A DNA stretch of 57,906 bases from Bryobacterales bacterium. GTDB taxonomy: Bacteria; Acidobacteriota; Terriglobia; Bryobacterales; Bryobacteraceae. The stretch spans positions 1 through 57,906 of the forward strand of contig PMTT01000542.1 of NCBI GenBank assembly GCA_003167275.1. The letters are read 5' to 3'. Positions within the stretch are counted from its first letter, which is position 1, and the number at the start of each line of letters is the position of its first letter. Of the stretch, positions 1-57,906 are shown piece after piece. The position numbers and the translations under genes were made by a program. The notes under the pieces were generated by a model. It was given only the letters and a program-made list of their open reading frames with translations. It was not told where the DNA came from and made no database searches.

Positions 1-122
1 ATGCTTTAGCTTGCCCAGTCATCAAGGCTGGGCAAGATGAAGGATGCCCCACCATACACCGACACGGTACGTGGGGTATGCTTTAGCTTGCCAAGACTTG
101 ATGACTGGGCAAGCTAAAGCAT
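1..122. repeat. REP-like palindromic element (window starts inside it)
   Basis: 1-26 (atgctttagcttgcccagtcatcaag) is the exact reverse complement of 97-122. 78-92 pairs perfectly with 108-122 (15-bp stem, 15-nt loop). It lies just 3' of the stop of the 131-679 (-) gene. The 19-mer gggtatgctttagcttgcc at 74-92 recurs at 56488-56506. Confidence 0.7.
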
Positions 123-130
123 GCCCCACG

Positions 131-679
131 TTACCGGAGCGGCAGAATCACCGTCGCTTGCTGCCGGTTCATGGGGCCCAGCAACGCCACCTTCTCGTCC
201 CGCAGTTCCAGTTGGATGGTGCCGCTCTTCCCTGAGTAGGTCAACGTCCTTCCACTCGAAGCGCCGAACACTTCTAGGGCAGGCGGACCAAACCGGCGGA
301 TCAGTTCTTCGCTGTCCATGCCTGCCCGTATGCCTTTGGGATCCTCGTAGATCCGGGCCGGCACGGCAGGTGTCGGAGCGGGAGTCCACACGATGATCTG
401 CTCCACCGGGGCCGTCGGGTCCGTTCCCGTCCCGCGCGACGCTCCGGGAGATCCGCTATCGGCAGCCTCCTGCCCTGTCTTCATCACCTTGTCAAGGCTG
501 CCCACGATGCCGCCAATGGCTTTTCTCGTGCGCGCAGCGGGCGCCTTAGTGGTGGTGGCGCGGCTCGCTCCGAGCGCAGACTCCAGTATCACCTGACCTG
601 CGAGAATACCCTCCAACCCGAAGAGCATCGAGAATAGTACCCAGACCCGTCGTGAACGTATCATCTTTACGGCCCTCAA
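131..679 (-). CDS. hypothetical secreted or membrane-anchored protein
   Basis: 182-aa ORF with an N-terminal hydrophobic helix (VWVLFSMLFGLEGILAG) and non-biased composition. No domain recognised. Confidence 0.55.
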   Translation of the reverse strand: MRAVKMIRSRRVWVLFSMLFGLEGILAGQVILESALGASRATTTKAPAARTRKAIGGIVGSLDKVMKTGQEAADSGSPGASRGTGTDPTAPVEQIIVWTPAPTPAVPARIYEDPKGIRAGMDSEELIRRFGPPALEVFGASSGRTLTYSGKSGTIQLELRDEKVALLGPMNRQQATVILPLR

Positions 680-862
680 AAACGAGTCTCGCAGCCCGCC
701 CTAAGCAAAGAAATACTGTACAAGGTTATCTCGCCTGCGTTAGCCGGGTCCTCGGCCTCGCCGGAGCCGGGCGGGCACCCACTCGCAACCCTAGTCCGCA
801 AAAAAGGGAACCGTAGTTCCGGAATCTCCGGTCCTTGATTGAAACTAAAGGAGTTAAAAGGA

Positions 863-890
863 GCAAACCGGAACTATCCTTCCGGTTTGC
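863..890. other. perfect stem-loop (11-bp stem GCAAACCGGAA, 6-nt loop)
   Basis: gcaaaccggaa-ctatcc-ttccggtttgc read directly in the intergenic region. No U-tract follows, so the function is unknown. Confidence 0.5.
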
Positions 891-1144
891 CTGCTAAGAC
901 GGCACTCGCCGCATGACGCCCGACCGGGCGATTTCGAACAGTCCCGCGTCCCGCCAACGCCTACCGCCGGAAACGCTCCCTGGGGGTCCAACGTCCAGAC
1001 TTACAGCGTTACTTCCAGGACAGCGGGCGTGTGTTTGCGTTCGACCGCGCGCCGCTCTGCCTGTGGTCGGCGCCATGCGCCGCCAGACGCTACGACGCGG
1101 CCCGTCGCCGCGGGCGGAACGGAGCAGAGGCAGTGCTACAGGAG

Positions 1145-2881
1145 ATGAGTCCAGCGGCGGTCCCAGCGTTCTTTTGGAAGGTTGATGGGGTAGGTGTCAG
1201 TGTGGCCGTCTCCGCGACCGTGCTCGCCGGGCTCCGCGCCAGCCTCGATCAAGCACCGGCGGACACGGAGTTCGGCGGCATCCTGCTGGGTAGCTTTGCC
1301 CCCGATGGAGATGGATACCGCACGCAGGTGGACGCTTTCGAAGCCTTCCCGATTGAACACCGCCACGGCCAGAACTACAGACTGTCGGCTCGCGACCACC
1401 GCTTCCTGGAGCAACGCCTCAAACGCCTGCGCCGCAAGGGTTTTCGGCCGGTGGGCTTCTGCCGCAGCCACAACCGTCGCGGTCTGTACCTCGACCAGCG
1501 GGATTTCGACCTCTTTCGAACGGACTTCCGCCATCCCGCAACCATTTTCCTCCTGGTGCGGGGCCAGGACGCCACTAACGCCAAAGGAGCCGTCTTCGTC
1601 TGGGAGGAAGACGACATCCGGCGGCATGCCAGCTACCTGGAGTTTCCGCTGCCGGAGCCGCTCACAACGCCATCTCCGGAGCGGGCACACGTCGCGCCGT
1701 CACTGGCATCGCAATCCCAGGAGCTAGCCCATGCCGGTCTGGCGTGGGCCTTGAAAGCCGGGGCAGACGTCGCCGACATCGCCCGGCGCGCGGCGAGTGG
1801 GTTGACCGACTTCGCCAGAGCTGGGGCCAGTGGTCTTCCGTACCGCGCACGAACTGGACCCAATACTGCTCATTTGGCAGCCAATGTGGGGCAGGTTGTC
1901 AACCTGCGGCCGATTGTTAATCGGCCTGCTGACGCGGTGCGTGCCCTCGCACCCAAGCCGGACACTGGACCAGCCATTGCCGCTCGGCTCGCCCAAGGTA
2001 GGGCAAGTGGTGCCGCCGCCGTCGCCCGCTTGCGGGCATTTCCTTCCTTCCCTCCCGCCACGCCGGCCAAGGTGCTGGTGACCATCGCGTTGCCTCTCAT
2101 CTCGTTCTATACCGCCCGCGAGATCGCCCTTCAGCGCGCCCGCGGGCCCGAGGCCGACCAGGTCCGCCCCGCCCCCCAACCCGTCCGCCTTGCGATACCT
2201 CAGATCGATCGCGATGTAGCGTCAGCCCCAGTTCCCGCTCAGGAGGCAAAGCCGCTTCCCTTTCCCGACACATCGCCATCCGTAACCCCAGCCGGGCAGA
2301 CGATTCCCGGTCCGCCAGTTAAAGCAAGGCGCACCCCCATCTCGAATTCCCGGGACCGCCGCGATTCCGATTCCGAGAGCTCGTCGGCGGCCAAGCGCCC
2401 AAGCGCCCCACCCACGCGCATCGCGCCCGCGCTTCTTGACCCGCCGCCCGTGCTGCTGGCGCGCCCCCTACCCGCCCTTCCGCGAGTGGTCGCCTCCCCT
2501 CCCGTTGCCGACAGGCCGGAGGCCGTGGTCGCATACTTCAAACCGGCGCAACCCTCTTCGATCCGGCAAGCGTTCCAGAAAGTGTTCACCGGCCACAGCG
2601 CGGGCGATGGATTTGTGGCGGCAAGCCCCGTCGAACAACCGCTCCCCTCTCTGCCGCCGGACGCGGTACCGTTGGAGGAAGGAGCCAGTGTGGAGATGCA
2701 GGCTAAAGTCGACCGGCTCGGGAACGTCGTGAACGTCAAAGTCGTGGAAGGCAATCGTCAACTGGCCGACGCTTCGGCCGACGCCCTCTTCCGTTGGCGA
2801 TTCGACCCGGCGCGGCGCAACGGCGCCCCGGTCGAGAGCGCCATGCGAATCCGCTTCGAGTTTCGCAACCCATCCAGGTGA
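1145..2881 (+). CDS. membrane-anchored protein with an N-terminal MPN/JAB-like domain (degenerate JAMM motif), a Pro-rich linker and a C-terminal TonB domain
   Basis: ORF 1031-2881; ATG 1145 fits the alignment with the downstream paralog. N-terminal motifs are EFGGILLGS and GFCRSHNRRGLYLDQRDFDLF (MPN-like, but RSH replaces HxH). A hydrophobic segment is VLVTIALPLISFY. The C-terminus VEMQAKVDRLGNVVNVKVVEG...FRWRFDPARRNGAPVES is TonB_C-like. Confidence 0.7.
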   Translation: MSPAAVPAFFWKVDGVGVSVAVSATVLAGLRASLDQAPADTEFGGILLGSFAPDGDGYRTQVDAFEAFPIEHRHGQNYRLSARDHRFLEQRLKRLRRKGFRPVGFCRSHNRRGLYLDQRDFDLFRTDFRHPATIFLLVRGQDATNAKGAVFVWEEDDIRRHASYLEFPLPEPLTTPSPERAHVAPSLASQSQELAHAGLAWALKAGADVADIARRAASGLTDFARAGASGLPYRARTGPNTAHLAANVGQVVNLRPIVNRPADAVRALAPKPDTGPAIAARLAQGRASGAAAVARLRAFPSFPPATPAKVLVTIALPLISFYTAREIALQRARGPEADQVRPAPQPVRLAIPQIDRDVASAPVPAQEAKPLPFPDTSPSVTPAGQTIPGPPVKARRTPISNSRDRRDSDSESSSAAKRPSAPPTRIAPALLDPPPVLLARPLPALPRVVASPPVADRPEAVVAYFKPAQPSSIRQAFQKVFTGHSAGDGFVAASPVEQPLPSLPPDAVPLEEGASVEMQAKVDRLGNVVNVKVVEGNRQLADASADALFRWRFDPARRNGAPVESAMRIRFEFRNPSR

Positions 2882-2893
2882 CCAGGATTCCAT

Positions 2894-3907
2894 TTGAAAG
2901 AAGCCATGTCAGACTCTTCGCCGGCCGTGCCCCAACCGCAAGTTCCGATAGCGCCTATCGTGAGCTTCGAGAGCCGCGTGACCAGCGGTATTTCGCTGGA
3001 GGTCCTCACCGCGTTTCATCGAGTGCCGTCCCAGGGTAACGAGGCCGGCGGCATCCTCCTGGGAGACCGCTCCGGCGATCCGATCCTGGTGGCGGACTTC
3101 GAGCCGGTACTCTGCGACCATCGACTGGGCCCCTCCTACGCACTCTCCGATGAGGACCTCAAAGGTCTGGAAGAGTCCGTCGAGTGGTTTCGTGCTTCTG
3201 GGGCGGACGACCTTCAGATATTGGGCTTCTACCGCAGCCACGTCCGAGCGGACTCTTCCATCGACGAGCGCGACCACGAATTGATGCGCCGCTTCTTTGC
3301 CGAACCCGGATCGCTGTTCCTTTTGTTGAAGCCCGTTCGGGAAGAGATCATCACCGCGGAACTCTTCGTGTGGTCCGATGGGCGCCTGCATGCCGCCGGA
3401 CACCCCATGCTGTTCCCAAGCACCACGGGCATCCTTGCCAGTTCCGAGGAATGCGTGCCCCCCAGGAGGAGCCATCGAAGTCAGATGCGGTCTCCGGCGA
3501 TTCAGTGGGGCGGGCTCCCTGGCCCGCGGCCGACCCCCTGGTCGGCCTGCTCGAACAACCAGAGAGCCGGATCAGGGGGTCCGGCGCGGACGAGGGCGTC
3601 CGCCCCACTTCCGCCTCCCACTCCCCAGTGGGGCAGGATTCCATCCTGCAGGCCGATTTGCAATCGGCCCCCTTGGCCCCTGCCGTTCTTCCGGCGGGCA
3701 GCGACGTTCCAGAGCCTGCGGATTCAGGTTCCGGCCAAACCGACACAGGCAAGAATGGCTGTGCCACAAACGACCCTGCCGCGGACTCCGTCGCCAGCGC
3801 TGCGGAACCAAGCGCCGATGCCGCAGTTCCACGCCCCCTGCTGCCGCCGTCCCGTCCCCGGCGCGTGGAAACACAGGAAATCCCTAGCCGGAACTGGACT
3901 TGGGTAG
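2894..3907 (+). CDS. MPN/JAB-like domain protein (paralog of the 1145-2881 N-terminus); only ~2894-3463 looks genuinely coding
   Basis: Motifs EAGGILLGD and GFYRSHVRADSSIDERDHELM parallel the upstream gene. After ~3465 the translation becomes Arg/Pro/Cys-rich, typical of an out-of-frame read, while frame 1 reads like protein. Confidence 0.6.
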   Translation: MKEAMSDSSPAVPQPQVPIAPIVSFESRVTSGISLEVLTAFHRVPSQGNEAGGILLGDRSGDPILVADFEPVLCDHRLGPSYALSDEDLKGLEESVEWFRASGADDLQILGFYRSHVRADSSIDERDHELMRRFFAEPGSLFLLLKPVREEIITAELFVWSDGRLHAAGHPMLFPSTTGILASSEECVPPRRSHRSQMRSPAIQWGGLPGPRPTPWSACSNNQRAGSGGPARTRASAPLPPPTPQWGRIPSCRPICNRPPWPLPFFRRAATFQSLRIQVPAKPTQARMAVPQTTLPRTPSPALRNQAPMPQFHAPCCRRPVPGAWKHRKSLAGTGLG

Positions 3908-4503
3908 CCGCGGTGGCGGCTCTGACCATTGCGGCAGCAGTCCTGGGCTACCGGTCCGTGGGTTCGACGAGCGCCCCGACGGCTCCAGTGGCTGTCCCCA
4001 GCACTCCCGCCGTGCCGCCAACGCCTGTGTCGGACCCGATCCCCCCGCCCGCCCCCGCACCGGCCACCCCGACCGCCGCGGACCTTGCCATTCCACCGGC
4101 AGTCTCGCCGGAGACGGAACGGGGCATCCGCAACGCGATCGCGCAATGGGAACGCGCGGCCCGCTCCGGAGATCCCAACCTGATTGCGGCTTGCTATGCT
4201 TCCCAACTCGACCGGTATTTCAACCGGCAGAACCCGTCCAACGACGAGGTTCGCCGTGCCGCGGTTCAATCGGTGGCACGCTACGGTAAGACCGCAATCC
4301 TGCGGATCTCCGACCTGACCCTGACTCCCGTGTCCGAAGACCGCGCGGTCGCCTCCTTCCGCAAGCACTGGCAGACCAGCGGCCCCCGGATCTTCGCGCG
4401 CGAAGAGCAGGAGCGACTGATCTTCGTCAAGAGTGAAGACGCCTGGAAGATCGCCTCCGAAGAAGAAACCAAGGTCTACTGGACACACCGCCCGCGCGGA
4501 TAG
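3451..4503 (+). CDS. acidic/Pro-rich linker + TM helix + C-terminal NTF2/SnoaL-like (DUF4440-like) domain; possibly the continuation of the 2894 gene across a frameshift
   Basis: From MRAPQEEPSKSD, frame 1 has plausible composition. The TM helix is WTWVAAVAALTIAAAVLGY. The C-terminus IRNAIAQWERAARSGDPNLIAACYASQLDRYF...WKIASEE looks NTF2-like. A C6 run at 3458-3463 sits at the frame junction. Confidence 0.6.
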   Translation: MRAPQEEPSKSDAVSGDSVGRAPWPAADPLVGLLEQPESRIRGSGADEGVRPTSASHSPVGQDSILQADLQSAPLAPAVLPAGSDVPEPADSGSGQTDTGKNGCATNDPAADSVASAAEPSADAAVPRPLLPPSRPRRVETQEIPSRNWTWVAAVAALTIAAAVLGYRSVGSTSAPTAPVAVPSTPAVPPTPVSDPIPPPAPAPATPTAADLAIPPAVSPETERGIRNAIAQWERAARSGDPNLIAACYASQLDRYFNRQNPSNDEVRRAAVQSVARYGKTAILRISDLTLTPVSEDRAVASFRKHWQTSGPRIFAREEQERLIFVKSEDAWKIASEEETKVYWTHRPRG

Positions 4504-4597
4504 GGGCTCTCGCGGGGCTGCCCCCACCGGTCGATTCGCGGTCTCGCGCTCTCGAAAATCCGCGAAACCTGGTACCCGCCGACTCGTCTATTCCCCC

Positions 4598-4690
4598 ATG
4601 CCCAATTGGCTCCGAGACCTCTCCCAGGACCTCCTGTATGCCGCCCGCCTGTTGCGGAAATCACGCGGTTTCGTAGCCACGGCAGTTCCA
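4598..4690 (+). pseudogene. N-terminal fragment of a MacB/FtsX-type (ADOP-like) ABC permease
   Basis: MPNWLRDLSQDLLYAARLLRKSRGFVATAV matches the stereotyped N-terminus of these permeases (..DLRYA.R.L.K.PGF...AV). Similarity stops abruptly at ~4690. Confidence 0.5.
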
Positions 4691-4691
4691 T

Positions 4692-4900
4692 CCGGCGAAG
4701 AGCCGAATTTGCGCCTCCACAAACCTCCGCCGAGAATTGCGCCCGGCGCCCGGCCCACCTGGCCCACCTGATCGTCATCGGGGCGGAATGTGCGACCGAG
4801 AATGGGCTCGACGCCGAGGGTGGAAAAGAAGCCCGCGGAAATCGTGTTTCATGCCGATCCTTGCGCGGAGGACCGGGAACACTCGTGCCCATTTACGGAG
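4692..4900 (-). pseudogene. MacB periplasmic-core-domain fragment of an ADOP-like permease, inverted relative to the N-terminal fragment, with an in-frame stop
   Basis: The minus strand reads ...SA*NTISAGFFSTLGVEPILGRTFRPDDDQ...AILGGGLWRRKFGSSPDG, the typical V.ANFF..LGV.P.LGR.F / LW.R.FG.DP pattern, with a TGA just upstream. Confidence 0.5.
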
Positions 4901-4974
4901 TTTCGGAGTAGTCCCAAACACGTCGAGACGAATCTCGACGCGGCAGACACGAGTGTCCGCACCACGGCGAGTCA

Positions 4975-5763
4975 CTAGGCCGGCCGGTAGCGCGCCGCCA
5001 GCAAGCCAGTCGCGGTGGCGAGGTCAATGTCTGCGATCAACAATCCCTCCTGGCCGTAGGGCTGGTAGCAGAGGAGTGTCCCATCCGGACGAACGACTGC
5101 CGACGTCGTAGGAGAACCTGGGCTCGCATAATTGACGGTGGCGACATAGCAGGTGTTCTCGGCGGCGCGGCACAGGACCGCCTTCTCGTGGAAGGTATTC
5201 GCGGGATCGGCAAAGGTCGTTGGCCGGTACGAATCGGGCGACGCTTGGTGGAAGTGCGGGTGAAACACCAGGTGCGCTCCCTGCCGCGCGGCCCAGCGGA
5301 CGGTCTCCGGATACCGCCAGCCTTCGTGGCAGATCGCGATGCCGAAAGTCAGTGGGCCCGCCTGAAAGACGCGGCGGCCGGAGCCTGGTGTGTAGGTACC
5401 CTCCTCGCTGGGGTCGATCTGCACCTTATCTTGAAAGCCCGCGATGGAACCGTCCCGATCGATCACCAGGGCGGTGGCCAGAAGTGCGCCGTCCACGACG
5501 CGTTCCGTTCCCACAACGACCGTGGTGCCGGCCTTCGCTGCTGCCTCGGCGATCAGGGACCAGGCGCGTTCGAGGAACTCGGGATCGGGAGGCCGGACAG
5601 ATTTACCCATTAACCGGTAACCCGGGACGAGGCATTCCGGGAAGCAGACGATCCGTGCGCCCTGGATGCCGGCCTGCTCAGTGGCCCACACCGCCAGCGT
5701 GATGGACTCCTCTGGCGTGGCTGGGAATCTGATGTTAGCGAGTGCAATTCGAAACGCGTTCAC
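4975..5763 (-). CDS. carbon-nitrogen hydrolase (nitrilase superfamily)
   Basis: 262 aa. The catalytic-triad context is visible: CFPECLVPGY (Glu), FQDKVQI (Lys), FGIAICHEGW (Cys). Confidence 0.85.
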   Translation of the reverse strand: MNAFRIALANIRFPATPEESITLAVWATEQAGIQGARIVCFPECLVPGYRLMGKSVRPPDPEFLERAWSLIAEAAAKAGTTVVVGTERVVDGALLATALVIDRDGSIAGFQDKVQIDPSEEGTYTPGSGRRVFQAGPLTFGIAICHEGWRYPETVRWAARQGAHLVFHPHFHQASPDSYRPTTFADPANTFHEKAVLCRAAENTCYVATVNYASPGSPTTSAVVRPDGTLLCYQPYGQEGLLIADIDLATATGLLAARYRPA

Positions 5764-5853
5764 GAGGACTCCCCTCTAAAGGTTATCGCAGCCAGTTACT
5801 CACACCATCAGCGTCCAGGGCAAGAAGAAGCAACACAGGCAAGAATGCCTGTG

Positions 5854-6954
5854 CTACAAAAGTGCTTTCCGCAATACTTCCAAGTCAGTCTCGTCGTTGT
5901 AAAAATGCGGCGAAACCCGCAGCCTGCCATGCCGTGCCGACACCAGGATCCGGCGCTCCTTCAGCGATCGCGCCAGTTCGCCAGGGTCCCGGCCCGGCAG
6001 GATTGCGGTCACGATTTGCGATTGGTCCGCGTTCACCTCCGCACCCAGCCCGCACAACATCTGTCTGGCCTTCCCCGCCAGTTCCAGTACACGCGCTTCG
6101 ATCGCCGCTGGGCCCACCCGCAACATCAGGTCGATCGCGGCGCCCATTCCATAGATCGACGGGAAAGACAACATCCCGCCTTCGTACTTCTCTGCCGCTT
6201 GCGCGAAGACGGGCTCGCCATGATTCAAGCTGTCGACGGATCTCCAATCCCGATCGCTCCGCCAGCCAACCACGGTCGCCGGGAGCCGCTGCCGCAGTTC
6301 CGGATCGACATACAGGAATCCAGCGCCATTCGGCGACAGCATCCATTTATACGCATCGACACACAGCACCGAAGGCCGCACAAGCTGAATGTCGAATTGC
6401 AGAGCGCCGACGCTCTGGGTGCCGTCCACATACAGCAGCACACCGCGCTCCCGCAAGAACCGCGCGATCTCTTCGAGCGGCGGCCGGAAACCGGTCGCAT
6501 AGTTGACGGTGCTCAGGACCACGAGCCGCGTCCGCTCGTGTACCGATTGATAGAAATCTGACCACGGCACTGCCCGTAATCTGGCTCCGAAGCGCGCCAG
6601 CAGTGCCGAAACATAGAGTTGATTCGGGAATTCGTCATCGAGTGTGAGCACCTCGTCACCGGATTGCCATGGAAGCCCCAAGACCAGGGTCGCCAGTCCA
6701 ATCGACGCGTTGATCACGAATGCGATATCCGACGCCTCACAATGGACCAGCCGTGCGCACGATCCACGGATCGCATCCATGTCGTCGAACCAGGCGAGGT
6801 AATCGCCGCACGCCAATTCATCCCGCCGCGCCAGGTGACGCCTCACCCGATCCGCGGCACTCCGCGGCATCTGGCCGTAAGTAGCCGTATTCAGATAGGT
6901 CCAATTCGCCAGTGCGGGGAATTCCTCGCGCAGCGCCTTCCAGTCGGTTGTCAT
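5854..6954 (-). CDS. class V aminotransferase / cysteine-desulfurase-like PLP enzyme
   Basis: MTTDWKALREEFPALANWTYLNTATYGQMP is a typical class-V N-terminus. ATG 6954 is preceded by GAGGAG and overlaps the stop of the upstream gene. The longer ORF to 7086 is an artefactual extension. Confidence 0.8.
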   Translation of the reverse strand: MTTDWKALREEFPALANWTYLNTATYGQMPRSAADRVRRHLARRDELACGDYLAWFDDMDAIRGSCARLVHCEASDIAFVINASIGLATLVLGLPWQSGDEVLTLDDEFPNQLYVSALLARFGARLRAVPWSDFYQSVHERTRLVVLSTVNYATGFRPPLEEIARFLRERGVLLYVDGTQSVGALQFDIQLVRPSVLCVDAYKWMLSPNGAGFLYVDPELRQRLPATVVGWRSDRDWRSVDSLNHGEPVFAQAAEKYEGGMLSFPSIYGMGAAIDLMLRVGPAAIEARVLELAGKARQMLCGLGAEVNADQSQIVTAILPGRDPGELARSLKERRILVSARHGRLRVSPHFYNDETDLEVLRKALL

Positions 6955-8327
6955 CTCCTCGACTCCTCCGCGATTCTTCGTATGGCCGAAAGACTCATCT
7001 CCACATCTTCCTCCGTGGTTGCCCACGAGGAAACACTGATCCGCATGGCCGGCCGACCGTGCCATTCCGTGCCGCCGCACCAGCAAGTGCCTTCAGACTG
7101 CACTTTCGCGATTATGGCGCGGGTCACGGCCGGCTCACCGAACGATACCAGCACCTGGTTGATCACGACCTCGTTCAGGATTTCGTGGCCGGCCGCTCGC
7201 AGCCCCTCTGCGAATCGCCGGGCATGCCGGCAGGTCCGTTCGATTAATTCCGCCAGGCCCTGGCGCCCCAACGATCGCAGCGAGGCCCACAACTCCACGC
7301 CCCGTGCGCGCCGGGACATTTCCGGGGTGTAGTGGGATGGCTCGCGCAATTCTCCCGGAGTGAAGTAAGCCGCCGAGATCGCCATGGCTGCCCGCATGGC
7401 GGCCGCATTTCGCACAATCGCGATTCCGCAGTCGTAACCCACGTTGGGCCACTTGTGGCCATCGGCCGCCCATGAATCTGCCAGGTCGAATCCCGCGGTG
7501 AGGTGGCGATACTTCGGCGATGCCGCCGCCCACAGTCCAAACGCGCCGTCCACGTGGACCCACGCGCCCGCCTCGCGGGCCCGCCGGCAAATCTCCGCCG
7601 CCGGATCGAACGCGCCGCTGTTCACATTGCCCGCCTGGATGCAAACGATGGTTCGATCGTCCAGGGCCGGCATTCGATCGGCTCGCATCCTTCCCTGCTC
7701 ATCCACCGGCACCCGAATCACGCGCCGCCGGCCGAGCCCCAACAGGCCAAGCGCCTTCAACAACGAAGCGTGGGCCTCCTCACCGACCACTACAGTCAGG
7801 CGCGGCGCTCCAAACATGCCGTCGTTCTCCACGTCCCAACCGCTTCGCTCCAGCAGCGCGTGACGGGCCGCGGCAAGCCCTGTAAAATTCGCCATGGTGG
7901 CGCCTGTCACAACCGCACCGCCCGATTCCGGAGGGAGCCCCAATCGGTCGCGGACCCAACCGAGCGCCACGTCCTCCAGCGCTGCCGCGGTCGGCGACAT
8001 CACCCGCAGCGCCGCGTTCTGGTCCCAGGAACTGGCGATCCACGTCGCCGCTACCGATACCGGCAGGGCCGCTCCATTCACGAATCCAAAGAACCGCCCT
8101 CCGGCTGTTGCGACGGTGCCGGGCGATCCGATCCGGTCCAGCAGATCGATGACGCAGAACGTATCGGTCGGCGCTTCGGGCAGGGGCTCGTCGAATTGCG
8201 CCAGGTTCCGCACTGCCGACGTAGACGGCGCTACCGGACGGCTGCCCACGGTTTGCAGATACGCCAACGCCTTTCTTGCCGCGGATCCCAGGGCTTCGAT
8301 GTCGCATGCCGTGATGCTGTTTTCCAT
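6951..8327 (-). CDS. group II pyridoxal-dependent decarboxylase
   Basis: 458 aa. VVTGATMANFTGLAAAR, HVDGAFGLWAA and the PLP-lysine motif SWAADGHKWPNV are present. Confidence 0.85.
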   Translation of the reverse strand: MENSITACDIEALGSAARKALAYLQTVGSRPVAPSTSAVRNLAQFDEPLPEAPTDTFCVIDLLDRIGSPGTVATAGGRFFGFVNGAALPVSVAATWIASSWDQNAALRVMSPTAAALEDVALGWVRDRLGLPPESGGAVVTGATMANFTGLAAARHALLERSGWDVENDGMFGAPRLTVVVGEEAHASLLKALGLLGLGRRRVIRVPVDEQGRMRADRMPALDDRTIVCIQAGNVNSGAFDPAAEICRRAREAGAWVHVDGAFGLWAAASPKYRHLTAGFDLADSWAADGHKWPNVGYDCGIAIVRNAAAMRAAMAISAAYFTPGELREPSHYTPEMSRRARGVELWASLRSLGRQGLAELIERTCRHARRFAEGLRAAGHEILNEVVINQVLVSFGEPAVTRAIIAKVQSEGTCWCGGTEWHGRPAMRISVSSWATTEEDVEMSLSAIRRIAEESRR

Positions 8328-8391
8328 TTGTCTCAGTCTGCCGCAAAGTGGACTTGAAAAAAAGAGCCACTTCGATCAAAATTGGACTGCT

Positions 8392-9861
8392 ATGGATGCC
8401 CCCGAACTGTTAACCCACCTTGGAGAATGGCCCACCGGCCCCGGTACGCTTCAGCAGAAGCTGGCCCGCGGGCTGGCGGACGCGATACGGAAAGGCGTGA
8501 TCCATCCCGGTATCCGGCTGCCTTCCGAACGGTGCCTGGCGCAGGTACTTTCGATCAGCCGCACCACCGTGGTGAGTGCTTACGATGCCTTGCGGGAAAG
8601 CGGATGGCTGGAAAGCCGTATTGGCAGCGGGACCTGGGTTTGCGAGAGTTCGCCGGCCGTCGCCGCGGCCCGCGGAGCCGCGCAGGCCGGTGTGCTTGCC
8701 GCGAGCCCGCTCCTCGGCCTGCTGGCGCATCGCGACGACGAGGATATCATCGACTTGGCGATGGGCTCCCCCTTGCCCCTGCGCGAGCTGCCCTTGGACC
8801 TTTTCACTCTTCCGACGGACGAATATGCCGCGCTGGTCCACGACCGGCTGTATTACCCACTCGGACTGCCCACGGCGCGCCAGGCGGTGGCCAGTTATTA
8901 CTGTAAAGCGGGCCTCCCGACCCGGCCGGAGCAAGTCCTGATCACCAACGGCGCACAGCACGCGATTGCGCTCTCGGCGGCGCTCTACCTGCAGCGGGGC
9001 GACTCGGTGTTGGTCGAAGACCCCGCTTATTTCGGCGCGTTGGACGCCTTTCGCGTGGTTGGGGCGCGGGTCTCGCCTTTACCCGTGGAGGCAGCCGGCG
9101 TGCCCATCAATGTGCTGCGCGGCCGGGTCATCGCCACCGCGGCGCGCCTGGTCTATCTGACTCCTACATTTCAGAACCCGACCGGCGTAGTGATGCCTGG
9201 ATCCGTGCGAAAGGAAGTTGCGCGGATCGCCTCCGAACTGGCGGTCCCCGTAATCGATGATGGTGCTCTCGCGGAACTGGCTCTGAGCGGGCCGACGCCG
9301 CCGTTCATCGCCGCTTATGCGCCCTCCGCGCCCATTCTTACGATCGGGTCGCTGAGTAAATTGGCGTGGCCAGGACTGCGGGTCGGTTGGGTGCGTGCGC
9401 CCGAGCCGATCATTGAACGGCTAGCCCGGCTCAAGAGCGCCAACGATCTCGGTTCGCCTCTCTTGACCCAGGCTATTGCCGTGCGGCTGATCGCCGCCAT
9501 GGATCGAATCCGCCTCCTGCGCCGTCACGAATTGCGACCCCGGCGCGATCTCATGGCCGGGTTGCTCTGCGAGTCCCTTCCGGACTGGACGTTTCGCCTG
9601 CCGGCGGGCGGTCTCTTTCTATGGGTGAAACTGCCTGCTGGGGATTCCCGCGAGTTCGCCCAAGTGGCGTTGCGCCACGGAACGCTCATACTGCCCGGCC
9701 CTGCGATGTCGGCTGCCGAACAGCACGCCGCCTTTATCCGGCTGCCGTTCCTGGCCGAGGAGGACACGTTGCGTGCCGGGGTCCGCCGCCTTTCGGCCGC
9801 GTGGCGCGACTACCAGCCCGCCAGCCGGCGCGCCGTGCTGCAGAACGTCGCAATGGTTTGA
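8392..9861 (+). CDS. MocR/GabR-type GntR-family regulator (wHTH + aminotransferase-like domain)
   Basis: The N-terminus LPSERCLAQVLSISRTTVVSAYDALRESGWLESRIGSGTWV is a GntR HTH, followed by a fold-type-I aminotransferase domain (SLSKLAWPGLRVGW). It is divergent from the PLP-enzyme operon. ATG 8392 is chosen because upstream ORF codons are antisense to the decarboxylase. Confidence 0.85.
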   Translation: MDAPELLTHLGEWPTGPGTLQQKLARGLADAIRKGVIHPGIRLPSERCLAQVLSISRTTVVSAYDALRESGWLESRIGSGTWVCESSPAVAAARGAAQAGVLAASPLLGLLAHRDDEDIIDLAMGSPLPLRELPLDLFTLPTDEYAALVHDRLYYPLGLPTARQAVASYYCKAGLPTRPEQVLITNGAQHAIALSAALYLQRGDSVLVEDPAYFGALDAFRVVGARVSPLPVEAAGVPINVLRGRVIATAARLVYLTPTFQNPTGVVMPGSVRKEVARIASELAVPVIDDGALAELALSGPTPPFIAAYAPSAPILTIGSLSKLAWPGLRVGWVRAPEPIIERLARLKSANDLGSPLLTQAIAVRLIAAMDRIRLLRRHELRPRRDLMAGLLCESLPDWTFRLPAGGLFLWVKLPAGDSREFAQVALRHGTLILPGPAMSAAEQHAAFIRLPFLAEEDTLRAGVRRLSAAWRDYQPASRRAVLQNVAMV

Positions 9862-9968
9862 GCGATACGTTCTGCACAAGCTCCCTTGCGCAAGGATATT
9901 CGCGCACGTCACCGTGTATAATGGCTGTCGCGGCCCGTCTACCGCGGTCGCCGAGAAGAGAGGGAATT

Positions 9969-10403
9969 ATGCAAGCTGTAGAGATGCAAGCTTCGCCGGA
10001 CGACGTCCGCGCGTTTGTCCAAGAGTATTTCGACGCCTGGAAAGGCACCGACGAACAGAAAATTCTGGCCTACTATTCGGATGATGTAGTGCTCCATCTG
10101 CCAACGGGAACACTCGAAGGCAAGGCAGCCGTGCGAGACAACTTTGTGCGCCCGTTCATCGCTGGCTTCCCTGGCAATGTACATGCTATTCGGAATCTAG
10201 CCCACGCTAAAAATCTGGTTGCAGTGGAATGGAACTTTGAAGCCGTGCATAAAGGTCCCTTTGCCAACGTGGCGGCAACGGGCAAACAGGTTCAGGTCCC
10301 TGGCTGCTCGTTTTACGAATACAACCTCGGAACCCGAACGATTCCGGCGGGACGGATTTACTTCGATTTGGCGACCCTCTTGCGGCAGATCGGAGCGGCG
10401 TAA
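9969..10403 (+). CDS. SnoaL-like / ester-cyclase-like protein (NTF2 superfamily)
   Basis: VRAFVQEYFDAWKGTDEQKILAYYSDDVVLHLP...PGCSFYEY. An RBS GAGAGGGA lies upstream of ATG 9969. Confidence 0.75.
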   Translation: MQAVEMQASPDDVRAFVQEYFDAWKGTDEQKILAYYSDDVVLHLPTGTLEGKAAVRDNFVRPFIAGFPGNVHAIRNLAHAKNLVAVEWNFEAVHKGPFANVAATGKQVQVPGCSFYEYNLGTRTIPAGRIYFDLATLLRQIGAA

Positions 10404-10420
10404 TTCCTTTCGCGGATTCA

Positions 10421-12673
10421 TCACGCCAGCCTCAGGCGCTGTAGAACGTTCTGATAGCGTGCCTCGCCATGAAGGGCCTGTAAACGCGGGTCGACTTTCC
10501 CCAGCAAAGGAAGGAAGCCATCGCGACCTTCGCAGGCCTGCTCCAGCCAGAGCAGCGCGTTCTCCTTGTCACCCAAGCCGGCGTAAATCAGTGCAATCTG
10601 GTAATAGTCGGTATGCTCCCGTTCCGACCGTTCGAGCAACTGTTGGAGTATTTTCGACGCTTCATCCACGTTTCCAATAACTGCGTACGCGTTACCCAGA
10701 GCGCCGACCGCGAGCGACGCTCCTCCGGAGAGGTCGCGCGCCTTTTCAAACTCCAGGACCGCCTCAGCATGCTTCTCCTGGCATTGATACACCATCCCAA
10801 GCCACAGCCGAAGCAGGAAGTAGCCGGGATCGTAATCAAGGCCTCGCAAACATCGCTCCGTCGCCTCCCCGTACCGGCGCGCCAGAACGGAAGCCAAGCC
10901 CGCGGCATGCAGCACCACGGGCGACAGCGGCTCCAGTTCCAGTGCATGGCGGACCTGCTGCTCAGCCTCCTGCTCGCGCCCGCGCGACATCATGGCAAAC
11001 GTGTACCAATACGGCGCCACCCAGTAGCCTGGATTGGTTTCTAGCGCGCGCTGAAATCCCTCATCGGCCGCCGCCCAGTCAACATCGAAGTACGCCCGGA
11101 TAAATGCGAGAGAGGTGTGGCCTTCCGCCAAATCCGGATCCAGAGCGGCTGCCGCTGCGGCGGCGGCCTTAGCTCTCGCGAAGCCTTCCTTCGGAGAGAT
11201 TACCGAGAACAGAGCCAGGATGCTGTAGCAATCCGCCAATCCGGAATAAGCCAAAGCATACGCGGGATCCTTGGCAATGGCCTGCTGAAAGTACTCGACG
11301 CCTTTCTTCAGATGGTCTGGCGTTCTCCGGATCCAATGATGCCGGCCCCGCAGATAGAGCTGATATGCCTCCGTGTTCTCGGTAAAACGCTTGGCCATGA
11401 GGCTCTTCTCTTCGCCCGTGAGCTTCACGCGCAAGCTATCGGAAATCTTTCGGGCGATCTCCTCTTCCAGCTCGAAGATATCGGAGAGCTTGCGATTGTA
11501 GCGCTCGCCCCAAAGTTGGGATCCCCCGGCGACGTCCAACAGCTCGGTTCCAACCACTAGCGTTTCACCCCGTTGGACCACTCTTCCCGTGAGCACCAGG
11601 CGTACCTCCAGCTCACGCCCCACTGCCAGCGGGTCGGCATCCCGGGTCTTGTATCGGAACACGGTGCTGCGCGGCGTGATTCGGAGCCGCCCGATCCGCG
11701 CCAGGCTGTTGAGGATGCTTTCGGTGATGCCGTCGCATAGATATTCGGTCTCGGGATCCCCTCTGGCGTTAGTGAACGGCAGCACGGCGATGGAGTCGAG
11801 AGCCTTTGAAGCCGCAACGGGAGCCGTCGCGTCCGCGCCAGAGCTCACCATCGCCTTCAAGTGAAACGCCAAATCGCGCGCGGACTGGCAGCGCGCCTGC
11901 GGATTCTTATCCAGGCAGTGGGCAATCAGCCGGTCCAACTCGGAGGGCACCTGCGCTCCCATAGCCGTCAGATCCCGCGGCGTATCGCGCAAAATCGAAG
12001 ACATCGTCTCCGCCAAGGTACGGCCAGGAAACGCGCGCTGGCCGGAAACCATCTCGAAGAACACGCATCCCAGCGAGAAAATGTCGCTGGCGGGCCCGGC
12101 GTGCTGGCCGAGCACTTGCTCGGGCGACATATATCCTGGCGTTCCCACCACCGCTCCAGCCTCGGTCCGCGTCTCGCTGTCGTCGCCTCCGGGTTGCTCC
12201 AGGCGCGCCAAGCCGAAATCGAGGATCTTGATGCGGCCATCCGAGGTGAGAAAAATGTTGTCCGGCTTCAGATCCCGATGAATAATGCTCTTGGAGTGCG
12301 CCGCTGCGAGGCCGTCGGCCAGACCGGCTCCAATATTCACAGCCTTGCGCCATGCCAGCGCGCCGCGCGCCAGCAGTGATCGCAGGGTTTCGCCCTCGAG
12401 CAACTCGGTGACGGCGTAGCTGGTACCGTTGTCGGTTCCGGTGTCGAAGATCGCCACGATATTGGGATGCGAGAGCGCCGCCACCGCCTTGTTTTCGCGG
12501 ATGAATCGCGCCAGTGCATGCGGATCTTTCGAAAGATGCTCCGGCAAGACCTTGATGGCCACATCGCGGCCCAGCCGCGCGTCACGTGCTCTGTAAACCT
12601 CGCCCATCCCACCTTTGCCTACCAGCGCCACGATCTCGTAGGGGCCGAGTTTGTCGCCAGCCGCAACCCGCAT
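10421..12673 (-). CDS. Ser/Thr protein kinase with a C-terminal TPR region
   Basis: 750 aa. Kinase motifs are GKGGMGEVY, VAIKVL, HRDLKPDNIF, DFGLA and GTPGYMSPE. The C-terminal half shows TPR-like periodicity. Confidence 0.9.
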   Translation of the reverse strand: MRVAAGDKLGPYEIVALVGKGGMGEVYRARDARLGRDVAIKVLPEHLSKDPHALARFIRENKAVAALSHPNIVAIFDTGTDNGTSYAVTELLEGETLRSLLARGALAWRKAVNIGAGLADGLAAAHSKSIIHRDLKPDNIFLTSDGRIKILDFGLARLEQPGGDDSETRTEAGAVVGTPGYMSPEQVLGQHAGPASDIFSLGCVFFEMVSGQRAFPGRTLAETMSSILRDTPRDLTAMGAQVPSELDRLIAHCLDKNPQARCQSARDLAFHLKAMVSSGADATAPVAASKALDSIAVLPFTNARGDPETEYLCDGITESILNSLARIGRLRITPRSTVFRYKTRDADPLAVGRELEVRLVLTGRVVQRGETLVVGTELLDVAGGSQLWGERYNRKLSDIFELEEEIARKISDSLRVKLTGEEKSLMAKRFTENTEAYQLYLRGRHHWIRRTPDHLKKGVEYFQQAIAKDPAYALAYSGLADCYSILALFSVISPKEGFARAKAAAAAAAALDPDLAEGHTSLAFIRAYFDVDWAAADEGFQRALETNPGYWVAPYWYTFAMMSRGREQEAEQQVRHALELEPLSPVVLHAAGLASVLARRYGEATERCLRGLDYDPGYFLLRLWLGMVYQCQEKHAEAVLEFEKARDLSGGASLAVGALGNAYAVIGNVDEASKILQQLLERSEREHTDYYQIALIYAGLGDKENALLWLEQACEGRDGFLPLLGKVDPRLQALHGEARYQNVLQRLRLA

Positions 12674-13004
12674 TGGCTGATTATCTCACCTCAGCGAGGA
12701 TCATAACCCCATTCCCCGAGATTGGCGCTCATAGAGGAAACGAGGCGGCGGCCGGTCGAAATCGGTACCGATCGGTTACCTCGGCGCAATTGCGGCCGCT
12801 AACGGTCATCGGGACGTTATTGGGCGATTACTGGACGTAACATCAGCCAAAGGCATCTCCTCATGGATTAGGGGCGAGCAAACGCCGCAACGTCGAGGAT
12901 GCAGGAAGGACAGCTACTAATGCCGCAAGCCGATAGGGACCGTTCGGATATCGTTCTCTGGACGACAGGTCGCGTGGACTCCGGGGGGCGAACTGTCGGA
13001 TGAC

Positions 13005-13276
13005 TCAGCGATAAGCCTCGCGTCGATGGCGGACGCCGGTGATTTCTACGGTGGTCTCGTTCCTGTGATCGAAGAAAACGCGGTAGTCGCCACAGCGAAG
13101 ACGGAAACCGGTTTCCAGTGGCTTGAGTTTTTCACATCGCCGTTGCGGCTGGATAGGTAACGGTCAGTGCAATGGAGAATCTGAATTGCGGTCTCCCGAT
13201 CGATGGCCCTCAGATCGGCGCAGGCTCCTGACGACCAAGTGACCGCAATGCGCTCGGGGGTGGCGTCCTCGCTCAC
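13005..13276 (-). pseudogene. RelE/ParE-family toxin, frameshifted
   Basis: GTG 13276 overlaps the antitoxin stop. The N-terminus is VSEDATPERIAVTWSSGACADLRAIDRETAIQILHCTDRYL..GDVK. Adding one base to the T5 run at 13128-13132 restores KLKPLETGFRLRCGDYRVFFDHRNETTVEITGVRHRREAYR*, a canonical RelE/ParE C-terminus. Confidence 0.7.
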
Positions 13277-13280
13277 TGCT

Positions 13281-13532
13281 TCAGGCCGAATTCGCGGAGG
13301 ACTTCGTCGTGCGGGATGCCTCTCCACGAGCGAGTGAAGCACGGGCGCGGTCCAGCGCCGCAGCGGTGTCGGGCGCGAGTACTTCTTCTTCCACCTCAGC
13401 GAGCCCCAGTGAGCGTGCTAGCGGCTCCACCATGACTTCGAGCAGACTCCGGACGGCATTCAGCTTTTCGGCTGGCAGCGCATCCAACAATGCGTGGGCC
13501 TGCCGACGGTCTTGCTCGAGATTGGGTTCCAT
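13281..13532 (-). CDS. antitoxin (paralog of 14900-15160) with an out-of-frame C-terminal tail
   Basis: MEPNLEQDRRQAHALLDALPAEKL... is close to the copy at 14900-15160. Relative to that copy, one C is missing at ~13318-13320 (gcc vs gccc). This replaces GIPHDE.LREFGLKQ with ASRTTKSSANSA. Confidence 0.65.
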   Translation of the reverse strand: MEPNLEQDRRQAHALLDALPAEKLNAVRSLLEVMVEPLARSLGLAEVEEEVLAPDTAAALDRARASLARGEASRTTKSSANSA

Positions 13533-13643
13533 GGCTGTCCTCTTAGCGCTGATTCCAGTTTACGCGATTTGTGGAACGATCAGCTCTGTCCGCCATCTGA
13601 CAACCTGACATCGAACGGCTGGCAGGAGCCCAGATTCCGGCGA

Positions 13644-13697
13644 ATTGGACTCCATTTGGACGCCCCGACCTCATCCATGAAACAGTGGACTCCGGCA
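13644..13697. repeat. copy of the integrase-proximal arm of the island (homolog of 15991-16044)
   Basis: ttggactccatttggacgcc..gacctc.tccatgaaac.gtggactccggc is shared with 15991-16044 and contains GGACTCC boxes at 13647 and 13687. Confidence 0.7.
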
Positions 13698-13773
13698 GAA
13701 TTCCAGTGCGGGGCCTTAGAGCGCGGTTGCGGCCGCGGGAGGGAAGCCGGCACCCAGAAGCGCCCAGCCGCAC

Positions 13774-14208
13774 TCACAGTGCTCCTGCCCTGGACCTTTC
13801 ACAAAAAGTCTGTAGCGGCTGAAACAGATTTGGGCAATACGTATCATTGGATAGACCGATGCGGCTGCATTGCTCGATCCGCCACTGAGCGGTCCGCAGG
13901 AACTCAGTTGTCTTGGGCACGCTATCGCAAAACCCGGGTATCAACCTGCTCTCATCCAGACACATCCGCATGAAGATGCTATTCCAGGTTACACTTCCGA
14001 GCCCCGGCTCTTTCCGGTAGCGCGATAAAGCCTCGTCAACACAACGTTGACTGTCTGTACCTTGACCGAACTGCTTGCCTTCGGCTGCGGCTTCCTTCCC
14101 GTGAGCAATCAACCCGTCTTTGTTTCGCATCCACCAAACGACGCCCGAGCCGATGAACAGCACAACTACCATCGCGACGATGAGCAGGATCTTGAGCCAG
14201 AGTGGCAT
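13774..14208 (-). CDS. hypothetical Cys-rich membrane-anchored protein
   Basis: 144 aa with an N-terminal TM helix (LKILLIVAMVVVLFIGSGVVWW) and several Cys in the ectodomain. No family recognised. Confidence 0.55.
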   Translation of the reverse strand: MPLWLKILLIVAMVVVLFIGSGVVWWMRNKDGLIAHGKEAAAEGKQFGQGTDSQRCVDEALSRYRKEPGLGSVTWNSIFMRMCLDESRLIPGFCDSVPKTTEFLRTAQWRIEQCSRIGLSNDTYCPNLFQPLQTFCERSRAGAL

Positions 14209-14484
14209 GGAACACCTCCGTTCCGGTTGCCCTCTCCGTCAAGGGAAGTTGCCTGGCGAGAGGGCTATGGCACGCAACCTCCGCCCGACCCGCGGCTCTT
14301 CGCAGCGGGAGCGGGACACTTAGCTTCACTTTGTAAGCTTATCCAGCCAATCCAGAATCGATTTGCGCCAGACGCCATGCCGCGGGCAGCACACCAGTGA
14401 ACCCTCGTCCGGGAAATCCGGAAGCTTCGATTCTATGTCGATTGGTGAGCTTTCGGCAAGCGTGCATAAACTATAATTCCTACG

Positions 14485-14699
14485 CCCGCGAGTTAGCCCG
14501 GGTGGCGTTGCGCCACGGAGCGCCGATCCCGCCCGGCCCGGCAGTGTCGGCTGCCGAACAGCACGCCCCCTTTATCCGGCTGCCGTTCCTGGCCGAGGAG
14601 GACACGCTGCGTGCCGGAGTCCGCCGGCTTTCGGCCGCGTGGCGCGACTATCAGCCCGCGAGCCGGCGCGTGCCGCTGCAGAACGTGGCGATGGTGTGA
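14485..14699 (+). pseudogene. duplicated 3' fragment of the MocR regulator gene
   Basis: 14485-14699 aligns base-for-base with 9648-9861, roughly nine-tenths identical by eye. It encodes ...VALRHGAPIPPGPAVSAAEQHAPFIRLPFLAEEDTLRAGVRRLSAAWRDYQPASRRVPLQNVAMV*, and similarity continues ~15 nt past the stop. Confidence 0.85.
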
Positions 14700-14780
14700 G
14701 AGGTGCGTTCTGCACAGTTCGCTACCCAATTCGCCGGCCAGGTTGCCAGGGCGGACGCTGCAAGCCGATAGGGACCTGGA

Positions 14781-14903
14781 TAGGTAACGGTCAATGCAAT
14801 GGAGAATCTGAATTGCGGCCTGCCGATCAATGGCCCTCAGATCAGCGCGGGCCTCCGGCGACCACGTGACAGCAATGCGCTCGGGAACGGCGTCCTTGTT
14901 CAC
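14781..14903 (-). pseudogene. truncated RelE/ParE toxin (first ~41 codons only)
   Basis: VNKDAVPERIAVTWSPEARADLRAIDRQAAIQILHCIDRYL matches toxin copy 1. An internal deletion relative to 12941-13148 then joins it to sequence flanking the MocR fragment. Confidence 0.7.
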
Positions 14904-15160
14904 TGCTTCAGGCCGAATTCACGAAGGATTTCGTCGTGTGGGATGCCCTCTCCACGGGCGATAGAAGCACGAGCGCGATCCACAGCGGCGGCAGTGTCGG
15001 GCGTGAGTCCTTCCTCCTCCACCTCAGCTAGCGCCAGTGAGCGTGCCAACGGCTCCACCATCACTTCGAGCAGACCGTGGACGGCTTTCAGCTTCTCGGC
15101 TGGCAGCGCATCCAGCAGTGCGTGAGCCTGCCGACGGTCTTGATCGAGATCCGGTTCCAT
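14900..15160 (-). CDS. antitoxin of the RelE/ParE-type module (intact copy)
   Basis: 86 aa ending ARGEGIPHDEILREFGLKQ*. Its stop overlaps the GTG of the toxin remnant. Confidence 0.75.
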   Translation of the reverse strand: MEPDLDQDRRQAHALLDALPAEKLKAVHGLLEVMVEPLARSLALAEVEEEGLTPDTAAAVDRARASIARGEGIPHDEILREFGLKQ

Positions 15161-15239
15161 GGCTGCCTCTCAGCGTCGATTCCAGTTTACGCAATTCGTG
15201 GACGGCCCTGTCCGCCACAGTTGGGGGCCGCACGCCGCA

Positions 15240-15371
15240 TTACTCGTCTCGCAGCGCGACCATCGGGTCGGTGCGCATGGCCCGGCGCGCGGGGAAGAAC
15301 GCGGCCGCCGCCGTCACCAGCAGCAGCACTCCAATTGCTCCGGCGATCGTCAAGGGATCGGTCGGTCCGAC
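15240..15371 (-). pseudogene. C-terminal fragment of a MacB/FtsX (ADOP-like) permease
   Basis: The minus strand reads VGPTDPLTIAGAIGVLLLVTAAAAFFPARRAMRTDPMVALRDE*, the stereotyped last helix and tail of these permeases. No upstream body is present. Confidence 0.6.
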
Positions 15372-15690
15372 CGGCAGCAAGCGCAAGAACGAGAAGAACG
15401 AAGATGAGTGCTTTGCGGTTCATTCGCGAGCTCCTCGATTTCAGGATAATATAATCCGAATATAACGGTATCATATCGTTCGCGCCGTGACAACGGACCC
15501 GACAAACACCCGACACGTAGGATGGAGGCCGCAGCATCCCCTTCAGCAAATCTGTTTCATGGCTTCCGAGGCTGATCGACCCGGCCTGCGACGAGCTCAA
15601 ACCGAGGATCGCAACAAACGAGCCGGCGATTAGGACGAAGACCCATCGCAGGGTATCTGCGCGGATTCCTTAACAGGTTGGATCAGGTGC

Positions 15691-15933
15691 TATTTGTCGG
15701 GTTTTATAAGGAGAAGAGAGGGCCGGAGAATTCGGGCACGAAAATACGCACAAGGTGTCGCGGAGAAAGTTGCATCGGAACCTGACGCCCACGGTATACC
15801 ACTGACGTTCTTGGAATCCCCTTTTTGGACTCCAAAGACGAGGTTCTGACCGGGTCGTTGGCTGTAAGTGTTTGAAAAGTTTTGGTGGACCTGGTCGGGT
15901 TCGAACCGACGACCTCTTCCATGCCATGGAAGC
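15691..15933. repeat. att flank: homolog of 53415-53678, ending in a 51-bp tRNA-Ala 3' segment (15883-15933)
   Basis: 15883-15933 is identical to 53628-53678 (tRNA-Ala from the anticodon stem to CCA). A further ~190 bp to the left is clearly homologous to the region 3' of the intact tRNA. Confidence 0.85.
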
Positions 15934-15993
15934 TAAATCAATCACTTACAGCCAAGCTTCTAGTGTTTTCAATGAGTTGCAGAAGGGCGATTT

Positions 15994-16073
15994 GGACTCC
16001 ATTTGGACGCCATGACCTCTTCCATGAAACTGTGGACTCCGGCGGGACTCCGGGGCCGTGGCTCCTGGACTCC
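15994..16073. promoter_or_regulatory. cluster of GGACTCC boxes between att and the integrase stop (candidate arm-type or Xis sites)
   Basis: GGACTCC occurs at 15994, 16034, 16045 and 16067, plus GGACGCC at 16005. The box also occurs at 12976, 13647, 13687, 15827, 53561 and 53572. Confidence 0.5.
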
Positions 16074-16107
16074 ACCGGTGTCGGCAAGGAAGCGGCCGGG
16101 CAGCAGT

Positions 16108-17403
16108 TCAGGCTACGTCTTCCCTGGGCTTGAGCACAATCAGCTTCTTCGCTGCCTTGGCGCGCTTCTCTTGGATCCGGCGCGTCAAGTCCTCCTGCCG
16201 CTTCAAGGGCACCAACGTGTACTCATCGGTGATCTTGGTCTTGGAGTGGCCGGCAATTCTCGATGCTTCAATGCTCGACGCACCAACCTGCTGGCGCCAG
16301 GTGATGTTGGCCCTTCGGAGGCTGTGCGGTCCGAAGCCGGGGAAGTCGAGATCCAACGAGGCCGCCGCTCGCTTCAGGGCTTGGCGCACTCCAGAATCCC
16401 ACCGTGGTTGCTTGGCGTCGTTTTCCTGGGGAAACACCCAGGCATCGCGGCCCTTGTCCTTGAGACTGTCGATCCAGCTCCGATACCGCGGTGTCAGGGA
16501 ACCCAACACGAGGATGCGCTTGCTCTTGTCCGTCTTGGGGACGTCGATATCGCCCCTCCAGTTGCGCTCGGCGATTTGGATGGTTCCCATGTCGAGGTCC
16601 ACATACTTGACCCTCAAACCCGTCACCTCGGAGATGCGCGTCCCGGTGTCCAGACAGGTTTCACAGATGAGGAGATTGCCGGGCTCGTCGAGCTTTGCCA
16701 GCACCATGGCGGTCTGCTCCTCGGAGAGAATGCGCTTCTCGCGCACCTCCCATTTCTTCGGAAGCTTCACACGGTGGATCGGGTTGGCAAACGTCTCCGG
16801 CAGGATCTCCCACTCGATGGCCTTCGTGATGATTCCGCTCATGACGCCGCGGAGGTCGGACATCATGTGCCAAGACCTTGCTTCGTCCTGCAGCCACGAC
16901 AAGACCACCGGGGCGCGGAGATCGGCCAGTCGGGCGTCCTTCCACCTCGGAAGGATGTGGTGATGGAGGTGATTGATGTACTTCTCCCGAGTGGGCTTCG
17001 CCACCAGGGGCTTGCCGGCCGCGCTCTTCTCGACGTAGTTCGATCGCCACAACTCTGCAAGCTTGCCGAAGATGATTTGGCCCGGGTCGTTCGCCACCAG
17101 GGCGGATTGGACTGCAGCTTCAGCACGAGTCTGGGCCGCATTCTGCCCGGTAAGGAATCTGTCCCGTTCCAGGTTGGCTTGCTTGAGGGAGATTCCCCCT
17201 TCACCCCTGCTGGGCGCGATGATGTGGAACTTCCGGGTTACTTTGACCTTGCCATCCGGCTGAACTACGTCTTCGCGGTAGCGGAAGAACCAATAATGGC
17301 CGCCACGGTCTTTCCGCTCGTGCACCCGAGGGTGCTGGACCCGAATTTTCAATCGCGAACCTCCAGTCAGCCACCGGAGGTTAGCTTTATTCAGAAGCAT
17401 CAA
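16108..17403 (-). CDS. int: tyrosine-type site-specific integrase
   Basis: 431 aa. Motifs are TGTRISEVTGLRVKYVD (Arg), GPHSLRRANITW (HxxR) and AGHSKTKITDEYT (His...Tyr). It lies next to the att repeat. Confidence 0.9.
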   Translation of the reverse strand: MMLLNKANLRWLTGGSRLKIRVQHPRVHERKDRGGHYWFFRYREDVVQPDGKVKVTRKFHIIAPSRGEGGISLKQANLERDRFLTGQNAAQTRAEAAVQSALVANDPGQIIFGKLAELWRSNYVEKSAAGKPLVAKPTREKYINHLHHHILPRWKDARLADLRAPVVLSWLQDEARSWHMMSDLRGVMSGIITKAIEWEILPETFANPIHRVKLPKKWEVREKRILSEEQTAMVLAKLDEPGNLLICETCLDTGTRISEVTGLRVKYVDLDMGTIQIAERNWRGDIDVPKTDKSKRILVLGSLTPRYRSWIDSLKDKGRDAWVFPQENDAKQPRWDSGVRQALKRAAASLDLDFPGFGPHSLRRANITWRQQVGASSIEASRIAGHSKTKITDEYTLVPLKRQEDLTRRIQEKRAKAAKKLIVLKPREDVA

Positions 17404-17490
17404 TCAAGTCCAATCGATACAATCACTTACAGGGAGCATGAGGTCATTTACAGAAATGCTTCAATTCTTGGGGGCTCTCTACCTCCGTAG

Positions 17491-17610
17491 AAACCCGACC
17501 AACCCGACAATTGACACGTAACGCACTCATTCCATTGGCTAAGGTGTTGTCGGGTGGGTCCGAAAACCCGACAAGCAACCCGACAATTCCGAACGAAAAA
17601 CCCGACAAAT
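17491..17610. repeat. iteron-like array of AACCCGACAA (five direct copies, one inverted)
   Basis: Copies start at ~17491, 17501, 17565, 17578 and 17599, with an inverted ttgtcggg at 17547. The array lies between the integrase start and the replication-protein stop. Confidence 0.7.
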
Positions 17611-17618
17611 CGGAAGCG

Positions 17619-20216
17619 TCAGTATTCGGCGTCGTCGTCGGCCCCTTCGGGCAGAATTGTCGCCCGCGAAAGGTGCAGAACGCTCTGCAAGCATCCACAC
17701 ATGGTCTTTCGAACGGTTAACGTCTCCCGCCGCGTGTCCACTGTCACCAACAGCTTTCTTTCGTTCAGCCGCTTGTTCATCGTCTGCTCGGATATCTCCA
17801 GGGACTCGCCCCGGTCACGGCCGGCAATCTGTATCAATCGATAAGCGGCGGCCGGTTCCAGGTAGAGGTCGTCACCATCCACCCAGCCGATGCAATCGCC
17901 CTGGGGCTCCGAATTCCCTGAGGCTGTGCGGCGCCACCCGCAAGCTTCTGGTACGCGATCCGGCGGACCACCTCGCCGCCCAGCCAGATGGGAACGTCCC
18001 GACGACAGCGATGCGCGGAGCAGCGAAAGGTACCTGCCGACCGGATCGGTGGCGGCCTGGTGTTTGCCCTGTTCGGCAGCCGCCATCCCAAGCGCCGCCC
18101 AGCAACGGTACGCCAGATTTTGCGCTTCCCCGGGTTCCAGTGCTTCGCTTGCATCGGCGTATTCCAGGTACAACTCGAATCCGGCTTGCAGGCTGGCGAC
18201 TATTCCCGGCGTACGGGCGTGGGCCGCACTCTCCAGGGATTTGACTCGAAGCTCATCGACCCGTCGGACTAGTGCCGCCTGTAGCTCCTCATACCGCCCA
18301 GCAATCCATTGAATGAAGCCGATCATGGCGACGATGTAGTGGCCTTCCAATGCGTCTTTCTGGCAGGTCGTGAGCTTGTCAAGGTCGATCCCACCCTTGC
18401 TAAGTTCCAAGATCAGCAGCCGTGCGCGAACGGACTGCCCGCGAGGTATTTCTTCTCCAGTGGACAGGATCAGGCAGCGCGGTGGTTTTGATTCGCGCAA
18501 CCTCGTGGTCGAATCCATTCGTCCGCGCCCGGCGTGGTTTCCAGCCGCCCGGAACACGCGATCCGCCGCAGCATGGTAGCGCTGGATGTCCGCGTTGCTG
18601 CCGTTTGGGGCGAAATCATCAACGGCGAGCAGGGTATCCTTCGCCTGAAAAGCCAACGACTCAAGCGAGTTTGCCGTGGAAGACCAGGATCCCGGCAGAT
18701 GCCGGCTGTCAAACTTAACCCCGAAGTGTTGCTGATGCAATGCCGCCAACTCCGTCTTGAACGTGCCGGTCGGGCCAGCCAAGTGGAGCGAGAAATCTGT
18801 CCCGCCGAATGCAGCCCGATAGGTGGCTGCCAGGATCGGGAAACAGATCGAGGCCGGCCCAACCTCGCAGAGCCGCAGGCTTGCCCGAACAGACGCGATG
18901 AGAATGTTTCGATCTTCCGTTGTACGAAGGTCGAAAGAGTTCATTGGACCCGATAACCGTACCCCAACATCAGGCAGAGCGCCGGCTTTTCCAACGCCCC
19001 CGCCCGCATGGAGATAGACCCAAACGCCGTCAATCTTGCGCCAACCGGTGTGGGCATAAAAGCGGCGCTCTTCGGTCGCCATGGAGAAGGACTGGATCGC
19101 GGTTCGCGCGTACTCGCGTTGGTTTGGATACGTGATCGCCGCGGGCCCGATCTTATCGATAGGCCAGTCCATGCTGGCAAACTCTTGAGCAGGAAGTGTG
19201 AAATCAAAATGACCGCCTAGGATTTCGCCCTTGATTTCGAATTCACGGGCCGTGCTCACGCCATCGTCCAGTAGAATGTTCGCTATGATCGCTGCCTGAT
19301 AGTTAGTCAGCTTGATTTCCGTGATTTGCTGCTGGCCCTTGGTTGCGATGCGATACATGCCGTCGGGCCGCGACCGGAAGTCGGGCGGTTGTACAATCTG
19401 AAGCCGGGTGGCAGGAACGGCACGGTCGAAGAGTTCCAGAACCTTCGTGGGTCCCCACAAGGCGAGCAAGTCATCCACGCCGTTGACCGGACAGTCTTCT
19501 GGCAAGTTTATGAAATCCACCTCGCTCTTCCGCGTAGCGAGTTCGCGAGCGATCCCGGTCCGTGCCCACTTCACGCTGTCGTTGGTTTGGACATTCGCGT
19601 CGAAGAGGATGCGCACTCGCCGTCCAGTCCACTGAATCCGGTCGAAATCGGAGATGACTCCCTTGACGTCGACGCGTTGGCCCTTGGGACCGCCGATCTT
19701 GGCAACGATGCCACGCCACGCCCAAACTCCAGCGATGCCGATAGGGATGAAACGTGGGTAGTCGGTCCCGTGGTTGGCGAGGCGCCAAAGGGCCAGCGCC
19801 TTTTTCTCGCCCTCGACGATAATGATCGGAATCTTGACGTCGGCAAGCTGTGCCGGTGTAACACATGGAGGGATGTACAGCCGGTTCCAGCTTTTTGGAG
19901 CGCCGAGGTATTTCGCCTGTGGCCTGGCCTTGCCATCTTTCCCCTGCACCCAGTCTGGATTGTCACGCCGTATACGGTAGTTGACCGGGCCAGGCTGGCC
20001 TGGCCAGTAGTTTGTAAAAAGGACGCCGGCGCAGTCCCGGCTTCCCTTTTGCCCTACGATCTCCCGGCCCTCAATGGTGTCCACGCGACGGAGCAAGGCT
20101 TGATCCGCAATGTCGCGTGAAATCCAGGAGGCGATAAAGGCGATGTAGTCCTCCTCCGTAAGAGGCTTACCCCAAGGCGGGGGAATGTGTTCGAGACCGG
20201 GAACTGCCGCCGTCAC
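17619..20216 (-). CDS. primase/helicase-like replication protein (Toprim-like N-terminal region, P-loop NTPase C-terminal region)
   Basis: 865 aa. IPIIIVEGEKKALAL is a Toprim-like acidic motif (as I recall for DUF3854). The Walker A-like motif is HLAGPTGTFKTE (DUF927-like from memory). This architecture is typical of integrative elements. Confidence 0.65.
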   Translation of the reverse strand: MTAAVPGLEHIPPPWGKPLTEEDYIAFIASWISRDIADQALLRRVDTIEGREIVGQKGSRDCAGVLFTNYWPGQPGPVNYRIRRDNPDWVQGKDGKARPQAKYLGAPKSWNRLYIPPCVTPAQLADVKIPIIIVEGEKKALALWRLANHGTDYPRFIPIGIAGVWAWRGIVAKIGGPKGQRVDVKGVISDFDRIQWTGRRVRILFDANVQTNDSVKWARTGIARELATRKSEVDFINLPEDCPVNGVDDLLALWGPTKVLELFDRAVPATRLQIVQPPDFRSRPDGMYRIATKGQQQITEIKLTNYQAAIIANILLDDGVSTAREFEIKGEILGGHFDFTLPAQEFASMDWPIDKIGPAAITYPNQREYARTAIQSFSMATEERRFYAHTGWRKIDGVWVYLHAGGGVGKAGALPDVGVRLSGPMNSFDLRTTEDRNILIASVRASLRLCEVGPASICFPILAATYRAAFGGTDFSLHLAGPTGTFKTELAALHQQHFGVKFDSRHLPGSWSSTANSLESLAFQAKDTLLAVDDFAPNGSNADIQRYHAAADRVFRAAGNHAGRGRMDSTTRLRESKPPRCLILSTGEEIPRGQSVRARLLILELSKGGIDLDKLTTCQKDALEGHYIVAMIGFIQWIAGRYEELQAALVRRVDELRVKSLESAAHARTPGIVASLQAGFELYLEYADASEALEPGEAQNLAYRCWAALGMAAAEQGKHQAATDPVGRYLSLLRASLSSGRSHLAGRRGGPPDRVPEACGWRRTASGNSEPQGDCIGWVDGDDLYLEPAAAYRLIQIAGRDRGESLEISEQTMNKRLNERKLLVTVDTRRETLTVRKTMCGCLQSVLHLSRATILPEGADDDAEY

Positions 20217-20659
20217 TGGGGTTGGCCCTCACTGGTTCTTCTGACGGACTTCCCGGATGCTGACGGTGCCACTCCATCCGAAACCTCCAGCCCAATTGCG
20301 CGAGAGATTGCCACGGTAATAGAGGTCGCGACAGACGCGCACGAGGCCCGCCCAGTGCGCTCTGCTTTCGTGGCCGCCGCGGCGCAAGAGCCGTCCGCCG
20401 AGATCGTTAGCACGAGGGTGGCGCCGGCCGTGTTCACCAACTTGAGTGCATCCTCGACGTTGGTGAGAGGCTGGAAGCGCCAGCGTGGCATCCAGCCGCG
20501 GTCACCCGTCAGGAACCGGCCGGGCGCAACCTTCCAACGCATAATTTGGCAAGCGAGTTGGTCGGTTAGCCTGTCATCATTTATGGACTTGCTCCCTCGG
20601 CCGGTCGAAGCCTGTCCTCTCGATCGCGATTTGGCTTGGGTATTCGACGGTCCGATCAT
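20213..20659 (-). CDS. hypothetical protein
   Basis: 148-aa ORF with 4-nt overlaps to both neighbours in the operon. No confident domain. Confidence 0.5.
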   Translation of the reverse strand: MIGPSNTQAKSRSRGQASTGRGSKSINDDRLTDQLACQIMRWKVAPGRFLTGDRGWMPRWRFQPLTNVEDALKLVNTAGATLVLTISADGSCAAAATKAERTGRASCASVATSITVAISRAIGLEVSDGVAPSASGKSVRRTSEGQPQ

Positions 20660-20859
20660 CGGCCCGACCCCGATTCGGCCCCGTCCCGGCCTTGACGGAT
20701 GTACTCGGCCAAGTCGACTGCGTCGATCCGCACCAGGCGCCCAAAATGATGAACCTTAAGACGGCCCGACCGAGCTTCGGCGTCCAACTTTGATGCTGAA
20801 ATGCGTAACAGCCGCTGAGTTTCCCGACGCGTCAGGAACTTTCGCTCCTCAATTTCCAT
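20656..20859 (-). CDS. excisionase/AlpA-like helix-turn-helix protein
   Basis: MEIEERKFLTRRETQRLLRISASKLDAEARSGRLKVHHFGRLVRIDAVDLAEYI has the pattern of MerR/excisionase-type HTH_17 proteins. A strong RBS GAAGGAG precedes ATG 20859; the longer ORF to 21165 is unsupported. Confidence 0.7.
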   Translation of the reverse strand: MEIEERKFLTRRETQRLLRISASKLDAEARSGRLKVHHFGRLVRIDAVDLAEYIRQGRDGAESGSGR

Positions 20860-21023
20860 AGCTCCTTCAGTTTGAAACGAGGACACTTCCAGTTGAAAGT
20901 CTTCCCTGAAGCACGCTCTTTCATTGGCCTGTAACCTATTGAAATCGAAGCTGATTAATGCGTCGGGAATACACCTGGGAAGACTTTGATTTCGCGGGAA
21001 GACTTCGAAGACTTCGGGAAGAC

Positions 21024-23639
21024 TTACTCGACCGGATCCGATTGGTTTGCTTGGTCCCGCTGATGTTTCAGCTCTCTTTCCTCTCTCTTGCGTACCATCG
21101 ATAGACTGTTGCCAATTTGGTCGCTGACGAGTTTCCTTGACGCGAACGTTAAGGCCTCGCTCCACCCCTTCGCTGGGGTACCCTTGAGCGATTCCGTTTT
21201 TCCAGTTCTCCAGTTTCCTGGCACTTCATAAAGTCCAGATGGATCGCTCGACATCGCTGTGTCCAAATGACCACAGATTGACGTCAGCACTTCTGCCTTC
21301 TTCCAGCTTGCCGGGTTCTCGCGCCAGTCGGGCGCATGTCTGGAGACGATCGCCGCAATCGCTCTGTGGCGGTCCATGTCGGCCTCGAAGCCGTGACGGC
21401 GCGGCGCCGTGACTTTTCCAATTTCGGAGCTGGTTGGACTCTCGGATACGCGGTCAACACCAGCAATTCCGCGGCTGCCCTCCGCCTTCAGGTCCGCAAG
21501 CACTTGCAAAAGCCTACGGTATCTCCTGTATTCCTCGGAATGCTCGATCTTGCTCTGTATACTGTCGGGTAGCTCAGCGTGAGCGCTGGCGGGGAGCAAC
21601 CAGTTGTCCAGCAGGCCAGCCTGTTCCACATAGCTCCTCAGGAACCGGAGGCACTCTGATTCATAGCCTTCTATGGTTAGATCCATTCGGGCTCCCAGCT
21701 CAAACCCCTCTACAGCGAATGCGACGAAGACTCGCAAAACCAGGCCGAGCAGCAGTGCCTCCGCGGCCTCGAATTCCCGGATCGAGCACTTCTTCTCAAA
21801 GAAGGCGTCTTCGGCACGCAGTCGTTCGGCGATTATCCCCGCCCTAACCGGTTCGGGGAAGGCAGGGTGGAACTCGTACATCAATCTCGGCAAGCGAATA
21901 TCAACAACCAGTTCGTTGCCGAATCCCCGTTTGATCAAAGGGTTGGAGCGATGCCACACTTCTCGCCCGGTGGCAATGGGAGTCAGGTGTTTGGATCCAT
22001 CAGAGCGCGGCAGGGCTGTCTCTCCCCGGCTAAGGTCGGGCGACATGTCGGCTTCCTCGTTCTTCTTCTCGGCCTCACGAACCAGCTTCGCCGCAACTTC
22101 CATCCAGTATTCGCGCCGTTCACCTAATCGCATTTGAAGCATCGGTCTGGGGATGAAGGTTAAGCAGTTCTCCGCGACGATGTTCAAGATCGAGTTCTCG
22201 AATTCGCGGAGGCGCCGCTCGCGTGCATCGGCTCCGCGCTCGGTCCCCATACCGACCGCCAACATGGTCGCCCTACAATCGAAGACTCCGGCGCACAGGT
22301 CGAGAGTCCAGTCACGAATCGCCTCAGAAGTGGCGTCCTCGGCGGGCATTCTGTCCAATAGGTTCGAATTCAAGGGCACGAGGAGTTGGCTCACCAACCG
22401 AGACATAGCAGCCCACTTGCTCCGTTCTGGGTCTTCCCTTGCAAACAGATCTTTGTAAGGCCGACCTTCTACCACGGGTTCTCTTAGCGGAAGACCCTTC
22501 CCCCTGCTCGGGGCGGGCTCCGGATTCGATGCTTCTATCGCGGCCGCTACTGAGCCTGCTATGCCGAAATGGCTGTCATCGATCTCTCCCCAGTCTGGGC
22601 TCATATCAGCCAAGGCTTGGATCGCCGTACAACTGCTTGTGATCCCCTCAATCGCCTGGAGGTCCAGGAAGGCCAGCGGTTGAACCGCGTCAGTCAACGT
22701 GCTCCTAAGAGCCTCAAGCGCCTTCCCCAAGTCGCCGGCGTCGCCTGCCCCAACCCAATGTGCTGCCTCCATGGCGCTGGTAAGCGGTAGAAGCAGCCCA
22801 TTCATCTCGGCACCGAGCGCATCAAGCACCTGTGCAACGGAGTCGGAAGCCCGGGCAGCCTCGCTGATTAAACTCATCCCTTCAAACGCGCCGGACATTC
22901 CCGTCAAGCCTGGCGGCAAAGACTCATCGCTGTCGCTGAAGATCTGTAGCTTAGAAGCCGCCTGTGCAGTTCGCACCGCCGCGAGCATTAGCTCGTTCGC
23001 CGCGGCTGCGCTGCCGGTCGCCGTCATCTGCTTTGCCCTTTGTAGATCGGCTTGGCGGATCGCGGGGCTATCGGAGGAGTGATCAGCTTCCGCCCTTTCG
23101 GCCGGCGATTGGGGAGATTCTGAGTACTCCTTTGCGCCTTCTGCGACGAGTTCCGCCTGAATCCTCTCCCGCGCCGAACGTTCACACTGTGTCGCTGATG
23201 CCTCCCAGATATCAGGGAAGGATCCTCCGGAGGAACGATCCTGAAACAACCGACTCTCGTTGCTGAGGCTCTCGCGCCGGAGAAAGTGTAGCCACGCCCG
23301 AGTGCAGGGATCAACTTCGGACAGGCCCGCGGGAACCGCCTCGGGGTCATTGATCACCATCGGTTGTTCTCTCCACGTGGGATGGTGCTCTAATGGCTCC
23401 GGAGCGGGCATGGGTGGAATGCCCAGTTCCTCGATGGCACGCGCTGCCAGAAGACTGAACGTTACCCAGGCTGGCTCAGTTTGCGGAGTCCTCGGCCTCA
23501 GACGCCAGATACCGGATTGTTCCCGGCCAGGGACTGAATATAAATCGGCTCGCAATGAAATGGATCGCAAGCGAAACGGATCGGCGCCTCGACGGAAGCG
23601 CTCCGCCAGTCCCAGCAACGTCCCTATGCCGCTCACCAC
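21024..23639 (-). CDS. large hypothetical protein (871 aa), no recognisable domain
   Basis: Long ORF with balanced, acidic, helix-rich composition unlike the Arg/Pro-rich antisense ORFs. The start is uncertain. Confidence 0.6.
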   Translation of the reverse strand: MVSGIGTLLGLAERFRRGADPFRLRSISLRADLYSVPGREQSGIWRLRPRTPQTEPAWVTFSLLAARAIEELGIPPMPAPEPLEHHPTWREQPMVINDPEAVPAGLSEVDPCTRAWLHFLRRESLSNESRLFQDRSSGGSFPDIWEASATQCERSARERIQAELVAEGAKEYSESPQSPAERAEADHSSDSPAIRQADLQRAKQMTATGSAAAANELMLAAVRTAQAASKLQIFSDSDESLPPGLTGMSGAFEGMSLISEAARASDSVAQVLDALGAEMNGLLLPLTSAMEAAHWVGAGDAGDLGKALEALRSTLTDAVQPLAFLDLQAIEGITSSCTAIQALADMSPDWGEIDDSHFGIAGSVAAAIEASNPEPAPSRGKGLPLREPVVEGRPYKDLFAREDPERSKWAAMSRLVSQLLVPLNSNLLDRMPAEDATSEAIRDWTLDLCAGVFDCRATMLAVGMGTERGADARERRLREFENSILNIVAENCLTFIPRPMLQMRLGERREYWMEVAAKLVREAEKKNEEADMSPDLSRGETALPRSDGSKHLTPIATGREVWHRSNPLIKRGFGNELVVDIRLPRLMYEFHPAFPEPVRAGIIAERLRAEDAFFEKKCSIREFEAAEALLLGLVLRVFVAFAVEGFELGARMDLTIEGYESECLRFLRSYVEQAGLLDNWLLPASAHAELPDSIQSKIEHSEEYRRYRRLLQVLADLKAEGSRGIAGVDRVSESPTSSEIGKVTAPRRHGFEADMDRHRAIAAIVSRHAPDWRENPASWKKAEVLTSICGHLDTAMSSDPSGLYEVPGNWRTGKTESLKGTPAKGWSEALTFASRKLVSDQIGNSLSMVRKREERELKHQRDQANQSDPVE

Positions 23640-24300
23640 GCCCCTTGAACCCGCCAGCTTTAGGAAGATGAGGCCGCCCGGGGCGGGAGCCTTTCACCGG
23701 GTTCATGAGGCCCGGCTAGGCGGCCAAACAACAATTCTACACCGATTTGTTTGGGCGGTTCTGCGGTGCCTGACACCCGCAATTCCGGCCGCTTCTTCTC
23801 CGCACTTCCGGAACCTCGAAAGCGGAAGAGGGGCGTGCCAATCTAATCTCAGAGCTGCAACGTGAAGTGCTTCGAAGCGCCGACTTCGGTCACAGCCTTA
23901 CTGATTGCGCTGAGGAGGAACGCCGCGGCAATTGTGCCCGCATGACTGCGCGACCTGGGGTTAGCGCTTGAAGGGAACCCCGACTGTCGGGCGACGACTT
24001 CAGAGGGGATAATGGCCAGCCCAAGCGCGAAGAATCGTCGCGGGAGAATGCAGCCTTTGGCGGAAGTACCCACCGTCATTCCGAGAAGGCTAGTAGTCGA
24101 CCCCCAACCCCAGGTGCAATACGTAATCGTACCCCAAGATGGTGTGGCCTCCATCCGCCTTTGTGCAACAGCTTGATATTTCTGCAAGAATTGCGCACAA
24201 TGGTAGTCGTGCACTGTGAATGGCGAGGTGTGCCCCGATGTGGACGCCCGCTTGCGTGTCCTTCCTGGTATCATCTGACCGCGTCTACAAGGAGCGTCGG

Positions 24301-25533
24301 ATGGGTCTAATGCTCCAAGACATCATCGATTCGACAAAGCTGGATCCGGCGTTTTGCGCGGAGTTGGTTGGAGTCGCTACAGACCAATTCCAAGAGTGGC
24401 TAAGCGGGGCACCCTTGCCGCGATTTGTTATCCCCGAACTGTCGTCGATCCTCGGCGTGCCAGAAAAGACGTTGATTTCGTGCGGCGGCAGCAAGGCGCG
24501 CTCAACCGATAGCGGTGTGCTGGCGCCGGCGGTGTGGTACAAGCTGCGGAACGAGCGCTTGACGACGAGCGACAGAGAGATGGTCGGGTTGGTCCGTAAG
24601 CTCGGCTATTATATTGACCAACTCAAATCGATCCGGAACACGCGGGTTCGGCGGTTCGAAGTAGTCTTCAGGACGGTCCGCGCCGAAGTCGACAGGACTC
24701 AGCCGCCTACACTCCAGGGAAGGGCTGCAGCCAGGGCCTTCCGAAGCACGACCGAATTGGAGCACGGCGAGCAAGGCATTGGTGAGTGGGTCCGACCTAC
24801 CCTCAGAAAACTCGGCGTGCTCGTCGTCGAGAGTCCGATCAAGTCCGACGTCGAGGGCTGTACTTTCATGGTCGGATCAGAGGCGTCCCTGACACCCTGC
24901 TTGTTCGCCAACTCGTACAAGTCTACGTGGTTTCGGCGCAACGCCGTGATAATGCACGAACTCGCGCACGCTATCCTTGACCTCGAGAATGACCCCGTAG
25001 CACTCGACTTCAAAGACGGGACTGAGCAAACAGAGCTGTCGGAACTCCGGGCCCAAGTATTTGCTCAAGAAAGTCTTGTGCCTCGTTCTGTGCTGGTGCG
25101 TATGGCAAACCGATTTGGGCTGAAGTGGTCGGATCTCACGGCGGAAAATGTCGCCCGTCTAGTTGCCGATTCGCACGTCGAGAAAGGACTCGTCCTGAAG
25201 GCAGCTCTCGATCATGAATTGATCGATGCGGCGCAGTTTGAGCGGTACTCTAGTTATGAGTGCGATCCTCTGGTCCGCAGTCTCAGTTCGCACGCGCTCA
25301 CTACCAGAGAATTCCTGAAGAAGCATGCGGCAGAGTCACCCAAGTGGGTCGCTGAGAACAGGAACACCAACGTCGGGCGCCGCCCGCTCCGTCTACCCTC
25401 AACATACGTCGCGGAGGTCGTCGGAGCGTTCAATGACGGTGAGATAAGCATGGGCAAGGCTGCTGAGATGCTGATGGTGGAAAAGGAAACGTTTCGCGCG
25501 CGTTTTTGCAGCGAACAGCAGCTCATTGGATAA
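24301..25533 (+). CDS. XRE-type HTH fused to an ImmA/IrrE-family zinc metallopeptidase
   Basis: RBS AAGGAG lies before ATG 24301. The N-terminal HTH-like segment is FCAELVGVATDQFQEWLSG. The HEXXH motif is NAVIMHELAHAIL. Confidence 0.8.
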   Translation: MGLMLQDIIDSTKLDPAFCAELVGVATDQFQEWLSGAPLPRFVIPELSSILGVPEKTLISCGGSKARSTDSGVLAPAVWYKLRNERLTTSDREMVGLVRKLGYYIDQLKSIRNTRVRRFEVVFRTVRAEVDRTQPPTLQGRAAARAFRSTTELEHGEQGIGEWVRPTLRKLGVLVVESPIKSDVEGCTFMVGSEASLTPCLFANSYKSTWFRRNAVIMHELAHAILDLENDPVALDFKDGTEQTELSELRAQVFAQESLVPRSVLVRMANRFGLKWSDLTAENVARLVADSHVEKGLVLKAALDHELIDAAQFERYSSYECDPLVRSLSSHALTTREFLKKHAAESPKWVAENRNTNVGRRPLRLPSTYVAEVVGAFNDGEISMGKAAEMLMVEKETFRARFCSEQQLIG

Positions 25534-26258
25534 ACTCTTTGTCCGCTCCGTTGCCCGCACAACCGACTAATCCAGCCCTCATCGTGGGCGATAGCTCTGC
25601 GCTCCTACAACTGATCCTCGCTGAAGAGATGCAAACCTTGCGTGCAATCAAGGCCGATTACGGGGTTCAATGTGTCATGACCGAGGCGGTGAGCAGTGAA
25701 TTGCGACGTAAACTGCAGAACAAATACCCGGAGAAAGCCGCCGTGCTAAAGAAGGCTGTGGCCAACAGCACCGTTGTTGTGCTGTCCGAGGTCGTCCTCT
25801 CTGTTGCCGGCTACCGATCCGCGCCCGCGCTTATTGACCAAATAGAGCAACTTGGGCGAGAATTCGCGGTCCGAATCGACCGTGGAGAAGCGTATACTCA
25901 CGCTGCCAGCAACGTGCTTGCCGTACCTGCCCTCAGTCAGGACCTCGAGGCAATTTGGAAGCTTATCTCGGCGGGAATACACGTTGAGAGGCCAGTCCTT
26001 CGAGCATTTGACGTCGTGATCTTTGGGCTCCAGATCGGGGTCCTTACCGAAGCCGACTGCAAACAGGTGCGAAAGGAACTCCTTCGAAACGAGCAAGGGA
26101 TACTCCAATGCTTCAGGAACTGTGCCGTCATGGACGGCCTGCCGTCGTTCTATCAGCGGCTGTGCGATGCAGATTTGACCCCTCTCGGGTCTCCGACACC
26201 GGTCGAGAAGCTTGATCAGCGGCTTTGGATTCGGCGCAGCTCGCCTGTAGCGGATTGA
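25506..26258 (+). CDS. PIN-like putative nuclease partnered with the ImmA/IrrE gene
   Basis: It overlaps the upstream gene by 28 nt. LIVGDSSALLQLIL resembles the first acidic motif of PIN domains, and further acidic residues occur in MTEAVSSEL. The assignment is tentative. Confidence 0.45.
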   Translation: MQRTAAHWINSLSAPLPAQPTNPALIVGDSSALLQLILAEEMQTLRAIKADYGVQCVMTEAVSSELRRKLQNKYPEKAAVLKKAVANSTVVVLSEVVLSVAGYRSAPALIDQIEQLGREFAVRIDRGEAYTHAASNVLAVPALSQDLEAIWKLISAGIHVERPVLRAFDVVIFGLQIGVLTEADCKQVRKELLRNEQGILQCFRNCAVMDGLPSFYQRLCDADLTPLGSPTPVEKLDQRLWIRRSSPVAD

Positions 26259-26307
26259 TTATCCGGAAGAGACGAGTGGCGTCGGGCTTGAAATCTACGA
26301 GAAGATA

Positions 26308-26329
26308 GCTACCGATATTGCGGAATAAC
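26308..26329 (-). repeat. dif-like site copy 0 (inverted orientation): GTTAT-TCCGCA-ATATCGGTAGC
   Basis: The plus strand reads gctaccgatat-tgcgga-ataac. The 11-bp arm is the same as in the five sites at 31.7-45 kb. Confidence 0.7.
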
Positions 26330-26763
26330 GGGCGGGCTGCGAGTAGAAGCTGAAGACCGGTCTTTGTGGCCACAGGCGTCCGAATCGGCGCTGAGGCGGC
26401 GCGACGCCTGGCCGGGCGCAGGTTCGAGCCTCTGATCTCGACCCCGTCAATGCGCCAGCGTTGGTTTTGGGGCTTCCGGCGCTGCGCACGGCGCACACGG
26501 CGGCAGTTTGGCTCCGGCGGCCTGCAAATCGGCGAGCGGCTGGTCTTCACGTCGGCTCCATCGCGCCCCCAGTCGTCGACGAAGCCGTCGGCACCGAGAG
26601 TTCGAACTTGCCTTCGGGTCGAGACCGAGGGAGGAATGTCATAACCGCGGCGCCACCGCGGCGGGAGGTTCCGCACGATGACATCGAAACCCAAAACACG
26701 AGACAATACCGAGCCGACCGCCGCGCCGGCCGCAGAATCGGGGTTGGCAGGGGGGCCAAGGGC

Positions 26764-27024
26764 ATGAAGCTGCCAGTGTACAAGCATCTATTGGACATCA
26801 ACGCTGGTTTCGATCAGGCCATCCGTGCCCTGTCCGCTCTCGGAAAACTGGATTCCTTCCACGGCCGGGAACTGGATCGCCTCACCGCGCTCGTGAAGGA
26901 GACCCGCGCAGCCACGAACTCCTACCTGACCGGTGTACTGGAGCGGGCCGAAACTGCGGAGGCCGGCCAGCGCTTCGGGAAGCGATGGGAGCGAGAGCAA
27001 AAAGAGGAAACCGGTCGCAGGTAG
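26764..27024 (+). CDS. hypothetical small protein
   Basis: MKLPVYKHLLDINAGFDQAIRALSALGKLD... has reasonable composition. The upstream part of ORF 26461-27024 is Arg-rich and implausible. Confidence 0.4.
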   Translation: MKLPVYKHLLDINAGFDQAIRALSALGKLDSFHGRELDRLTALVKETRAATNSYLTGVLERAETAEAGQRFGKRWEREQKEETGRR

Positions 27025-27065
27025 CCCCCACCATACTCTGTGGCTTGGTCCGCTGAGGCCGGTGC

Positions 27066-27515
27066 CTACGACGACACGCGGGAGCGCCGGCTCGATGGCT
27101 TCCGCTGGGACGATTTCCGCTTCGGGGAGCTTCCGGCCGCAAGCCCGTCGAGGGCCTGGATCGTTTCATTTATCGCTTCCCCCTGGAGCCTCAAACGCTT
27201 CGCCAGCCTTTGAAGTTCGAGCGCCCGTTGGGGAGTCTCTGAGTCGCGCTCCATCCGAGACCGCGGATCTCGCTTCGCCGGCTCGTCGCGCGTGGAACCA
27301 TCCTCCAGCCCGGCGAGCAGCTCCGATAGGGTCACCCCGAGCACGCCGGCGACCTTCGACAGGTTGTCGAAGCTGATGTTCTTTTCGCCGCGCTCGACCT
27401 GGCCGATGTACGTTCGGTGGAATCCGCTGATGTGGGCGAATTCCTCCTGTGACCACTTCTTCGCCGCCCGAAGCTCGTGGACCCTCTTGCCCAGTAGTAC
27501 CAGTAGGTCGTTCAC
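27066..27515 (-). CDS. XRE-family helix-turn-helix transcriptional regulator
   Basis: LRAAKKWSQEEFAHISGFHRTYIGQVERGEKNISFDNLSKVAGVLGVTLSELL is a canonical HTH_3 pattern. Confidence 0.8.
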   Translation of the reverse strand: MNDLLVLLGKRVHELRAAKKWSQEEFAHISGFHRTYIGQVERGEKNISFDNLSKVAGVLGVTLSELLAGLEDGSTRDEPAKRDPRSRMERDSETPQRALELQRLAKRLRLQGEAINETIQALDGLAAGSSPKRKSSQRKPSSRRSRVSS

Positions 27516-27658
27516 CTACCAAGAGTCTGGAATCGCGGGGGACGCAATCGCCACAGCCGTTGAATAGCACCGCCGATAGATACCGATTAGTGGTAAGCTG
27601 TGCGGGAACGGCGGGAACCTGGAGACACGCTCTTGCTGGTCAGAAAAGTGGGCCAGAA

Positions 27659-28408
27659 ATGAATCGGATCTACCTGCTGATAGTTCTGCCAATGCTGCTT
27701 ACCTTCACGCTCAGAGCCGACACGATCGAACTCAAAACCGGCGAGCGAATCGACGGGGTCTTCAAGCAAGCCACCGCGGCCGGCGCTGTGATCGAAGTCG
27801 GCGGTCAAGCCATCACGATCGCTTTGGAGAAAGTGAGGGCGATCTACTTTGGGGCCGCCCCTTCCGCCACGGTAACCGGACCGGCTCCGGCGCTGGAAGC
27901 GCTTGACGCGCTTAAGGCACTTAGGTCAGTAACGAATAGCGGAATTACCTACCGTGACTACTCCCAACGGGTGTTGGACGCCAGGGTGAAGGTCGACCGA
28001 TACCTCTCCTCGCAGGGAAGTGTGGGGATCGAACTGCGCAGCGCGGTTCGAGTGTCCATGCTGGAATATGAATTGGCCTCTCAGGCATGGATAACCAAGA
28101 CTGACCCCCCAGCGAATGCAAGCCTATGGAAGTCGATGGGGGTTGCGATGCAAGATCTAGACGTCGCGAAGTGTCCCGTAGTGAAGGCGGCGACCGAGAT
28201 GAACGACAACCCTCCGGCGCCAGCGCCGAGTCGCAAGCGACCCCCTCCCGTCCGCTCAAGTTCAATGGATCGCTCGGAAGGTCTTGGCCTGACGTTGGCC
28301 ATCGCAGAGCGATCCCAATACTGGTCGTTGGGAAGTGTCACTTCGGGCATCTGGGCATGCGCTTCCGCGGAGCTCGCCGAGGCTGAACGTTTGGCTGCCC
28401 AGCACTAG
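27659..28408 (+). CDS. hypothetical secreted protein
   Basis: Signal peptide MNRIYLLIVLPMLLTFTLRA. No domain recognised. Confidence 0.55.
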   Translation: MNRIYLLIVLPMLLTFTLRADTIELKTGERIDGVFKQATAAGAVIEVGGQAITIALEKVRAIYFGAAPSATVTGPAPALEALDALKALRSVTNSGITYRDYSQRVLDARVKVDRYLSSQGSVGIELRSAVRVSMLEYELASQAWITKTDPPANASLWKSMGVAMQDLDVAKCPVVKAATEMNDNPPAPAPSRKRPPPVRSSSMDRSEGLGLTLAIAERSQYWSLGSVTSGIWACASAELAEAERLAAQH

Positions 28409-28511
28409 CCGCTCTGGAGAAGCTCATGTCCTGTCAGCAATGCGGTAAAAGAGATCTTGGAGTCGGACCGATTCTGTTTGGATATTCTTGCAACGCCAAA
28501 GGAGTTCTTGC

Positions 28512-30707
28512 ATGCTGCGACACGAATGCGTTCTTGTTTGTTTTCTGCTCGTAATCGGAGTGCCTGCCGCCAGCGCGCAGTGTTACACGTTTTCGAGCGG
28601 TTCGGCGGCGAGCTTAACCGTTAACATCACCCACCTTCCGCCTCCGACCCAATCGACGGTCGTTCCATGGATATATGACTACTCTTCTGATTCTGGGTTG
28701 GTTGCGGCTGTCAGTCTAAAGGTCGGCCAGACGGTGTATACTCCTGACCCAACGTCCGTTGCTCCCTTGATCGATGTGTCAGTTGGAGACGATCTCAGCT
28801 CCAGTTTCTCCTCAATGGACTTCAACGTGGCCTTTTCCAGCCCGAACTACATCATCGCTGGCGGCCTAGCGTCGGCATACTGGAACGGAAATTATTTTCC
28901 GAACGGCAGTTTGCCAGCTACGCTCCCTTCGCTCTCCAGTGCCCAAGATCCAATTTTGATCGTCAACGTGATCGGTCCATCCGGCGTGATCGTTGACCAG
29001 ACGTATGCGCTGACCTCGGTCACGAGTTGTTCGACTACGCCTCCCCCGCGGAGCCCGTCCCGGATTACCTCCGCGGGTGGATCATTCCAATCGGCAGTCG
29101 TCGGCACCACCTTCGCCTCTCCATTGCAAGCCACGGTTACGGACTCGTCCGGCAATCCCATCAGCGGCGTGACTGTGACGTTCACTGCACCTTTCAGCGG
29201 CGCCAGCGTCACCTTGTCAAGCGGCTCGGCCATTACCAACGCAATTGGTGTCGCGAGCGTTTCGGCAACGGCAAATAACGTGGCGGGCGGCTACTTCATT
29301 ACGGCCACTGTAGGAGCGCTTTCAACGTCGTTCTCGCTGACAAACCTACCTGTTTCGGGGCTTCCCCTCGGTGGCGATCTTGCACAGGGCCAGTTCGCCA
29401 CACAAAGCAGTACCCTGCCAGGTACGCCGCCCGCGAGCGCCGCCGTTGATGGCAACACTGACGGGGCTTTCTTCGATGGATCAGTCACGGCAACGAGCTT
29501 CGAAGCCAACCCCTGGTGGGAGGTGGACCTCGGCTCGCCCCTCGCCATCAGTTCGATTGCGGTCTGGAACCGGACCGATTGCTGCGGCTCCCGGCTCGAC
29601 GACTATTGGGTCTTCGTTTCCAATACGCCGTTTCTGAACACGGATACGCCCGCGATTCTTCAATTCCGGCCTGGAACGTTCGCCAGCCACCAGACCACGG
29701 TGCCAAGCCCTTCCGCGACAATCGCCCTGGGGGTGCAGGGCCGTTACGTGCGAATTCAGCTCAACAATCCCAATTACCTGAGCCTGGCTGAGGTGCAGGT
29801 ATTCGGTGGTGTCAATCTTGGGCAAGGGAAGACCGCGACGCAGAGCAGCACCCTTCCCGGCACACCGGGAGCCGGCGCGGCCGTAGATGGGAACACGGAC
29901 GGCAGCTTTTCCGATGGATCAGTTACGGCCACGAACTTTGACGCCACTCCTTGGTGGCAAGTGGACCTAGGCACTTCCGCCTCTATCAGTTCGATTGTCG
30001 TCTGGAACCGAACAGATTGTTGCGTCGGTCGGCTTAGCGACTATTGGGTGTTTGTTTCCGACACGCCGTTTCTCCCGACCGATAACCCGGCCACGCTACA
30101 GTTCCGTCCGGGGACCTTTGCAAGTCGCGAGACCAGTGCACCTAATCCGTCAACCGCAATTGCGGTTGGAGGGCAAGGGCGTTACGTCCGGGTGCAGTTG
30201 AACACCTCGAACTATCTGAGCCTTGCCGAAGTGCAGGTGGTCGGGATCATGAATGCGTCAAGTAGCAATGACATCGCATTGGGTAAATCTGCGAACCAGA
30301 GCAGCACGCTCCCCGGCACACCGCCAGCCGGAGTAGCCGTGGACGGCAATATCGATGGCAACTTCTTCGACGGCTCTGTTACGGCCACGAACATCGAGTC
30401 CAATCCGTGGTGGCAAGTTGATCTGGGTGCTTCACAAACCGTGAACTCGGTTATGATCTGGAATCGGACGGACTGTTGCAGCTCGCGTTTGGGCGACTAT
30501 TGGGTTTTCGTCTCGAACACACCGTTCCTCGATACGGATACACCTTTGACGCTGGCTTTCAGGCCGGGTACAGCGAGCAGTCATCAAACGGCCGCTCCCA
30601 ACCGGTCCGTGAGCATTCCGTTCGGCATACCCGGGCGTTACATTCGCGTGCAGTTGAACGGCCGCGACTACCTCAGCTTGGCTGAGGTGCAGGTGTCCGG
30701 ACAGTAG
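28512..30707 (+). CDS. secreted protein: Ig-like (Big_1-like) domain plus three tandem F-type-lectin/discoidin-like (galactose-binding-like) domains
   Basis: RBS AAGGAG precedes ATG 28512 and the signal peptide is CFLLVIGVPAASA. The block ATQSSTLPGTP..AAVDGN.DG.F.DGSVTAT....PWW.VDLG...I..I.VWNRTDCC..RL.DYWVFVS.TPF...RY.R.QLN...YLSLAEVQV occurs three times. Confidence 0.8.
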   Translation: MLRHECVLVCFLLVIGVPAASAQCYTFSSGSAASLTVNITHLPPPTQSTVVPWIYDYSSDSGLVAAVSLKVGQTVYTPDPTSVAPLIDVSVGDDLSSSFSSMDFNVAFSSPNYIIAGGLASAYWNGNYFPNGSLPATLPSLSSAQDPILIVNVIGPSGVIVDQTYALTSVTSCSTTPPPRSPSRITSAGGSFQSAVVGTTFASPLQATVTDSSGNPISGVTVTFTAPFSGASVTLSSGSAITNAIGVASVSATANNVAGGYFITATVGALSTSFSLTNLPVSGLPLGGDLAQGQFATQSSTLPGTPPASAAVDGNTDGAFFDGSVTATSFEANPWWEVDLGSPLAISSIAVWNRTDCCGSRLDDYWVFVSNTPFLNTDTPAILQFRPGTFASHQTTVPSPSATIALGVQGRYVRIQLNNPNYLSLAEVQVFGGVNLGQGKTATQSSTLPGTPGAGAAVDGNTDGSFSDGSVTATNFDATPWWQVDLGTSASISSIVVWNRTDCCVGRLSDYWVFVSDTPFLPTDNPATLQFRPGTFASRETSAPNPSTAIAVGGQGRYVRVQLNTSNYLSLAEVQVVGIMNASSSNDIALGKSANQSSTLPGTPPAGVAVDGNIDGNFFDGSVTATNIESNPWWQVDLGASQTVNSVMIWNRTDCCSSRLGDYWVFVSNTPFLDTDTPLTLAFRPGTASSHQTAAPNRSVSIPFGIPGRYIRVQLNGRDYLSLAEVQVSGQ

Positions 30708-30753
30708 CGGCGTGGTGTAGCCGGCACGCCGCAAGCGAGTCTGAGAACCGCGG

Positions 30754-31671
30754 CTACACTCGCAACTTGATCCCGTCGTTGGGCGCGTGGACCAGATCCT
30801 GCTTTGTGCCCAAATAGCGCTCGGTCGTTTGAACCGACGCGTGGCCCAGGAGCAACTGGATCTGCCCCAGTTCTCCGCCGGCCGCCCGACACAACTTCGC
30901 GAAGCTGCGCCTCAAATCGTGGGGGGCAATTCCGGGAACACCAGCGGCCGCCGCATACGGCCGCAAGAGCTGCCAGATGACCTTCTCGGACAAGCGGTCG
31001 CCGCAGACCTCGTCCCCGCGGTTGATGGGGCGGAGTACGTAACCCTCCACGATCCCGGCCGCCGCTGTCCAGGCGTCGATGGCGACCTTTACCCAGGTCG
31101 GCACCGGAATCGTGCGCACCCGCCCGTGCTTTCCGACGAGGTCTACGACGCACCAGCGGTTGTCCCGTTGCTGGATGTGCCTCATCGTCAGGGCGGCCAC
31201 CTCAGACCGTCGAAGCCCGCAGCCCAGGAGGATGGCTAGCATCGCTCGGTCACGCAGTCCCTTCTTGGTGGCGATGTCCGGCGCGCTCAGGAGTCGTTGG
31301 GCCTGTTCCAGGGATAACCAGTTGCCGACCCTTATGCCCTTCGACGCGACGCCCTTTACGCGCGTGATGCCGGCGGCCAGTTCCGGCGCCAGCAACCCGT
31401 TGTCAGCCGCCTCGATCGCGAGCTTCCGGACGGCGGTGATCCGGACGTTGATCGAGACGGACCCGAGCCCGCGGCTCTCAAGGACGACGCGCCAAGCGTT
31501 CACGGCCGCCTTCGTGAAGCCTGGCCGAGCTTCCTGGCCGAACCAGGAAATAAACTCGTCCAGGCCGAGGTTGTAGACCCTTCGGGTAATCGGGGAGGAA
31601 ACGCTGTCAAGGACCAACGCCTTCAGCCGGTGGAATTCGTTGTTCTGTGGAACCACAATCAAATCAGTCAT
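30754..31671 (-). CDS. XerC/XerD-like tyrosine recombinase
   Basis: 305 aa. Motifs are GCGLRRSEVAAL (Arg), APHDLRRSFAKL (HxxR) and LLGHASVQTTERYL (His...Tyr). dif-like site 1 lies directly upstream of its RBS. Confidence 0.9.
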   Translation of the reverse strand: MTDLIVVPQNNEFHRLKALVLDSVSSPITRRVYNLGLDEFISWFGQEARPGFTKAAVNAWRVVLESRGLGSVSINVRITAVRKLAIEAADNGLLAPELAAGITRVKGVASKGIRVGNWLSLEQAQRLLSAPDIATKKGLRDRAMLAILLGCGLRRSEVAALTMRHIQQRDNRWCVVDLVGKHGRVRTIPVPTWVKVAIDAWTAAAGIVEGYVLRPINRGDEVCGDRLSEKVIWQLLRPYAAAAGVPGIAPHDLRRSFAKLCRAAGGELGQIQLLLGHASVQTTERYLGTKQDLVHAPNDGIKLRV

Positions 31672-31680
31672 TTAGGTCCT

Positions 31681-31702
31681 CTTAATGGGCATTATCGGTA
31701 GC
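31681..31702 (+). repeat. dif-like site copy 1: CTTAA-TGGGCA-TTATCGGTAGC
   Basis: Read directly. It starts 10 nt upstream of the recombinase ATG (31671) and overlaps the RBS region. Confidence 0.7.
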
Positions 31703-31946
31703 TACGTCATGTGGACACTACCTCGGAGCCGCGGGGTACATCAAGTCAATAGTCGCAGACCGGTGCTCCCGGAACAGAGCTCCCAAAACGACGGGTCGTG
31801 AGGGGAATGACCGATTACTGGTGGGCTGTTCTCGCCAGGAATTGACTCGCGGCTGGATCGGCGCTCTGTCCGAGTCGCGCGTAACCCAGCCAGAACTGCG
31901 TTGGTCGAGGTCGACGAGCGGCCCTTGCATAGAGCTTATCCGAGAC

Positions 31947-31990
31947 GTGGGCGCGGAGGGACTCGAACCCCGGACCTCCTGCGTGTGAAA
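31947..31990 (-). repeat. decayed tRNA 3'-half-like segment (anticodon loop to acceptor; Val-CAC-like)
   Basis: The reverse complement is CTTTCACACGCAGGAGGTCCGGGGTTCGAGTCCCTCCGCGCCCA. The T-loop TTCGAGT and acceptor 3' strand are present, but there is no matching 5' half or D-arm and the T-stem is imperfect. Confidence 0.6.
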
Positions 31991-32374
31991 GAGCGGCGTC
32001 GTCTCCAACGGCTCTTTTGGTTCTTACCTTCTGCTGTTGCTTCCAATGATCTGAAGCACCTGCTGTTGCCGGACGAATAAAGCTAATGCCCCCAACGATC
32101 CGGATTTTTGCACAGTTCTGACACGGTCCGAGAGCGGCAATCAATGCCGTTAAGCGGAGCGGGGAGTCCGGCCTTGTAGAGGGCATCGAACTATCGATAA
32201 TGTGGAGGAACCGGAGAGCCCGCGTCGGACAAGCCAGCGTGGGGTCCATGGACTTCCTTCTTTTTGCGCGTTAGCGGGCATCGAACAATACCGTGGGTAT
32301 TCCCGACGGCGGCAGATAGCCGGGTTGGGCTTTGAGATAACATCATTGATAGGCTTGGTCTAAAGAAACGGTGC

Positions 32375-33268
32375 ATGCTGACGCGGCATCCGCCGGAGGC
32401 GAATGGTGTGAACCTTAAATCCCTGTTGCGAGAATCGGACGAGATGACCGTTCAGCAGTGGCAGGCGTTTTTTCACGGGGTGTATGGTGCCCGAAATGAA
32501 GAACGCTTCCCGGCAGAATACGGCCTTTCGCGGATGTGGTTGCATTTGGTACAAGATATGGCGGCGCTGGCAAAGGGTATTCGCAAAAATGACGTCGCCC
32601 GGATGCTTCGGATGCTGCCACGCCTGTTTTGCTGGCTCTGCGGTTTTTGCACGAAGGCTGGATTTGAACTCGAAGAAATCGTGTGGCACTTCTTCCCGTA
32701 TGTCTGCCCAACATGTTGGAGTCCGACGTGTGCGTGCGGCGCCAACAAGAGGGTGTTTAGAGACGCGCCCCAGAAGGACGAAAAGACCTTGGCCGAGTTT
32801 AGGGAGGCGAACGCCGAGAAACGGCCTTCGACGCTTGATGGATTCGTCGTTATGTTTGCAGATGTGTATGGAAACCACTCCGAGTCGGGGAATCTGACCG
32901 ATGTCTACCTGCATTTCAGCGAGGAGGTTGGAGAAGTCGCCGAATGGATCAGAGTCGTCGAGAGCCTGAGTGATGGTCGGTCAGAAGCTCAGCAAGGTCT
33001 TACTTCAGAACTTGCCGACGTGTTTTCCTGGATGTGCAAATTGTGTTGGCGGATTAACTGCAATCTGCAAGGCTTCGGACCTTGGGCGGAGCACCAGTTC
33101 GGTAACGCGATTGATCAACGGCGGTTTGAAATTCGCTTTGCAGCCATTACCTCCCTGCAGTATGGTAATGGCTGCCCGGGTTGTGGACAGGCCGTTTGCG
33201 CAAGACAGTGCGAGGGATGGGACACTCGTTTGGCTAAGGCCAGCCATCAGGGCGGGGTGGTGGATTGA
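32375..33268 (+). CDS. tandem MazG-like (all-alpha NTP pyrophosphohydrolase) protein, each half followed by a Cys cluster
   Basis: The second half has the MazG signature LHFSEEVGEVAEWIR ... LTSELADVFSWMCKL. The first half aligns (LHLVQDMAALAKGIR) but lacks the acidic residues. The Cys clusters are CPTCWSPTCAC and CPGCGQAVCARQC. The start could instead be the downstream MTVQQW. Confidence 0.65.
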   Translation: MLTRHPPEANGVNLKSLLRESDEMTVQQWQAFFHGVYGARNEERFPAEYGLSRMWLHLVQDMAALAKGIRKNDVARMLRMLPRLFCWLCGFCTKAGFELEEIVWHFFPYVCPTCWSPTCACGANKRVFRDAPQKDEKTLAEFREANAEKRPSTLDGFVVMFADVYGNHSESGNLTDVYLHFSEEVGEVAEWIRVVESLSDGRSEAQQGLTSELADVFSWMCKLCWRINCNLQGFGPWAEHQFGNAIDQRRFEIRFAAITSLQYGNGCPGCGQAVCARQCEGWDTRLAKASHQGGVVD

Positions 33269-33320
33269 CGGGAACGTGAACAAATCAGCGAAGCTCTTTT
33301 CGCGCCTTTCTCCGACCAAT

Positions 33321-35576
33321 TCATAGGAATAGTGCCAATTGTTTTGGGCGCAGATCCACGTCGTTTTCTAATTCCAAAAGATCACTCGCTGCTTTCGCGA
33401 CGCGACCCATGCGGTTGAGGTCCATGTCTGGCGCGACAAAGACGTAACAAGTCCATAGGTTCATGTGAGCAGAATAGATCCGGCGGTACTGCTCTTCGTC
33501 TCGGTGAATTCTCGTAGTGATTGGATCAACACCCACGTATTGGCGAATTCGTTGTAGCCCTGGAGCTCTTGCCGCACAATAGAAGATCAGGTCGTCAGCG
33601 TGGACTCCGGCCTTGCCAGCGATCTCATTTTCAATTTTTGCGCGACCAGCCAGAGTGAACCATCCCTTCCCAGTTAGAAGTGTCAGTCGGTCCTGATAGT
33701 GGCTCCGATCAGGCTCACTTTCTCGCAACACGGGCGCAGCGAAGCTCTGCTTCCACACGTCTCTGCCGTTTGTACCAACAACCATCTCCACTAGTTTCTT
33801 CGCCAGCGGTCGTCCTGAGTTCCGCAAGAAATCCAGCAGGTCAATGTCGCCCATCGACTCGACCATTGGCTCAGTAAGTCGCGGCTTTCGTTTCGTCGAG
33901 AGAACATTGTAGACCGCTTTGCCGATCATGGCTCCGGCGGCGACTTTGACCGGATGGGCATACACTTTCAAGAACAGTGCAAATCGTTCGCGGAGAATCG
34001 ACTCGATCGCGAATTTGGCATCCACACGCACGCCGTGATGACCATACAACTCAGCGCGAACATCAGTGCGTTGGATGCTAAACTTCCTGTAAATCGCCGA
34101 GTCAATTCCATGATCGAGGCCACAATAGTAGGCGTCGCGATCAACGTAATCAAGAATATCGGCCCCGCAAGGCCCCTCTACGAGTTGAGAGATCCACGCT
34201 TGCTTCTCTGAATTGGGCTGCTTGTCAAAATGGGCCAATACGGCCAAGCCGACTTGACTCGAAGCGAGTAGCCGACCCAGCATGGATTGTGGCGATAGAA
34301 GGAGCCGTTCAATGCGCTCCTCATTTTCGTCGTGCCTCTTGAAAATACTCATCTCGTCCTCAAGCGCGTGCCCGTACGGAATGTGTGTCACGTCGTGCAA
34401 AAGGGCGTATGCCCTGACCACCTGCCGTTCATGACTGCCAAAGTGGGTGCCTGTTCTTTCCGAAAAGCGTCGCACGATCTCGCTGGCAACGTGCATTGTC
34501 CCGACGGCGTGACTGAAGCGCGTATGCTCCGCGCCCGGGTATACGAGGTGTGAAGTTCCAAGCTGCCGTATCCATCGCAGGCGCTGAAATTCCGGCGTGT
34601 CCATTAAGTCCCATTCAAAGTCGCTCATCGTTATGTCTGAATGAACTGGATCGCGGACGACGTGTGGAAAGTAGCCTCCTAAACTGTGTGGCATATCGGT
34701 GCCGTCGCTCAAAGGTTCCATTCTTGCCTTTACCTCTCTTAACTCCACGAGCGCCTGCCGGGCGGAAGGCCGCTTCGTATCATCCAGTTCAAGGAGCGCC
34801 CGGAAGAATTCGGATACGTCCCTCCTCACTTTATTATTGAGCTGCTGAATCGTAGGCGGTGTCACGGCCAGCATAAGATCGGTGAACTTGCCATCGTCCG
34901 CGTCGGCCGCGTAGTCCCATGGGAAAAAATTTGTCAGGAGAAGATACCCCAACACACCTACGGCAAACACGTCATGCACGGGTATCGCCTCGCCCGGATA
35001 CCTCAACTTAGTTGGCGGACTAAACTTGGAAGAGCCGGCACCGAAAAACGTTTCGGCATCTGCTGGTTGGCCGCGTCCTTTGCACATTCCGAAGTCGACC
35101 AGGGTCACCGCAGGCATTGTGTCAAACTCATTTCCGACCAATATATTCGCGTCTTTCACATCGCGATGGCAGATCTGGGCTTCGTGGATATGCGACAGTG
35201 CGTCCAGAACCGCCTCGGCGATGTGGAGCATTCTCATCTGGCCGATAGTGTCAAATTGTTTCCGCTGCCGCCCGACCGCCACACGCAGGTTTTCCCCCTC
35301 AGCGAAACTCATGGCGATGTACGGCCGTTCTTCGAGTTTGCCAGCCCCTATAAATCTTGGAATTGATCGAAGGTTTAGTGGCGACAGGCGCTCTAGTGCC
35401 CATCCTTCATTTTCGAACCGCTGTGGGCCGAAGGCTTCACTGTCAGCACGCAGCCACTTCACGGCGAGCTTTTCGCCGGCCAAGTCCTCGACAAGGTACG
35501 TGTGGGCGTATGAACCGCTGCCCAAGAGCCGCAGTACTCGAAAGTTGTCGAACTTCGTAGGTTCTGGCGGGTTCAA
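33321..35576 (-). CDS. fusion protein: N-terminal Ser/Thr protein kinase + C-terminal SAMHD1-type HD-domain dNTP triphosphohydrolase-like domain
   Basis: Kinase motifs are LGSGSYAHTY, LAVKWL, CHRDVKDANILV and LVDFGMC. HD motifs are VRDPVHSDI...DTPEFQRLRWIRQLG..HLVYPGAEHTRFSHAVG, ALLHDVTHIPYGHALE and DILDYVDRDAYYCGL. This block order characterises SAMHD1/COG1078 enzymes. Confidence 0.85.
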   Translation of the reverse strand: MNPPEPTKFDNFRVLRLLGSGSYAHTYLVEDLAGEKLAVKWLRADSEAFGPQRFENEGWALERLSPLNLRSIPRFIGAGKLEERPYIAMSFAEGENLRVAVGRQRKQFDTIGQMRMLHIAEAVLDALSHIHEAQICHRDVKDANILVGNEFDTMPAVTLVDFGMCKGRGQPADAETFFGAGSSKFSPPTKLRYPGEAIPVHDVFAVGVLGYLLLTNFFPWDYAADADDGKFTDLMLAVTPPTIQQLNNKVRRDVSEFFRALLELDDTKRPSARQALVELREVKARMEPLSDGTDMPHSLGGYFPHVVRDPVHSDITMSDFEWDLMDTPEFQRLRWIRQLGTSHLVYPGAEHTRFSHAVGTMHVASEIVRRFSERTGTHFGSHERQVVRAYALLHDVTHIPYGHALEDEMSIFKRHDENEERIERLLLSPQSMLGRLLASSQVGLAVLAHFDKQPNSEKQAWISQLVEGPCGADILDYVDRDAYYCGLDHGIDSAIYRKFSIQRTDVRAELYGHHGVRVDAKFAIESILRERFALFLKVYAHPVKVAAGAMIGKAVYNVLSTKRKPRLTEPMVESMGDIDLLDFLRNSGRPLAKKLVEMVVGTNGRDVWKQSFAAPVLRESEPDRSHYQDRLTLLTGKGWFTLAGRAKIENEIAGKAGVHADDLIFYCAARAPGLQRIRQYVGVDPITTRIHRDEEQYRRIYSAHMNLWTCYVFVAPDMDLNRMGRVAKAASDLLELENDVDLRPKQLALFL

Positions 35577-35775
35577 TCGCTAATCTCCGGGCAGCAAACG
35601 CTGGCGAGGTCATGGTATATCCGACGCATCAGGCGTGAATACCCAGTTCAGCCCTCAATACCTATTGTGGCACGCCCGAGATCCTAGCCGCGATTCGGCA
35701 GTTGGCACTGCCGACTATGGATGATGGCCCCGTGGGCCTTTAGAAGCTCCCTAGCGGTCTCTTAGCCCTAGCGAT

Positions 35776-36255
35776 ATGATGAATCATCAGGAGGCAGGTT
35801 TGACACTGTACTGGGCAGGACCCTTATTTACACAGGCAGAAAGAATATGGAATCGCCGGTGTGCGAGCGCTCTGCGCCAGATGGGATATTCAGTTCTGCT
35901 GCCGCAAGAGGAAGCCATTCGATTCACGAATCCCGAGGGGTTCGATGCGAAGGGGATTGCCGAGCTCTGCTACCTGCAAGCTCTAGAGTGTGACGTCATG
36001 GTCGTGGTGCTCGACGGTGCAGACAGCGATAGTGGCGCTAGTTTGGAAGCTGGCATCAAGATCGGCCATAAGCGAGCATCGAATGTCGCGGGTATGATTA
36101 TCGGTCTTCGGACGGACTTCCGCGCATCGGAAGACGGGCAGCTCAACGCGATGTTCAGGTTGCTTGACAGGGTTGTCTATTTCCCGTCGTTCAATGAAGA
36201 CCCCGAGGCGCTTTGCGGGATGCTTCACCAAGCCATCCTCAGCTTGACGAAATGA
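35776..36255 (+). CDS. nucleoside 2-deoxyribosyltransferase-like (NDT/Rcl-DNPH1 superfamily) protein
   Basis: LTLYWAGPLFTQAERIWN is the hallmark N-terminal motif. The candidate catalytic Glu lies in DVMVVVLDGADSDSGASLEAGIKIG. Confidence 0.75.
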   Translation: MMNHQEAGLTLYWAGPLFTQAERIWNRRCASALRQMGYSVLLPQEEAIRFTNPEGFDAKGIAELCYLQALECDVMVVVLDGADSDSGASLEAGIKIGHKRASNVAGMIIGLRTDFRASEDGQLNAMFRLLDRVVYFPSFNEDPEALCGMLHQAILSLTK

Positions 36256-36383
36256 CGGATCTAACCTTACGACAGGTTTTGACACAGTCCAGCCGAACTG
36301 AAGGGGTTTTGGCGCAGTTTGTGTGAAAGCTTGAACCGCAGCCGGCCGATTAATCTAATAAACTATTTAGAATCAAGTGAAGA

Positions 36384-36428
36384 TGGTGGGCGCGGCAGGA
36401 CTCGAGCCTGCGACCTCCTGCGTGTGAA
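36384..36428 (-). repeat. tRNA 3'-half-like segment ending in CCA (Val-CAC-like), imperfect direct repeat of 31947-31990
   Basis: The reverse complement is TTCACACGCAGGAGGTCGCAGGCTCGAGTCCTGCCGCGCCCACCA. The T-stem GCAGG/CCTGC is perfect but the T-loop is CTC rather than TTC, and no 5' half is present. Confidence 0.65.
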
Positions 36429-36757
36429 CCAGACGTTCGAACTTAAGGTCAGCCCTGAACGGCGGGCATTCAAGCGTGCCGGGCGCGGTAGCGGTCGTAC
36501 CACCTGAGGCGAATTGGACGAGCCTCAGATAGTTGAAAGAGCTAAATCGCATCAAGAACTAGGCACCAGACAAGACGGCGGTTCTGGGACGCGTGAATAG
36601 CGCTTTGAGTGGATCGTCGGCCACTCGGAGAATGGTCCCAGCGGAAGGCCGGGCCCGCGAGTCGCCATTCCTGGCGAGAAATCCCCTTGCCGCCAGCAAA
36701 TCACAAGCGCACGCATCGTGCCGGGCCAACCGTCCCGTACCGAGCACACTGCACCTT

Positions 36758-36779
36758 GATATCCGTCAATATCGGTAGC
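36758..36779 (+). repeat. dif-like site copy 2: GATAT-CCGTCA-ATATCGGTAGC
   Basis: Read directly in a region with no convincing CDS. Confidence 0.7.
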
Positions 36780-37013
36780 CCCAAGCCTTGTGACGATGAG
36801 GACCGGGCCCAACCGCATTCGTCTTCCGAGTGGTGCGTAAACGGCTCGGAACTGAACAAGCGGGTGCCAATTCACCCGTTTGGCCACGAGGTGTCAATTG
36901 AATTAACTCGGTATGATCCACCAAGCGCTGCGCGAAAAGCTCTCGCTCCGAATTATCTTTTCGTCGTTCCGCGCGATGTGGGCGACTGGATACTGGCAGC
37001 CCGCTGGAACCGT

Positions 37014-37535
37014 CTAGTGTTTGCGAATGGCGATCAGGAGGCCGAAGCTTACGCCGATTGATCTCTCATGCCCTCGTCCAAAGTTGTATTCATAGCCCGG
37101 TTCAACGTACCAGCCAAATTTGTGCTTCCACCGCCCAGGCCAGAACATGAAGTCCAGGACTGCTTCCCCAGCGACTGAATTCGTTGTTGTGCCGGACTCT
37201 CTTGTGTGAATCCACTCTGGGCCCACGCCGGCCATGAACTCGACTGTGCGCGAAAGCGTCCAGGGCTTCTTGAACAAAAAGTCGCTCGCCCATTCTGTTG
37301 TGTGGCGCCCGAAGCTGGGGGTCACTCCCGCCTCAAGTTCCAGCCAGTTCTCAATCGGGGTGACCTCAACGGCGACCGTGGGTCCAAAGCTCGACGTGCG
37401 GTCTTTCAGATTCCGGCTCGGAGCTGCGCCAATCTCGATAACGGCCACCTCCTCCGCATCCTTTTTCTCCTGCGCCGATGCGTATCCGAGGTAGAGAAAA
37501 AGTGATGCTGCACAGAGCCATTTTTTGGCGTTCAT
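37014..37535 (-). CDS. hypothetical secreted protein, possibly a small beta-barrel/OMP-like protein
   Basis: Signal peptide MNAKKWLCAASLFLYLGYASA. Alternating aromatic/Gly-rich segments (GWYVEPGYEYNFG, GVSFGLLIA) follow. Confidence 0.6.
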   Translation of the reverse strand: MNAKKWLCAASLFLYLGYASAQEKKDAEEVAVIEIGAAPSRNLKDRTSSFGPTVAVEVTPIENWLELEAGVTPSFGRHTTEWASDFLFKKPWTLSRTVEFMAGVGPEWIHTRESGTTTNSVAGEAVLDFMFWPGRWKHKFGWYVEPGYEYNFGRGHERSIGVSFGLLIAIRKH

Positions 37536-37711
37536 GATGAGCTTCCAATTTACCGGATCGAGCTCTTCACAACAACTAGAGGCTTAGGAAGCACAACTGG
37601 CGGCTTTTCGGGTTTGGCGGCCGAGCAAATTTAGGACGGAATTTGCGACTTGCGATGTGGTTTGGATTCGGAATGGATCGTCGCCCCTCGAGAATGCCAC
37701 CTGCGACTTGA

Positions 37712-38110
37712 CTATTGTCGATTGGCGTCGACGAGCATCTGCCGCGCCTGGCAGCATCGCACGACGTCCTCAATCTGCAGATCGTATCCAGGGTCGTCGA
37801 ATATGCTCCACACGGCGTCCGGATCCTCTGGCATCTGGTCCACCAGCGCGTTCAGTTGTGCGCGGTGTTCAAGATCGCAGGCGGCGGCCAGCGCCTTCAT
37901 GTAGGCATGGAACTCTGTGGGCCGGGCATCGTAGGTGGCGAGCATCTTGGCGGCGAAGGCGACAGGATCGACGCCGGCCTTGACGCGCTTCCATCGCTTC
38001 CAACCGTTGCCCTGGTTCCGCAATACGGCGCCGTCGCTCATGACCGCCACTCGGCAATCGCTGTACTCCGTTCGGGCCAACTCCGCTCCGTGTTCGTTCA
38101 GTCTCGCCAT
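37712..38110 (-). CDS. hypothetical protein
   Basis: 132-aa ORF with balanced composition. No domain recognised. Confidence 0.5.
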   Translation of the reverse strand: MARLNEHGAELARTEYSDCRVAVMSDGAVLRNQGNGWKRWKRVKAGVDPVAFAAKMLATYDARPTEFHAYMKALAAACDLEHRAQLNALVDQMPEDPDAVWSIFDDPGYDLQIEDVVRCCQARQMLVDANRQ

Positions 38111-38740
38111 CCGCTTGCTCCTTGCGCCGTCTACGCATCACGATTGATCACTCCTCAGAGAGAGGAAAGCAAGCAGAATCTTATAGTTACAGCCTTTCTT
38201 GAAGGGCGTTATGCGCTGATATCGGCAGCTTCACCGAACACGGAGGGCGAGCCCAGATCGGTACCGCTCTTTCCGAGCAGCGCGTAATTCGGCCGGAGCA
38301 GTTTCAGCCATCTTCCCGAAGGCCGACTGGTCCGCTGGGGATCTTCTCCGCGGCCTCGGAGCGCAAGGGACGAAGTGTTCTTCCTCGGCTCGTTGGCTTA
38401 TCGGGATGCTTCCCGCTCTCCTCAACCTTTGCGCCGGGGTGGGTATGCTCTATGCCGATGACCGGTTCTTGTGGCGCTCCTGGGGAGCGCGCGATGGCTT
38501 CTCACGGAGAGCTACTCGTATGCCGTGAGCATAGCGCTGGTCCGGAAGTGGCCCGCACGCCGGAGAACAGCCCGTTGACGATTCGCGCGCATGTCGGAGA
38601 CGATTCCCTGCAACGTCTCGCCGTACGCGATGGCGTGATTGACCGTCGTCCCGCCAATCGAGAACGAGACCACGTCGCCCGCGATGGGAGCCCCGGAAAA
38701 GCCTTCGAAGCGGAGCGCCGGGGGAGTTCTCTGCCAAGCA

Positions 38741-39307
38741 CTACCAGAACTTCCACCATGGTTTGGTCTTTGGGGCGTGGCCGCGCAAACTCGGAAGCGC
38801 TTTGTCCACGTCCCGGTATTGCTGTGCGATTTGGCCAAGCTCATTGACGGTCACTACGCGCCCGAGTTGAGGATCATAGGCTACATACCCGCGTTCTTCT
38901 CGACATGCGTTAAGACAACATCTGATGCATTCCATCAGTTGGGTTGTGGGTTCCCGAAAATACGGCATCGTTATGGACGCCATCCGTTCGTAGACCGCAA
39001 ATTGAATTTGGAGATCATCATCGTTCAATTCAATCCACGGCAGAGCCGATGCGGGCTGAAATTGGACGAATGATGGCCAGCGCGTCCTGATCACCTCCGC
39101 AAGCTGCTGCATTGTCGCGCGAGTGGAGTCGGGTAGTGATCGCTTTACCCGGTCATTGATATCCGCAATCTCGCTCTCCTCGCGGTGTATTAGTTGCTCG
39201 TACGCGGCCTCGGGTTCGACACCTTCAGGAATGCTGAAAAGCCTCAGATCATAGCTCACGGGTTTGCAAGTCCCTCCAGGTCTCAGCATTCCACAGTTTG
39301 TCGTCAA
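38741..39307 (-). CDS. hypothetical protein
   Basis: 188-aa ORF with acidic, non-biased composition. The start is uncertain. Confidence 0.5.
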   Translation of the reverse strand: MTTNCGMLRPGGTCKPVSYDLRLFSIPEGVEPEAAYEQLIHREESEIADINDRVKRSLPDSTRATMQQLAEVIRTRWPSFVQFQPASALPWIELNDDDLQIQFAVYERMASITMPYFREPTTQLMECIRCCLNACREERGYVAYDPQLGRVVTVNELGQIAQQYRDVDKALPSLRGHAPKTKPWWKFW

Positions 39308-39479
39308 CGCCGGGCGCCCGTTCTGTCGGGGACAAAAAAGGTTCCACTGTACCAGTTGGCTTGAACGACGTGGTGATCAAGATCGTTCGTCAATGCGGCC
39401 CCCGATTTAACCCCCGATTATGAATCTCCGAACATTTAATCGCGCTCCGGCACCGAGCGGCGGGGGGCGCGCTGGCCAC

Positions 39480-39501
39480 GATATCGTCTGTTATCGGTAG
39501 C
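39480..39501 (+). repeat. dif-like site copy 3: GATAT-CGTCTG-TTATCGGTAGC
   Basis: Read directly between the 38741 gene and the PrpD-like gene. Confidence 0.7.
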
Positions 39502-39865
39502 AGTCGCGGCCCTCGTGCCTTGCCACCGAAGCCAACGAGATCGGAAGCTTTGTACGAGTGGGCGGCGCTTCCAAGATTGTTACTCAGTTGCCACAGAAAC
39601 CTCTTGCGCTCCCCGCCGCTGTTGTTCAAAATGATCGTGCGTGGTCTTGGTTGACCGCGGCGCCACCGCAGCGGATCGGGCAGAGATTGGCCGGTTATGC
39701 CGAAGATCCGGACACTATCCACTAGCTACCAGGACCTTAAGCCCAATGCGTACCTGCGGCGCCAGAGGTGCAAGGGATTGAATCATTCGGCGCTGTGAAA
39801 CCTGCCGGTAGTATACAGCGTGACAGTGCACCGGTATTCATCATCCGGATATTCCAGTCCGACCA

Positions 39866-41401
39866 GTGATATCATCGTCGGTGGCTTCTAGCAAGGAAAA
39901 GGTGGCTGATGTGATCGACAGGAAGAAGACTTCCCGCCGCAGCATTTTCGCCGGAATTGCAGCACTCGTCGTGCACGGCCTTGCGCGAAATGGGCGGGCC
40001 GCCGAAACCCGGCCATTGGCGGAAAGACTGGCCGCCTACGCGGCTGCGCTGCGTTACGAAGATCTCGATGCCGCCACCATCGAGCGCGTCAAATCGCATG
40101 TCATCGACACGCTCGGCTGCGGCATCGCTGCCTTCGATGAGCGGCCCGTGCGCGTCTGCCGCGACATTGCACAGAGCGTGCAAGGAGGCGCCACCATCAT
40201 TGGCACGACGCGCAAGACTTCTCCCGATCTTGCCGCTTTCGTCAATGGCGCTGCGAGCCGGTATTACGATCTGAACGACACCTATGTCGGCAGAATGGCC
40301 AGCCGAACGGCCAGCCACCCGAGCGACCATATCGCCCCGTGCCTTGCCGTCGCTGAATGCGAAGGCGGACGCGGCCGTGACCTCATCACGGCGATTGTGC
40401 TTGCCTACGAGATCGATTGCCGCCTGGTGGACGCTCTCGATATCAACTCGCGCGGCTGGGACGCACCGGTGTTCAGTCTTCCGGCGGTAGCGCTCGCAGC
40501 CGGCAAGCTAATGATGCTGGATGTGGGGAAGCTGACCGAGGCGGTCAACATCGCGATCAACGATCACATTTCCATGGGACAGACGCGTAGGCAGGTGCTC
40601 TCTGACTGGAAGGGCCTCTCGGATGGCGAAGCCTCGCGCAACGCCGTGTTCGCGGCGATGCTGGCGCGCGGCGGCCTGACCGGACCGGCGCCGATTTTCG
40701 AGGGCATACTCGGCCTATTCCAGCAGGTCTCGGGAGTGGCGAGTATCGACGTGACGAAATTCGGCGGCCCTAGCAATCCGTTCCGCATCAATCAATGCGG
40801 CATGAAGGCCTATCCTGCGGTGATATACGGCCAGACCGCGATCGTCGCGGCCACGGCGATCGCCGATGAGGTGACCAAGCTTTCGCCCGACAAGCCGGCA
40901 GCGCTCGAACGAATCACCTCCATCGAAGTTGCTACGTCAAAGACCGGGCTGGTGCAGACCGGTACCGATCGCGAGAAGTGGGCGCCCGTGACGCGCGATA
41001 CCGCCGATCATTCCTTGCCCTACCTCACAGCGCGCGCCATGTTTGATGGCGACATCAACAATGAAAGCTACGCGCAGGCGAAGTTGAAGGAACCGCGCAT
41101 CCTCGCCTTCATGCAGAAGATTACAGTCGTGGAAGATCCGGTGCTCACCGCCCGGTCCGGTGACGCCGTGCCGACGCGCATAACCGCGATTTTGGCGGAT
41201 GGGCAGCGCTTCAGCAGAGAAGTCAACGACCTCCCTGGCTTTGCCCGCAGGCCAATGCAAAGACCGGAGGTCGACCGCAAATTCCGCGGCAACGTCGCCA
41301 AGCGCTGGCCGCGCGAGAAAACCGATGCCGTTCTCCGATCACTCTGGGTGCTGGAGAACACGCAGGACATCGGCGCGCTGCTTGCGGCGCTGACGGTTTG
41401 A
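39866..41401 (+). CDS. MmgE/PrpD-family protein with a Tat-like N-terminal signal
   Basis: LAAYAAALRYEDLDAATIERVKSHVIDTLGCGIAAFDE is typical of MmgE/PrpD. The N-terminus KKTSRRSIFAGIAALVVHGLA looks like a twin-arginine signal. Confidence 0.8.
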   Translation: MISSSVASSKEKVADVIDRKKTSRRSIFAGIAALVVHGLARNGRAAETRPLAERLAAYAAALRYEDLDAATIERVKSHVIDTLGCGIAAFDERPVRVCRDIAQSVQGGATIIGTTRKTSPDLAAFVNGAASRYYDLNDTYVGRMASRTASHPSDHIAPCLAVAECEGGRGRDLITAIVLAYEIDCRLVDALDINSRGWDAPVFSLPAVALAAGKLMMLDVGKLTEAVNIAINDHISMGQTRRQVLSDWKGLSDGEASRNAVFAAMLARGGLTGPAPIFEGILGLFQQVSGVASIDVTKFGGPSNPFRINQCGMKAYPAVIYGQTAIVAATAIADEVTKLSPDKPAALERITSIEVATSKTGLVQTGTDREKWAPVTRDTADHSLPYLTARAMFDGDINNESYAQAKLKEPRILAFMQKITVVEDPVLTARSGDAVPTRITAILADGQRFSREVNDLPGFARRPMQRPEVDRKFRGNVAKRWPREKTDAVLRSLWVLENTQDIGALLAALTV

Positions 41402-41523
41402 GGTGTCGCTGAAAGACGGGCGTTCCGTCCGCCGGCTGAAATGCGCTACGCCGTGTTCCCATTTACTTCGGCATCGGAAGATCCGGATAGGGGATGAATG
41501 ACGCGCGACTCGGACAGAGCCAT

Positions 41524-41545
41524 GATAAGAGGGAATATCGGTAGC
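41524..41545 (+). repeat. dif-like site copy 4: GATAA-GAGGGA-ATATCGGTAGC
   Basis: Read directly between the PrpD-like and receiver genes. Confidence 0.7.
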
Positions 41546-41601
41546 TTCCTCAGACCGGGAGCCCGTCCGCCCGCCGCTGAAGTGCAGCCCGCAGTTCCCG
41601 C

Positions 41602-42045
41602 ATGCCCCAGTCGGTCATGCCGGAACCGATCTTTCGCAAGGGAGTCGAACAGCCATTGCGGATACTGGTGGCCGAATGTGAACCCGCTCAGAGCATGATC
41701 GCCTGGCTCGAAGAGCAAGGACACTCGGTCAGCCTCGTGCAGGACGGCCAATCGGCATTGGATGCTCTGGAGCGTGAACTGTTCGATGCCGCCTTGATCG
41801 CCATCCAGATCCCCGTGAGGAACGGCTACGAAGTAACTCGAACGATACGGGAGCGCGAGCGCAAACGCGCCTGCCGGCGTGTTCCCATGATCGCCTTGAT
41901 CGCTGACCCGATGAAGGGCGATCGGGAAATCTGTCTGGAAGCCGGACTCGACGACTGTCTTCCCAAGCCCGTCAAAACTCAGGGGCTTGAATCGATGTTG
42001 AACTCACTGCCGTCAGGCGTCTTCAGGCGCGCTGAGTGCGCCTAA
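41602..42045 (+). CDS. stand-alone receiver (CheY-like) domain lacking the phospho-acceptor Asp
   Basis: The receiver pattern is LRILVAECEP...FDAALIAIQIPVRNGYE...MIALIAD...LPKPV. The acidic pair reads EC instead of DD, and the acceptor position reads A (LIAIQIP instead of L.D..MP). Confidence 0.7.
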   Translation: MPQSVMPEPIFRKGVEQPLRILVAECEPAQSMIAWLEEQGHSVSLVQDGQSALDALERELFDAALIAIQIPVRNGYEVTRTIRERERKRACRRVPMIALIADPMKGDREICLEAGLDDCLPKPVKTQGLESMLNSLPSGVFRRAECA

Positions 42046-42335
42046 TGATGGGCGAGTTGAAGACAGCACAGCAGAGGGGTGTCGACGAACCAGCTCGCGT
42101 TGCCAAGATCAGCCCCACAACTCTCTACCGCTGGATGAAGGACCTGGAGTTCGACCGAGCCTACCGGGCGGCACGGCGCGCCACGTTTTCGCAATCGGTC
42201 GCTCGCTTGCAGCAGGCTGCCCGCCCGGCGGCTGCAGTCCCGCGAGGCCAGCCGACGCTACCAGCGGAGCGAAAGGGGCCGACACTGTCACCTGCAGCGG
42301 CAGCGTCGCTAACCGGCACCGCCAGGCCCACGTGA
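42036..42335 (+). pseudogene. partial, inverted paralog of the HTH gene at 46408-46803
   Basis: ISPTTLYRWMKDLEFDRAYRAARRATFSQSVARLQQAA parallels ISVATLLRWQKLPEFKKAYMEARRAAHGQSIARLQQAT. The remainder is Pro/Ala-rich and non-homologous. Confidence 0.45.
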
Positions 42336-42486
42336 CTCATCAGGGTGGCGGAATGATCGCTATGTCGCTGCCCCGGCGCCGGTCGGTCGTCAGCCGCTGC
42401 ACGGTCTGCGGCAGGCTAAGCCCCTGGATTGACCCCTATCCAAAGGTCCCGAGACGGAGGTGATCCCTGACGGGGTCGACTCGTGT

Positions 42487-42748
42487 TCAAAAAGCGACGT
42501 TTCTACGTGATCGCCAACATATAGCCCGCCGCATCAAGGCTGCCCGGAGTTCACTCATCGTCCATCCAAACGCCCGTCCCATCACCTCGGCAAGGCTCTC
42601 GTTCCCCTCGGGCACGAACCCCTTGCTGGCGAGCCAGCGTGCGATCGTCTGGCGCCGGCGACGGGCACGGATGCGTCGGCTGCTTCCACGCAAGCGTCCG
42701 ATTTAAGCGGTGTGGGCGTCGCCTGATTGCCTTGTTAGTGCCTACCAC
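42487..42748 (-). pseudogene. frameshifted copy of the small RRLxxLE-family gene at 44964-45206
   Basis: 126 bp (42521-42646) are identical to 44983-45108. A 1-nt insertion (gcgatcGtctgg vs gcgatctctgg) then splits the reading frame into ORFs 42487-42693 and 42551-42748. Confidence 0.7.
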
Positions 42749-43117
42749 GATCTGCCTTTCCTGGCCGGTTTCGATGATTGAACCGGTCGCCTATGGCGGA
42801 TTACGTCGGCAAGCGTTAGGCCGAGCAGGGACTCGGGCTTCGTCCGCACCACTCCAGGCGGCTGGCAGCCAGCTACTGCGCCCGCATAGGCCCCACGCAC
42901 GAGGGGCGGCACGGCGCCGCCGAATGGCTTCGACCGCCGCCACCTGTTCCCTGCGCCTGCGAGTGATGATTTCCAACGGGCAAAGAGAAGGTCTGACGCA
43001 TTCAGAAGACGTACCCAAGGGGACGTCTAGAGGCGATTCGTGCTAGTCTCTAGACCAAGATCCAACCGGACAGCACGCCGCGGACGCTGGCAAGACCAGC
43101 GAGCGTGCTGGCCCTAC

Positions 43118-43750
43118 ATGGGTCAAGTTCCCTTGTTTGATAACCTTCGGTACATCAATATGGACCTCGACGAACAAGACTGGTCTTCTGTTGAGATGAC
43201 GCCTCGTGCACGCCAACGATACGATAGATTTCTGGCTCAATACAGACGATACTTAAAGAAGGTACAGGAGTTTCCACTGGCGCTCTTGGTTTGGGGGCCA
43301 GGGCCGTCTGGCGGCGACCTGTATAGGAAGCGCTTGGAGATTCGGGCGCAGCTCCGGGACCGAGGTTTCGCTGCAGTGTTCAGCGAGGAGGTGGAACGAG
43401 ACTGCCCAGTGCCAGATATGTCTTTGAGAGTGAAGGAACTCCTACAACTTTGCTCCGCCGATCTGGTTGTGGTCATCCAGGCGTCATTCGGTTCCGTTGC
43501 GGAAGTCCACGATTTCGCCAGCCTAGGACAAGCAATTGGAGGGAAATTGATGATCTTCATAGATAGCACGGTCGTGGGCGGGTACAGTAGTTTGGGGGCG
43601 CTAAGGGAACTTGGCCTTCAGTTCGGGAACGTTCACTATTTTGAGTATCCGAAAGACGTTGTGGAGTGTCACTTGTCGAGGAAAGTAATCGAACGGGCTG
43701 AGGCACTGCGACATGCAGCTTGGCAAAGAAAGAATCTGAAGAATCTGTAG
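43118..43750 (+). CDS. NDT/SLOG/TIR-class Rossmannoid domain protein (putative effector)
   Basis: LALLVWGPGPSGGDLYRKRLEIRAQLRDRGFAAVFSEE ... ADLVVVIQASFGSVAEVHDF aligns by eye with the NDT-like protein at 35776 (LYWAGPLF...; DVMVVVLDG...SGASLEAG). This includes the conserved Glu. The start (43118 vs 43160) is uncertain. Confidence 0.5.
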   Translation: MGQVPLFDNLRYINMDLDEQDWSSVEMTPRARQRYDRFLAQYRRYLKKVQEFPLALLVWGPGPSGGDLYRKRLEIRAQLRDRGFAAVFSEEVERDCPVPDMSLRVKELLQLCSADLVVVIQASFGSVAEVHDFASLGQAIGGKLMIFIDSTVVGGYSSLGALRELGLQFGNVHYFEYPKDVVECHLSRKVIERAEALRHAAWQRKNLKNL

Positions 43751-43761
43751 AATAGTCGACC

Positions 43762-44883
43762 ATGGATCCGGACGACCTCTTGCTATATTACGCACGGAAC
43801 AGACTAGTAATTGAAGTCGCTAAGGACGCTCTGCATTTGTTCCTCTTGGACTATCTTGCGGCTTATGGCCCGCTATCTTACGGTCAGGTTTTAGCCGATA
43901 TCTTCATGGACCAGCATAAAGCATCATCAATCCTTAATGATCTGTTGGGTGCGGGCCTTGTGTCCGCGCGCGACGATTCTTGGGTTGTTTCGCGCCATGG
44001 CAAGAATCTGCTCGGCCAGTTACTCGAATCATCCGTACCAGAGCAAGATTCGGGGCAAAGCGAGCAAACTCTTAACGATAATCGCAGCAGGTATCCCGGT
44101 ACGGAACGCGCTCCAAGAACTCCGGACAGAACCGATGTGACACAACCCGAGGGTTATGTGCACTCCATCAATGAGGGCGCTGCGTTGGCGACCAGCATTA
44201 AGGTAGAGTCGCTCTTAGAAAAATGCTGGCTGCAGGTTTCCTACATTCTGGATGCGCTCGGAAACACCCGGACAGATCGGGGCGAAGCTCTGCCTCAAGG
44301 AACGTTCGGGAAGTTTCGAACTTCCGAAGAGGGCGGCAAGCTAATCTTCAATATCGTAATACCCAAGGGCTTTCCCTCCTCCTGGTTGCGGAGCATCGGT
44401 ATCGACCGTCCGGACTGTTCGTTACGGGCCGGTGCGGAAGAGTCGGGAGATCCGGAACATCATATATTGAAAATCTCGCTCGACCAGTTTCCGCCGGCTA
44501 TGAAGGAACACCTCGATTTCTTCCGGATTGTGGAGAATAGCATTGGTGTGGTGGATGATCTTCTCGACCCGAGGGCCTTTTTTGGCTATGGCTTATACTC
44601 CGCGTCTGTTAAGGGAGACAATTACGTTTTCAGAATTCCTGCGGATATTAGCTTTCGTCCGTTCGCCGCCTTTATCGGAATCGACCGCAAAAAGGTAATT
44701 CGGGAAGCCGTGGTCGATGAAGCGGGTGTGGCCGTTTGCGATCAGCGGGACATTCCTTTGCATAGCTTCAGCGTGGCCATTGCTTCCGTGCGAAACCATT
44801 TCGCGGCCCAATCAGCCCAAGACATAGATGGGCCTCCCGACACCAGAGTTACTCATACAACTCACATCACACTGACTAACTAA
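43762..44883 (+). CDS. hypothetical protein with an N-terminal winged-helix-like domain
   Basis: LFLLDYLAAYGPLSYGQVLADIFMDQHKASSILNDLLGAGLVSARDDSWVVSRHG looks like a wHTH. The ~250-aa C-terminal region is unassigned. The gene lies 12 nt after the upstream stop. Confidence 0.55.
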   Translation: MDPDDLLLYYARNRLVIEVAKDALHLFLLDYLAAYGPLSYGQVLADIFMDQHKASSILNDLLGAGLVSARDDSWVVSRHGKNLLGQLLESSVPEQDSGQSEQTLNDNRSRYPGTERAPRTPDRTDVTQPEGYVHSINEGAALATSIKVESLLEKCWLQVSYILDALGNTRTDRGEALPQGTFGKFRTSEEGGKLIFNIVIPKGFPSSWLRSIGIDRPDCSLRAGAEESGDPEHHILKISLDQFPPAMKEHLDFFRIVENSIGVVDDLLDPRAFFGYGLYSASVKGDNYVFRIPADISFRPFAAFIGIDRKKVIREAVVDEAGVAVCDQRDIPLHSFSVAIASVRNHFAAQSAQDIDGPPDTRVTHTTHITLTN

Positions 44884-44942
44884 CGGATCGATCTGGCAGT
44901 CGGTGATATGACTGACTAGTGATACCGCCCGAACAGCCTGGC

Positions 44943-44964
44943 GTTATCTCTACATATCGGTAGC
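44943..44964 (+). repeat. dif-like site copy 5: GTTAT-CTCTAC-ATATCGGTAGC
   Basis: Read directly at the 3' end of the 44964-45206 gene. A degenerate relative (ttctac-gtgatcgccaac) lies at the equivalent place next to the other repeat (~42501-42518). Confidence 0.7.
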
Positions 44965-45206
44965 TATTCGCCCGGCAGCCCCATAGCCCGCCGCATCAAG
45001 GCTGCCCGGAGTTCACTCATCGTCCATCCAAACGCCCGTCCCATCACCTCGGCAAGGCTCTCGTTCCCCTCGGGCACGAACCCCTTGCTGGCGAGCCAGC
45101 GTGCGATCTCTGGCGCCGGCGAGGGGCACGGAGGCCTCGGCTGCTTCCACGCAAGCGTCCGCTCTAAGCGTTGAAGGCGTCGGCTGAGGGCCTTGTTGCC
45201 TACCAT
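44964..45206 (-). CDS. small RRLxxLE-motif protein (family member 5)
   Basis: The N-terminus is MVGNKALSRRLQRLERTLAW. It is the last gene of a translationally coupled chain. Confidence 0.6.
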   Translation of the reverse strand: MVGNKALSRRLQRLERTLAWKQPRPPCPSPAPEIARWLASKGFVPEGNESLAEVMGRAFGWTMSELRAALMRRAMGLPGE

Positions 45207-45562
45207 GCTTTTATCTGCCTTCCCTCGACTTCTTCGATGATGTCGGCCGCAAGCAGTCGTTGGGCGATATCGAATCGCAGCTCTGCCGGCAGGTCTGCGA
45301 GCGAGACGCTTAGAGTCTGGCGCAATCTGGTTAGGCCCGTGAGAGCAAAGCCGATTCTACCCGTCGGGCCTCTGTCGCTGCGCCCCATCGACTGCTGCTC
45401 CTGCCAGACATCCTGCTCTTGCGGCTCCGCCAGCAACTTCAGGGCGGATTGCCACTCGCCGGCGACGAGCCTCTCTATGATCGCTTCGTCCACTGAAGGG
45501 GCGGCGACCGTGAACCCGAATCTCCGCTCAAGCTTTCGGAGCCGTGAGATCACCGCCTTCAC
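45200..45562 (-). CDS. small RRLxxLE-motif protein (family member 4)
   Basis: The N-terminus is MKAVISRLRKLERRFG. It overlaps both neighbours. Confidence 0.6.
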   Translation of the reverse strand: MKAVISRLRKLERRFGFTVAAPSVDEAIIERLVAGEWQSALKLLAEPQEQDVWQEQQSMGRSDRGPTGRIGFALTGLTRLRQTLSVSLADLPAELRFDIAQRLLAADIIEEVEGRQIKAW

Positions 45563-45816
45563 GCCGCCTCCACCGGAAAGCTCGCGATGAATCGGTCCAA
45601 GTCTTCGTCCGCCAGGTCCTCGCGGCCGCCATCCAGTTCCACAACCTCGATCAGCAGCCCGTTACGACCGAGCACTCGCCTGCACGTTGATGTCTCCAGC
45701 CGCGGTGGGCCGCAAACGCACCGCACGACGACTCGCAATGTCTCCCGGGGCCGTCCGTCGGCTGTAAAGGCGGACAGCGCCTCCAGCCGGCGAAGGCGTC
45801 TGATTATCGTCTTCAT
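45559..45816 (-). CDS. small RRLxxLE-motif protein (family member 3)
   Basis: The N-terminus is MKTIIRRLRRLEALSAF, with 4-nt ATGA overlaps. Confidence 0.6.
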   Translation of the reverse strand: MKTIIRRLRRLEALSAFTADGRPRETLRVVVRCVCGPPRLETSTCRRVLGRNGLLIEVVELDGGREDLADEDLDRFIASFPVEAA

Positions 45817-46058
45817 GGAGTCGTGTCCTCGGCTGGGATCGAGCCGAATAGCGATCCGGGGTTGTCTGCGTGCCGTAGGACAGCGCGCACGGCCTCAAGC
45901 GGAAAGAGAACGGCGGGCCGTCTCCTCTCCGAGTCCATCGCCCAGTCGTAGATCTGCCGATCCCAATATGACAACCACTTCTGCGAGTGCGGCACCAGCC
46001 CGCTCGGGTCTGTCAAGGCCGACTCGAGCTTCTTGAGGCGCCGTTGAAGATTCGTCAT
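45813..46058 (-). CDS. small RRLxxLE-motif protein (family member 2)
   Basis: The N-terminus is MTNLQRRLKKLESALTD, with 4-nt overlaps. Confidence 0.6.
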   Translation of the reverse strand: MTNLQRRLKKLESALTDPSGLVPHSQKWLSYWDRQIYDWAMDSERRRPAVLFPLEAVRAVLRHADNPGSLFGSIPAEDTTP

Positions 46059-46405
46059 CCGTTCACCGCGACGCCCCTAACACAGGCGGCCTCCTCAGCC
46101 ATTCCCATGATCGCTTCGCGTCGGGCGGCTTCCAGGGCCTCGGTGTCGCCCCCAAAGGCGATGGGTTCGAGTTCCGCCATCAGACCCGCCAACTCGGCGG
46201 AGCCCAGCTTGTGCAGGAACGAATCTCGCAAGTCGGCCATGATCTGGTCCAGCGTGGGTTCGTCGTCCTGGGCAAAACTGAATCCTCTGCCGGTCAGCCG
46301 AACTGCGCTTTCGTCTAGCGCCCGTTGGAGTTGCTCCAATGGCGGGAGATGGCGCTTTAGCAACTCCGTTCGCTCCAGCTTCCGCACTCGTTCTGCGAGC
46401 CTCAC
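46055..46405 (-). CDS. small RRLxxLE-motif protein (family member 1), GTG start
   Basis: GTG 46405 follows the TGA of the upstream gene by 2 nt (TGAAAGTG), with GGGGAA upstream. It gives (M)RLAERVRKLERTELL. The longer ORF to 46813 overlaps the better-supported 46408-46803 gene out of frame. Confidence 0.55.
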   Translation of the reverse strand: MRLAERVRKLERTELLKRHLPPLEQLQRALDESAVRLTGRGFSFAQDDEPTLDQIMADLRDSFLHKLGSAELAGLMAELEPIAFGGDTEALEAARREAIMGMAEEAACVRGVAVNG

Positions 46406-46407
46406 TT

Positions 46408-46803
46408 TCACTTCCCCGAGGACTTCGACAACTCGGCCGCGGCCTCCAGTTCGGCCACCCGGGTTTCGATGTCCTCCAATTCGATCGCCTTTGCCGAGTG
46501 GTCCAGCACACTGTCCGCGGCACGGACTTTGACGGAGGCGGGCGTAGCCGGATCGACCATGACCTTCAGCAGCGTGGTGACCGCCGCGCTGGTAGCTTGC
46601 TGGAGCCTGGCGATGGATTGGCCGTGGGCGGCGCGCCGCGCTTCCATGTACGCCTTTTTGAACTCCGGCAGCTTCTGCCATCGGAGCAGCGTGGCGACCG
46701 AGATCCCCGCCGCCCGCGCAGCTTCCTCCTGGTTCTTCTGCGTGAGCAGGGCGGCGATGGCCGCCTCCATCTTCCGGTTGAATTTCGCTCCGTGGCCCTT
46801 CAT
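46408..46803 (-). CDS. HTH-containing hypothetical protein (resembles phage small-terminase-like / regulatory HTH proteins)
   Basis: The segment is QEEAARAAGISVATLLRWQKLPEFKKAYMEARR. A coiled-coil tail ends ELEDIETRVAELEAAAE. Confidence 0.55.
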   Translation of the reverse strand: MKGHGAKFNRKMEAAIAALLTQKNQEEAARAAGISVATLLRWQKLPEFKKAYMEARRAAHGQSIARLQQATSAAVTTLLKVMVDPATPASVKVRAADSVLDHSAKAIELEDIETRVAELEAAAELSKSSGK

Positions 46804-46809
46804 CTGCGC

Positions 46810-47055
46810 TCATCTGCGATCATCTGCCCGAGCCGCTATCCGCTTCGTGGCGCGCCGCCGTTCGGGGAGTTCAGTCTGTAGGTACACTTCAGGCTTCTCC
46901 TGGCGGGCGGCTCGACCGGCCTCGTATGCCGCTTCGAGTGCGCGCCGAAGTGTCCAGACCGCCTGTTCGCTGAAGTCGAGCGAATCGCTTTTCCGGGTTT
47001 CGAGCGTCTCCAGGTCGAGGATCTCGCGTGCTATCCGCTCCAGGTCCGCGTTCAT
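46810..47055 (-). CDS. hypothetical protein (DUF6900-like as far as I recall, plasmid/ICE associated)
   Basis: The sequence is MNADLERIAREILDLETLETRKSDSLDFSEQAVWTLRRALEAAYEAG. The family assignment comes from memory of the LETR.SDSLDF pattern. Confidence 0.5.
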   Translation of the reverse strand: MNADLERIAREILDLETLETRKSDSLDFSEQAVWTLRRALEAAYEAGRAARQEKPEVYLQTELPERRRATKRIAARADDRR

Positions 47056-47272
47056 CTTGTCCGTCCGGTTGGCCACCTTGCTACCGCCCTCCAACCTTGC
47101 CCTTGGCGTCGCCGCGACCCAGGATGCGGCGGATGAGGCGGCGGCGGTAGACTTTGCCCCAGCTCTTGCGACCGTGGGCCTTGGCGTTGCGAATGATCAT
47201 CGTCGTTGGCTCCTTCACGCCCACAAGCCCACCGGAATCCGGGTGGGCGCGGGCAGGCACAGCGTAATCGGT

Positions 47273-47545
47273 TTAGTTCCCGGCAGAAGTTTGTGCCAGT
47301 TCCTCCTGCGCCTTTTCCATCAGCTTGCGCGCCGCACGGACGGCGATCTCGGCAGAGGTTTGGGGGTCGGTTCCTCGGGCCTTGATCTTGACGCCAGCGA
47401 CACTGATGACGTACCCCTCGCCGCTCGTCCATACGAAACCGAGCTCAAGCCATCCAGCCACAACCTCGCGGTACGTGTTGTAGTGCTCGCTCCAATCGAC
47501 GCCCGCGATCCGGACGTTCTTAGGACGGTTTGGTGTATATGCCAT
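47273..47545 (-). CDS. hypothetical protein
   Basis: 90-aa ORF with balanced composition. Confidence 0.5.
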   Translation of the reverse strand: MAYTPNRPKNVRIAGVDWSEHYNTYREVVAGWLELGFVWTSGEGYVISVAGVKIKARGTDPQTSAEIAVRAARKLMEKAQEELAQTSAGN

Positions 47546-47703
47546 CGCTTATCTCCTCGGCCACACCAGTAATCGCTCAAGTCCAAGCCACGAATCAAGC
47601 TCTTTCTTTTCTCGCGCAACCTACAGATTCTGCTTGCCTTATGAGCGCCATCCGAGGCATGAATGTGATCGTCGCGGAACACACCGCGCAAGGAGAAACG
47701 GAA

Positions 47704-48528
47704 ATGAAAACCTTCACCATAGACGTAGAAAACAACATCGTATGCCACGAATCCCGCCAGGCGGCTCGCGATTGCGGCGCGGCAGTCTTTTCCACCGAGG
47801 AACAGTTCGCGGATCTGATCGGCCCCGACAATAAGCGCCTCGTGGCGATCCACAACAGCCTGCCCGGCGTCAAACCGGTTGCGAAGTTCGTCAATCGCAA
47901 AACAGCCACCGAGAGGGTTTGGAAGGCTGTCCAGCGTCTGGGCGGGCCTGCTGCCGAGCCTGCCCTGGAGCCCGCGGGTGGCATGATTGAAGCGGTGGCA
48001 GAACCGGCGGTTATTCCGGCGGCGGAGCCCACTGCGGAAGTGACCGCCTCGGTTCCGATTCCCGAGCCGGAAACGCCCTTTGATCTCATCGAAACCAAAC
48101 CGGATCCGGTAGCCAGCGAGCCCCAAGCCTCGATTGAAACCGCAGCCGCTCCGGTCGTGGACCAGCCCGCCCCCACTGCCGCCGAGCCGGCCGAACCCTT
48201 GGCCACCGTTAGCGCACAGGCGCCCGACGTTGCGCCCGAGACGGCCAAGGCGACCAAGAAGGCCACCCGGGCCGCGAAGCCAGCCAAGGCCCAGAAGGAA
48301 GCCAAGCCGGCCAAGGTCGAGGGCGTTCGCGAGGGTAGCAAAACGGCTCAGGTGGTCGCCCTGCTCAAGCGCGAGAACGGCGCCACGCTGGCGGAGATTA
48401 TGGAGAAAATGTCCTGGCAGAAGCACACTGTTCGCGGCTTCATGGCCGGCGCGATGAAGAAGGCCGGATACACCGTCGAGTCTTTCAAGCCCGAGGGTGG
48501 CGAGCGCACGTACCGCATCAACTCGTAG
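47704..48528 (+). CDS. DUF3489-like protein with a long Pro/Ala/Glu-rich linker
   Basis: The C-terminus GSKTAQVVALLKRENGATLAEIMEKMSWQKHTVRGFMAGAMKKAGYTVESFKPEGGERTYRI matches the DUF3489 pattern from memory. A rho-independent terminator follows. Confidence 0.65.
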   Translation: MKTFTIDVENNIVCHESRQAARDCGAAVFSTEEQFADLIGPDNKRLVAIHNSLPGVKPVAKFVNRKTATERVWKAVQRLGGPAAEPALEPAGGMIEAVAEPAVIPAAEPTAEVTASVPIPEPETPFDLIETKPDPVASEPQASIETAAAPVVDQPAPTAAEPAEPLATVSAQAPDVAPETAKATKKATRAAKPAKAQKEAKPAKVEGVREGSKTAQVVALLKRENGATLAEIMEKMSWQKHTVRGFMAGAMKKAGYTVESFKPEGGERTYRINS

Positions 48529-48548
48529 CATCGACTTCTCTTCCCCTG

Positions 48549-48585
48549 GCCCGCCGCGCTCCTGCCCCGCCGGCGGGCTTTTCTT
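48549..48585 (+). terminator. rho-independent terminator
   Basis: The stem gcccgccg pairs with cggcgggc and is followed by ttttctt, 20 nt after the 48528 stop. Confidence 0.7.
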
Positions 48586-48660
48586 CGTTGGTCCCTCAGA
48601 TTCTGCTTGATGTTTTCCGACCACAGAGCGATCAATCGTGTTGCAAGGAGCAGAAACGAG

Positions 48661-48963
48661 ATGGCAACGACCAAGAAACATCCCAAGACCTACAACGGAT
48701 TTGCGATTCCCCTGCAGCCCGACACCGAACTCGGCTTGGCCGTGCTGATCGCCGAGGACGAGGAAGGGCATTACGAACCGGTCGCGGTTGTGGTTTCGAT
48801 CGCGGAAGCAAGGGAGATCGCCGAAAACGACCTCCGCAACCGCATGTGCCGGCTTGAACGCGAAGAGGATCCCGGTCTCTGCCCGTACACCTACAAACTC
48901 TGGGCCCGGGGAGTCGAGGGCAGCTACCTGCTGGCGGCCGACCTCGAAGATATCGTGAAGTAG
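48661..48963 (+). CDS. hypothetical protein
   Basis: RBS AAGGAG lies upstream of ATG 48661. The protein begins MATTKKHPKTYNGFAIPLQPD... and is acidic and balanced. Confidence 0.55.
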   Translation: MATTKKHPKTYNGFAIPLQPDTELGLAVLIAEDEEGHYEPVAVVVSIAEAREIAENDLRNRMCRLEREEDPGLCPYTYKLWARGVEGSYLLAADLEDIVK

Positions 48964-48981
48964 CTCGGCCTCCGCACTTAT

Positions 48982-49018
48982 GCCCGCCCGGCTCCCGCCG
49001 CGGCGGGCGTTCTTGCTT
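48982..49018 (+). terminator. rho-independent terminator
   Basis: The stem gcccgcc pairs with ggcgggc and is followed by gttcttgctt, just after the 48963 stop. Confidence 0.6.
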
Positions 49019-49219
49019 GGGCGCGAAGCCGCGCCAGTGGTTGGCCCATACCCCCAGACGCGCCAGCCCGTGCGAACGTCGGCCAAACGTTGCGCGGCGG
49101 TGGCCAACTCTCGTTGCAGGTCACTGTGCCAGCGATTTCCAGCCATTGCGCTCAAATCTCCACCGCCAGATCCACACCACCATACTGCTTCACTGTCACG
49201 TTCCCCTGACTCGCGGAGA

Positions 49220-49417
49220 TCACAACTCGCCGCCGACCACGGATATCTGGCGGTGTAGGCGATCCTCTTCCTCCCTGGTCAACTCACCGCCCATCCGCAC
49301 GCGACAGCCGATGGCTTCGACCTCTGCCGACGACAGGGGAGGATAGTCGGCCAGCGACACGAAGAGACCCGAGCCCTCCAGCCTCCCGACGCGCCGCCGA
49401 ATTGAAGCTATTGGCAT
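49220..49417 (-). CDS. small RRLxxLE-motif-like protein (outlying family member)
   Basis: The N-terminus is MPIASIRRRVGRLEGSG. Confidence 0.45.
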   Translation of the reverse strand: MPIASIRRRVGRLEGSGLFVSLADYPPLSSAEVEAIGCRVRMGGELTREEEDRLHRQISVVGGEL

Positions 49418-49723
49418 ATCGACCAGGAACTCTCACCGTTACCCTACCTGGAACCGAAGGAGCCGACACCCAACACAAAGGCCCGCGTTGCGCCACGGTT
49501 TGCCCACGCTACGCCGTCGAGGGTCCGGTTGGCCAACGAGGCCACCCACCCATTGGCGCGCCCACGGCGGAACTCAGTCTCGGCTTTTCTTCGCTGGCTC
49601 GCCGAGCAGCAATCTCAACTCGCCCGACCAATCCGCGAGCGCCAGGCACAGGCCCTCGAGGTCCGGATGGCCGGCCCGAATTGCTGACTCGACCTCTGCA
49701 ATCTCCTCGCGGCAACGGGCGAT

Positions 49724-51031
49724 TCATGCGGCCACCTGGCGACGTTCTGCGGCGACCTGGTCGAACGTACGCCCGTCGCCGTCAAGGGTGGCTTGCTTCC
49801 CGCTGAGCGTCTGCCAGCGCTGGATTACGACATCCACGTACTTCGGATCCAATTCGATACCCACGCAGACGCGCTCCGTCAACTCCGCGGCCGCCAGCGT
49901 CGTGCCACTGCCAAGGAAGGGCTCGTAAACCAGTTCGCCTCGCTTCGTGTGGTTCAAGATGGGGCGCCGCATCAGATCGACAGGCTTCTGGGTGGGATGA
50001 TCGAACTTCTCCTCGTCACTGCCGCCCATGATGAACTTTGGCGATGCGGAATCCCAGATGGTCGAGTTCTCCCCAGGCTTCCCGAACCACGGCGCGTTCT
50101 TCTTGCGGACGTACCAGCAGGGTTCGTGTTGATACCAATAATGGGTTCGGGTCAGCACGGTCCGGCCTTTGTTCCAAATAATCTGCTGAGGATACAGAAA
50201 CCCGATCCGAAGAAGCCCGTTCAGGACTTCGCGCGTGAAGATTGAGGCGTGCCACACGTAAGCGATCTGAAGGCTCGGCACCAGTTCGAAGGCCTCCGAC
50301 CAATCGGCGCGCGTGTCGCCGGAGATGGTGGTCTCGGTATGGCCAGCAGTTCGATTCTTCATGTAGCTCGCCTCGGCCGGCCCGCAGCCATTGAGCCCGG
50401 CGCGGTCGCGCCATTCGGAGTCCAACTGGATCCCATAGGGCGGGTCAGTCACCATAAGGGCCGGCGTGCGCTCTCCCAGGAGTTGCGCCACGGCAGCAGC
50501 GCTGGTGGAATCCGCGCAGAGAACCCGATGTGCGCCGCAGAGCCACAGGTCGCCGGCACGGGAGGCCGGGTTCTCGGGCAGCGGCGGAACGGCGTTCGCT
50601 TTCTCGTCGTCCTCGTCGGGGAGCAACAGGTCGTCCAGTTCCTTTGGGTCGAAGCCGGTCAAGCTGAGGTCGAAATCCGCTTCGTTGAGTTCCTGCAGCT
50701 CCAACGCGAGCAACTCTTCATCCCAGTCCGCCCACGTCACGGACCGGTTTACCATCAGGCGAAACGCTTTGACCTGCGCCGACGACCATTCGTCGCAAAG
50801 AATCACCGGTACTTCGGCGATGCGCAGCTTCTTCGCCGCTTTCAGGCGCAGGTGGCCGTCGACCACCTCACCGTCGCTGCGCGCGAGCACCGGGATCTTG
50901 AAGCCGAATTCCCGGATGCTGCTGCACATGCGGTCCACGACAGCGTCGTTCTTCCTGGGGTTGCGGGCGTAGAACACCAAGCGGTCGATCGGCCAGATTT
51001 GGATTTGCGGCGTCGGCGGAGACGTAATCAT
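49724..51031 (-). CDS. ParB-like nuclease domain fused to an N6/N4 DNA methyltransferase
   Basis: The ParB_N-like segment is ARNPRKNDAVVDRMCSSIREFGFKIPVLA..GEVVDGHLRLKAA. The methylase motifs are MVTDPPYG and HPTQKPVDLM...EPFLGSGTT. Confidence 0.85.
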   Translation of the reverse strand: MITSPPTPQIQIWPIDRLVFYARNPRKNDAVVDRMCSSIREFGFKIPVLARSDGEVVDGHLRLKAAKKLRIAEVPVILCDEWSSAQVKAFRLMVNRSVTWADWDEELLALELQELNEADFDLSLTGFDPKELDDLLLPDEDDEKANAVPPLPENPASRAGDLWLCGAHRVLCADSTSAAAVAQLLGERTPALMVTDPPYGIQLDSEWRDRAGLNGCGPAEASYMKNRTAGHTETTISGDTRADWSEAFELVPSLQIAYVWHASIFTREVLNGLLRIGFLYPQQIIWNKGRTVLTRTHYWYQHEPCWYVRKKNAPWFGKPGENSTIWDSASPKFIMGGSDEEKFDHPTQKPVDLMRRPILNHTKRGELVYEPFLGSGTTLAAAELTERVCVGIELDPKYVDVVIQRWQTLSGKQATLDGDGRTFDQVAAERRQVAA

Positions 51032-51144
51032 TCCGTCCCTGAATAGCAGTTCCGGATTTCAGTCGTCAACAGAACAATTCGATCAGCCAGCCACGGGAGT
51101 TCCAGCAGCGCGAGGGTCATGCTGCCAATCCAGCCTGGACGATG

Positions 51145-51642
51145 TCAGAACGGCACGCCAGGCTCACGGTCAAGCTCAAGGGCAAAACTCATTTTGACCC
51201 TAAAGACCTTTTTTGCGCCGCTGTTGATAACGCTGGCTTTCAACGGTTCGCTCGAACCGCATCGAAAAACCCGCGTCTCACAATGGCCGTAATTATCTTC
51301 TTCCGGTGGAAACGAAAGGGGATCGTGCACAGTTCTGACGTCATACACGGTTGGAGTGCCGCCGCCAGTATTCGGGGATGAAATCGTAGGTGGTGGACCG
51401 TCCTGTCGGAACTTGAAAACCGCATACCCTTCGTACTTTGCTCTTGGGAAGAGGACATAAAACGACTCGCTATACTTACTCCGATTGGACGAAAGACCAG
51501 GGCATTGAACGTGGGCTGGATCAACCTTGCCGTCGGGCTGGACCCACCCCGGATTGACGCGGTGGTAGAAAACCTCCCCTGCCTCAAAGGCCGGGTCCGG
51601 TGGCCGCCCGTTTGTCCGCATAGCGGCCGGACGGTCAGGCAC
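51145..51642 (-). CDS. hypothetical protein (third gene of an orphan operon)
   Basis: 165-aa ORF that overlaps the upstream gene by 8 nt. No domain recognised. Confidence 0.5.
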   Translation of the reverse strand: MPDRPAAMRTNGRPPDPAFEAGEVFYHRVNPGWVQPDGKVDPAHVQCPGLSSNRSKYSESFYVLFPRAKYEGYAVFKFRQDGPPPTISSPNTGGGTPTVYDVRTVHDPLSFPPEEDNYGHCETRVFRCGSSEPLKASVINSGAKKVFRVKMSFALELDREPGVPF

Positions 51643-52219
51643 TTGCGCCTACCAGTGAATTGATCTCGCGAAGCGCAGCTTCAACTGAAGCCCGCCCCAA
51701 CTCTACTTGCCACGTCTGCGGATTGCCGTTGCGAGACGAGACTATTGCCCAAATCTCACCGGAGTTGAAACACTCAATATCGGCGTAGACGTCCCCCCTC
51801 TTGAAACAAACAACGATCCCGCTACTTGCGGAAGCCGTTGTATATTCAATGGGCATCGAAACAAAATAGGCCGCATACAGAACCTCCCGCGCGTTCTTAT
51901 ATGAGACACTATTAGGTCGCTCAGCACCCTCCTCCGCCCAGTCGACATCAAGCCCAGTCATAGCATCGAGTTGGCGATCAGCGAACGAATAGGCCGCATC
52001 ATTCACGACCACGCAGTACCCGGATGTCATGGGTGCGGCGAGAAGTTTCTGCCTGCCACAGAGATAAACGATCCATGCTGTCTTCTGGACGTCGTCCTCA
52101 GATGGAGCTTTCAGCCACAGGCGACCAGGCTGGCATTCTTCTTCCCACACGGGCGGTTCTTTGGCACGGCTCTGGCATGTCTGCTCGATTGTGGGGGTTG
52201 GCGGAAGTGGAGTTAACAT
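51635..52219 (-). CDS. hypothetical protein (second gene of an orphan operon)
   Basis: 194-aa ORF. No domain recognised. Confidence 0.5.
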   Translation of the reverse strand: MLTPLPPTPTIEQTCQSRAKEPPVWEEECQPGRLWLKAPSEDDVQKTAWIVYLCGRQKLLAAPMTSGYCVVVNDAAYSFADRQLDAMTGLDVDWAEEGAERPNSVSYKNAREVLYAAYFVSMPIEYTTASASSGIVVCFKRGDVYADIECFNSGEIWAIVSSRNGNPQTWQVELGRASVEAALREINSLVGASA

Positions 52220-52228
52220 TCTGTCTGA

Positions 52229-52915
52229 TTAGGCCGACAAAGGGCGCGTGATAACCGAGAGATCCTTCGATCCGCACAGAGACTTGAGGCTTTGGGCTTT
52301 CTTCTCGGCGCGATCTATGACTTGTTTCAAGGACTCGATATCATTTTCATCGAGCACCATATAGATCTCCCTGTGACGTCGCGATCCGTCGTGAAAGACT
52401 ACCTTTAGGGTGTATTCGACGATCACGTCCCTTGGTGGCTCCTCAGGTGTGCGAAAAACTGGTCTCAGATCTGTGAAGATTCTGGCAGAGTGGAAAAGCT
52501 TCTCGTGATCTCGCTGAAGGGCGTTAGCTTTCGCAAGGAACTCAACGGTGTCGACGCCCAGCAAGATGCGCATCCTATCCACAAATTGGGGTTTTGTGGT
52601 CTCATCCAACTTCAGGCCGGGAACGCCACTCGCCGTTATGGCATCAATCAAAGCATCTATAAAGGCATCAAGCGGTGTTTCAGCTATTGCGCGGGCCTCA
52701 TAAAGCGAGAGAACGGCCCGGATCGCCTCGTCGAGCTTATTGATGCGGACCCCTCCAACTTTCTCGAGAATTAACGATATGACCGCTTTCCGTTCCCTCG
52801 CCGTTTCTGGAATCTGTGCGAGTGCATGAGCGAAAACGGATACGTCCTCCTCGCTCAGTTCGGTAAGTCCGACGAGGCCAGCCGCATATTCCTTCGGGAT
52901 CGTCATAAAGGCCAT
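52229..52915 (-). CDS. hypothetical protein (first gene of an orphan operon)
   Basis: MAFMTIPKEY... with AAGGAGG upstream. It is helix-rich, and the region is visibly AT-richer than its surroundings. Confidence 0.5.
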   Translation of the reverse strand: MAFMTIPKEYAAGLVGLTELSEEDVSVFAHALAQIPETARERKAVISLILEKVGGVRINKLDEAIRAVLSLYEARAIAETPLDAFIDALIDAITASGVPGLKLDETTKPQFVDRMRILLGVDTVEFLAKANALQRDHEKLFHSARIFTDLRPVFRTPEEPPRDVIVEYTLKVVFHDGSRRHREIYMVLDENDIESLKQVIDRAEKKAQSLKSLCGSKDLSVITRPLSA

Positions 52916-53321
52916 CTCGGTTAAGATCCTCCTTACACAATTACGACTGACAAGCACAAGTGTTTAAACCCCACGGACTGCATGGGAATTAATCAGGCTG
53001 TGAACAAGGAGGATCAGCGGATGGAGGGAATTGCAGAGGAACCCAGTATTCGCAGTATAAACCGCGGATCAATCTTGCGCAAGTACATGCAAAGAAAAGT
53101 AGATAAAAAGCTTGACATCGTTTCGTTTTGCACAGCTTTTCAACAGGATTTCGTATTTTGTTCGCTGAAAGTAATACATATCTGGTCACCCTAGATAGGT
53201 AGATCGCGTCATGGTATCAGCAGACAGGTCACCCTAGGTATCAGGTTGGGCGCTGCCATGCCTCGGGGAATTGGGAATCCCTGGCGATTGCATCGGCAGA
53301 GGGAAAGCTGGTGCCCAGATT

Positions 53322-53436
53322 TTGTCGGGTTTTTCTGCGGATTTGTCGGGTTTCTTGTCGGGTTTTTTGGGCTACCTGACAACGACTCTTCCTTTGGACT
53401 TAGTGGCTTAGGGCGATTTGTCGGGTTTGTCGGGTT
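53322..53436. repeat. iteron-like array of TTGTCGGGTT (five copies), inverted relative to the 17491-17610 array
   Basis: Copies start at ~53322, 53343, 53355, 53417 and 53427, inside the island next to the tRNA. One more lies at ~15694 in the homologous flank. Confidence 0.7.
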
Positions 53437-53627
53437 TAATAGGGAGGAGAGAGTCCCGGAGAATTCGAGCACGAAAACAAGCACAAGTTGGGGTGTCGGA
53501 GAAAGCCAGATCAGAACCGCGAGGCCGCCGGGGCGCACGACGGGTCTGGAGGCCCTTTTTGGACTCCATTTGGACTCCAAAGACGAAGCTCCGATGGGGT
53601 GGTTGGCTGTAAGTGTTTGAAAGGTTT

Positions 53628-53703
53628 TGGTGGACCTGGTCGGGTTCGAACCGACGACCTCTTCCATGCCATGGAAGCGCGCTCCCAACTGCGCCACAGG
53701 CCC
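53628..53703 (-). tRNA. tRNA-Ala (anticodon GGC)
   Basis: The 76-nt cloverleaf was folded by hand: GGGCCTG TG GCGC AGTTGGGA GCGC G CTTCC ATGGCAT GGAAG AGGTC GTCGG TTCGAAC CCGAC CAGGTCC A CCA. It has the G3:U70 Ala identity pair and an encoded CCA. Confidence 0.9.
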
Positions 53704-53788
53704 AAACTTCCGTGGACTCTTTATTTATACCACAACTCGGCGCGCAATGAATTGACATGTCGCTTTCGTCGCTGCCTACAATGAAATA

Positions 53789-54715
53789 ATGCTCCTCAGG
53801 CGCGTAACGGTTTCATCGCTCTTGCTATGCCTGACCTCGCTGGCACTCTCTTCGTGCTTCGCGAGGCGGCGCGGCTTCACGCGCCCGGGCGGCAAAACGA
53901 CCCAGACCCTGCTCCTGGCCGACAGCGACACCTTGCTCCGCGTCATTTCCAAACAATATGCCGCCGTTCGCGACTTCAACGCCACCGTGGACATGGTCCC
54001 CGCTCAAGGAAGCGCCGAAAAAAGCCACATCACCGAATACAAAGACGTCCGGGCCTTTATCCTCTTCCGTAAACAGGCCGATATCCGGATCATCGGGCTC
54101 CTCCCCGTAGTCCGCAATAAGGCCTTCGACATGGTTTCGAACGGCGCCAGCTTTCAACTGTACCTTCCCACGAAGAACCGGTTCATCACTGGCCGCAATG
54201 CAGACGAAGAGATCTCCCGGAACGCGCTGGAGAACCTCCGCCCTCATCATTTTCTAGATGCGCTGGTGGTGCGCCCGGTGGATCCCCGTGCCACCAAACT
54301 TCTGCTCGAGAACTTCACCGATGAGGACAACGCTTTCTACATCATCCATGAGATCCGCGAGACCCCGGACGGGCAATTGCACCTGCTTCGCACCATCTGG
54401 TTCAACCGCCTGGACTTGCAAATGGCCCGCCAGTTGATTTTCGACGGCTCCGGCAACATCCTCAGCGATGCCCGCTATTCGGAGTGGCGGCCCTACGACA
54501 ATATCGCGTTCCCCAAACACATCGAGATCAACTGGCCCCGTGAGGAGTCCGCGGTGGTGATCGATGTGGTGAAAATGGACATCAACAAAGGTGTATCGGA
54601 TGATAAGTTTGTGCTCGAACAACCCGAAGGAACCACCTTGCAGATCCTCGGCCAGCCGCCCGCGCCGGGCACGGCCAAGCCCCCTACAACTCCCCCCAAA
54701 GGACCCAAGAAGTGA
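53789..54715 (+). CDS. LolA-like outer-membrane lipoprotein-sorting family lipoprotein
   Basis: The lipobox is LTSLALSSC. The general LolA/LppX-like pattern and its position upstream of an ABC permease and ATPase support the call. Confidence 0.6.
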   Translation: MLLRRVTVSSLLLCLTSLALSSCFARRRGFTRPGGKTTQTLLLADSDTLLRVISKQYAAVRDFNATVDMVPAQGSAEKSHITEYKDVRAFILFRKQADIRIIGLLPVVRNKAFDMVSNGASFQLYLPTKNRFITGRNADEEISRNALENLRPHHFLDALVVRPVDPRATKLLLENFTDEDNAFYIIHEIRETPDGQLHLLRTIWFNRLDLQMARQLIFDGSGNILSDARYSEWRPYDNIAFPKHIEINWPREESAVVIDVVKMDINKGVSDDKFVLEQPEGTTLQILGQPPAPGTAKPPTTPPKGPKK

Positions 54716-55812
54716 CCGGTAAGCTCGTTCTGGAAAATCTCAAACACAAGCCTATGCGCAGCCTGCTCAGTTTCCTGCTCATCGGCATCCCTGTTACCTT
54801 GATCCTCACGCTGGTTGGGCTGAGTCACGGGATGCTGGCGGACTCCGAGCGCCGGGCGCGCGGCAGCGGAGCGGACATCATGGTGCGGGGGGCCGATGCC
54901 AAGGCAATTCTCAGCGGAGGCACCGCGACGCTGAGCGAGAAGTTTCTGGATCTCCTTGCCAGGCAGCCGCACGTGCAGGCGGTGATGGGCGTCGTCACCC
55001 ATCCCGTGGAACTGCCGCTGGTGGTCAACGGAGTGGATATCGACCAGTTCGACAAGGTGAGCGGGGGGCTCCATTTCCTGGCTGGCGGCCGGTTTCAGGG
55101 GCCGGAGGACGTCATTCTCGACCAGTATTACGCCAAACAGAAGAAGAAGCACGTGGGCGAGACGATCCAGATTCTGAATCGTTCCTGGCGCATTAGCGGC
55201 GTCGTAGAGGGTGGGCAACTGGCGCACATTCTGGTGCCGCTCAAGACCTTGCAGGACCTGGACTCAGTCAAAGGCAAGTTGACCCTGGTCTACCTGAAGC
55301 TGGACGACCCGGCCAACACCGACATGGTCAAGGAGTCGCTGAAACAACTGCTTCCGGGCTATCCCATCTGGTCGATGGAGGACGTGGCGTCGCAATTGCG
55401 CGAGAGCGTGAACAGTCAGGGGCTCAACGAGTTTATCGCCGTGATTGTGGGGATCGGAGTGGTGATTGGATTTGCCGTGGTGTGCCTCTCCATGTACATG
55501 GCGGTACTCCAGCGGACCCGCGAGATCGGGATTCTCAAGTCCCTGGGTGGCTCCAAGGGCTTTATCATTCGGATCATCTGGGCGGAAGCCTTGCTGCTCG
55601 GATTGGGTGGCACGGCTTTCGGAATCATCCTGAGCTACGGCGCCAGGTTGGCCATTGAAGCCCTGCAGCCGGCGTCCTTCCAGGTGGAAATCGTCTACGC
55701 ATGGTGGCCGAGAGCGTTGGCCATTACCCTGGCGGGTGCGACTTTGGGAGCGCTCTATCCAGGTCTGAGCGCCGCCAGTCACGACCCCATCGAGGCGCTG
55801 GCCTATGAATAA
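54712..55812 (+). CDS. ABC transporter permease (FtsX/MacB/LolC-E type)
   Basis: It has an N-terminal TM, a periplasmic domain and a C-terminal FtsX-like region ending LSAASHDPIEALAYE. Confidence 0.85.
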   Translation: MTGKLVLENLKHKPMRSLLSFLLIGIPVTLILTLVGLSHGMLADSERRARGSGADIMVRGADAKAILSGGTATLSEKFLDLLARQPHVQAVMGVVTHPVELPLVVNGVDIDQFDKVSGGLHFLAGGRFQGPEDVILDQYYAKQKKKHVGETIQILNRSWRISGVVEGGQLAHILVPLKTLQDLDSVKGKLTLVYLKLDDPANTDMVKESLKQLLPGYPIWSMEDVASQLRESVNSQGLNEFIAVIVGIGVVIGFAVVCLSMYMAVLQRTREIGILKSLGGSKGFIIRIIWAEALLLGLGGTAFGIILSYGARLAIEALQPASFQVEIVYAWWPRALAITLAGATLGALYPGLSAASHDPIEALAYE

Positions 55813-56488
55813 CGGTGACATCATCGAGATCCACGACCTGCGCAAGATCTACCGGGTCGGCAGAGTGGACGTGCCGGCGCTGCGCGGCGTGGATCTCAAT
55901 GTCAAACGAGGCGAATTCCTGGCCATCGTGGGGCCATCGGGCTCGGGAAAGTCCACGCTCTTCCACATCATTGGCGGCCTGACCCCGCCGACCACCGGGC
56001 AGGTGCGCGTCGCCGATCAGGACTTGGCCGCGCTGACGGATGCCGGCCGCACCAACCTCCGCAAGCGCAGCGTGGGCTTCATTTTTCAGAAGTTCAATCT
56101 GCTGCCGAACCTCACCGCGCGGGACAATATCGCGGTGGCCCGCTACATCGCCGGCACCGATCCCAAACCCGACCCGCAATTCGTGGAGGTGCTGCGGTTG
56201 CTGGGCATCGACAGCCGGCTGGACCACAAGCCGAGCGCCCTCTCCGGAGGGGAACAGCAGCGCATCGCCATCGCGAGGGCGATTGTGAATCATCCCGCCA
56301 TTCTGCTGGCCGACGAGCCGACGGGCAATCTCGACACCGAGAATTCCAAGGCCGTGCTGGAGATCCTGCGCGATCTGAACGAGCGCCTGGGGCAGACGAT
56401 CCTGATGATCACGCACAATCCCGAGGCTGCCGCCTACGGCCACCGCACCGTCCACATGCGCGACGGAAAGATCGTCGAGACATCGTAG
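55805..56488 (+). CDS. ABC transporter ATP-binding protein (LolD/MacB-like)
   Basis: Walker A is GPSGSGKST, the signature is LSGGEQQRIAIARA and Walker B is ILLADEPTGNLD. Confidence 0.9.
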   Translation: MNNGDIIEIHDLRKIYRVGRVDVPALRGVDLNVKRGEFLAIVGPSGSGKSTLFHIIGGLTPPTTGQVRVADQDLAALTDAGRTNLRKRSVGFIFQKFNLLPNLTARDNIAVARYIAGTDPKPDPQFVEVLRLLGIDSRLDHKPSALSGGEQQRIAIARAIVNHPAILLADEPTGNLDTENSKAVLEILRDLNERLGQTILMITHNPEAAAYGHRTVHMRDGKIVETS

Positions 56489-56508
56489 GGTATGCTTTAG
56501 CTTGCCCA
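56488..56508. repeat. solo half-copy of the REP-like element seen at 1-122
   Basis: gggtatgctttagcttgccca begins at the last base of the ATPase stop codon. No inverted partner lies nearby. Confidence 0.6.
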
Positions 56509-56594
56509 CCGTAAAATCAAAGACTCGCAGACGGCAAAAAAGGACATCCCGGAATCGGGAAGGTTGAAGTGAAACGGAAACAGGTCGATCGGCC

Positions 56595-56930
56595 ATGATC
56601 GTCAAACTACGACGGAGGAATCCACGGTATCCGGATCTCACACCCGGACAGCCCTATGTCATCATCGGAATCGAGGGCGATGATTTTCGAATTCTGAACG
56701 ATGCCGGGCGGCCCAATCTCTATCCTCCCGGCCTATTCATGGTGCTGGATGCCCGCGAGCCCGGGGACTGGGTCATGGAGTACGGTGACGACGGTGAGCG
56801 GTACACCTATCCGCCCCCGCTGAACCATCCCGGATTCTTCGAAGACTTTTTCGATGACCGGCCCAAGGCGGTGAGAACGTTCTGGCGGGTCGTGAACCAA
56901 CGTCTGGCAACTGCCAGTAAGGTGGCTTAA
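56595..56930 (+). CDS. hypothetical protein
   Basis: 111-aa ORF with balanced composition, followed by a terminator hairpin. Confidence 0.55.
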   Translation: MIVKLRRRNPRYPDLTPGQPYVIIGIEGDDFRILNDAGRPNLYPPGLFMVLDAREPGDWVMEYGDDGERYTYPPPLNHPGFFEDFFDDRPKAVRTFWRVVNQRLATASKVA

Positions 56931-57046
56931 ACGCCAGTTTCTGGGCGTTGGCCAGGCAACGGTCTTTCGAGAAATAGCCGACCGCGCGGAGAGATTTTTG
57001 GAGCGCCAGCGCGCCGCGGGTGGAGTTTCAGGGCAAGGCGGACTCG

Positions 57047-57074
57047 AAAAACCGGTACGGTGTACCGGTTTTTT
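57047..57074. terminator. bidirectional rho-independent terminator
   Basis: The sequence is aaaaACCGGTAC-ggt-GTACCGGTttttt, with an A-tract on one side and a T-tract on the other. Confidence 0.7.
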
Positions 57075-57105
57075 GCTTGTAAGTTAATGATTCTACAATA
57101 AACCG

Positions 57106-57128
57106 ACCGGTACACTGTACCGGTTTTT
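57106..57128 (+). terminator. second copy of the same hairpin (ACCGGTAC-act-GTACCGGT + T-tract)
   Basis: Read directly ~60 nt upstream of the CocE/NonD start. It may be a terminator, attenuator or duplicated element. Confidence 0.5.
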
Positions 57129-57190
57129 CCTTTTGAGCCGAGCGATCTCCCCTGGCCGCACCTGCTAATCTGGATCGAGCGGAGCTCGGA

Positions 57191-57906
<716 letters not shown>

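Follow-up and report, generated by a model that had tools for sequence, protein, structure and literature searches.

For the storage and exchange of gene cassettes by site-specific recombination, bacteria are known to use two mechanisms, the integrons and the Xer-site modules of Acinetobacter plasmids. The attC sites at the ends of integron cassettes are imperfect inverted repeats of 57-141 bp (R''-L''...L'-R'). In XerS/difSL the recombinase gene reportedly lies directly beside its asymmetric dif-like site. The Acinetobacter pdif sites are 28 bp long with an 11-6-11 geometry, one conserved and one variable arm (PMC13141974, PMC11705084) and an inner motif that follows the rule ATAA-CR-TTAT (PMC11705084). 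A replicon has many such sites, whose 6-bp spacers are diverse and which delimit accessory modules that include toxin-antitoxin, resistance or defence genes, and recombination has been shown only for identical or near-identical spacers (PMC13141974, PMC11705084). For the modules on Rep_3 plasmids it has been proposed that exchange occurs through cointegrate formation and resolution, and the backbone module there lies between inversely oriented sites (PMC13141974, PMC11705084).

The locus described here lies in a window of 57,906 nucleotides, that is, the whole stretch of DNA that was analysed, from a soil acidobacterium. Its layout is found again in dozens of related genomes, and it appears to be a previously undescribed platform for the exchange of gene cassettes, whose logic is akin to that of the Acinetobacter dif modules and of integrons. 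The closest known system is the Acinetobacter pdif-module system. As in that system, the sites have an 11-6-11 geometry of the ATAA-CR-TTAT type and reach about 28 bp with their weak extensions, inverted sites lie at the two ends of the recombinase module, and the spacers behave as recurring alleles with reassorted flanks. Unlike in Acinetobacter, where the housekeeping XerC and XerD are used and consecutive sites alternate C/D-D/C, there is here a dedicated, single, multi-copy Xer-like recombinase with a probable cognate site in its leader, and consecutive array sites are direct repeats. The arrays also differ in residing on the chromosome or an integrative island of Acidobacteriota, in their unrelated arm sequence, and in a spacer order that is conserved across arrays.

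The locus resembles integrons in that the recombinase gene diverges from a co-oriented array and has a site beside its start, in its very diverse and mostly uncharacterised cargo, and in the existence of arrays without a nearby recombinase (cf. CALINs). It is unlike integrons in that the recombinase is not an IntI, each site is a short double-strand core rather than a folded attC hairpin, the cassettes carry several genes on both strands where integron cassettes are promoterless, mostly single-ORF units co-oriented with a platform promoter, a promoter-like block reads toward the recombinase, and spacer order is conserved. A preliminary description of the window had remarked that the layout recalls integrons and pdif modules and yet is neither, and the analysis supported this view. 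One Xer-like protein with an asymmetric dif-like site beside its gene is also what is seen in XerS/difSL, XerH/difH and the plasmid resolvases, but these have one site per replicon for dimer resolution, whereas here there are many sites per locus and many recombinase copies per genome, and the cargo is variable. The XerS model gives only 56 bits against a cut-off of 267.

Sites, recombinase and gene blocks of the window

When both strands of the window were searched, the 10-mer TATCGGTAGC was found 7 times, whereas 0.05 occurrences are expected from dinucleotide shuffles and none of 100 shuffles reached 7. The count and coordinates in the preliminary description were thus correct, and the six copies to which it had ascribed an extended architecture all have the left arm, the 6-nt spacer and the conserved right arm. 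The other exact copy (8050-8059) lacks a left arm and falls inside a pyridoxal-dependent decarboxylase gene, and is therefore a coding coincidence and not a site. The census of six was right as far as it went but it missed a site at 38207-38229, which has one mismatch and the orientation of the array and was found with a relaxed caller. The seven structured sites have the 23-bp consensus CGWTAW-N6-WTATCGGTAGC, and three weakly conserved positions on each side extend the site to about 28 bp with no extended inverted repeat. The inner arms pair as a palindrome, CGATAT-N6-ATATCG, and the outer arm is asymmetric and invariant. The earlier proposal of tyrosine-recombinase core sites with a dif geometry of one strong and one degenerate arm agrees with this consensus, which fits the inner-arm rule. 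All seven sites are intergenic when set against the gene calls, and no two of them have the same spacer. It had also been correctly observed that copies 2-5 are on the same strand and fall between gene modules, that copy 1 adjoins the recombinase start (its first base is 9-10 nt upstream of the ATG, and it covers part of the ribosome-binding region AAGAGGA), and that copy 0, which is inverted, and copy 1 delimit a segment of 5.35 kb with the XRE and lectin genes and the recombinase. A shufflon of the Rci-sfx or hsdS type was rejected because the sites are intergenic, mostly direct, and between unrelated whole genes.

Table 1. Positions of sites, gene blocks and island features in the window
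Feature	Position	Strand	Basis or remark
Distal att repeat of island, copy of tRNA-Ala 3' part	15879..15933	+	55-bp exact direct repeat with 53624-53678
Island integrase, 431 aa, unrelated to Xer-like recombinase	16108..17403	-	Pfam Phage_integrase 9e-16
Site 0, CGTTAT-TCCGCA-ATATCGGTAGC	26308..26330	-	Inverted; far-side boundary of recombinase module
Recombinase module, inversely oriented sites at both ends	26331..31679		Pfam, gene calls; 86-aa ORF, XRE HTH (27066-27515, -), 249-aa gene, F5/8-type-C lectin (28488-30707, +), recombinase
Xer-like tyrosine recombinase, 305 aa	30754..31671	-	Pfam Phage_integrase 3.4e-22
Proximal site (copy 1), TCTTAA-TGGGCA-TTATCGGTAGC	31680..31702	+	Left arm overlaps recombinase ribosome-binding site
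Conserved block distal to proximal site, putative recombinase promoter	31703..31745	-	Hexamer conservation
Cassette A	31746..36756		144-aa ORF, MazG-like gene (32408-33268, +), Ser/Thr-kinase-HD fusion (33321-35576, -), nucleoside 2-deoxyribosyltransferase-like (35800-36255, +)
Array site 2, spacer CCGTCA	36757..36779	+	Exact motif match
Cassette B1, two small uncharacterised genes (37014-37535, 37712-38110, both -)	36780..38206		Gene calls
Array site 2b, CGTTAT-GCGCTG-ATATCGGCAGC	38207..38229	+	One mismatch, relaxed caller
Cassette B2, uncharacterised 172-aa gene (38741-39259, -)	38230..39478		Gene calls
Array site 3, spacer CGTCTG	39479..39501	+	Exact motif match
Cassette C, MmgE/PrpD-family gene (39911-41401, +)	39502..41522		Gene calls
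Array site 4, TGATAA-GAGGGA-ATATCGGTAGC	41523..41545	+	Exact motif match
Cassette D, receiver-domain gene, small HTH-like gene, three uncharacterised genes, all +	41546..44941		Gene calls
Array site 5, spacer CTCTAC	44942..44964	+	Final site of window
tRNA-Ala(GGC) and proximal att repeat, right island end	53624..53703	-	ARAGORN, repeat

The 305-aa recombinase aligns to XerD (1a0p) and has all of the catalytic residues R, K, HxxR, H and Y. With the NCBIfam models it scored 120 bits for XerC (cut-off 335), 112 bits for XerD (cut-off 330), and 38.6 and 16 bits for the IntI models TIGR02249 and NF011946 (cut-offs 265 and 435, respectively), and the IntI-specific insertion was absent from its XerD alignment. 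Being below every family cut-off, it was rejected as XerC/XerD and as an integron integrase; thus the XerC/D-like recombinase that had been described beside the sites is indeed Xer-like but belongs to none of these families by score. Its homologs number thousands in metagenomes at 72-91% identity, with several copies per genome, within variable regions, and at least five copies on one 5.56-Mb chromosome. These copy numbers, the many sites per locus and the scores led us to reject dimer resolution by XerC/XerD at dif. A relative that is 54% identical is found on plasmid pPfer1, where exactly one dif-like site is present, in the leader, and the gene adjoins parA in the maintenance region.

The conserved block distal to the proximal site has a -35-like hexamer TTGATG (31739-31744) and a -10-like hexamer TAGTGT (31715-31720) with 18 nt between them, and across 46 loci the hexamers are kept while the intervening sequence varies. 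The block faces the recombinase, away from the array. Because a sigma-70 consensus scan of 31703..31745 called no promoter, we can only infer its promoter role from this conservation; the block may be the recombinase promoter, and binding of the recombinase at the leader site may then give autoregulation.

The cassettes in the window carry 1-5 genes each, on either strand, in blocks of 1.3-5 kb, and no integrase remnants were found within these blocks. The kinase domain of cassette A matches the PD-T4-6/mad6 defence models, and the gene triad of this cassette is found as a unit elsewhere, with close homologs on short contigs without any site. The array lies within a 37.7-kb island integrated at tRNA-Ala, and the island integrase uses the tRNA-Ala att and not the dif-like motif. 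No circle junctions, deletion variants or inversion variants were seen, and the three other public contigs with the exact recombinase carry the same array.

Sites, spacers and homology breaks in related loci

The comparison set consisted of 79 homologous recombinase loci from Bryobacterales genomes, and since many of these are from the same few MAGs the locus counts given here are not fully independent. The relaxed caller found 150 sites over the loci compared to 2 in shuffled sequence. The proximal site was present about 22 nt upstream of the recombinase ATG in 57 of the 79 loci, further co-oriented upstream sites were present in 34, and inverted downstream sites, variants of site 0 with the spacer TCCGCA or near to it, were present in 18 at a distance of 3-10 kb. 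Relative to the recombinase, the upstream sites were co-oriented in a ratio of 111:4 and the downstream sites were mostly inverted (21:7). In keeping with the link proposed earlier between sites and recombinase, the motif accompanies the recombinase family over this set, its position being fixed and its polarity strict, and the cargo is hypervariable and hardly ever in common. Starting from the motif, the association within about 5-10 kb was weak: in metagenomes, where sites were chosen by the site pattern itself, the recombinase was present in only 3 of 120 motif-anchored stretches and in none of the 15 stretches of at least 10 kb, which means that many sites either have no copy within 5-10 kb or are in arrays that lack one. 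On multi-site metagenome contigs the sites were co-oriented 27 to 7.

The 6-bp spacers act like alleles drawn from a limited set; they recur with unrelated flanks and keep their order between arrays. Among 91 sites there were 107 identical spacer pairs, compared to about 2 expected from a composition null and about 10 from a position-specific null. In 279 of 329 same-spacer pairs (85%) neither flank was in common, and left and right flanks were about equally enriched. Twelve array pairs had at least two common non-proximal alleles, where 1.06 are expected, and in all of them the alleles were collinear and the DNA between them unrelated. Two of the window's own alleles recur in this way, GCGCTG of site 2b in L091 with unrelated flanks and CGTCTG of site 3 in L090 and L105.

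Homology between loci begins or ends exactly at sites, and one-sided homologies systematically abut a site. Between L043 and L046, identity is 95% over a tract that starts at a site's outer edge (7488) and stops where the recombinase gene ends, past which the two are unrelated, and L035 and L044 have the left flank alone in common. The possibility raised earlier, that cassette boundaries would never coincide with the sites, is contradicted by these breaks. The promoter-like block is on the distal side of the proximal site, and the break between L043 and L035 is at the far edge of that block and not within the site, which does not sit easily with simple insertion into the proximal site.

Probable mechanism and its alternatives

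We consider it probable that the sites are the core recombination sites of the single adjacent Xer-like recombinase and that cargo is swapped by spacer-matched exchange between arrays. Each element of 23-28 bp has an inner-facing arm that varies, the invariant outer arm WTATCGGTAGC and, between the two, the 6 bp that would form the overlap region (11-6-11). One site is in the recombinase leader, co-oriented sites run along one flank and inverted ones along the other, so that the weak arm of every site faces the recombinase, and the sites delimit multi-gene blocks. From sequence we expect that the recombinase binds and cuts these sites, and the analogy with pdif suggests that a spacer match would be required, for which the spacer alleles, recurring far above chance with reassorted flanks and in a conserved order, give indirect support. 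The spacers would then serve as compatibility labels, with strand exchange taking place between matched sites, mostly across arrays or molecules, and a spacer being retained while its flanks are swapped. As all spacers in the window differ, its array should be internally stable and trade cargo only with other arrays. The outcome would be a scaffold, stable and ordered, whose sites are incompatible with one another and whose slots carry exchangeable cargo. More tentatively, the arrays may be addressable slot systems of ordered heterospecific sites that are conserved between genomes, in which the cargo of each slot is replaced independently by double site-specific exchange with other arrays, as in recombinase-mediated cassette exchange, by a dedicated Xer-like recombinase that is spread on integrative islands.

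It could be argued that the housekeeping XerC and XerD of the host act on the sites, as with IMEX elements and pdif modules, and that the 305-aa protein, which has a leader site to itself, is no more than a passenger of the resolvase type. The geometry and the inner WTAW-N6-WTAT obey the dif rule, the recombinase is near few of the motif-anchored stretches, and the plasmid relative is placed as a multimer resolvase would be, within a maintenance region, but we find this explanation unlikely, because the identical outer arm is in the recombinase's own leader in most loci, the recombinase gene sets the polarity of the sites, and the recombinase is multi-copy and within variable regions. Acidobacterial dif sites have been predicted with Firmicutes-type dif profiles (PMC3025954), and our own inference, which is not stated in that paper, is that the outer arm of these predicted sites is unlike CGGTAGC. 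Quite unlikely is an integron-type process in which excised circles enter the proximal site by single-strand exchange whatever the spacer, with the variable arm and spacer as the attC analogue. It would explain the divergent recombinase, the start-adjacent site and the hypervariable cargo, as well as the comparison of L152 and L205, where one spacer kept its left flank and the right flank changed. The spacers as a whole, however, are tied to the left flank no more than to the right, neither being in common in most same-spacer pairs, and free insertion at a single site would scramble the spacer order, which is kept between arrays. The IntI score (39 bits against 265), the lack of the IntI insertion and of an attC-like extended inverted repeat in the 23-28-bp sites, and the several genes per cassette in both orientations also argue against it.

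Repeated integration into one att site followed by loss of the integrases would leave tandem accretion scars, CIME-like, and gene blocks separated by direct repeats of a short core inside a mobile island have that appearance. Accretion duplicates one att core, whereas here neighbouring sites differ in spacer; the 1.3-5 kb blocks lack integrase remnants, the att of the island integrase is tRNA-Ala, which is a different motif, and platform, polarity and ordered spacer alleles are repeated in many genomes, so we regard accretion as very improbable. We give just as little credence to the motif being a transcription-factor operator, of the XRE neighbour or of the recombinase acting purely as a repressor, with no recombination. 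Palindromic inner arms and intergenic sites, one of them over the recombinase ribosome-binding site, would suit an operator, which would nevertheless need neither an asymmetric invariant outer arm with strict polarity over kilobases nor homology breaks at sites and non-random ordered spacers.

If the slot-system reading is true, it would add to integrons and pdif modules a third kind of gene-cassette platform in bacteria, and one that is abundant in soil Acidobacteriota. The system would carry the Xer-site module principle to another phylum, to chromosomes and integrative islands, and to directly repeated ordered arrays with a dedicated recombinase. Genome engineering may also profit from so compact a recombinase, with its site of 23-28 bp and its natural wealth of heterospecific spacers. 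The cargo, most of it uncharacterised, has candidate defence genes among it, so that a large pool of accessory genes is marked by the arrays, and the system would account for hypervariable regions in the abundant and poorly studied Acidobacteria of soil and peat.

Sites in the window and at related loci

The 10-mer TATCGGTAGC is present in seven copies in the 57.9-kb window compared to the 0.05 copies expected from dinucleotide-preserving shuffles. Once all copies were oriented alike, the shared architecture reported in the preliminary description was indeed seen in six of them. The remaining exact copy, at 8050, is without a left arm and lies within a pyridoxal-dependent decarboxylase gene, and it was rejected as a coding coincidence. 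A relaxed caller tolerated as many as 2 mismatches within the 10-mer, provided that a W preceded it and that WTAW stood at the right distance; it found the same six window sites and a seventh (Table). This caller is specific, since related loci totalling 1.3 Mb gave 150 sites and shuffles of those loci only 2. None of the seven structured sites falls within a gene, whether judged by Pfam-supported ORFs or by the public gene calls made for identical contigs; GC3-based gene calling in the window gave no discrimination. A search of the region against Rfam matched no family and a literature search with the motif string gave no relevant match. The three contigs that carry an identical recombinase (L001-L003) have the same array as the window and so offered no strain-level polymorphism. 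On L003, which is otherwise identical to the window array, the PrpD-family gene is split at 6-1761 into ORFs of 417 aa and 164 aa, either by a frameshift or by an assembly error.

Table. Features of the site platform, its enclosing island and the plasmid relative (window coordinates unless a locus is named)
Feature	Position	Strand	Description
Recombinase ORF	30754-31671	-	305 aa, Pfam Phage_integrase
Proximal site	31680-31702	+	upstream of the recombinase ATG
Conserved block	31703-31745	-	promoter-like, distal to the proximal site
Cassette A	31746-36756		MazG-like gene, Ser/Thr-kinase-HD fusion, nucleoside 2-deoxyribosyltransferase-like gene
Seventh site	38207-38229		CGTTAT-GCGCTG-ATATCGGCAGC
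Proximal site class			TCTTAA-TGGGCM-WTATCGGTAGC; left arm overlaps ribosome-binding site
Array site class			CGWTAW-N6-WTATCGGTAGC; spacers variable
Inverted far-side site class			CGWTAT-TCCGCA-WTATCGGTAGS
Island att repeats	15879-15933 and 53624-53678		exact 55 bp, near-identity ~30 bp further
Island integrase	16108-17403	-	431 aa, island's own
tRNA-Ala	53628-53703	-	
pPfer1 site	L209 5975-6000		GTTCTATAA-TGATCG-TTATAACAC; nearly symmetric, dif-like, ~35 nt upstream of the recombinase start

When 79 genome loci homologous to the recombinase locus were compared, 57 had a proximal site placed as it is in the window, on the strand opposite to the recombinase and about 22 nt before its start codon. 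Further co-oriented upstream sites were found in 34 and an inverted site 3-10 kb downstream of the recombinase in 18. The sites have a strict polarity: of those upstream of the recombinase, 111 are in the array orientation and 4 in the opposite one, and of those downstream, 21 are inverted against 7 that are not. Thus, the variable arm tends to face the recombinase and the invariant arm to face away from it. In a profile of 254 non-proximal sites, which is partly inflated because the metagenome sites in it had been selected with the pattern itself, conservation covers the 23 bp and three weak positions on either side, with a dif-like 11-6-11 geometry. The density of upstream sites is flat out to 10 kb from the recombinase and therefore the arrays are often longer than the stretches analysed.

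The rarity of the recombinase in a search that starts from the sites is the main weak point in linking the two. In a motif-anchored metagenome scan for array-type sites, which gave at least 120 stretches, the recombinase was present, among the matches listed, in 3 of 120 stretches and in none of the 15 that were 10 kb or longer. Among the same listed matches, multi-site contigs were co-oriented in 27 cases and not in 7. This low linkage would be explained by long arrays, by arrays without a recombinase being common, or by both; the flat upstream site density and the scaffolds obtained by chaining contigs suggest long arrays.

Variable cargo and recurring spacers

The cargo around the recombinase is almost never common to two loci, at the DNA or the protein level. 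Where there is homology between loci it ends at sites, which is the result that the preliminary description had set as a test of cassette boundaries. In two loci, L035 and L044, the flank on the variable-arm side is common right up to the site and the sequences are unrelated past the invariant arm. Two others, L043 and L046, have 95% identity over a stretch of 3423 bp that runs from a site's outer edge to the stop codon of the recombinase, and are unrelated outside it. Over all site pairs, a one-flank homology typically stops at nt 196-200 if it lies in the left flank (200 nt) and starts at nt 1-4 if it lies in the right flank. When cassette A was sought elsewhere through homologs of its kinase-HD gene, the closest were 55-73% identical and were on contigs of 3.5-6 kb without sites. 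The MazG-like, kinase-HD and nucleoside 2-deoxyribosyltransferase-like genes (32408-36255) are found together on two unrelated metagenome contigs (L206 and L208) at about 66% nucleotide identity, and the kinase domain matches the PD-T4-6/mad6 defence models; this triad may be a nucleotide-targeting defence system.

The 91 non-proximal sites of the genome loci have 51 distinct spacers and 107 identical pairs, compared to about 2 pairs expected under a composition-matched null and about 10 (maximum 27) under a position-specific null. Genome and metagenome sites together give 317 sites with 145 spacers. Same-spacer pairs are enriched about 15-fold for homology of the left flank and about 18-fold for that of the right flank, and in 279 of 329 such pairs neither flank is common. 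The idea that a spacer stays with one of its flanks, so that the position of a single crossover could be read off, was rejected, as left and right flanks behaved alike; the spacer is therefore tied to neither side and persists as both flanks change. Keeping the spacer while the flanks are swapped would be expected if sites whose overlap regions match recombined by classical two-strand exchange. The allele CGTTAA-CGTCCC-A is present at L025 5959, L035 3053 and L044 7154 with no flank homology on either side, and its left arm and spacer are part of a longer palindrome (GGACGTTAACGTCC).

Two or more non-proximal alleles are common to 12 array pairs, compared to 1.06 expected by chance, and all 12 are collinear. 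The MAGs and samples behind these groups are limited in number, and thus the independent observations are few. The DNA between the matching sites of these pairs is unrelated (shared fraction median 0, maximum 0.19). One order obtained by chaining contigs is proximal, GCGGCA, CTGGTG, TTCGTA, CCGGCA, GACCTG, GGTTCG, TTGGAA, CACCTC. Taken together, the recurring spacers, the reassorted flanks and the collinear order point to arrays that would be a conserved scaffold, made up of sites incompatible with one another, in which the cargo can be replaced.

The recombinase and its leader

Against curated NCBI models the recombinase is nearest to XerC (120 bits, cut-off 335) and XerD (112 bits, cut-off 330) and much further from the integron integrase (39 bits, cut-off 265). 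Among solved structures its best relative is E. coli XerD, and in the alignment with it the set of catalytic residues (R, K, HxxR, H and Y) is complete and there is no IntI-type insertion. With the catalytic residues in place, no such insertion and scores below the family cut-offs, it is, as judged from its sequence, an active-looking Xer-like enzyme outside all named Xer or IntI families. Homologs at 72-91% identity number in the thousands, mostly from Bryobacteraceae and other Terriglobia of soil and peat, and one complete Bryobacterales chromosome of 5.56 Mb (OY970385.1) has at least five loci, four of these within 125 kb. No relatives were found on viral contigs. Relatives at 50-54% identity are on plasmids of cultured Acidobacteriota and Deinococcus. 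In plasmid pPfer1 (L209) of Paludibaculum fermentans, a cultured and tractable relative, the gene for a 54%-identical recombinase lies beside parA with a single site and no array. This arrangement, in which the one dif-like site is upstream of the recombinase start, suggests that the ancestral form was a resolvase whose leader contained its cognate site.

About 45 nt of conserved sequence beyond the proximal site contains the hexamers TTGATG and TAAKGT. Since these stand about 17 nt apart across variable sequence, we infer that the block is a putative promoter reading through the proximal site into the recombinase; its -10 is a poor match to the E. coli consensus and a consensus promoter scan of the block called nothing. 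A leader hairpin, AGGTCC...GGACCT, bracketing the proximal site was rejected, as it has 2 invariant pairs and zero covariation. A displaced conserved block, taken as the signature of cassette insertion at the proximal site, was seen in two cases and neither is a site-specific product. In locus L059 (295-545) the proximal site is split by an insert that looks like a MITE rather than a cassette: it is about 240 bp long, ends in terminal inverted repeats of 10 bp (ACCGGCCAAT and ATTGGCCGGT) and has a possible TGCCC duplication. In locus L042 (12960-13110, - strand) an IS110-family-like transposase gene (MEMHTIGIDLGK...) comes directly after a copy of the block together with GCTA, the start of the invariant arm; this IS110-type element appears to have inserted in or beside a site. 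The short contig L186 (1187 bp), on which the recombinase gene is apparently truncated, has a near-empty first slot, in which the recombinase start and the proximal site are followed by the conserved block and, after about 45 nt, by a GACGTG-type site. Mini-cassettes of about 150 nt at two loci (L028 15389-15580 and L012 19980-20160) consist, in order, of a TCAGCA-type site, a conserved element of about 50 nt, only the first ~25 recombinase codons, a proximal-type site and a promoter-like block. They have the look of second platforms that were truncated and that face the intact one. In L014, L015 and L026 the ~50-nt element (GGCAACAYTGGTMGCGG...GCGCAACGTGGGC) is found after inverted sites as well.

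The enclosing island and comparison with known systems

The array is enclosed in an island of 37.7 kb whose ends are a 55-bp exact direct repeat of the 3' part of the tRNA-Ala gene. Because this repeat-bounded island has its own integrase, the whole site platform is cargo of a conventional integrative element, which is a route for its spread. Other island genes are a DUF3854/DUF927 primase-helicase-like gene, a DNA methylase, a DUF3489 gene and a DUF6900 gene. Just outside the island (10421-12673, - strand) there is a second Ser/Thr kinase, fused to TPR repeats and unrelated to the cassette kinase-HD.

The nearest known system is that of the Acinetobacter pdif modules, which have 28-bp sites with one conserved and one variable arm and diverse 6-bp spacers. 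Recombination there has been demonstrated only between identical or near-identical spacers, module exchange via cointegrates has been proposed, and the backbone module is bounded by inverted sites (PMC13141974, PMC11705084). The Bryobacterales arrays are similar in site size, conserved and variable arms, diverse 6-bp spacers and a module bounded by inverted sites. Unlike the pdif modules, they include a dedicated recombinase, itself multi-copy, whose leader contains a site, their sites are in direct and not alternating orientation with an unrelated arm sequence, and they are chromosomal or island-borne in another phylum, with a conserved spacer order. They resemble integrons in platform layout and cargo diversity but differ in integrase type, attC structure and cassette form. 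Our literature search found no paper on this site or on such arrays in Acidobacteria. We conclude that the feature is real, that it is conserved, and that its best interpretation is a putative Xer-like site-specific cassette platform for which binding, cleavage and the spacer rule are predicted.

Follow-up and report, generated by a model that had tools for sequence, protein, structure and literature searches.

The locus and its setting

The DNA analyzed here (the window) is a stretch of 57,906 nucleotides from a Bryobacterales bacterium (contig PMTT01000542.1). [quoted passage not shown] The three open reading frames lie where a first-pass annotation had placed them, and every motif it had quoted is present in the translations.

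Table 1 Features of the cassette and its borders (window positions)
Feature	Position	Strand	Details and basis
Tyrosine recombinase, just outside the left repeats	30754..31671	-	305 aa; ORF; PF00589 on the identical gene in locus L083
20-23-nt repeat, left copy, adjoining the integrase start	31682..31704	.	Inverted-repeat pairs I1, I2
tRNA-Val(CAC)-like 3'-half fragment, left copy, att-like	31947..31989	-	Direct-repeat family D3
Tandem MazG-like protein, predicted NTP pyrophosphohydrolase	32375..33268	+	297 aa; convergent with the fusion, 52-bp gap; ORF, family profile
N-terminal MazG repeat, degenerate, with Cys cluster 1 (C111, C114, C119, C121)	32447..32737	+	Profile, hhalign
C-terminal MazG repeat, predicted live (E183 E184 E187; E212 D215), with Cys cluster 2 (C267, C270, C275, C279)	32822..33211	+	Alignment A2, profile
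Core gene, fusion of kinase and predicted SAMHD1/EF1143-type dNTP triphosphohydrolase	33321..35576	-	751 aa; TTG start; ORF
Kinase domain, Hanks-type Ser/Thr	34749..35540	-	aa 13-276; PF00069, 102 bits vs cut-off 31.7
dNTPase core: HD catalytic lobe and HD_assoc_2 C-terminal lobe	33360..34667	-	aa 304-739; phmmer/PDB, Foldseek
Divergent intergenic region, putative operator	35577..35775	.	199 bp; read from sequence
NDT-family protein, predicted N-glycosidase/transferase	35776..36255	+	159 aa; divergent from the fusion; PF05014, PF15891, 7m5h alignment
tRNA-Val(CAC)-like 3'-half fragment, right copy, perfect T-arm, encoded CCA	36383..36428	-	D3 repeat
20-nt repeat, right copy	36760..36779	.	Inverted-repeat pairs

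The cassette had been described as AT-richer than its surroundings and bracketed by decayed tRNA-Val 3'-half repeats, and both statements are correct. The G+C content is 0.53-0.56 over 32-36 kb versus about 0.60-0.63 alongside, and the two 43-nt copies of the D3 direct repeat (31947-31989 and 36386-36428) are 86% identical, although neither tRNA-Val-like copy was called by ARAGORN or Rfam. A second repeat, of 20-23 nt and putatively dif-like, has an inverted copy at 26306-26328. Because this arm is shared by the pairs I1 and I2, the two copies that flank the cassette are direct copies of each other. Nearly all of the coding capacity between the repeats is taken up by the three annotated genes, none of which encodes PurZ, a polymerase or a base-modifying enzyme. 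The island around the cassette also holds a DUF3854/DUF927 gene and an ImmA-like gene. With its low G+C content, tRNA-fragment repeats and adjacent integrase, the cassette lies in a mobile or variable genomic context.

The fusion and NDT genes diverge across a spacer in which, as previously noted, an inverted repeat is found (35696-35713, with a 7-bp stem extendable to 8 and a 4-nt loop). No consensus sigma-70 promoter was found within 35577-35775. The hairpin is a possible operator.

Features of the three proteins

The fusion was recognized by the Pfam profiles Pkinase (3.5e-29), HD (4.3e-7) and HD_assoc_2 (1.4e-8). Its kinase half contains the motifs GSGSYAHTY, LAVKW, HRDVKDAN and DFG, and residues K40, E57, H137-R138-D139, K141, N144, D161-F-G163 and D202 are conserved in the homologues, their columns being invariant or near-invariant in alignments of 16 and 93 sequences. 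The column of T176 holds S or T in 15/16 aligned sequences, which makes this residue a candidate phospho-acceptor of the activation loop. The HD half contains the motifs VRDPVHSDI, DTPEFQRLRWIRQLG, YPGAEHTRFSH, LLHDVTHIPYGH and DYVDRD. A phmmer search of the PDB returned 2q14 (1.1e-27), 2hek, EF1143 (1.6e-26) and SAMHD1 (about 1e-17), and the solved structures matched are those of EF1143, BT4208 and SAMHD1 (E 1e-27 to 1e-17). With Foldseek, about 470-500 columns of the AF2 model of the fusion (pLDDT 92.4, pTM 0.80) could be superimposed on EF1143 and SAMHD1 (TM 0.63-0.73, E about 1e-15). In the residue alignment, D327/Q331/R334 of the fusion correspond to D137/Q142/R145 of SAMHD1, R353/H356 to R164/H167, and H394 D395 H398 H403 to H206 D207 H210 H215. 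The metal, catalytic and allosteric-site-1 residues of the SAMHD1/EF1143-type core are thus all kept.

Judged by fold and residues, the fusion appears to join a catalytically complete Hanks-type kinase to a full SAMHD1/EF1143-type dNTPase core, as the first-pass annotation had claimed for both halves. The two active sites are conserved over 93 homologues, and both halves show purifying conservation. No obvious sensor domain or phosphatase was found in the cassette. As for defense models, the PADLOC models PD-T4-6 (3.4e-33) and mad6 (1.7e-32) matched the kinase domain, but NCBIfam MAD6 scored 110 bits against a family cut-off of 460. The HD half was not matched by the PADLOC dGTPase models and reached 15.5 bits with the NCBIfam anti-phage dGTPase model, whose level is 400.

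The MazG-like protein on its own scored 19.2 bits with Pfam MazG, under the cut-off of 22, whereas its homologues P0127, P0128 and P0129 exceed that cut-off. With a family profile, the N half matched the solved structure 1vmg at 6e-9 and the C half matched iMazG, YpjD and DCTPP1. The two halves align with each other at 99.1% probability (hhalign, E 4.6e-19). The EExxE/ExxD residues are invariant in the second half only (alignment A2), and the first repeat reads LVQDMAALA in place of the acidic motif. The AF2 model is all-alpha (pLDDT 83); its Foldseek E-values were not significant. Together, the profiles and alignments indicate a true tandem MazG with a dead N-terminal and a live C-terminal repeat. 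This agrees with the internal duplication described before. Each half had also been said to end in a CxxC...CxC cluster; both clusters are conserved in the family alignment, but the second is CxxCx4Cx3C.

The third protein matched PF05014 (8.4e-13, 48.9 bits versus a cut-off of 28.8) and PF15891. Its motifs LYWAGPLF and DSGASLEAG, with Y12 and the nucleophile E91 (within DSGASLEAG), are in register with structure 7m5h (2.2e-8). Its best alignments are with true nucleoside deoxyribosyltransferases, no PADLOC model matched it, and it can be assigned to the NDT family. All four fold assignments of the first-pass annotation are supported.

Linkage and distribution of the homologues

The trio had been put forward as a system, and this proposal holds in part. 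In a narrow clade of MazG-like proteins, all six members with readable context (the window, L082/L087, L169, L167, L168 and L170) are encoded beside a Pkinase gene or one gene away from it. These neighbors are four kinase-HD fusions, one HD gene cut at a contig end and one Pkinase-TPR gene. The NDT gene flanks the kinase-HD gene in four independent lineages (the window, L167, L094 and L097), and two NDT lineages are involved. In the distant locus L167, the whole trio is found again in another order (kinase-HD, MazG-like, NDT), co-directional and adjoining relaxase and integrase genes; its NDT is 65% identical to that of the window. In a set fetched without bias, either partner was present in 4/29 fusion groups versus 1/99 HD-only groups (Fisher p = 0.009). 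The HD-only homologues are far more numerous than the fusions and almost never have the partners.

On the other hand, neither partner gene is present in about 25/31 non-redundant fusion loci, and relatives of the fusion at 45-50% identity likewise lack MazG-like and NDT partners. Another fusion clade pairs instead with a nucleotidyltransferase-like (NTP_transf_3-like) gene, which in P0100 is fused to the kinase-HD gene. Because most fusion loci stand without partners and this clade swaps them, the fusion is the core and the partners are exchangeable accessories. The genes are genuinely linked, but not in every locus; the complete trio is an uncommon elaboration and not a conserved unit.

More than 100 full-length homologues of the fusion were found (35-73% identity). 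Their distribution is widespread but patchy over multiple phyla, with 35-45% identity across phyla, and members are frequent in Actinomycetota and Acidobacteriota. None was found in the phage, plasmid and IMG/VR collections. The survey of neighborhoods bore out the expected mobile context to some extent. Fusion genes often adjoin integrases or insertion sequences, and their neighbors include an integrase (L002), IS66 (L091), a ResIII/SNF2 helicase (L090) and a CHAT-MBL LmuA-like gene (L001), while L168 is flanked by a Fic gene and a DUF4011 helicase with IS1. However, some loci lie among housekeeping genes, e.g., UvrA, RecA and UPRTase, and PADLOC matches were few among 149 neighbors.

A single-sequence search with the MazG-like protein found only 10 clusters among 5.8 billion. 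Wider relatives of this protein are fused to cytidine deaminases or paired with methyltransferase, radical-SAM and thymidylate-kinase-like genes. One is located within an island of TIR and type I R-M genes (L175), and another adjoins Schlafen and HEPN genes (L177). No published description or defense model of the fusion family was found in the literature, PADLOC 2.0 or NCBIfam; the two collections gave generic kinase models only, consistent with the earlier view that this is no named system.

Proposed function and known systems

Since the three-gene set recurs in unrelated bacteria, it is a credible candidate for a new kind of antiviral nucleotide-depletion system. The cassette may be a horizontally mobile module attacking the nucleotide pool, most likely a phospho-switched dNTP-depletion defense against phages or mobile elements, and about even confidence is placed in this reading. 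The defense role and the depletion are proposed from fold, context and analogy, and so are every substrate and the direction of kinase control. The core polypeptide would tether a Hanks-type kinase to an allosterically regulated triphosphohydrolase (dNTP to deoxynucleoside and triphosphate) that is kept off in the resting cell. An infection cue, either a phage protein or rising dNTP levels that oligomerize the HD domains, would alter the state of the kinase, probably by trans-autophosphorylation inside the oligomer, with T176 as candidate site. The dNTPase would then empty the dNTP pool. The tandem MazG, as a pseudo-dimer formed within one chain and having only one live site, may convert (d)NTPs to (d)NMPs and PPi, and the NDT-family enzyme may cut the glycosidic bond of deoxynucleosides or dNMPs, leaving products that salvage kinases of the host or the phage could not re-phosphorylate. 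There is precedent for dNTP depletion in defensive dGTPases and dCTP deaminases (10.1101/2021.04.26.441389), and in Clover a dNTPase is paired with an accessory nucleotide enzyme (PMC12265719). NDT-fold defense effectors may nonetheless be NADases, e.g., in retron Ec86 (PMC13276650), which counts against depletion.

Alternatively, by a Clover-like logic, the kinase-HD protein could be a self-sufficient effector, with the MazG-like and NDT proteins as regulators or safety devices instead of co-effectors. They would make or destroy ligands of the allosteric sites of the dNTPase, silencing the enzyme until infection or setting its threshold. In a variant, the HD oligomer would sense the surge of dNTPs that a phage induces, with the kinase as growth-arresting effector. 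Stand-alone Ser/Thr kinases serve as defense effectors, and the PD-T4-6 models match the kinase domain. The conserved allosteric-site-1 residues, the mostly partnerless fusions and the exchange of partners (MazG-like, NDT, NTP_transf_3-like) are consistent with such an arrangement, as is the Clover dNTPase, which is held in check by its nucleotide-enzyme partner and set off by dTTP (PMC12265719). However, the window has no Pol-beta nucleotidyltransferase. MazG and NDT enzymes are degradative and have dNTPase substrates or products as their natural substrates; a catabolic chain fits at least equally well, and the alternative is considered unlikely.

A role outside immunity is quite improbable. 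The fusion would then be a phospho-regulated governor of the dNTP pool (growth arrest, dormancy, cell cycle) in soil bacteria, a counterpart of CDK-regulated SAMHD1, and its partners ordinary salvage or sanitation genes riding the island by chance. SAMHD1 activity is controlled via phosphorylation by a protein kinase, the phyla in which the family is common are rich in Hanks-type kinases, and the loci among housekeeping genes would fit. This role is disfavored by the patchy distribution with its low identity across phyla, by the low G+C setting with att-like repeats and integrase or IS neighbors, by the far commoner HD-only homologues (likelier housekeeping proteins, almost never with partners) and by the clear defense islands of the wider MazG-like family.

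Base-specific pool remodeling or sanitation would mean that the trio removes one canonical or non-canonical dNTP instead of causing bulk depletion, whether to destroy modified dNTPs needed by modified-genome phages or to support a modification of the island itself. The same three folds cooperate in the phage Z-genome set DatZ (HD), MazZ (MazG) and DmtZ (NDT family), the MazG, DCTPP1 and DNPH1 families tend to act selectively on particular or modified nucleotides (PMC12884076, PMC10603095), and the methyltransferase, radical-SAM and thymidylate-kinase-like partners of wider MazG-like relatives point the same way. It is nevertheless highly doubtful, as the repeat interval is nearly filled by three genes without PurZ, polymerase or base-modifying functions, the HD half is of the SAMHD1/EF1143 type and not the YfbR/DatZ type, phage collections do not contain the fusion, and PHROG matches are weak.

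The proposed depletion defense can be compared with several known systems. In sequence and predicted fold, the fusion shares with SAMHD1, EF1143 and BT4208 the catalytic core and C-terminal lobe, as well as the metal and catalytic residues and the guanine-nucleotide allosteric-site-1 triad of the SAMHD1/EF1143 type. SAMHD1 is likewise under protein-kinase control, but it has a SAM domain where the fusion has a covalent N-terminal kinase, and no equivalent of its T592 was identified in the fusion.

The Z-phage genes encode HD, MazG and NDT-family folds together to reshape the dNTP pool (PMC12884076). In contrast to the chromosomal or island-borne cassette, they are phage-encoded, serve the phage together with PurZ and a dedicated polymerase and include no kinase, DatZ being a small YfbR-type HD protein. 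Retron Ec86 has an effector with the NDT fold of the window protein, but what this effector depletes is NAD+, and reverse transcriptase together with msDNA keeps it caged (PMC13276650); the window NDT resembles true deoxyribosyltransferases instead. The likeness of PD-T4-6, Stk2, MADS MAD6 and BREX PglW to the fusion is that of a generic kinase fold, far under the family cut-offs, and none has an HD dNTPase.

With defensive dGTPases and dCTP deaminases, the cassette would share the outcome, i.e., phage replication starved of dNTPs, although these systems have no MazG or NDT partners and the HD half is remote from the anti-phage dGTPase model. The dCTP deaminase is likewise a large single protein with a catalytic domain and an N-terminal "kinase" domain, which is a predicted nucleotide-binding kinase domain, whereas that of the fusion is Hanks-type (10.1101/2021.04.26.441389). 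Clover (CloA dGTPase and CloB nucleotidyltransferase) also combines a dNTPase with an accessory nucleotide enzyme and is controlled through allosteric nucleotide sites, to which those of the cassette dNTPase are likened (PMC12265719). Its partner is a Pol-beta nucleotidyltransferase, while those of the cassette are MazG-like or NDT proteins, and the cassette dNTPase, unlike that of Clover, carries a fused protein kinase.

The cassette and its island

The coordinates that the first-pass annotation had given for the three genes of the cassette agree exactly with the open reading frames (ORFs), and every peptide motif quoted there was found in their translations. G+C content is 0.53-0.56 over 32-36 kb, against ~0.60-0.63 in both flanks. 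The kinase-HD fusion gene, which joins a Hanks-type Ser/Thr kinase to a SAMHD1/EF1143-type dNTPase, and the NDT gene diverge across a spacer of 199 bp, as had been described. This spacer contains the expected hairpin, with a 7-bp stem (8 bp if extended) and a 4-nt loop.

The earlier claim that the cassette is bracketed by tRNA-Val 3'-half repeats held as well, both copies being present by sequence reading, on which the identity of the fragments rests. The 43-nt copies are 86% identical and correspond, on the minus strand, to the anticodon loop (CAC), variable loop, T-arm and acceptor 3' strand of tRNA-Val; in the right copy, the T-stem is perfect and CCA is encoded. Because neither copy is detected by ARAGORN or Rfam (gathering and E <= 1 thresholds), the repeats are regarded as att-like 3' fragments, not genes. 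The related cassettes L082, L167, L168 and L169 were searched for such att-like tRNA fragments, and none was detected. A second, shorter repeat also brackets the cassette, and a tyrosine recombinase of 305 aa is encoded just beyond the left repeats. The cassette sits in an integrative island, to which this recombinase, an HTH regulator and, ~20 kb away, a Pkinase-TPR gene also belong.

Two further observations concern the DNA left of the three genes. Between the integrase and the remaining island, a gene at 28488-30707 (+) encodes a secreted-looking protein of 739 aa with Big_1 and three F5/F8 type C domains, and is built of ~300-nt DNA repeats at a spacing of 438-456 nt. Upstream of the MazG-like gene, an 18-nt direct repeat at 32177-32194 (TAGAGGGCATCGAACTAT) and 32272-32289 (TAGCGGGCATCGAACAAT), 95 bp apart, may be a regulator-binding site.

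Features of the window and of related loci
Feature	Location	Strand	Remarks
MazG-like gene	32375-33268	+	297 aa
Kinase-HD fusion gene	33321-35576	-	751 aa, TTG start
NDT gene	35776-36255	+	159 aa
Hairpin in fusion/NDT spacer	35696-35713
43-nt direct repeat	31947-31989 and 36386-36428
Second bracketing repeat, 20-23 nt	31682-31704 and 36760-36779
Island backbone, DUF3854/DUF927 primase/helicase-like (replication-type) protein	17619-20216	-	865 aa
Island backbone protein	21024-23639	-	871 aa, no Pfam or PADLOC match
Island backbone, ImmA/IrrE-type Peptidase_M78 protein	24220-25533	+
Pkinase + TPR protein	10421-12673	-	750 aa, PADLOC PD-T4-6 models, up to 1.5e-89
Related cassette	L082/L087		Fusion 66% and MazG-like 64% identical to window, same convergent layout
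Related cassette	L167 (5052-9621)		945-aa kinase-HD, then MazG-like, then NDT, co-directional; adjoins relaxase and integrase
Related cassette	L168		945-aa kinase-HD, convergent with MazG-like gene
Related cassette	L169		HD gene beside the MazG-like gene is truncated by contig end
MazG-like gene with other kinase	L170		MazG-like (P0128), one small gene, then Pkinase-TPR gene in place of kinase-HD
NTP_transf_3-like gene downstream of fusion	L008 (12275-12976), L010, L011, L013, L018, L096, L102

The three encoded proteins

Pfam recognizes Pkinase (3.5e-29, aa 13-276), HD (4.3e-7) and HD_assoc_2 (1.4e-8, aa 523-739) in the fusion. With 102.4 bits against PF00069 (cut-off 31.7) and its catalytic residues kept, the N-terminal half is a Hanks-type kinase, in line with the Ser/Thr kinase proposed earlier. 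Residues K40, E57, H137-R138-D139, K141, N144, D161, G163 and D202 are invariant or near-invariant in alignments of 16 and 93 homologues. The column of T176 in the activation loop holds Ser/Thr in 15 of 16 sequences, which makes this residue a candidate autophosphorylation site.

The C-terminal 450 residues match the solved proteins BT4208, Aq_1910, EF1143 and SAMHD1 in phmmer searches (E 1e-27 to 1e-17). An AF2 model of the fusion built with 93 homologues reached a pLDDT of 92.4 and a pTM of 0.80; its best Foldseek matches are EF1143 and SAMHD1, which cover the whole core over ~470-500 columns (TM 0.63-0.73, E ~1e-15). The SAMHD1-type assignment was therefore confirmed, since the core including the C-terminal lobe matches solved members in sequence and in predicted fold. 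In human SAMHD1, D137, Q142 and R145 belong to the guanine-nucleotide allosteric site 1, and these residues align with D327, Q331 and R334 of the fusion. Likewise, R353/H356 align with R164/H167 and H394, D395, H398 and H403 with H206, D207, H210 and H215. Among the 93 homologues, the H...HD...D metal-binding motif (H356, H394-D395, D476) and the catalytic His/Arg residues (R353, H398, H403 and H415) are invariant or near-invariant, and the allosteric Q331 and R334 are conserved at 90% or more. As the residues of both the kinase and the HD domain are invariant or nearly so, both halves appear to be maintained as active enzymes. The HD domain was also considered as a (p)ppGpp hydrolase or an HD-GYP phosphodiesterase; both readings were rejected because in sequence, in fold and at the allosteric site it is specifically of the SAMHD1/EF1143 kind.

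The MazG-like protein of the window scores 19.2 bits against PF03819, below the cut-off of 22, and three homologues exceed it (P0128, 28.5; P0129, 23.6; P0127, 22.6). In a profile of ten family members, the N half matches the solved MazG 1vmg (6e-9) and the C half matches iMazG, YpjD, 5ie9 and DCTPP1. The two halves align to each other with 99.1% probability (E 4.6e-19), so that HFSEEVGEVAE in the C half coincides with HLVQDMAALAK in the N half and both Cys clusters are in register. E183, E184, E187, E212 and D215 are invariant in the family alignment, and the eight cysteines are mostly invariant too. The AF2 model is all-alpha (pLDDT 83) and gives no significant E in Foldseek (~0.7 at a probability of 0.92); MazG-type proteins rank highest, with probabilities of 0.8-0.9 for DCTPP1, iMazG and 1vmg. 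The suggestion of a duplicated MazG with one live site and a Cys cluster after each repeat is upheld by the internal alignment and the invariant EExxE/ExxD motifs.

The NDT protein exceeds the PF05014 cut-off (48.9 bits against 28.8) and also matches PF15891. In an alignment with the nucleoside 2-deoxyribosyltransferase 7m5h, its Y12 (LYWAGPLF) and E91 (DSGASLEAG) are in register, and the family originally assigned, with its Tyr and Glu nucleophile motifs, is retained; the Glu motif is kept in all five NDTs linked to kinase-HD or HD genes. Among PDB sequences, 7m5h and 7o62 are the sole matches. The absence of DNPH1/Rcl and MilB at E <= 1 hints, in a manner that is suggestive only, at a deoxynucleoside rather than a dNMP as substrate.

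Gene linkage across relatives

The fusion family comprises more than 100 clusters of ~740-765 aa with 35-73% identity and was found in Acidobacteriota, Actinomycetota, Sphingomonadales, Chloroflexota, Verrucomicrobiota and others. The first-pass annotation had called for a survey of conserved neighbours, and the outcome was divided: linkage to MazG-like or NDT genes recurs, but neither partner is present in ~25 of 31 non-redundant fusion loci. A forward search by tblastn with both partner proteins in 80 genome loci with fusion or HD homologues found nothing. The resulting view that the gene set is not conserved was overturned by the reverse search from the MazG-like protein and by HMM scans.

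The single-sequence search with the MazG-like protein returned only 10 clusters among 5.8 billion, and every member with readable context (the window, L082/L087, L167, L168, L169 and L170) adjoins a Pkinase gene or lies one gene apart from it. The 945-aa kinase-HD proteins of L167 and L168 have the Pkinase, HD and HD_assoc_2 domains of the window fusion at ~25% identity to it; nevertheless, the MazG-like proteins encoded with them share 47-49% identity, and the NDT 65%, with their window counterparts. In L170, the homologue stands near a Pkinase-TPR gene, not a kinase-HD gene, so kinases more broadly may be partners of the MazG-like module. In L094 (PF05014, 4.9e-20) and L097, the fusion is directly adjoined by an NDT gene from a second lineage.

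Either partner occurs in 4 of 29 fusion groups and in 1 of 99 HD-only groups (Fisher p = 0.009), a small sample that counts only loci fetched without reference to the partners. Within this small sample, the association with the fusion is clear. In seven actinobacterial loci, a ~250-aa NTP_transf_3-like (MobA-like) protein is encoded directly downstream of the fusion on the same strand, the match being sub-threshold, and in the homologue P0100 (992 aa) PF12804 is fused to the kinase-HD. This gene is an alternative accessory, reminiscent of the nucleotidyltransferase partner of Clover. We conclude that the fusion is the core, to which MazG-like, NDT and nucleotidyltransferase-like genes, all acting on nucleotides, are added as interchangeable accessories.

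Several loci deserve mention in their own right. Between the window and L167, the accessory genes (NDT 65%, MazG-like 47% identity) are much better conserved than the kinase-HD core (~25%; 751 vs 945 aa). Two explanations offer themselves: transfer of the partner pair from one kinase-HD lineage to another, or very rapid evolution of the kinase-HD. The sole HD-only locus with an NDT gene is L114 (522-3315), in which the NDT gene (522-1043, -) overlaps a 183-aa ORF (1039-1587, -) and is divergent from the stand-alone SAMHD1-like HD gene; this locus may represent the same design without a kinase. In L081 (592-6048), a full fusion (P0004, 55% identical to that of the window) is immediately preceded by its architecture in split form, a Pkinase gene (499 aa) and then an HD_assoc_2 gene (390 aa), so that split and fused versions stand in tandem. 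AP_endonuc_2 genes recur as well: four actinobacterial loci have one near the fusion, and in L172 one adjoins the MazG-like gene.

The MazG-like protein belongs to a wider tandem-MazG/Cys-cluster family, with 257 word-indexed matches in the profile search and 272 representative clusters at 50% identity (E <= 1e-30). Fusion to a cytidine/dCMP deaminase domain is seen in many members, and in L175 (1718-14311) such a fusion has a TIR gene on one side and a type I R-M system on the other. Others have a methyltransferase as partner, in some cases along with radical SAM, near integrase, Schlafen and HEPN genes (L177, 2267-9824; L172, 7001-11372), or with a thymidylate-kinase-like and an HNH gene (L174, 6169-9404). 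From these fusions and neighbours, it follows that the family keeps the company of defence, mobile and nucleotide-altering genes. It looks like an uncharacterised, reusable nucleotide-targeting module.

A phage or plasmid origin of the fusion was rejected: no full-length copy is present in 50,697 phage records, 72,556 plasmids and IMG/VR, and PHROG matches are weak.

Proposed function and comparison with known systems

That SAMHD1-like enzymes counter viruses by nucleotide depletion is well established for humans and bacteria alike. The nucleotide-depletion interpretation of the first-pass annotation is partly supported: the folds, the intact active sites, conservation and gene linkage are shown, but the full trio is missing from most fusion loci. 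We give about even chances to the cassette being a phospho-switched dNTP-depletion defence. The kinase would gate the dNTPase, which would split dNTPs into deoxynucleosides and triphosphate. The single-site MazG protein and the NDT glycosidase would carry the degradation on to dNMPs and free bases, and salvage, it is proposed, would then be unable to refill the pool. All substrates, the direction of kinase control and the defence role are here what we infer.

A more far-reaching version is less probable: a bacterial phospho-switchable SAMHD1 gated by its kinase in cis, to which some lineages would add MazG and NDT as an irreversible three-enzyme 'dNTP demolition line'. This line would run from dNTP to dN or dNMP and on to free base and sugar, making depletion irreversible against phage salvage kinases. 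If it holds true, in-cis kinase control would foreshadow the CDK control of human SAMHD1, and the tandem-MazG/Cys-cluster protein would be a defence module in wide reuse that had so far gone unrecognised.

To our knowledge, the silencing and switching-on of bacterial dNTPases is known in very few cases. A dNTPase with its own attached protein kinase would be a new bacterial regulatory principle, and would parallel the phospho-regulation of human SAMHD1, which is debated, in a genetically tractable form. The recurrent MazG and NDT partners pose the question of whether they block salvage for irreversible depletion or tune an allosteric ligand, and the fusions and neighbours of the uncharacterised tandem-MazG family point to more nucleotide-targeting systems.

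Among the alternatives, it seems unlikely that the partners are Clover-like regulators, or that an HD oligomer is the dNTP sensor for a kinase effector. Clover (CloA + CloB) offers a precedent, its dNTPase being governed by a partner nucleotide enzyme and dTTP (PMC12265719). The window fusion differs in neighbouring MazG-like and NDT genes, neither with a nucleotidyltransferase Pfam match, the weak MobA-like NTP_transf_3 neighbour occurring only in other fusion clades. Slightly less probable again is a role outside immunity, in which the protein would govern the dNTP pool under phospho-regulation. The neighbours of fusions include UvrA (L007) and further housekeeping genes; immediate neighbours are also integrase (L002), IS66 (L091), a ResIII/SNF2 helicase (L090) and a CHAT-MBL LmuA-like gene (L001), and L168 is flanked by a Fic gene and a DUF4011/MTES_1575 helicase with IS1. 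The 149 ORFs around ~30 fusion loci are heterogeneous and have no single conserved partner. PADLOC found four 'mad8' (best 1.5e-35) and one 'mad3' (3.7e-98) among the neighbour ORFs of L001-L018, L082 and L089-L102. Base-specific remodelling or sanitation by the trio is improbable: Z-genome phages remodel their own pool with the same three folds, DatZ, MazZ and DmtZ (PMC12884076), whereas no PurZ-like protein is among the three genes that fill nearly all coding capacity between the repeats, and the fusion HD is SAMHD1-like (PF01966 + PF19276), not YfbR-type as in DatZ.

For the phospho-switched depletion defence, precedents are the defensive dGTPases and dCTP deaminases, which establish dNTP depletion as defence (10.1101/2021.04.26.441389). 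In agreement with the first-pass annotation, the cassette is not a named system in PADLOC 2.0 or NCBIfam, which give only generic kinase matches, far below the family cut-offs. The dGTPase scores are negligible, and neither partner protein matches any model in these two collections. Compared to the anti-phage dGTPase, the fusion scores 15.5 bits for NF041026 (cut-off 400) and 26.6 for TIGR01353 (cut-off 152), and it matches no PADLOC dGTPase model. Its match to PD-T4-6 and MADS MAD6 kinases is limited to the kinase domain (aa 1-290), for which MAD6 is the best NCBIfam match at 110 bits (cut-off 460). A 2026 survey of dGTPase fusions describes SAM, NLR, TIR, CARD, death and SIR2 partners, with kinase unmentioned (PMC13519002), and the literature search found no description of a Pkinase-SAMHD1-like fusion. 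As for the accessory folds, MazG-containing predictions are listed as unvalidated by DefensePredictor (PMC13092281), and the NDT-like effector of retron Ec86 is an NADase (PMC13276650). Nucleotide-depletion immunity built on a SAMHD1-like dNTPase is of a known kind; this cassette has an architecture not reported before and a reproducible gene linkage.

Follow-up and report, generated by a model that had tools for sequence, protein, structure and literature searches.

Genes A and B form a horizontally acquired two-gene operon (43160-43750 and 43762-44883, with an intergenic gap of 11 nt) in variable mobile-element cargo directly downstream of the small gene g1, within the 57,906-nt stretch of Bryobacterales DNA analysed here (the window). 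The best overall explanation, towards which we lean, is that A is a retron-effector-like enzyme that does without a reverse transcriptase (RT), that B provides a wHTH adaptor with an exchangeable tail, that the pair has a role in conflict in its cargo setting, and that the direct repeats on either side derive from g1. The original prediction had recognised two genes between these repeats, and the same reading frames were recovered (Table 1). The cassette is also AT-richer than its flanks, as had been claimed: its GC content is 0.50-0.53, compared to 0.64-0.65 for the DNA on either side (42-43 kb and 45-47 kb). Assembly duplication was considered as a source of the repeats and rejected, because the arrangement is 100 % identical in independent assemblies, i.e. 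ERZ27254066 (95-kb contig), ERZ28655047 (26.5-kb scaffold) and several JGI/Logan contigs.

Table 1 Features in and around the A-B cassette, in positions of the window
Feature	Position	Strand	Basis or remark
Third, diverged g1 3'-end fragment and downstream motif	41534..41604	-	blastn vs L062 10189-10259, 79 %
Inverted partial copy of terminase-small-like HTH backbone gene	42036..42335	+	weak HTH Pfam matches
g1', frameshifted pseudogene of g1	42487..42748	-	1-nt insertion; bears left repeat 42521-42778
8-bp inverted repeat GTCTAGAG-N15-CTCTAGAC	43025..43055		upstream of A, candidate site
Gene A, putative N-glycosidase with NDT/TIR fold	43160..43750	+	AF2, Foldseek, profile and PADLOC matches
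Gene B wHTH, N-terminal ~95 residues	43762..44046	+	conserved partner of A-family genes; profile match
Gene B linker, ~48 residues, low-complexity, predicted disordered	44047..44190	+	pLDDT <50, residues 93-148
Gene B C-terminal domain Bc, residues ~144-373	44191..44883	+	orphan family, last ~230 residues
Motif ATATCGGTAGC, copy abutting g1 stop codon, cargo boundary	44954..44964	+	over-represented intergenic motif
g1, intact 80-aa small gene, N-terminal RRLxxLE motif	44964..45206	-	ORF; bears right repeat 44983-45241

Three starts are possible for gene A (43040, 43118 and 43160, with the common end 43750). The ATG at 43160, which gives a product of 196 aa, is the likely one, since it agrees with the database gene call P0001 and with the N-termini of the homologues; the alternative start 43118 gives 210 aa. 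The AF2 model of gene A (pLDDT 84) has a Rossmannoid core with an extra long N-terminal helix and one C-terminal helix. Fold and profile searches returned retron effector, DNPH1 and NDT matches, the top Foldseek match being 7xjg_J, the retron Ec86/Eco1 effector (E=4.6e-5, TMq 0.54), followed by 8qbl_E and then by the TLR1 TIR domain, DNPH1 and NDTs. The TM-score of 0.54 to the Eco1 effector is modest. The PADLOC NDT_II-A models were matched by 13 of the 15 A-family members (best E=2.7e-6), while the match of the window's own A protein was weak (E=0.041, 11.3 bits) and under any sensible HMM threshold. No Pfam family was found for gene A at E<=0.1, and there was no match in NCBIfam or PHROG. 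A had originally been placed among the Rossmannoid proteins of the NDT/TIR class, with which the Foldseek and PADLOC evidence agrees, and the analogy then drawn to retron effectors proved apt, as the nearest relative known, both in structure and in the PADLOC HMM comparison, is a retron effector.

The conserved Glu that had been pointed out in GSVAE of A was found to be invariant in 15 of 15 family sequences. This residue, Glu129 (numbered from 43118), is at the catalytic position within the motif SFGSVAEVHDF, and W59, G60, P61, G62, S89, E90, D115, S123, G125, H131 and D132 are among the other invariant residues of the family. The A1 profile aligned SyGSvAEvhDF of the A family with SPGSFTELGAF of Eco1, Glu129 being opposite Glu106, and the motif hD-hhhh-x-S-x-G-S-x-x-E is common to A and Eco1. 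The PDB title 'Retron-Eco1 filament with inactive effector (E106A)' marks E106 as needed for activity. The Eco1 N-glycosidase effector hydrolyses NAD(P)+ (PMC12673091). Judged from sequence and model, gene A appears to be distantly related to the NDT effectors of type II-A retrons (Ec86/Eco1) and to have kept the catalytic-position Glu.

Both the retron type II-A effectors (Ec86/Eco1, St85) and A are associated with a DNA-binding-type domain, but the arrangements are different. In the retron effector (~300 aa) the NDT is fused to a C-terminal DNA-binding half, whereas A (196-210 aa) does not contain one, and the wHTH, for which no similarity in sequence to the Eco1 effector could be detected, is here on a separate downstream, variable-tailed protein. 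To our knowledge, retron type II-A effectors are known solely as parts of RT-msDNA complexes. Window A, in contrast, has neither an RT nor an msr/msd ncRNA nearby: the precomputed Pfam annotation had no RVT within 10 kb either side of the cassette-adjacent g1-g2, and the Rfam search of 30-54 kb at the gathering threshold gave tRNA-Ala alone. No RT was present in locus L001, nor near the non-Chloroflexi pairs among the 25 listed of 49 Pfam families.

NDT and DNPH1 (PF05014, PF15891) share a flavodoxin-like fold with A, the nucleophile Glu of the NDT fold being placed after beta4, with Foldseek E-values of ~2e-3 to 2e-2 to DNPH1 and bacterial NDTs; DNPH1, 6evs and 8pqr were among the NDT-fold matches. 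The cargo of the window also contains a bona fide NDT (35776-36255, PF05014 at 48.9 bits, above the gathering threshold), with which A had earlier been aligned by eye. BLASTP detected no similarity between the two, but the alignment was recovered, weakly, with hhalign (P=1e-4, probability 57 %, spanning beta1-beta3). The G-rich loop after beta1 in A (WGPG) corresponds to AGPLF of the PF05014 protein, which likewise has a counterpart for the acidic residue that follows the 'DhhhV' strand. A nevertheless differs from NDT and DNPH1 in its lack of a Pfam match, of BLASTP similarity to the neighbouring NDT, and in its extra N- and C-terminal helices. The TIR NADases (Thoeris ThsB, Pycsar PycTIR, TLR TIR) are of the same fold class, the TLR1 TIR being third in Foldseek (E=1.3e-3), and one A-family member weakly matched PycTIR (E=0.018). 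However, A has no TIR Pfam match, the context of its conserved Glu is NDT/retron-like and not TIR-like, and the ThsA-like or cyclase partner of the TIR NADase systems is absent here.

Gene B is a fusion of a wHTH and an orphan C-terminal domain. The wHTH N-terminus that had been proposed for it was borne out by the A5 profile, built from 25 partner N-termini, which matched the CggR wHTH 7oyk (E=3.4e-5), 8pvt (1.1e-3), NolR and many MarR, and also ArsR and iron-repressor families; gene B alone gave weak matches to MarR_2, Csa3 and ArsR. The wHTH of B is 34-38 % identical to the partner N-termini of the closest loci, L060 and L061 (tblastn). Its AF2 model shows the order H-H-H-beta-hairpin-H, with a pLDDT of just 50-75. 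It is predicted to be a DNA-binding-type domain, similar to those of MarR, ArsR and CggR. No homologue spanning the linker was found. Bc is 61-77 % identical to P0017-P0035, the starts of which equal residue ~141 of B, and its homologues are otherwise stand-alone ~240-aa Bryobacteraceae proteins, in a single 50 %-identity cluster among 1.84 billion representatives. The Bc model has a pLDDT of 78-95 for most of residues 150-355, with dips at ~220-229 and ~260-279. The fold searches of PDB and BFVD gave no match (TM <0.2) and neither did the PDB sequence search, in line with the earlier remark that this region had no assignment.

In ~45 other loci an A-family gene is nearly always followed by a gene starting with this wHTH, the order being conserved in ~40 loci, and almost all loci of sufficient extent have the wHTH downstream of A. 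The pair occurs in Anaerolineae, Acidobacteriota, one Caulobacteraceae MAG and one ANME-1 archaeon. The two genes are often translationally coupled, with an overlap of -4 nt in at least 11 loci. The partner proteins, 200-740 aa in length, have various tails: a TM followed by a LysM, CBM96, PEGA, CarboxypepD_reg or beta-propeller ectodomain, an ECF sigma, LRR, pentapeptide repeats or a kinase. Even where A is most similar to that of the window (59-65 % identity), the partners share the wHTH and differ in the tail, and Bc was never found beside an A homologue outside the window. Since the tail varies between loci, the conserved unit is A with the ~95-aa wHTH, and not A with the entire B. Of the co-conservation originally expected for the two genes, the recurrence of A with a wHTH thus stood, whereas the C-terminal two-thirds of B is never beside A elsewhere. 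As far as we found in the literature, an A/wHTH-X pair with a changing tail has not been described before.

The partners outside the window have features that could also suit signalling without conflict. The wHTH partner would then be a transcription factor that is membrane-tethered (ToxR-like) or coupled to its input in another way, or is ECF-fused, A would be a nucleotide-processing enzyme making or destroying a small-molecule cue for this partner, and the window copy would be a transferred variant. In the Chloroflexi partners, the N-terminal wHTH is followed by a Pro-rich linker, a single TM and an ectodomain (LysM, CBM96, PEGA, propeller), and with their cytoplasmic wHTH and extracytoplasmic ligand-binding domain they resemble ToxR/CadC-like regulators. 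However, the partner wHTH is CggR/MarR/ArsR-like and not OmpR-like, it always occurs with an NDT-like gene, and no TM segment was found in the window's gene B. In the Acidobacterial partners the wHTH is fused to ECF sigma r2/r4. In Anaerolineae, uvrB follows the pair in 13 loci with synteny kept, so that the pair there gives the impression of vertical inheritance and of a housekeeping setting rather than of a defence island; in other phyla, most of the genes around the pair are ordinary metabolic or housekeeping ones, plus some transposases or IS elements. We nevertheless consider such signalling rather unlikely, as the nearest relatives of A by structure and HMM are retron toxins, and as LRR, pentapeptide and WD40 sensor-type repeats with fast tail exchange are usual in conflict systems. 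Mobile contexts, moreover, surround the window copy and its nearest relatives: an integrase and terS-like element, a large serine recombinase, which lies beside one of the closest A homologues, and a DDE transposase. For a location in defence islands, which had been named as a point to check, the picture is mixed: in the window, the cargo includes a kinase-HD gene (vs PD-T4-6 at 4e-33), the NDT and an MTase, whereas the pair is beside uvrB in Anaerolineae and mostly has housekeeping neighbours elsewhere. A defence role for the window pair is plausible.

For the favoured retron-effector-like enzyme with its adaptor, the wHTH would bind and control A, and/or bind DNA, and the variable C-terminal module of the partner would be the input; in the window's B the exchanged module is the orphan Bryobacteraceae domain. 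Activated A might then cleave NAD(P)+ or a nucleotide at the N-glycosidic bond, in the manner of the Eco1 effector. The mobile-element cargo setting suggests that the role would most likely be in conflict, as abortive-infection-type defence or element addiction. The wHTH could also simply be a transcriptional regulator of its own operon. If confirmed, the pair would provide a simple two-gene model for the regulation of NDT-type N-glycosidases, a new protein family pair in the taxa listed above, and a way to connect retron toxins with free-standing NDT-like enzymes in evolution. In A, a retron-related catalytic domain is uncoupled from any retron and is instead coupled to a dedicated, putative wHTH adaptor with swappable inputs. 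Quite tentatively, A + wHTH-X may even be an undescribed, phylum-spanning modular sensor-effector, in which an RT-independent cousin of the Eco1 glycosidase is switched by the wHTH adaptor and the tail sets the input. Immune or stress-signalling systems would thereby gain a new class, and it would become apparent how a retron effector could have predated the retron or occurred independently of it.

Element addiction might also take the form of a toxin-antitoxin (TA) module, with A as the toxin and the wHTH of B as an antitoxin and autorepressor acting on the inverted repeat upstream of A, the pair stabilising the element. We regard this as improbable, even if the genes for a toxin-like-fold enzyme and a DNA-binding protein are tightly linked within mobile-element cargo and their adjacency is conserved, as a type II TA module would need. 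The inverted repeat, which had been taken for a possible operator, is present upstream of A, but it is statistically unremarkable, since the window has 71 perfect 8-nt inverted repeats with a spacer of 3-30 nt, a density of 1.23 per kb at which any 150 nt would be expected to have 0.18. TCTAGA is as frequent in the window as expected, and no conserved counterpart of the repeat precedes the closest homologues, in L060 and L061. The large partners with variable sensor-like or extracellular tails are unlike antitoxins, and the Anaerolineae have the pair at a syntenic, chromosomal position.

The description given earlier of the direct repeats was accurate: all 126 nt of 42521-42646 match 44983-45108 (100 % identity), similarity extends past this tract, and the left copy has a 1-nt insertion whereas the right copy is intact. 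Beyond the 1-nt offset, identity is 88 % between 42648-42736 and 45109-45197, then drops to 79 % in a weaker stretch that runs on to 42778 on the left and 45241 on the right. The extra G at 42647, absent from the right copy and the orthologues of L062 and L063, breaks the left reading frame into 42551-42748 and 42487-42693, and the RRLxxLE motif of g1' is degraded. The reading of the repeats as the signature of an insertion did not survive comparison with related elements. The window and L062-L065 share a backbone consisting of a ParB-MTase, DUF3489, DUF6900, a terS-like gene and the small-gene array g4-g1. In L062-L065, g1 is present once, as the last conserved gene before different, variable cargo, and homology to the window ends at window 44941. 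The g1 orthologues are 60-84 % identical, and the 5' part of g1' is 80-88 % identical to g1, against 100 % in the 126-nt tract. Because the surrounding divergence is 12-20 %, 126 straight matches are far beyond chance (0.88^126 ~1e-7). The repeats are mosaic and the insert has no mobility gene, unlike a target-site duplication or composite transposon; on comparative grounds, they are two g1 homologues.

It is very improbable that insertion of the cassette made the ~230-bp repeats, whether by target duplication or because a circle with its own copy of g1 underwent Campbell-type integration. An AT-rich cassette between direct repeats with a 126-nt identical core would be expected from such an event, as would the single g1 followed by other cargo in related elements. 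However, outside the identical tract the copies (80-88 %) are nearly as diverged as the orthologues of other elements (72-75 %), the left copy has lost the last 6 codons of g1 and the downstream motif, ~250 nt of GC-rich unrelated DNA lies between the left repeat and the AT-rich segment, and no transposase or recombinase was found among the ORFs of the cassette. Further left are the third g1 fragment, the trace of a previous rearrangement at this hotspot, and the inverted terS-like fragment, which is 74 % identical to the L062 copy compared to 57 % to the window's own copy. The latter, intact and on the minus strand at 46408-46803, matched terminase small subunit PHROGs (E=2.8e-8). The inverted fragment is a remnant of a second, related element. 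We thus prefer an origin from two g1 homologues, in which g1' was left over from a second decayed or duplicated element copy and the 126-nt tract has been homogenised by gene conversion, or marks a recombination crossover. On this view, related mobile elements recombined at a cargo hotspot and the eye-catching repeats arose as a by-product. At the cargo boundary next to the g1 stop codon is one of the 9 window copies (<=1 mismatch) of the motif ATATCGGTAGC, of which 0.31 would be expected.

The first gene of the cassette (A) encodes a member of a new, small family of the NDT/TIR fold class, which is nearest to the retron II-A effectors. Pfam, NCBIfam and PHROGs gave no family match for it. The AF2 model (pLDDT 84) has a flavodoxin-like alpha/beta domain with five strands and a long N-terminal helix, and its top Foldseek match in the PDB was the retron Ec86/Eco1 effector (7xjg_J, E=4.6e-5, TMq 0.54), followed by the TIR domain of TLR1, human DNPH1 and bacterial nucleoside 2-deoxyribosyltransferases; 8qbl_E, an entry titled 'inactive effector (E106A)', was also among the retron-effector matches. 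The same Eco1 effector was the best match when the A-family profile was compared with PDB sequences (E=0.19). Based on this alignment (A ...aaDlivvlqaSyGSvAEvhDF..., Eco1 effector ...avDviilfpeSPGSFTELGAF...), the invariant Glu129 of A sits on Glu106 of the effector. W59, G60, P61, G62, S89, E90, D115, S123, G125, E129, H131 and D132 are invariant in 15 homologues of about 200 aa. The NDT-like fold and the glutamate at the catalytic position (GSVAE), both anticipated in the original prediction, are thus established; of the predicted reading frame, 43118-43750, the end was retained and the start was moved to 43160 because of the homologue comparison.

The earlier comparison with retron effectors was also borne out at the family level: the window protein alone matched PADLOC NDT_II-A with E=0.041 only, and 13 of the 15 family members match the two NDT_II-A models (best E=2.7e-6). 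The Eco1 effector is an N-glycosidase hydrolysing NAD(P)+ (PMC12673091), and A may likewise cleave an N-glycosidic bond, in NAD(P)+ or a nucleotide. A retron component it is not, since the precomputed Pfam annotation shows no reverse transcriptase up to 10 kb to the left or right of the adjacent g1-g2 genes (small genes of the mobile-element backbone) and no ncRNA was found, Rfam giving tRNA-Ala only over 30-54 kb. A was also said to be alignable with the bona fide NDT nearby (35776-36255, Pfam PF05014, 8e-13); BLASTP produced no alignment, but hhalign gave a weak one (probability 57%) with sensible topology. Paralogues of A or of its downstream partner B were not found in the window by tblastn. 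A second, diverged A-like gene (~22-32% identity) lies upstream of the A-partner pair in some Chloroflexota loci (L014:115-576 and L035:10-210).

Of the two genes predicted to be co-conserved, the conserved unit is A with a wHTH, not A with the whole of B. In 45 further A loci fetched from genomes and metagenomes, a same-strand gene starting with this wHTH follows A in nearly all of those of sufficient extent, at a spacing of -40 to +17 nt, with a 4-nt overlap in at least 11 loci; gene order and coupling are established features of the pair. The wHTH consensus is NLLELYRxHRDEIDxLxD..LF.L.F....G......L...LG.....L...L..L.R..L.........T..G...L.ELG. The rest of the partner differs among loci and is clearly modular. 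In partners from Anaerolineae and other Chloroflexota, a Pro-rich linker leads to a single TM helix around residues 120-160, beyond which are ectodomains (CarboxypepD_reg, beta-propeller, LysM, CBM96, PEGA or SdrD_B). Outside Chloroflexota the tails are soluble, except for an LRR behind predicted TM segments in L031; L040 has pentapeptide repeats, and the locus of an ANME-1 archaeon (L026) has a kinase-like domain with an ORC/CDC6-like domain. In a Bryobacteraceae MAG (L012, 6540-7637) and a Blastocatellia MAG (L018, 6540-7685) the wHTH is fused to a complete ECF sigma r2/r4, an unusual architecture. The partners of the nearest A homologues (L060 and L061, 59-65% identity) have the wHTH in common with B (34-38% identity, tblastn) and unrelated tails.

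B is a fusion of this wHTH, residues 1 to ~95, with a C-terminal domain (Bc, 44191-44883) that is present at no A locus except the window. With single-sequence searches B gave sub-threshold MarR_2, Csa3 and ArsR matches, and Pfam, NCBIfam and PHROGs added nothing beyond sub-threshold HTH matches. A profile built from 25 partner N-termini matches the CggR wHTH (E=3.4e-5) as well as numerous structures of MarR, ArsR and iron-repressor proteins, confirming the wHTH identity proposed earlier. Database homologues of B (61-77% identity) are ~240 aa long and span only residues ~141-373; they are stand-alone genes in Bryobacteraceae MAGs, with no A homologue adjoining. As first described, the C-terminal region is without assignment: Bc forms one 50%-identity cluster among 1.84 billion representative proteins, with no relative beyond it, and although its model is confident for most of residues 150-355, no PDB fold, BFVD fold or PDB sequence matched. 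LAGLIDADG and MotA-like readings were discarded for low probability and TM below 0.2.

The expectation that homologous pairs reside in defence islands found mixed support. uvrB lies downstream of the pair in 13 Chloroflexota loci, where further flanking genes are also in common, and these loci are therefore considered vertically inherited at a fixed chromosomal site. The neighbours in 12 other loci are mainly housekeeping genes (ThiC, aminoacyl-tRNA synthetase, amidase), together with some IS elements, a resolvase, a D12 methylase and a PIN protein; a large serine recombinase adjoins L060, and the homologue P0009 is truncated beside a DDE transposase. These contexts do not support family-wide residence in defence islands. 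A less likely rival reading is that A with its partner is a non-conflict signalling pair. In the window, where the pair is mobile cargo, its role is probably in conflict (defence or addiction), and a TA module is a rival reading of the same coupled genes. We propose that the wHTH would serve as adaptor or controller of A, possibly binding DNA, and that the variable tail would supply the input. The literature contained no description of the A and wHTH pair that we could find; what was retrieved dealt with retron effectors or surveyed conflict systems in general. The pair is best classed within the known theme of an NDT/TIR-class effector with a nucleic-acid-binding partner. What makes it interesting is that a relative of retron effectors occurs with no retron and has what would be a plug-and-play wHTH adaptor as its partner.

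The cassette lies within an integrated mobile region which also holds DUF6900 and DUF3489 genes. The backbone common to four related elements (L062-L065) consists of the methyltransferase, DUF3489, the terminase-small-like (terS-like) gene and the small genes g4, g3, (g2) and g1. Homology to these elements ends ~22 nt past the g1 stop, at 44941, and their cargo there is unlike that of the window (ECF sigma and kinase, or an IS66 remnant); in L063 it picks up again at a conserved 132-aa gene (window 37712-38110). From this break and resumption it follows that ~38.3-44.9 kb is a cargo hotspot, of which the A-B operon is the first module. As originally noted, the two genes are AT-richer than their surroundings (GC 0.50-0.53 vs 0.64-0.65 in adjoining kilobases), and their horizontal origin and cargo location are established. 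No matches to g1 or the terS-like protein were found in the viral_contigs scans.

Features of the mobile region and coordinates in the window
Feature	Position	Strand	Remark
Tyrosine integrase	30754-31671
g1 3'-end fragment and its downstream motif	41534-41604		third copy, diverged; just upstream of response-regulator gene
terS-like HTH gene, partial copy	42036-42335		inverted; intact copy at 46408-46803
A	43040/43118/43160-43750	plus	between repeat copies
B	43762-44883	plus	between repeat copies
Four small genes (80, 120, 85, 81 aa)	44964-46058	minus	array g4, g3, (g2), g1
Terminase-small-like HTH	46408-46803	minus	PHROG E=2.8e-8
ParB-N6/N4 methyltransferase	49724-51031
tRNA-Ala	53628-53703
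ATATCGGTAGC copies	8050, 26308, 31692, 36769, 38219, 39491, 41535, 44954, 57407

The four small genes have no family assignment and only an N-terminal RRLxxLE-type motif in common; the array they form is conserved in related elements, where it follows the terS-like gene. Adjoining the integrase, 43-nt direct repeats (31947-31989 and 36386-36428, 86% identical) that resemble tRNA 3' ends bracket an AT-richer cassette (genes 32375-36255). This further cargo encodes a MazG-like protein, a Pkinase+HD protein (PADLOC PD-T4-6-like, 4e-33) and the true NDT, and has the look of a small integrated islet whose ends are att-like and whose content may be defensive.

The repeats around the A-B cassette were reproduced by self-comparison: 42521-42646 and 44983-45108 are identical over 126 nt, with 88% identity past a 1-nt offset (42648-42736 vs 45109-45197) and weak extension to 42778 and 45241. 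An additional G at 42647, lacking in the right copy and in the orthologues of two other elements, frameshifts the left small gene (g1'; ORF pieces 42551-42748 and 42487-42693), in which the RRLxxLE motif is degraded; the right copy, g1 (44964-45206), is complete, as predicted. Assembly duplication is ruled out as the source because the sequence is matched at 100% by independent assemblies, a 95-kb MEGAHIT contig and a 26.5-kb scaffold among them.

The position of the two genes between near-identical copies had suggested that insertion of the cassette generated the repeats. This was not supported, as the 5' part of g1' is 80-88% identical to g1, near the 72-75% seen with orthologues of other elements, ~250 nt of unrelated GC-rich DNA separates g1' from the AT-rich segment, and a third g1 fragment indicates repeated rearrangement at the same hotspot. 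Furthermore, g1' is without the final six codons of g1 and the downstream motif. The terS-like fragment has 74% identity to the L062 version and 57% to the intact copy in the window, which suggests a decayed second element. In the simplest reading, g1', the third fragment and the terS-like fragment are what is left of a second related element or of a partial duplication that occurred long ago, the identical 126 nt reflect a recent gene conversion or a crossover during recombination, and the repeats were not created as a duplication by cassette insertion. Related elements carry one g1 per backbone, but their cargo is unrelated and the precise empty site could not be reconstructed from L062-L065.

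The 8-bp inverted repeat at 43025-43055 is present, but its proposed role as an operator was unsupported: the window has 71 comparable repeats (1.23 per kb), TCTAGA occurs at its expected frequency, and the repeat has no conserved counterpart in front of the closest A homologues. A second perfect 8-nt inverted repeat (43071-43078 and 43103-43110, 24-nt spacer) lies between the first one and the A starts.

The 11-nt motif ATATCGGTAGC occurs nine times with at most one mismatch, vs 0.31 expected. The copies lie mostly between genes and share the orientation of the genes that flank them; one is located upstream of the integrase, 21 nt from its start, another abuts the g1 stop and several mark the borders of cargo modules. 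The motif may act as a promoter or other regulatory element, or serve as a site of recombination. An integron-like role was considered as a candidate reading of the motif; the cassettes are bidirectional and multi-gene, and the motif is found outside the island too.

In the ERZ28655047 scaffold (L053/L056) a 267-nt tandem duplication, compared with window 40077-40343, lies inside the MmgE/PrpD gene and splits it; this may be a variant of the strain or else an artefact of scaffolding. The gene at 28488-30707 contains three tandem ~300-nt repeats (29370-30563, 66-73% identity), which correspond to F5/8 type C domains (NedA-like, galactose-binding) in repeated form.
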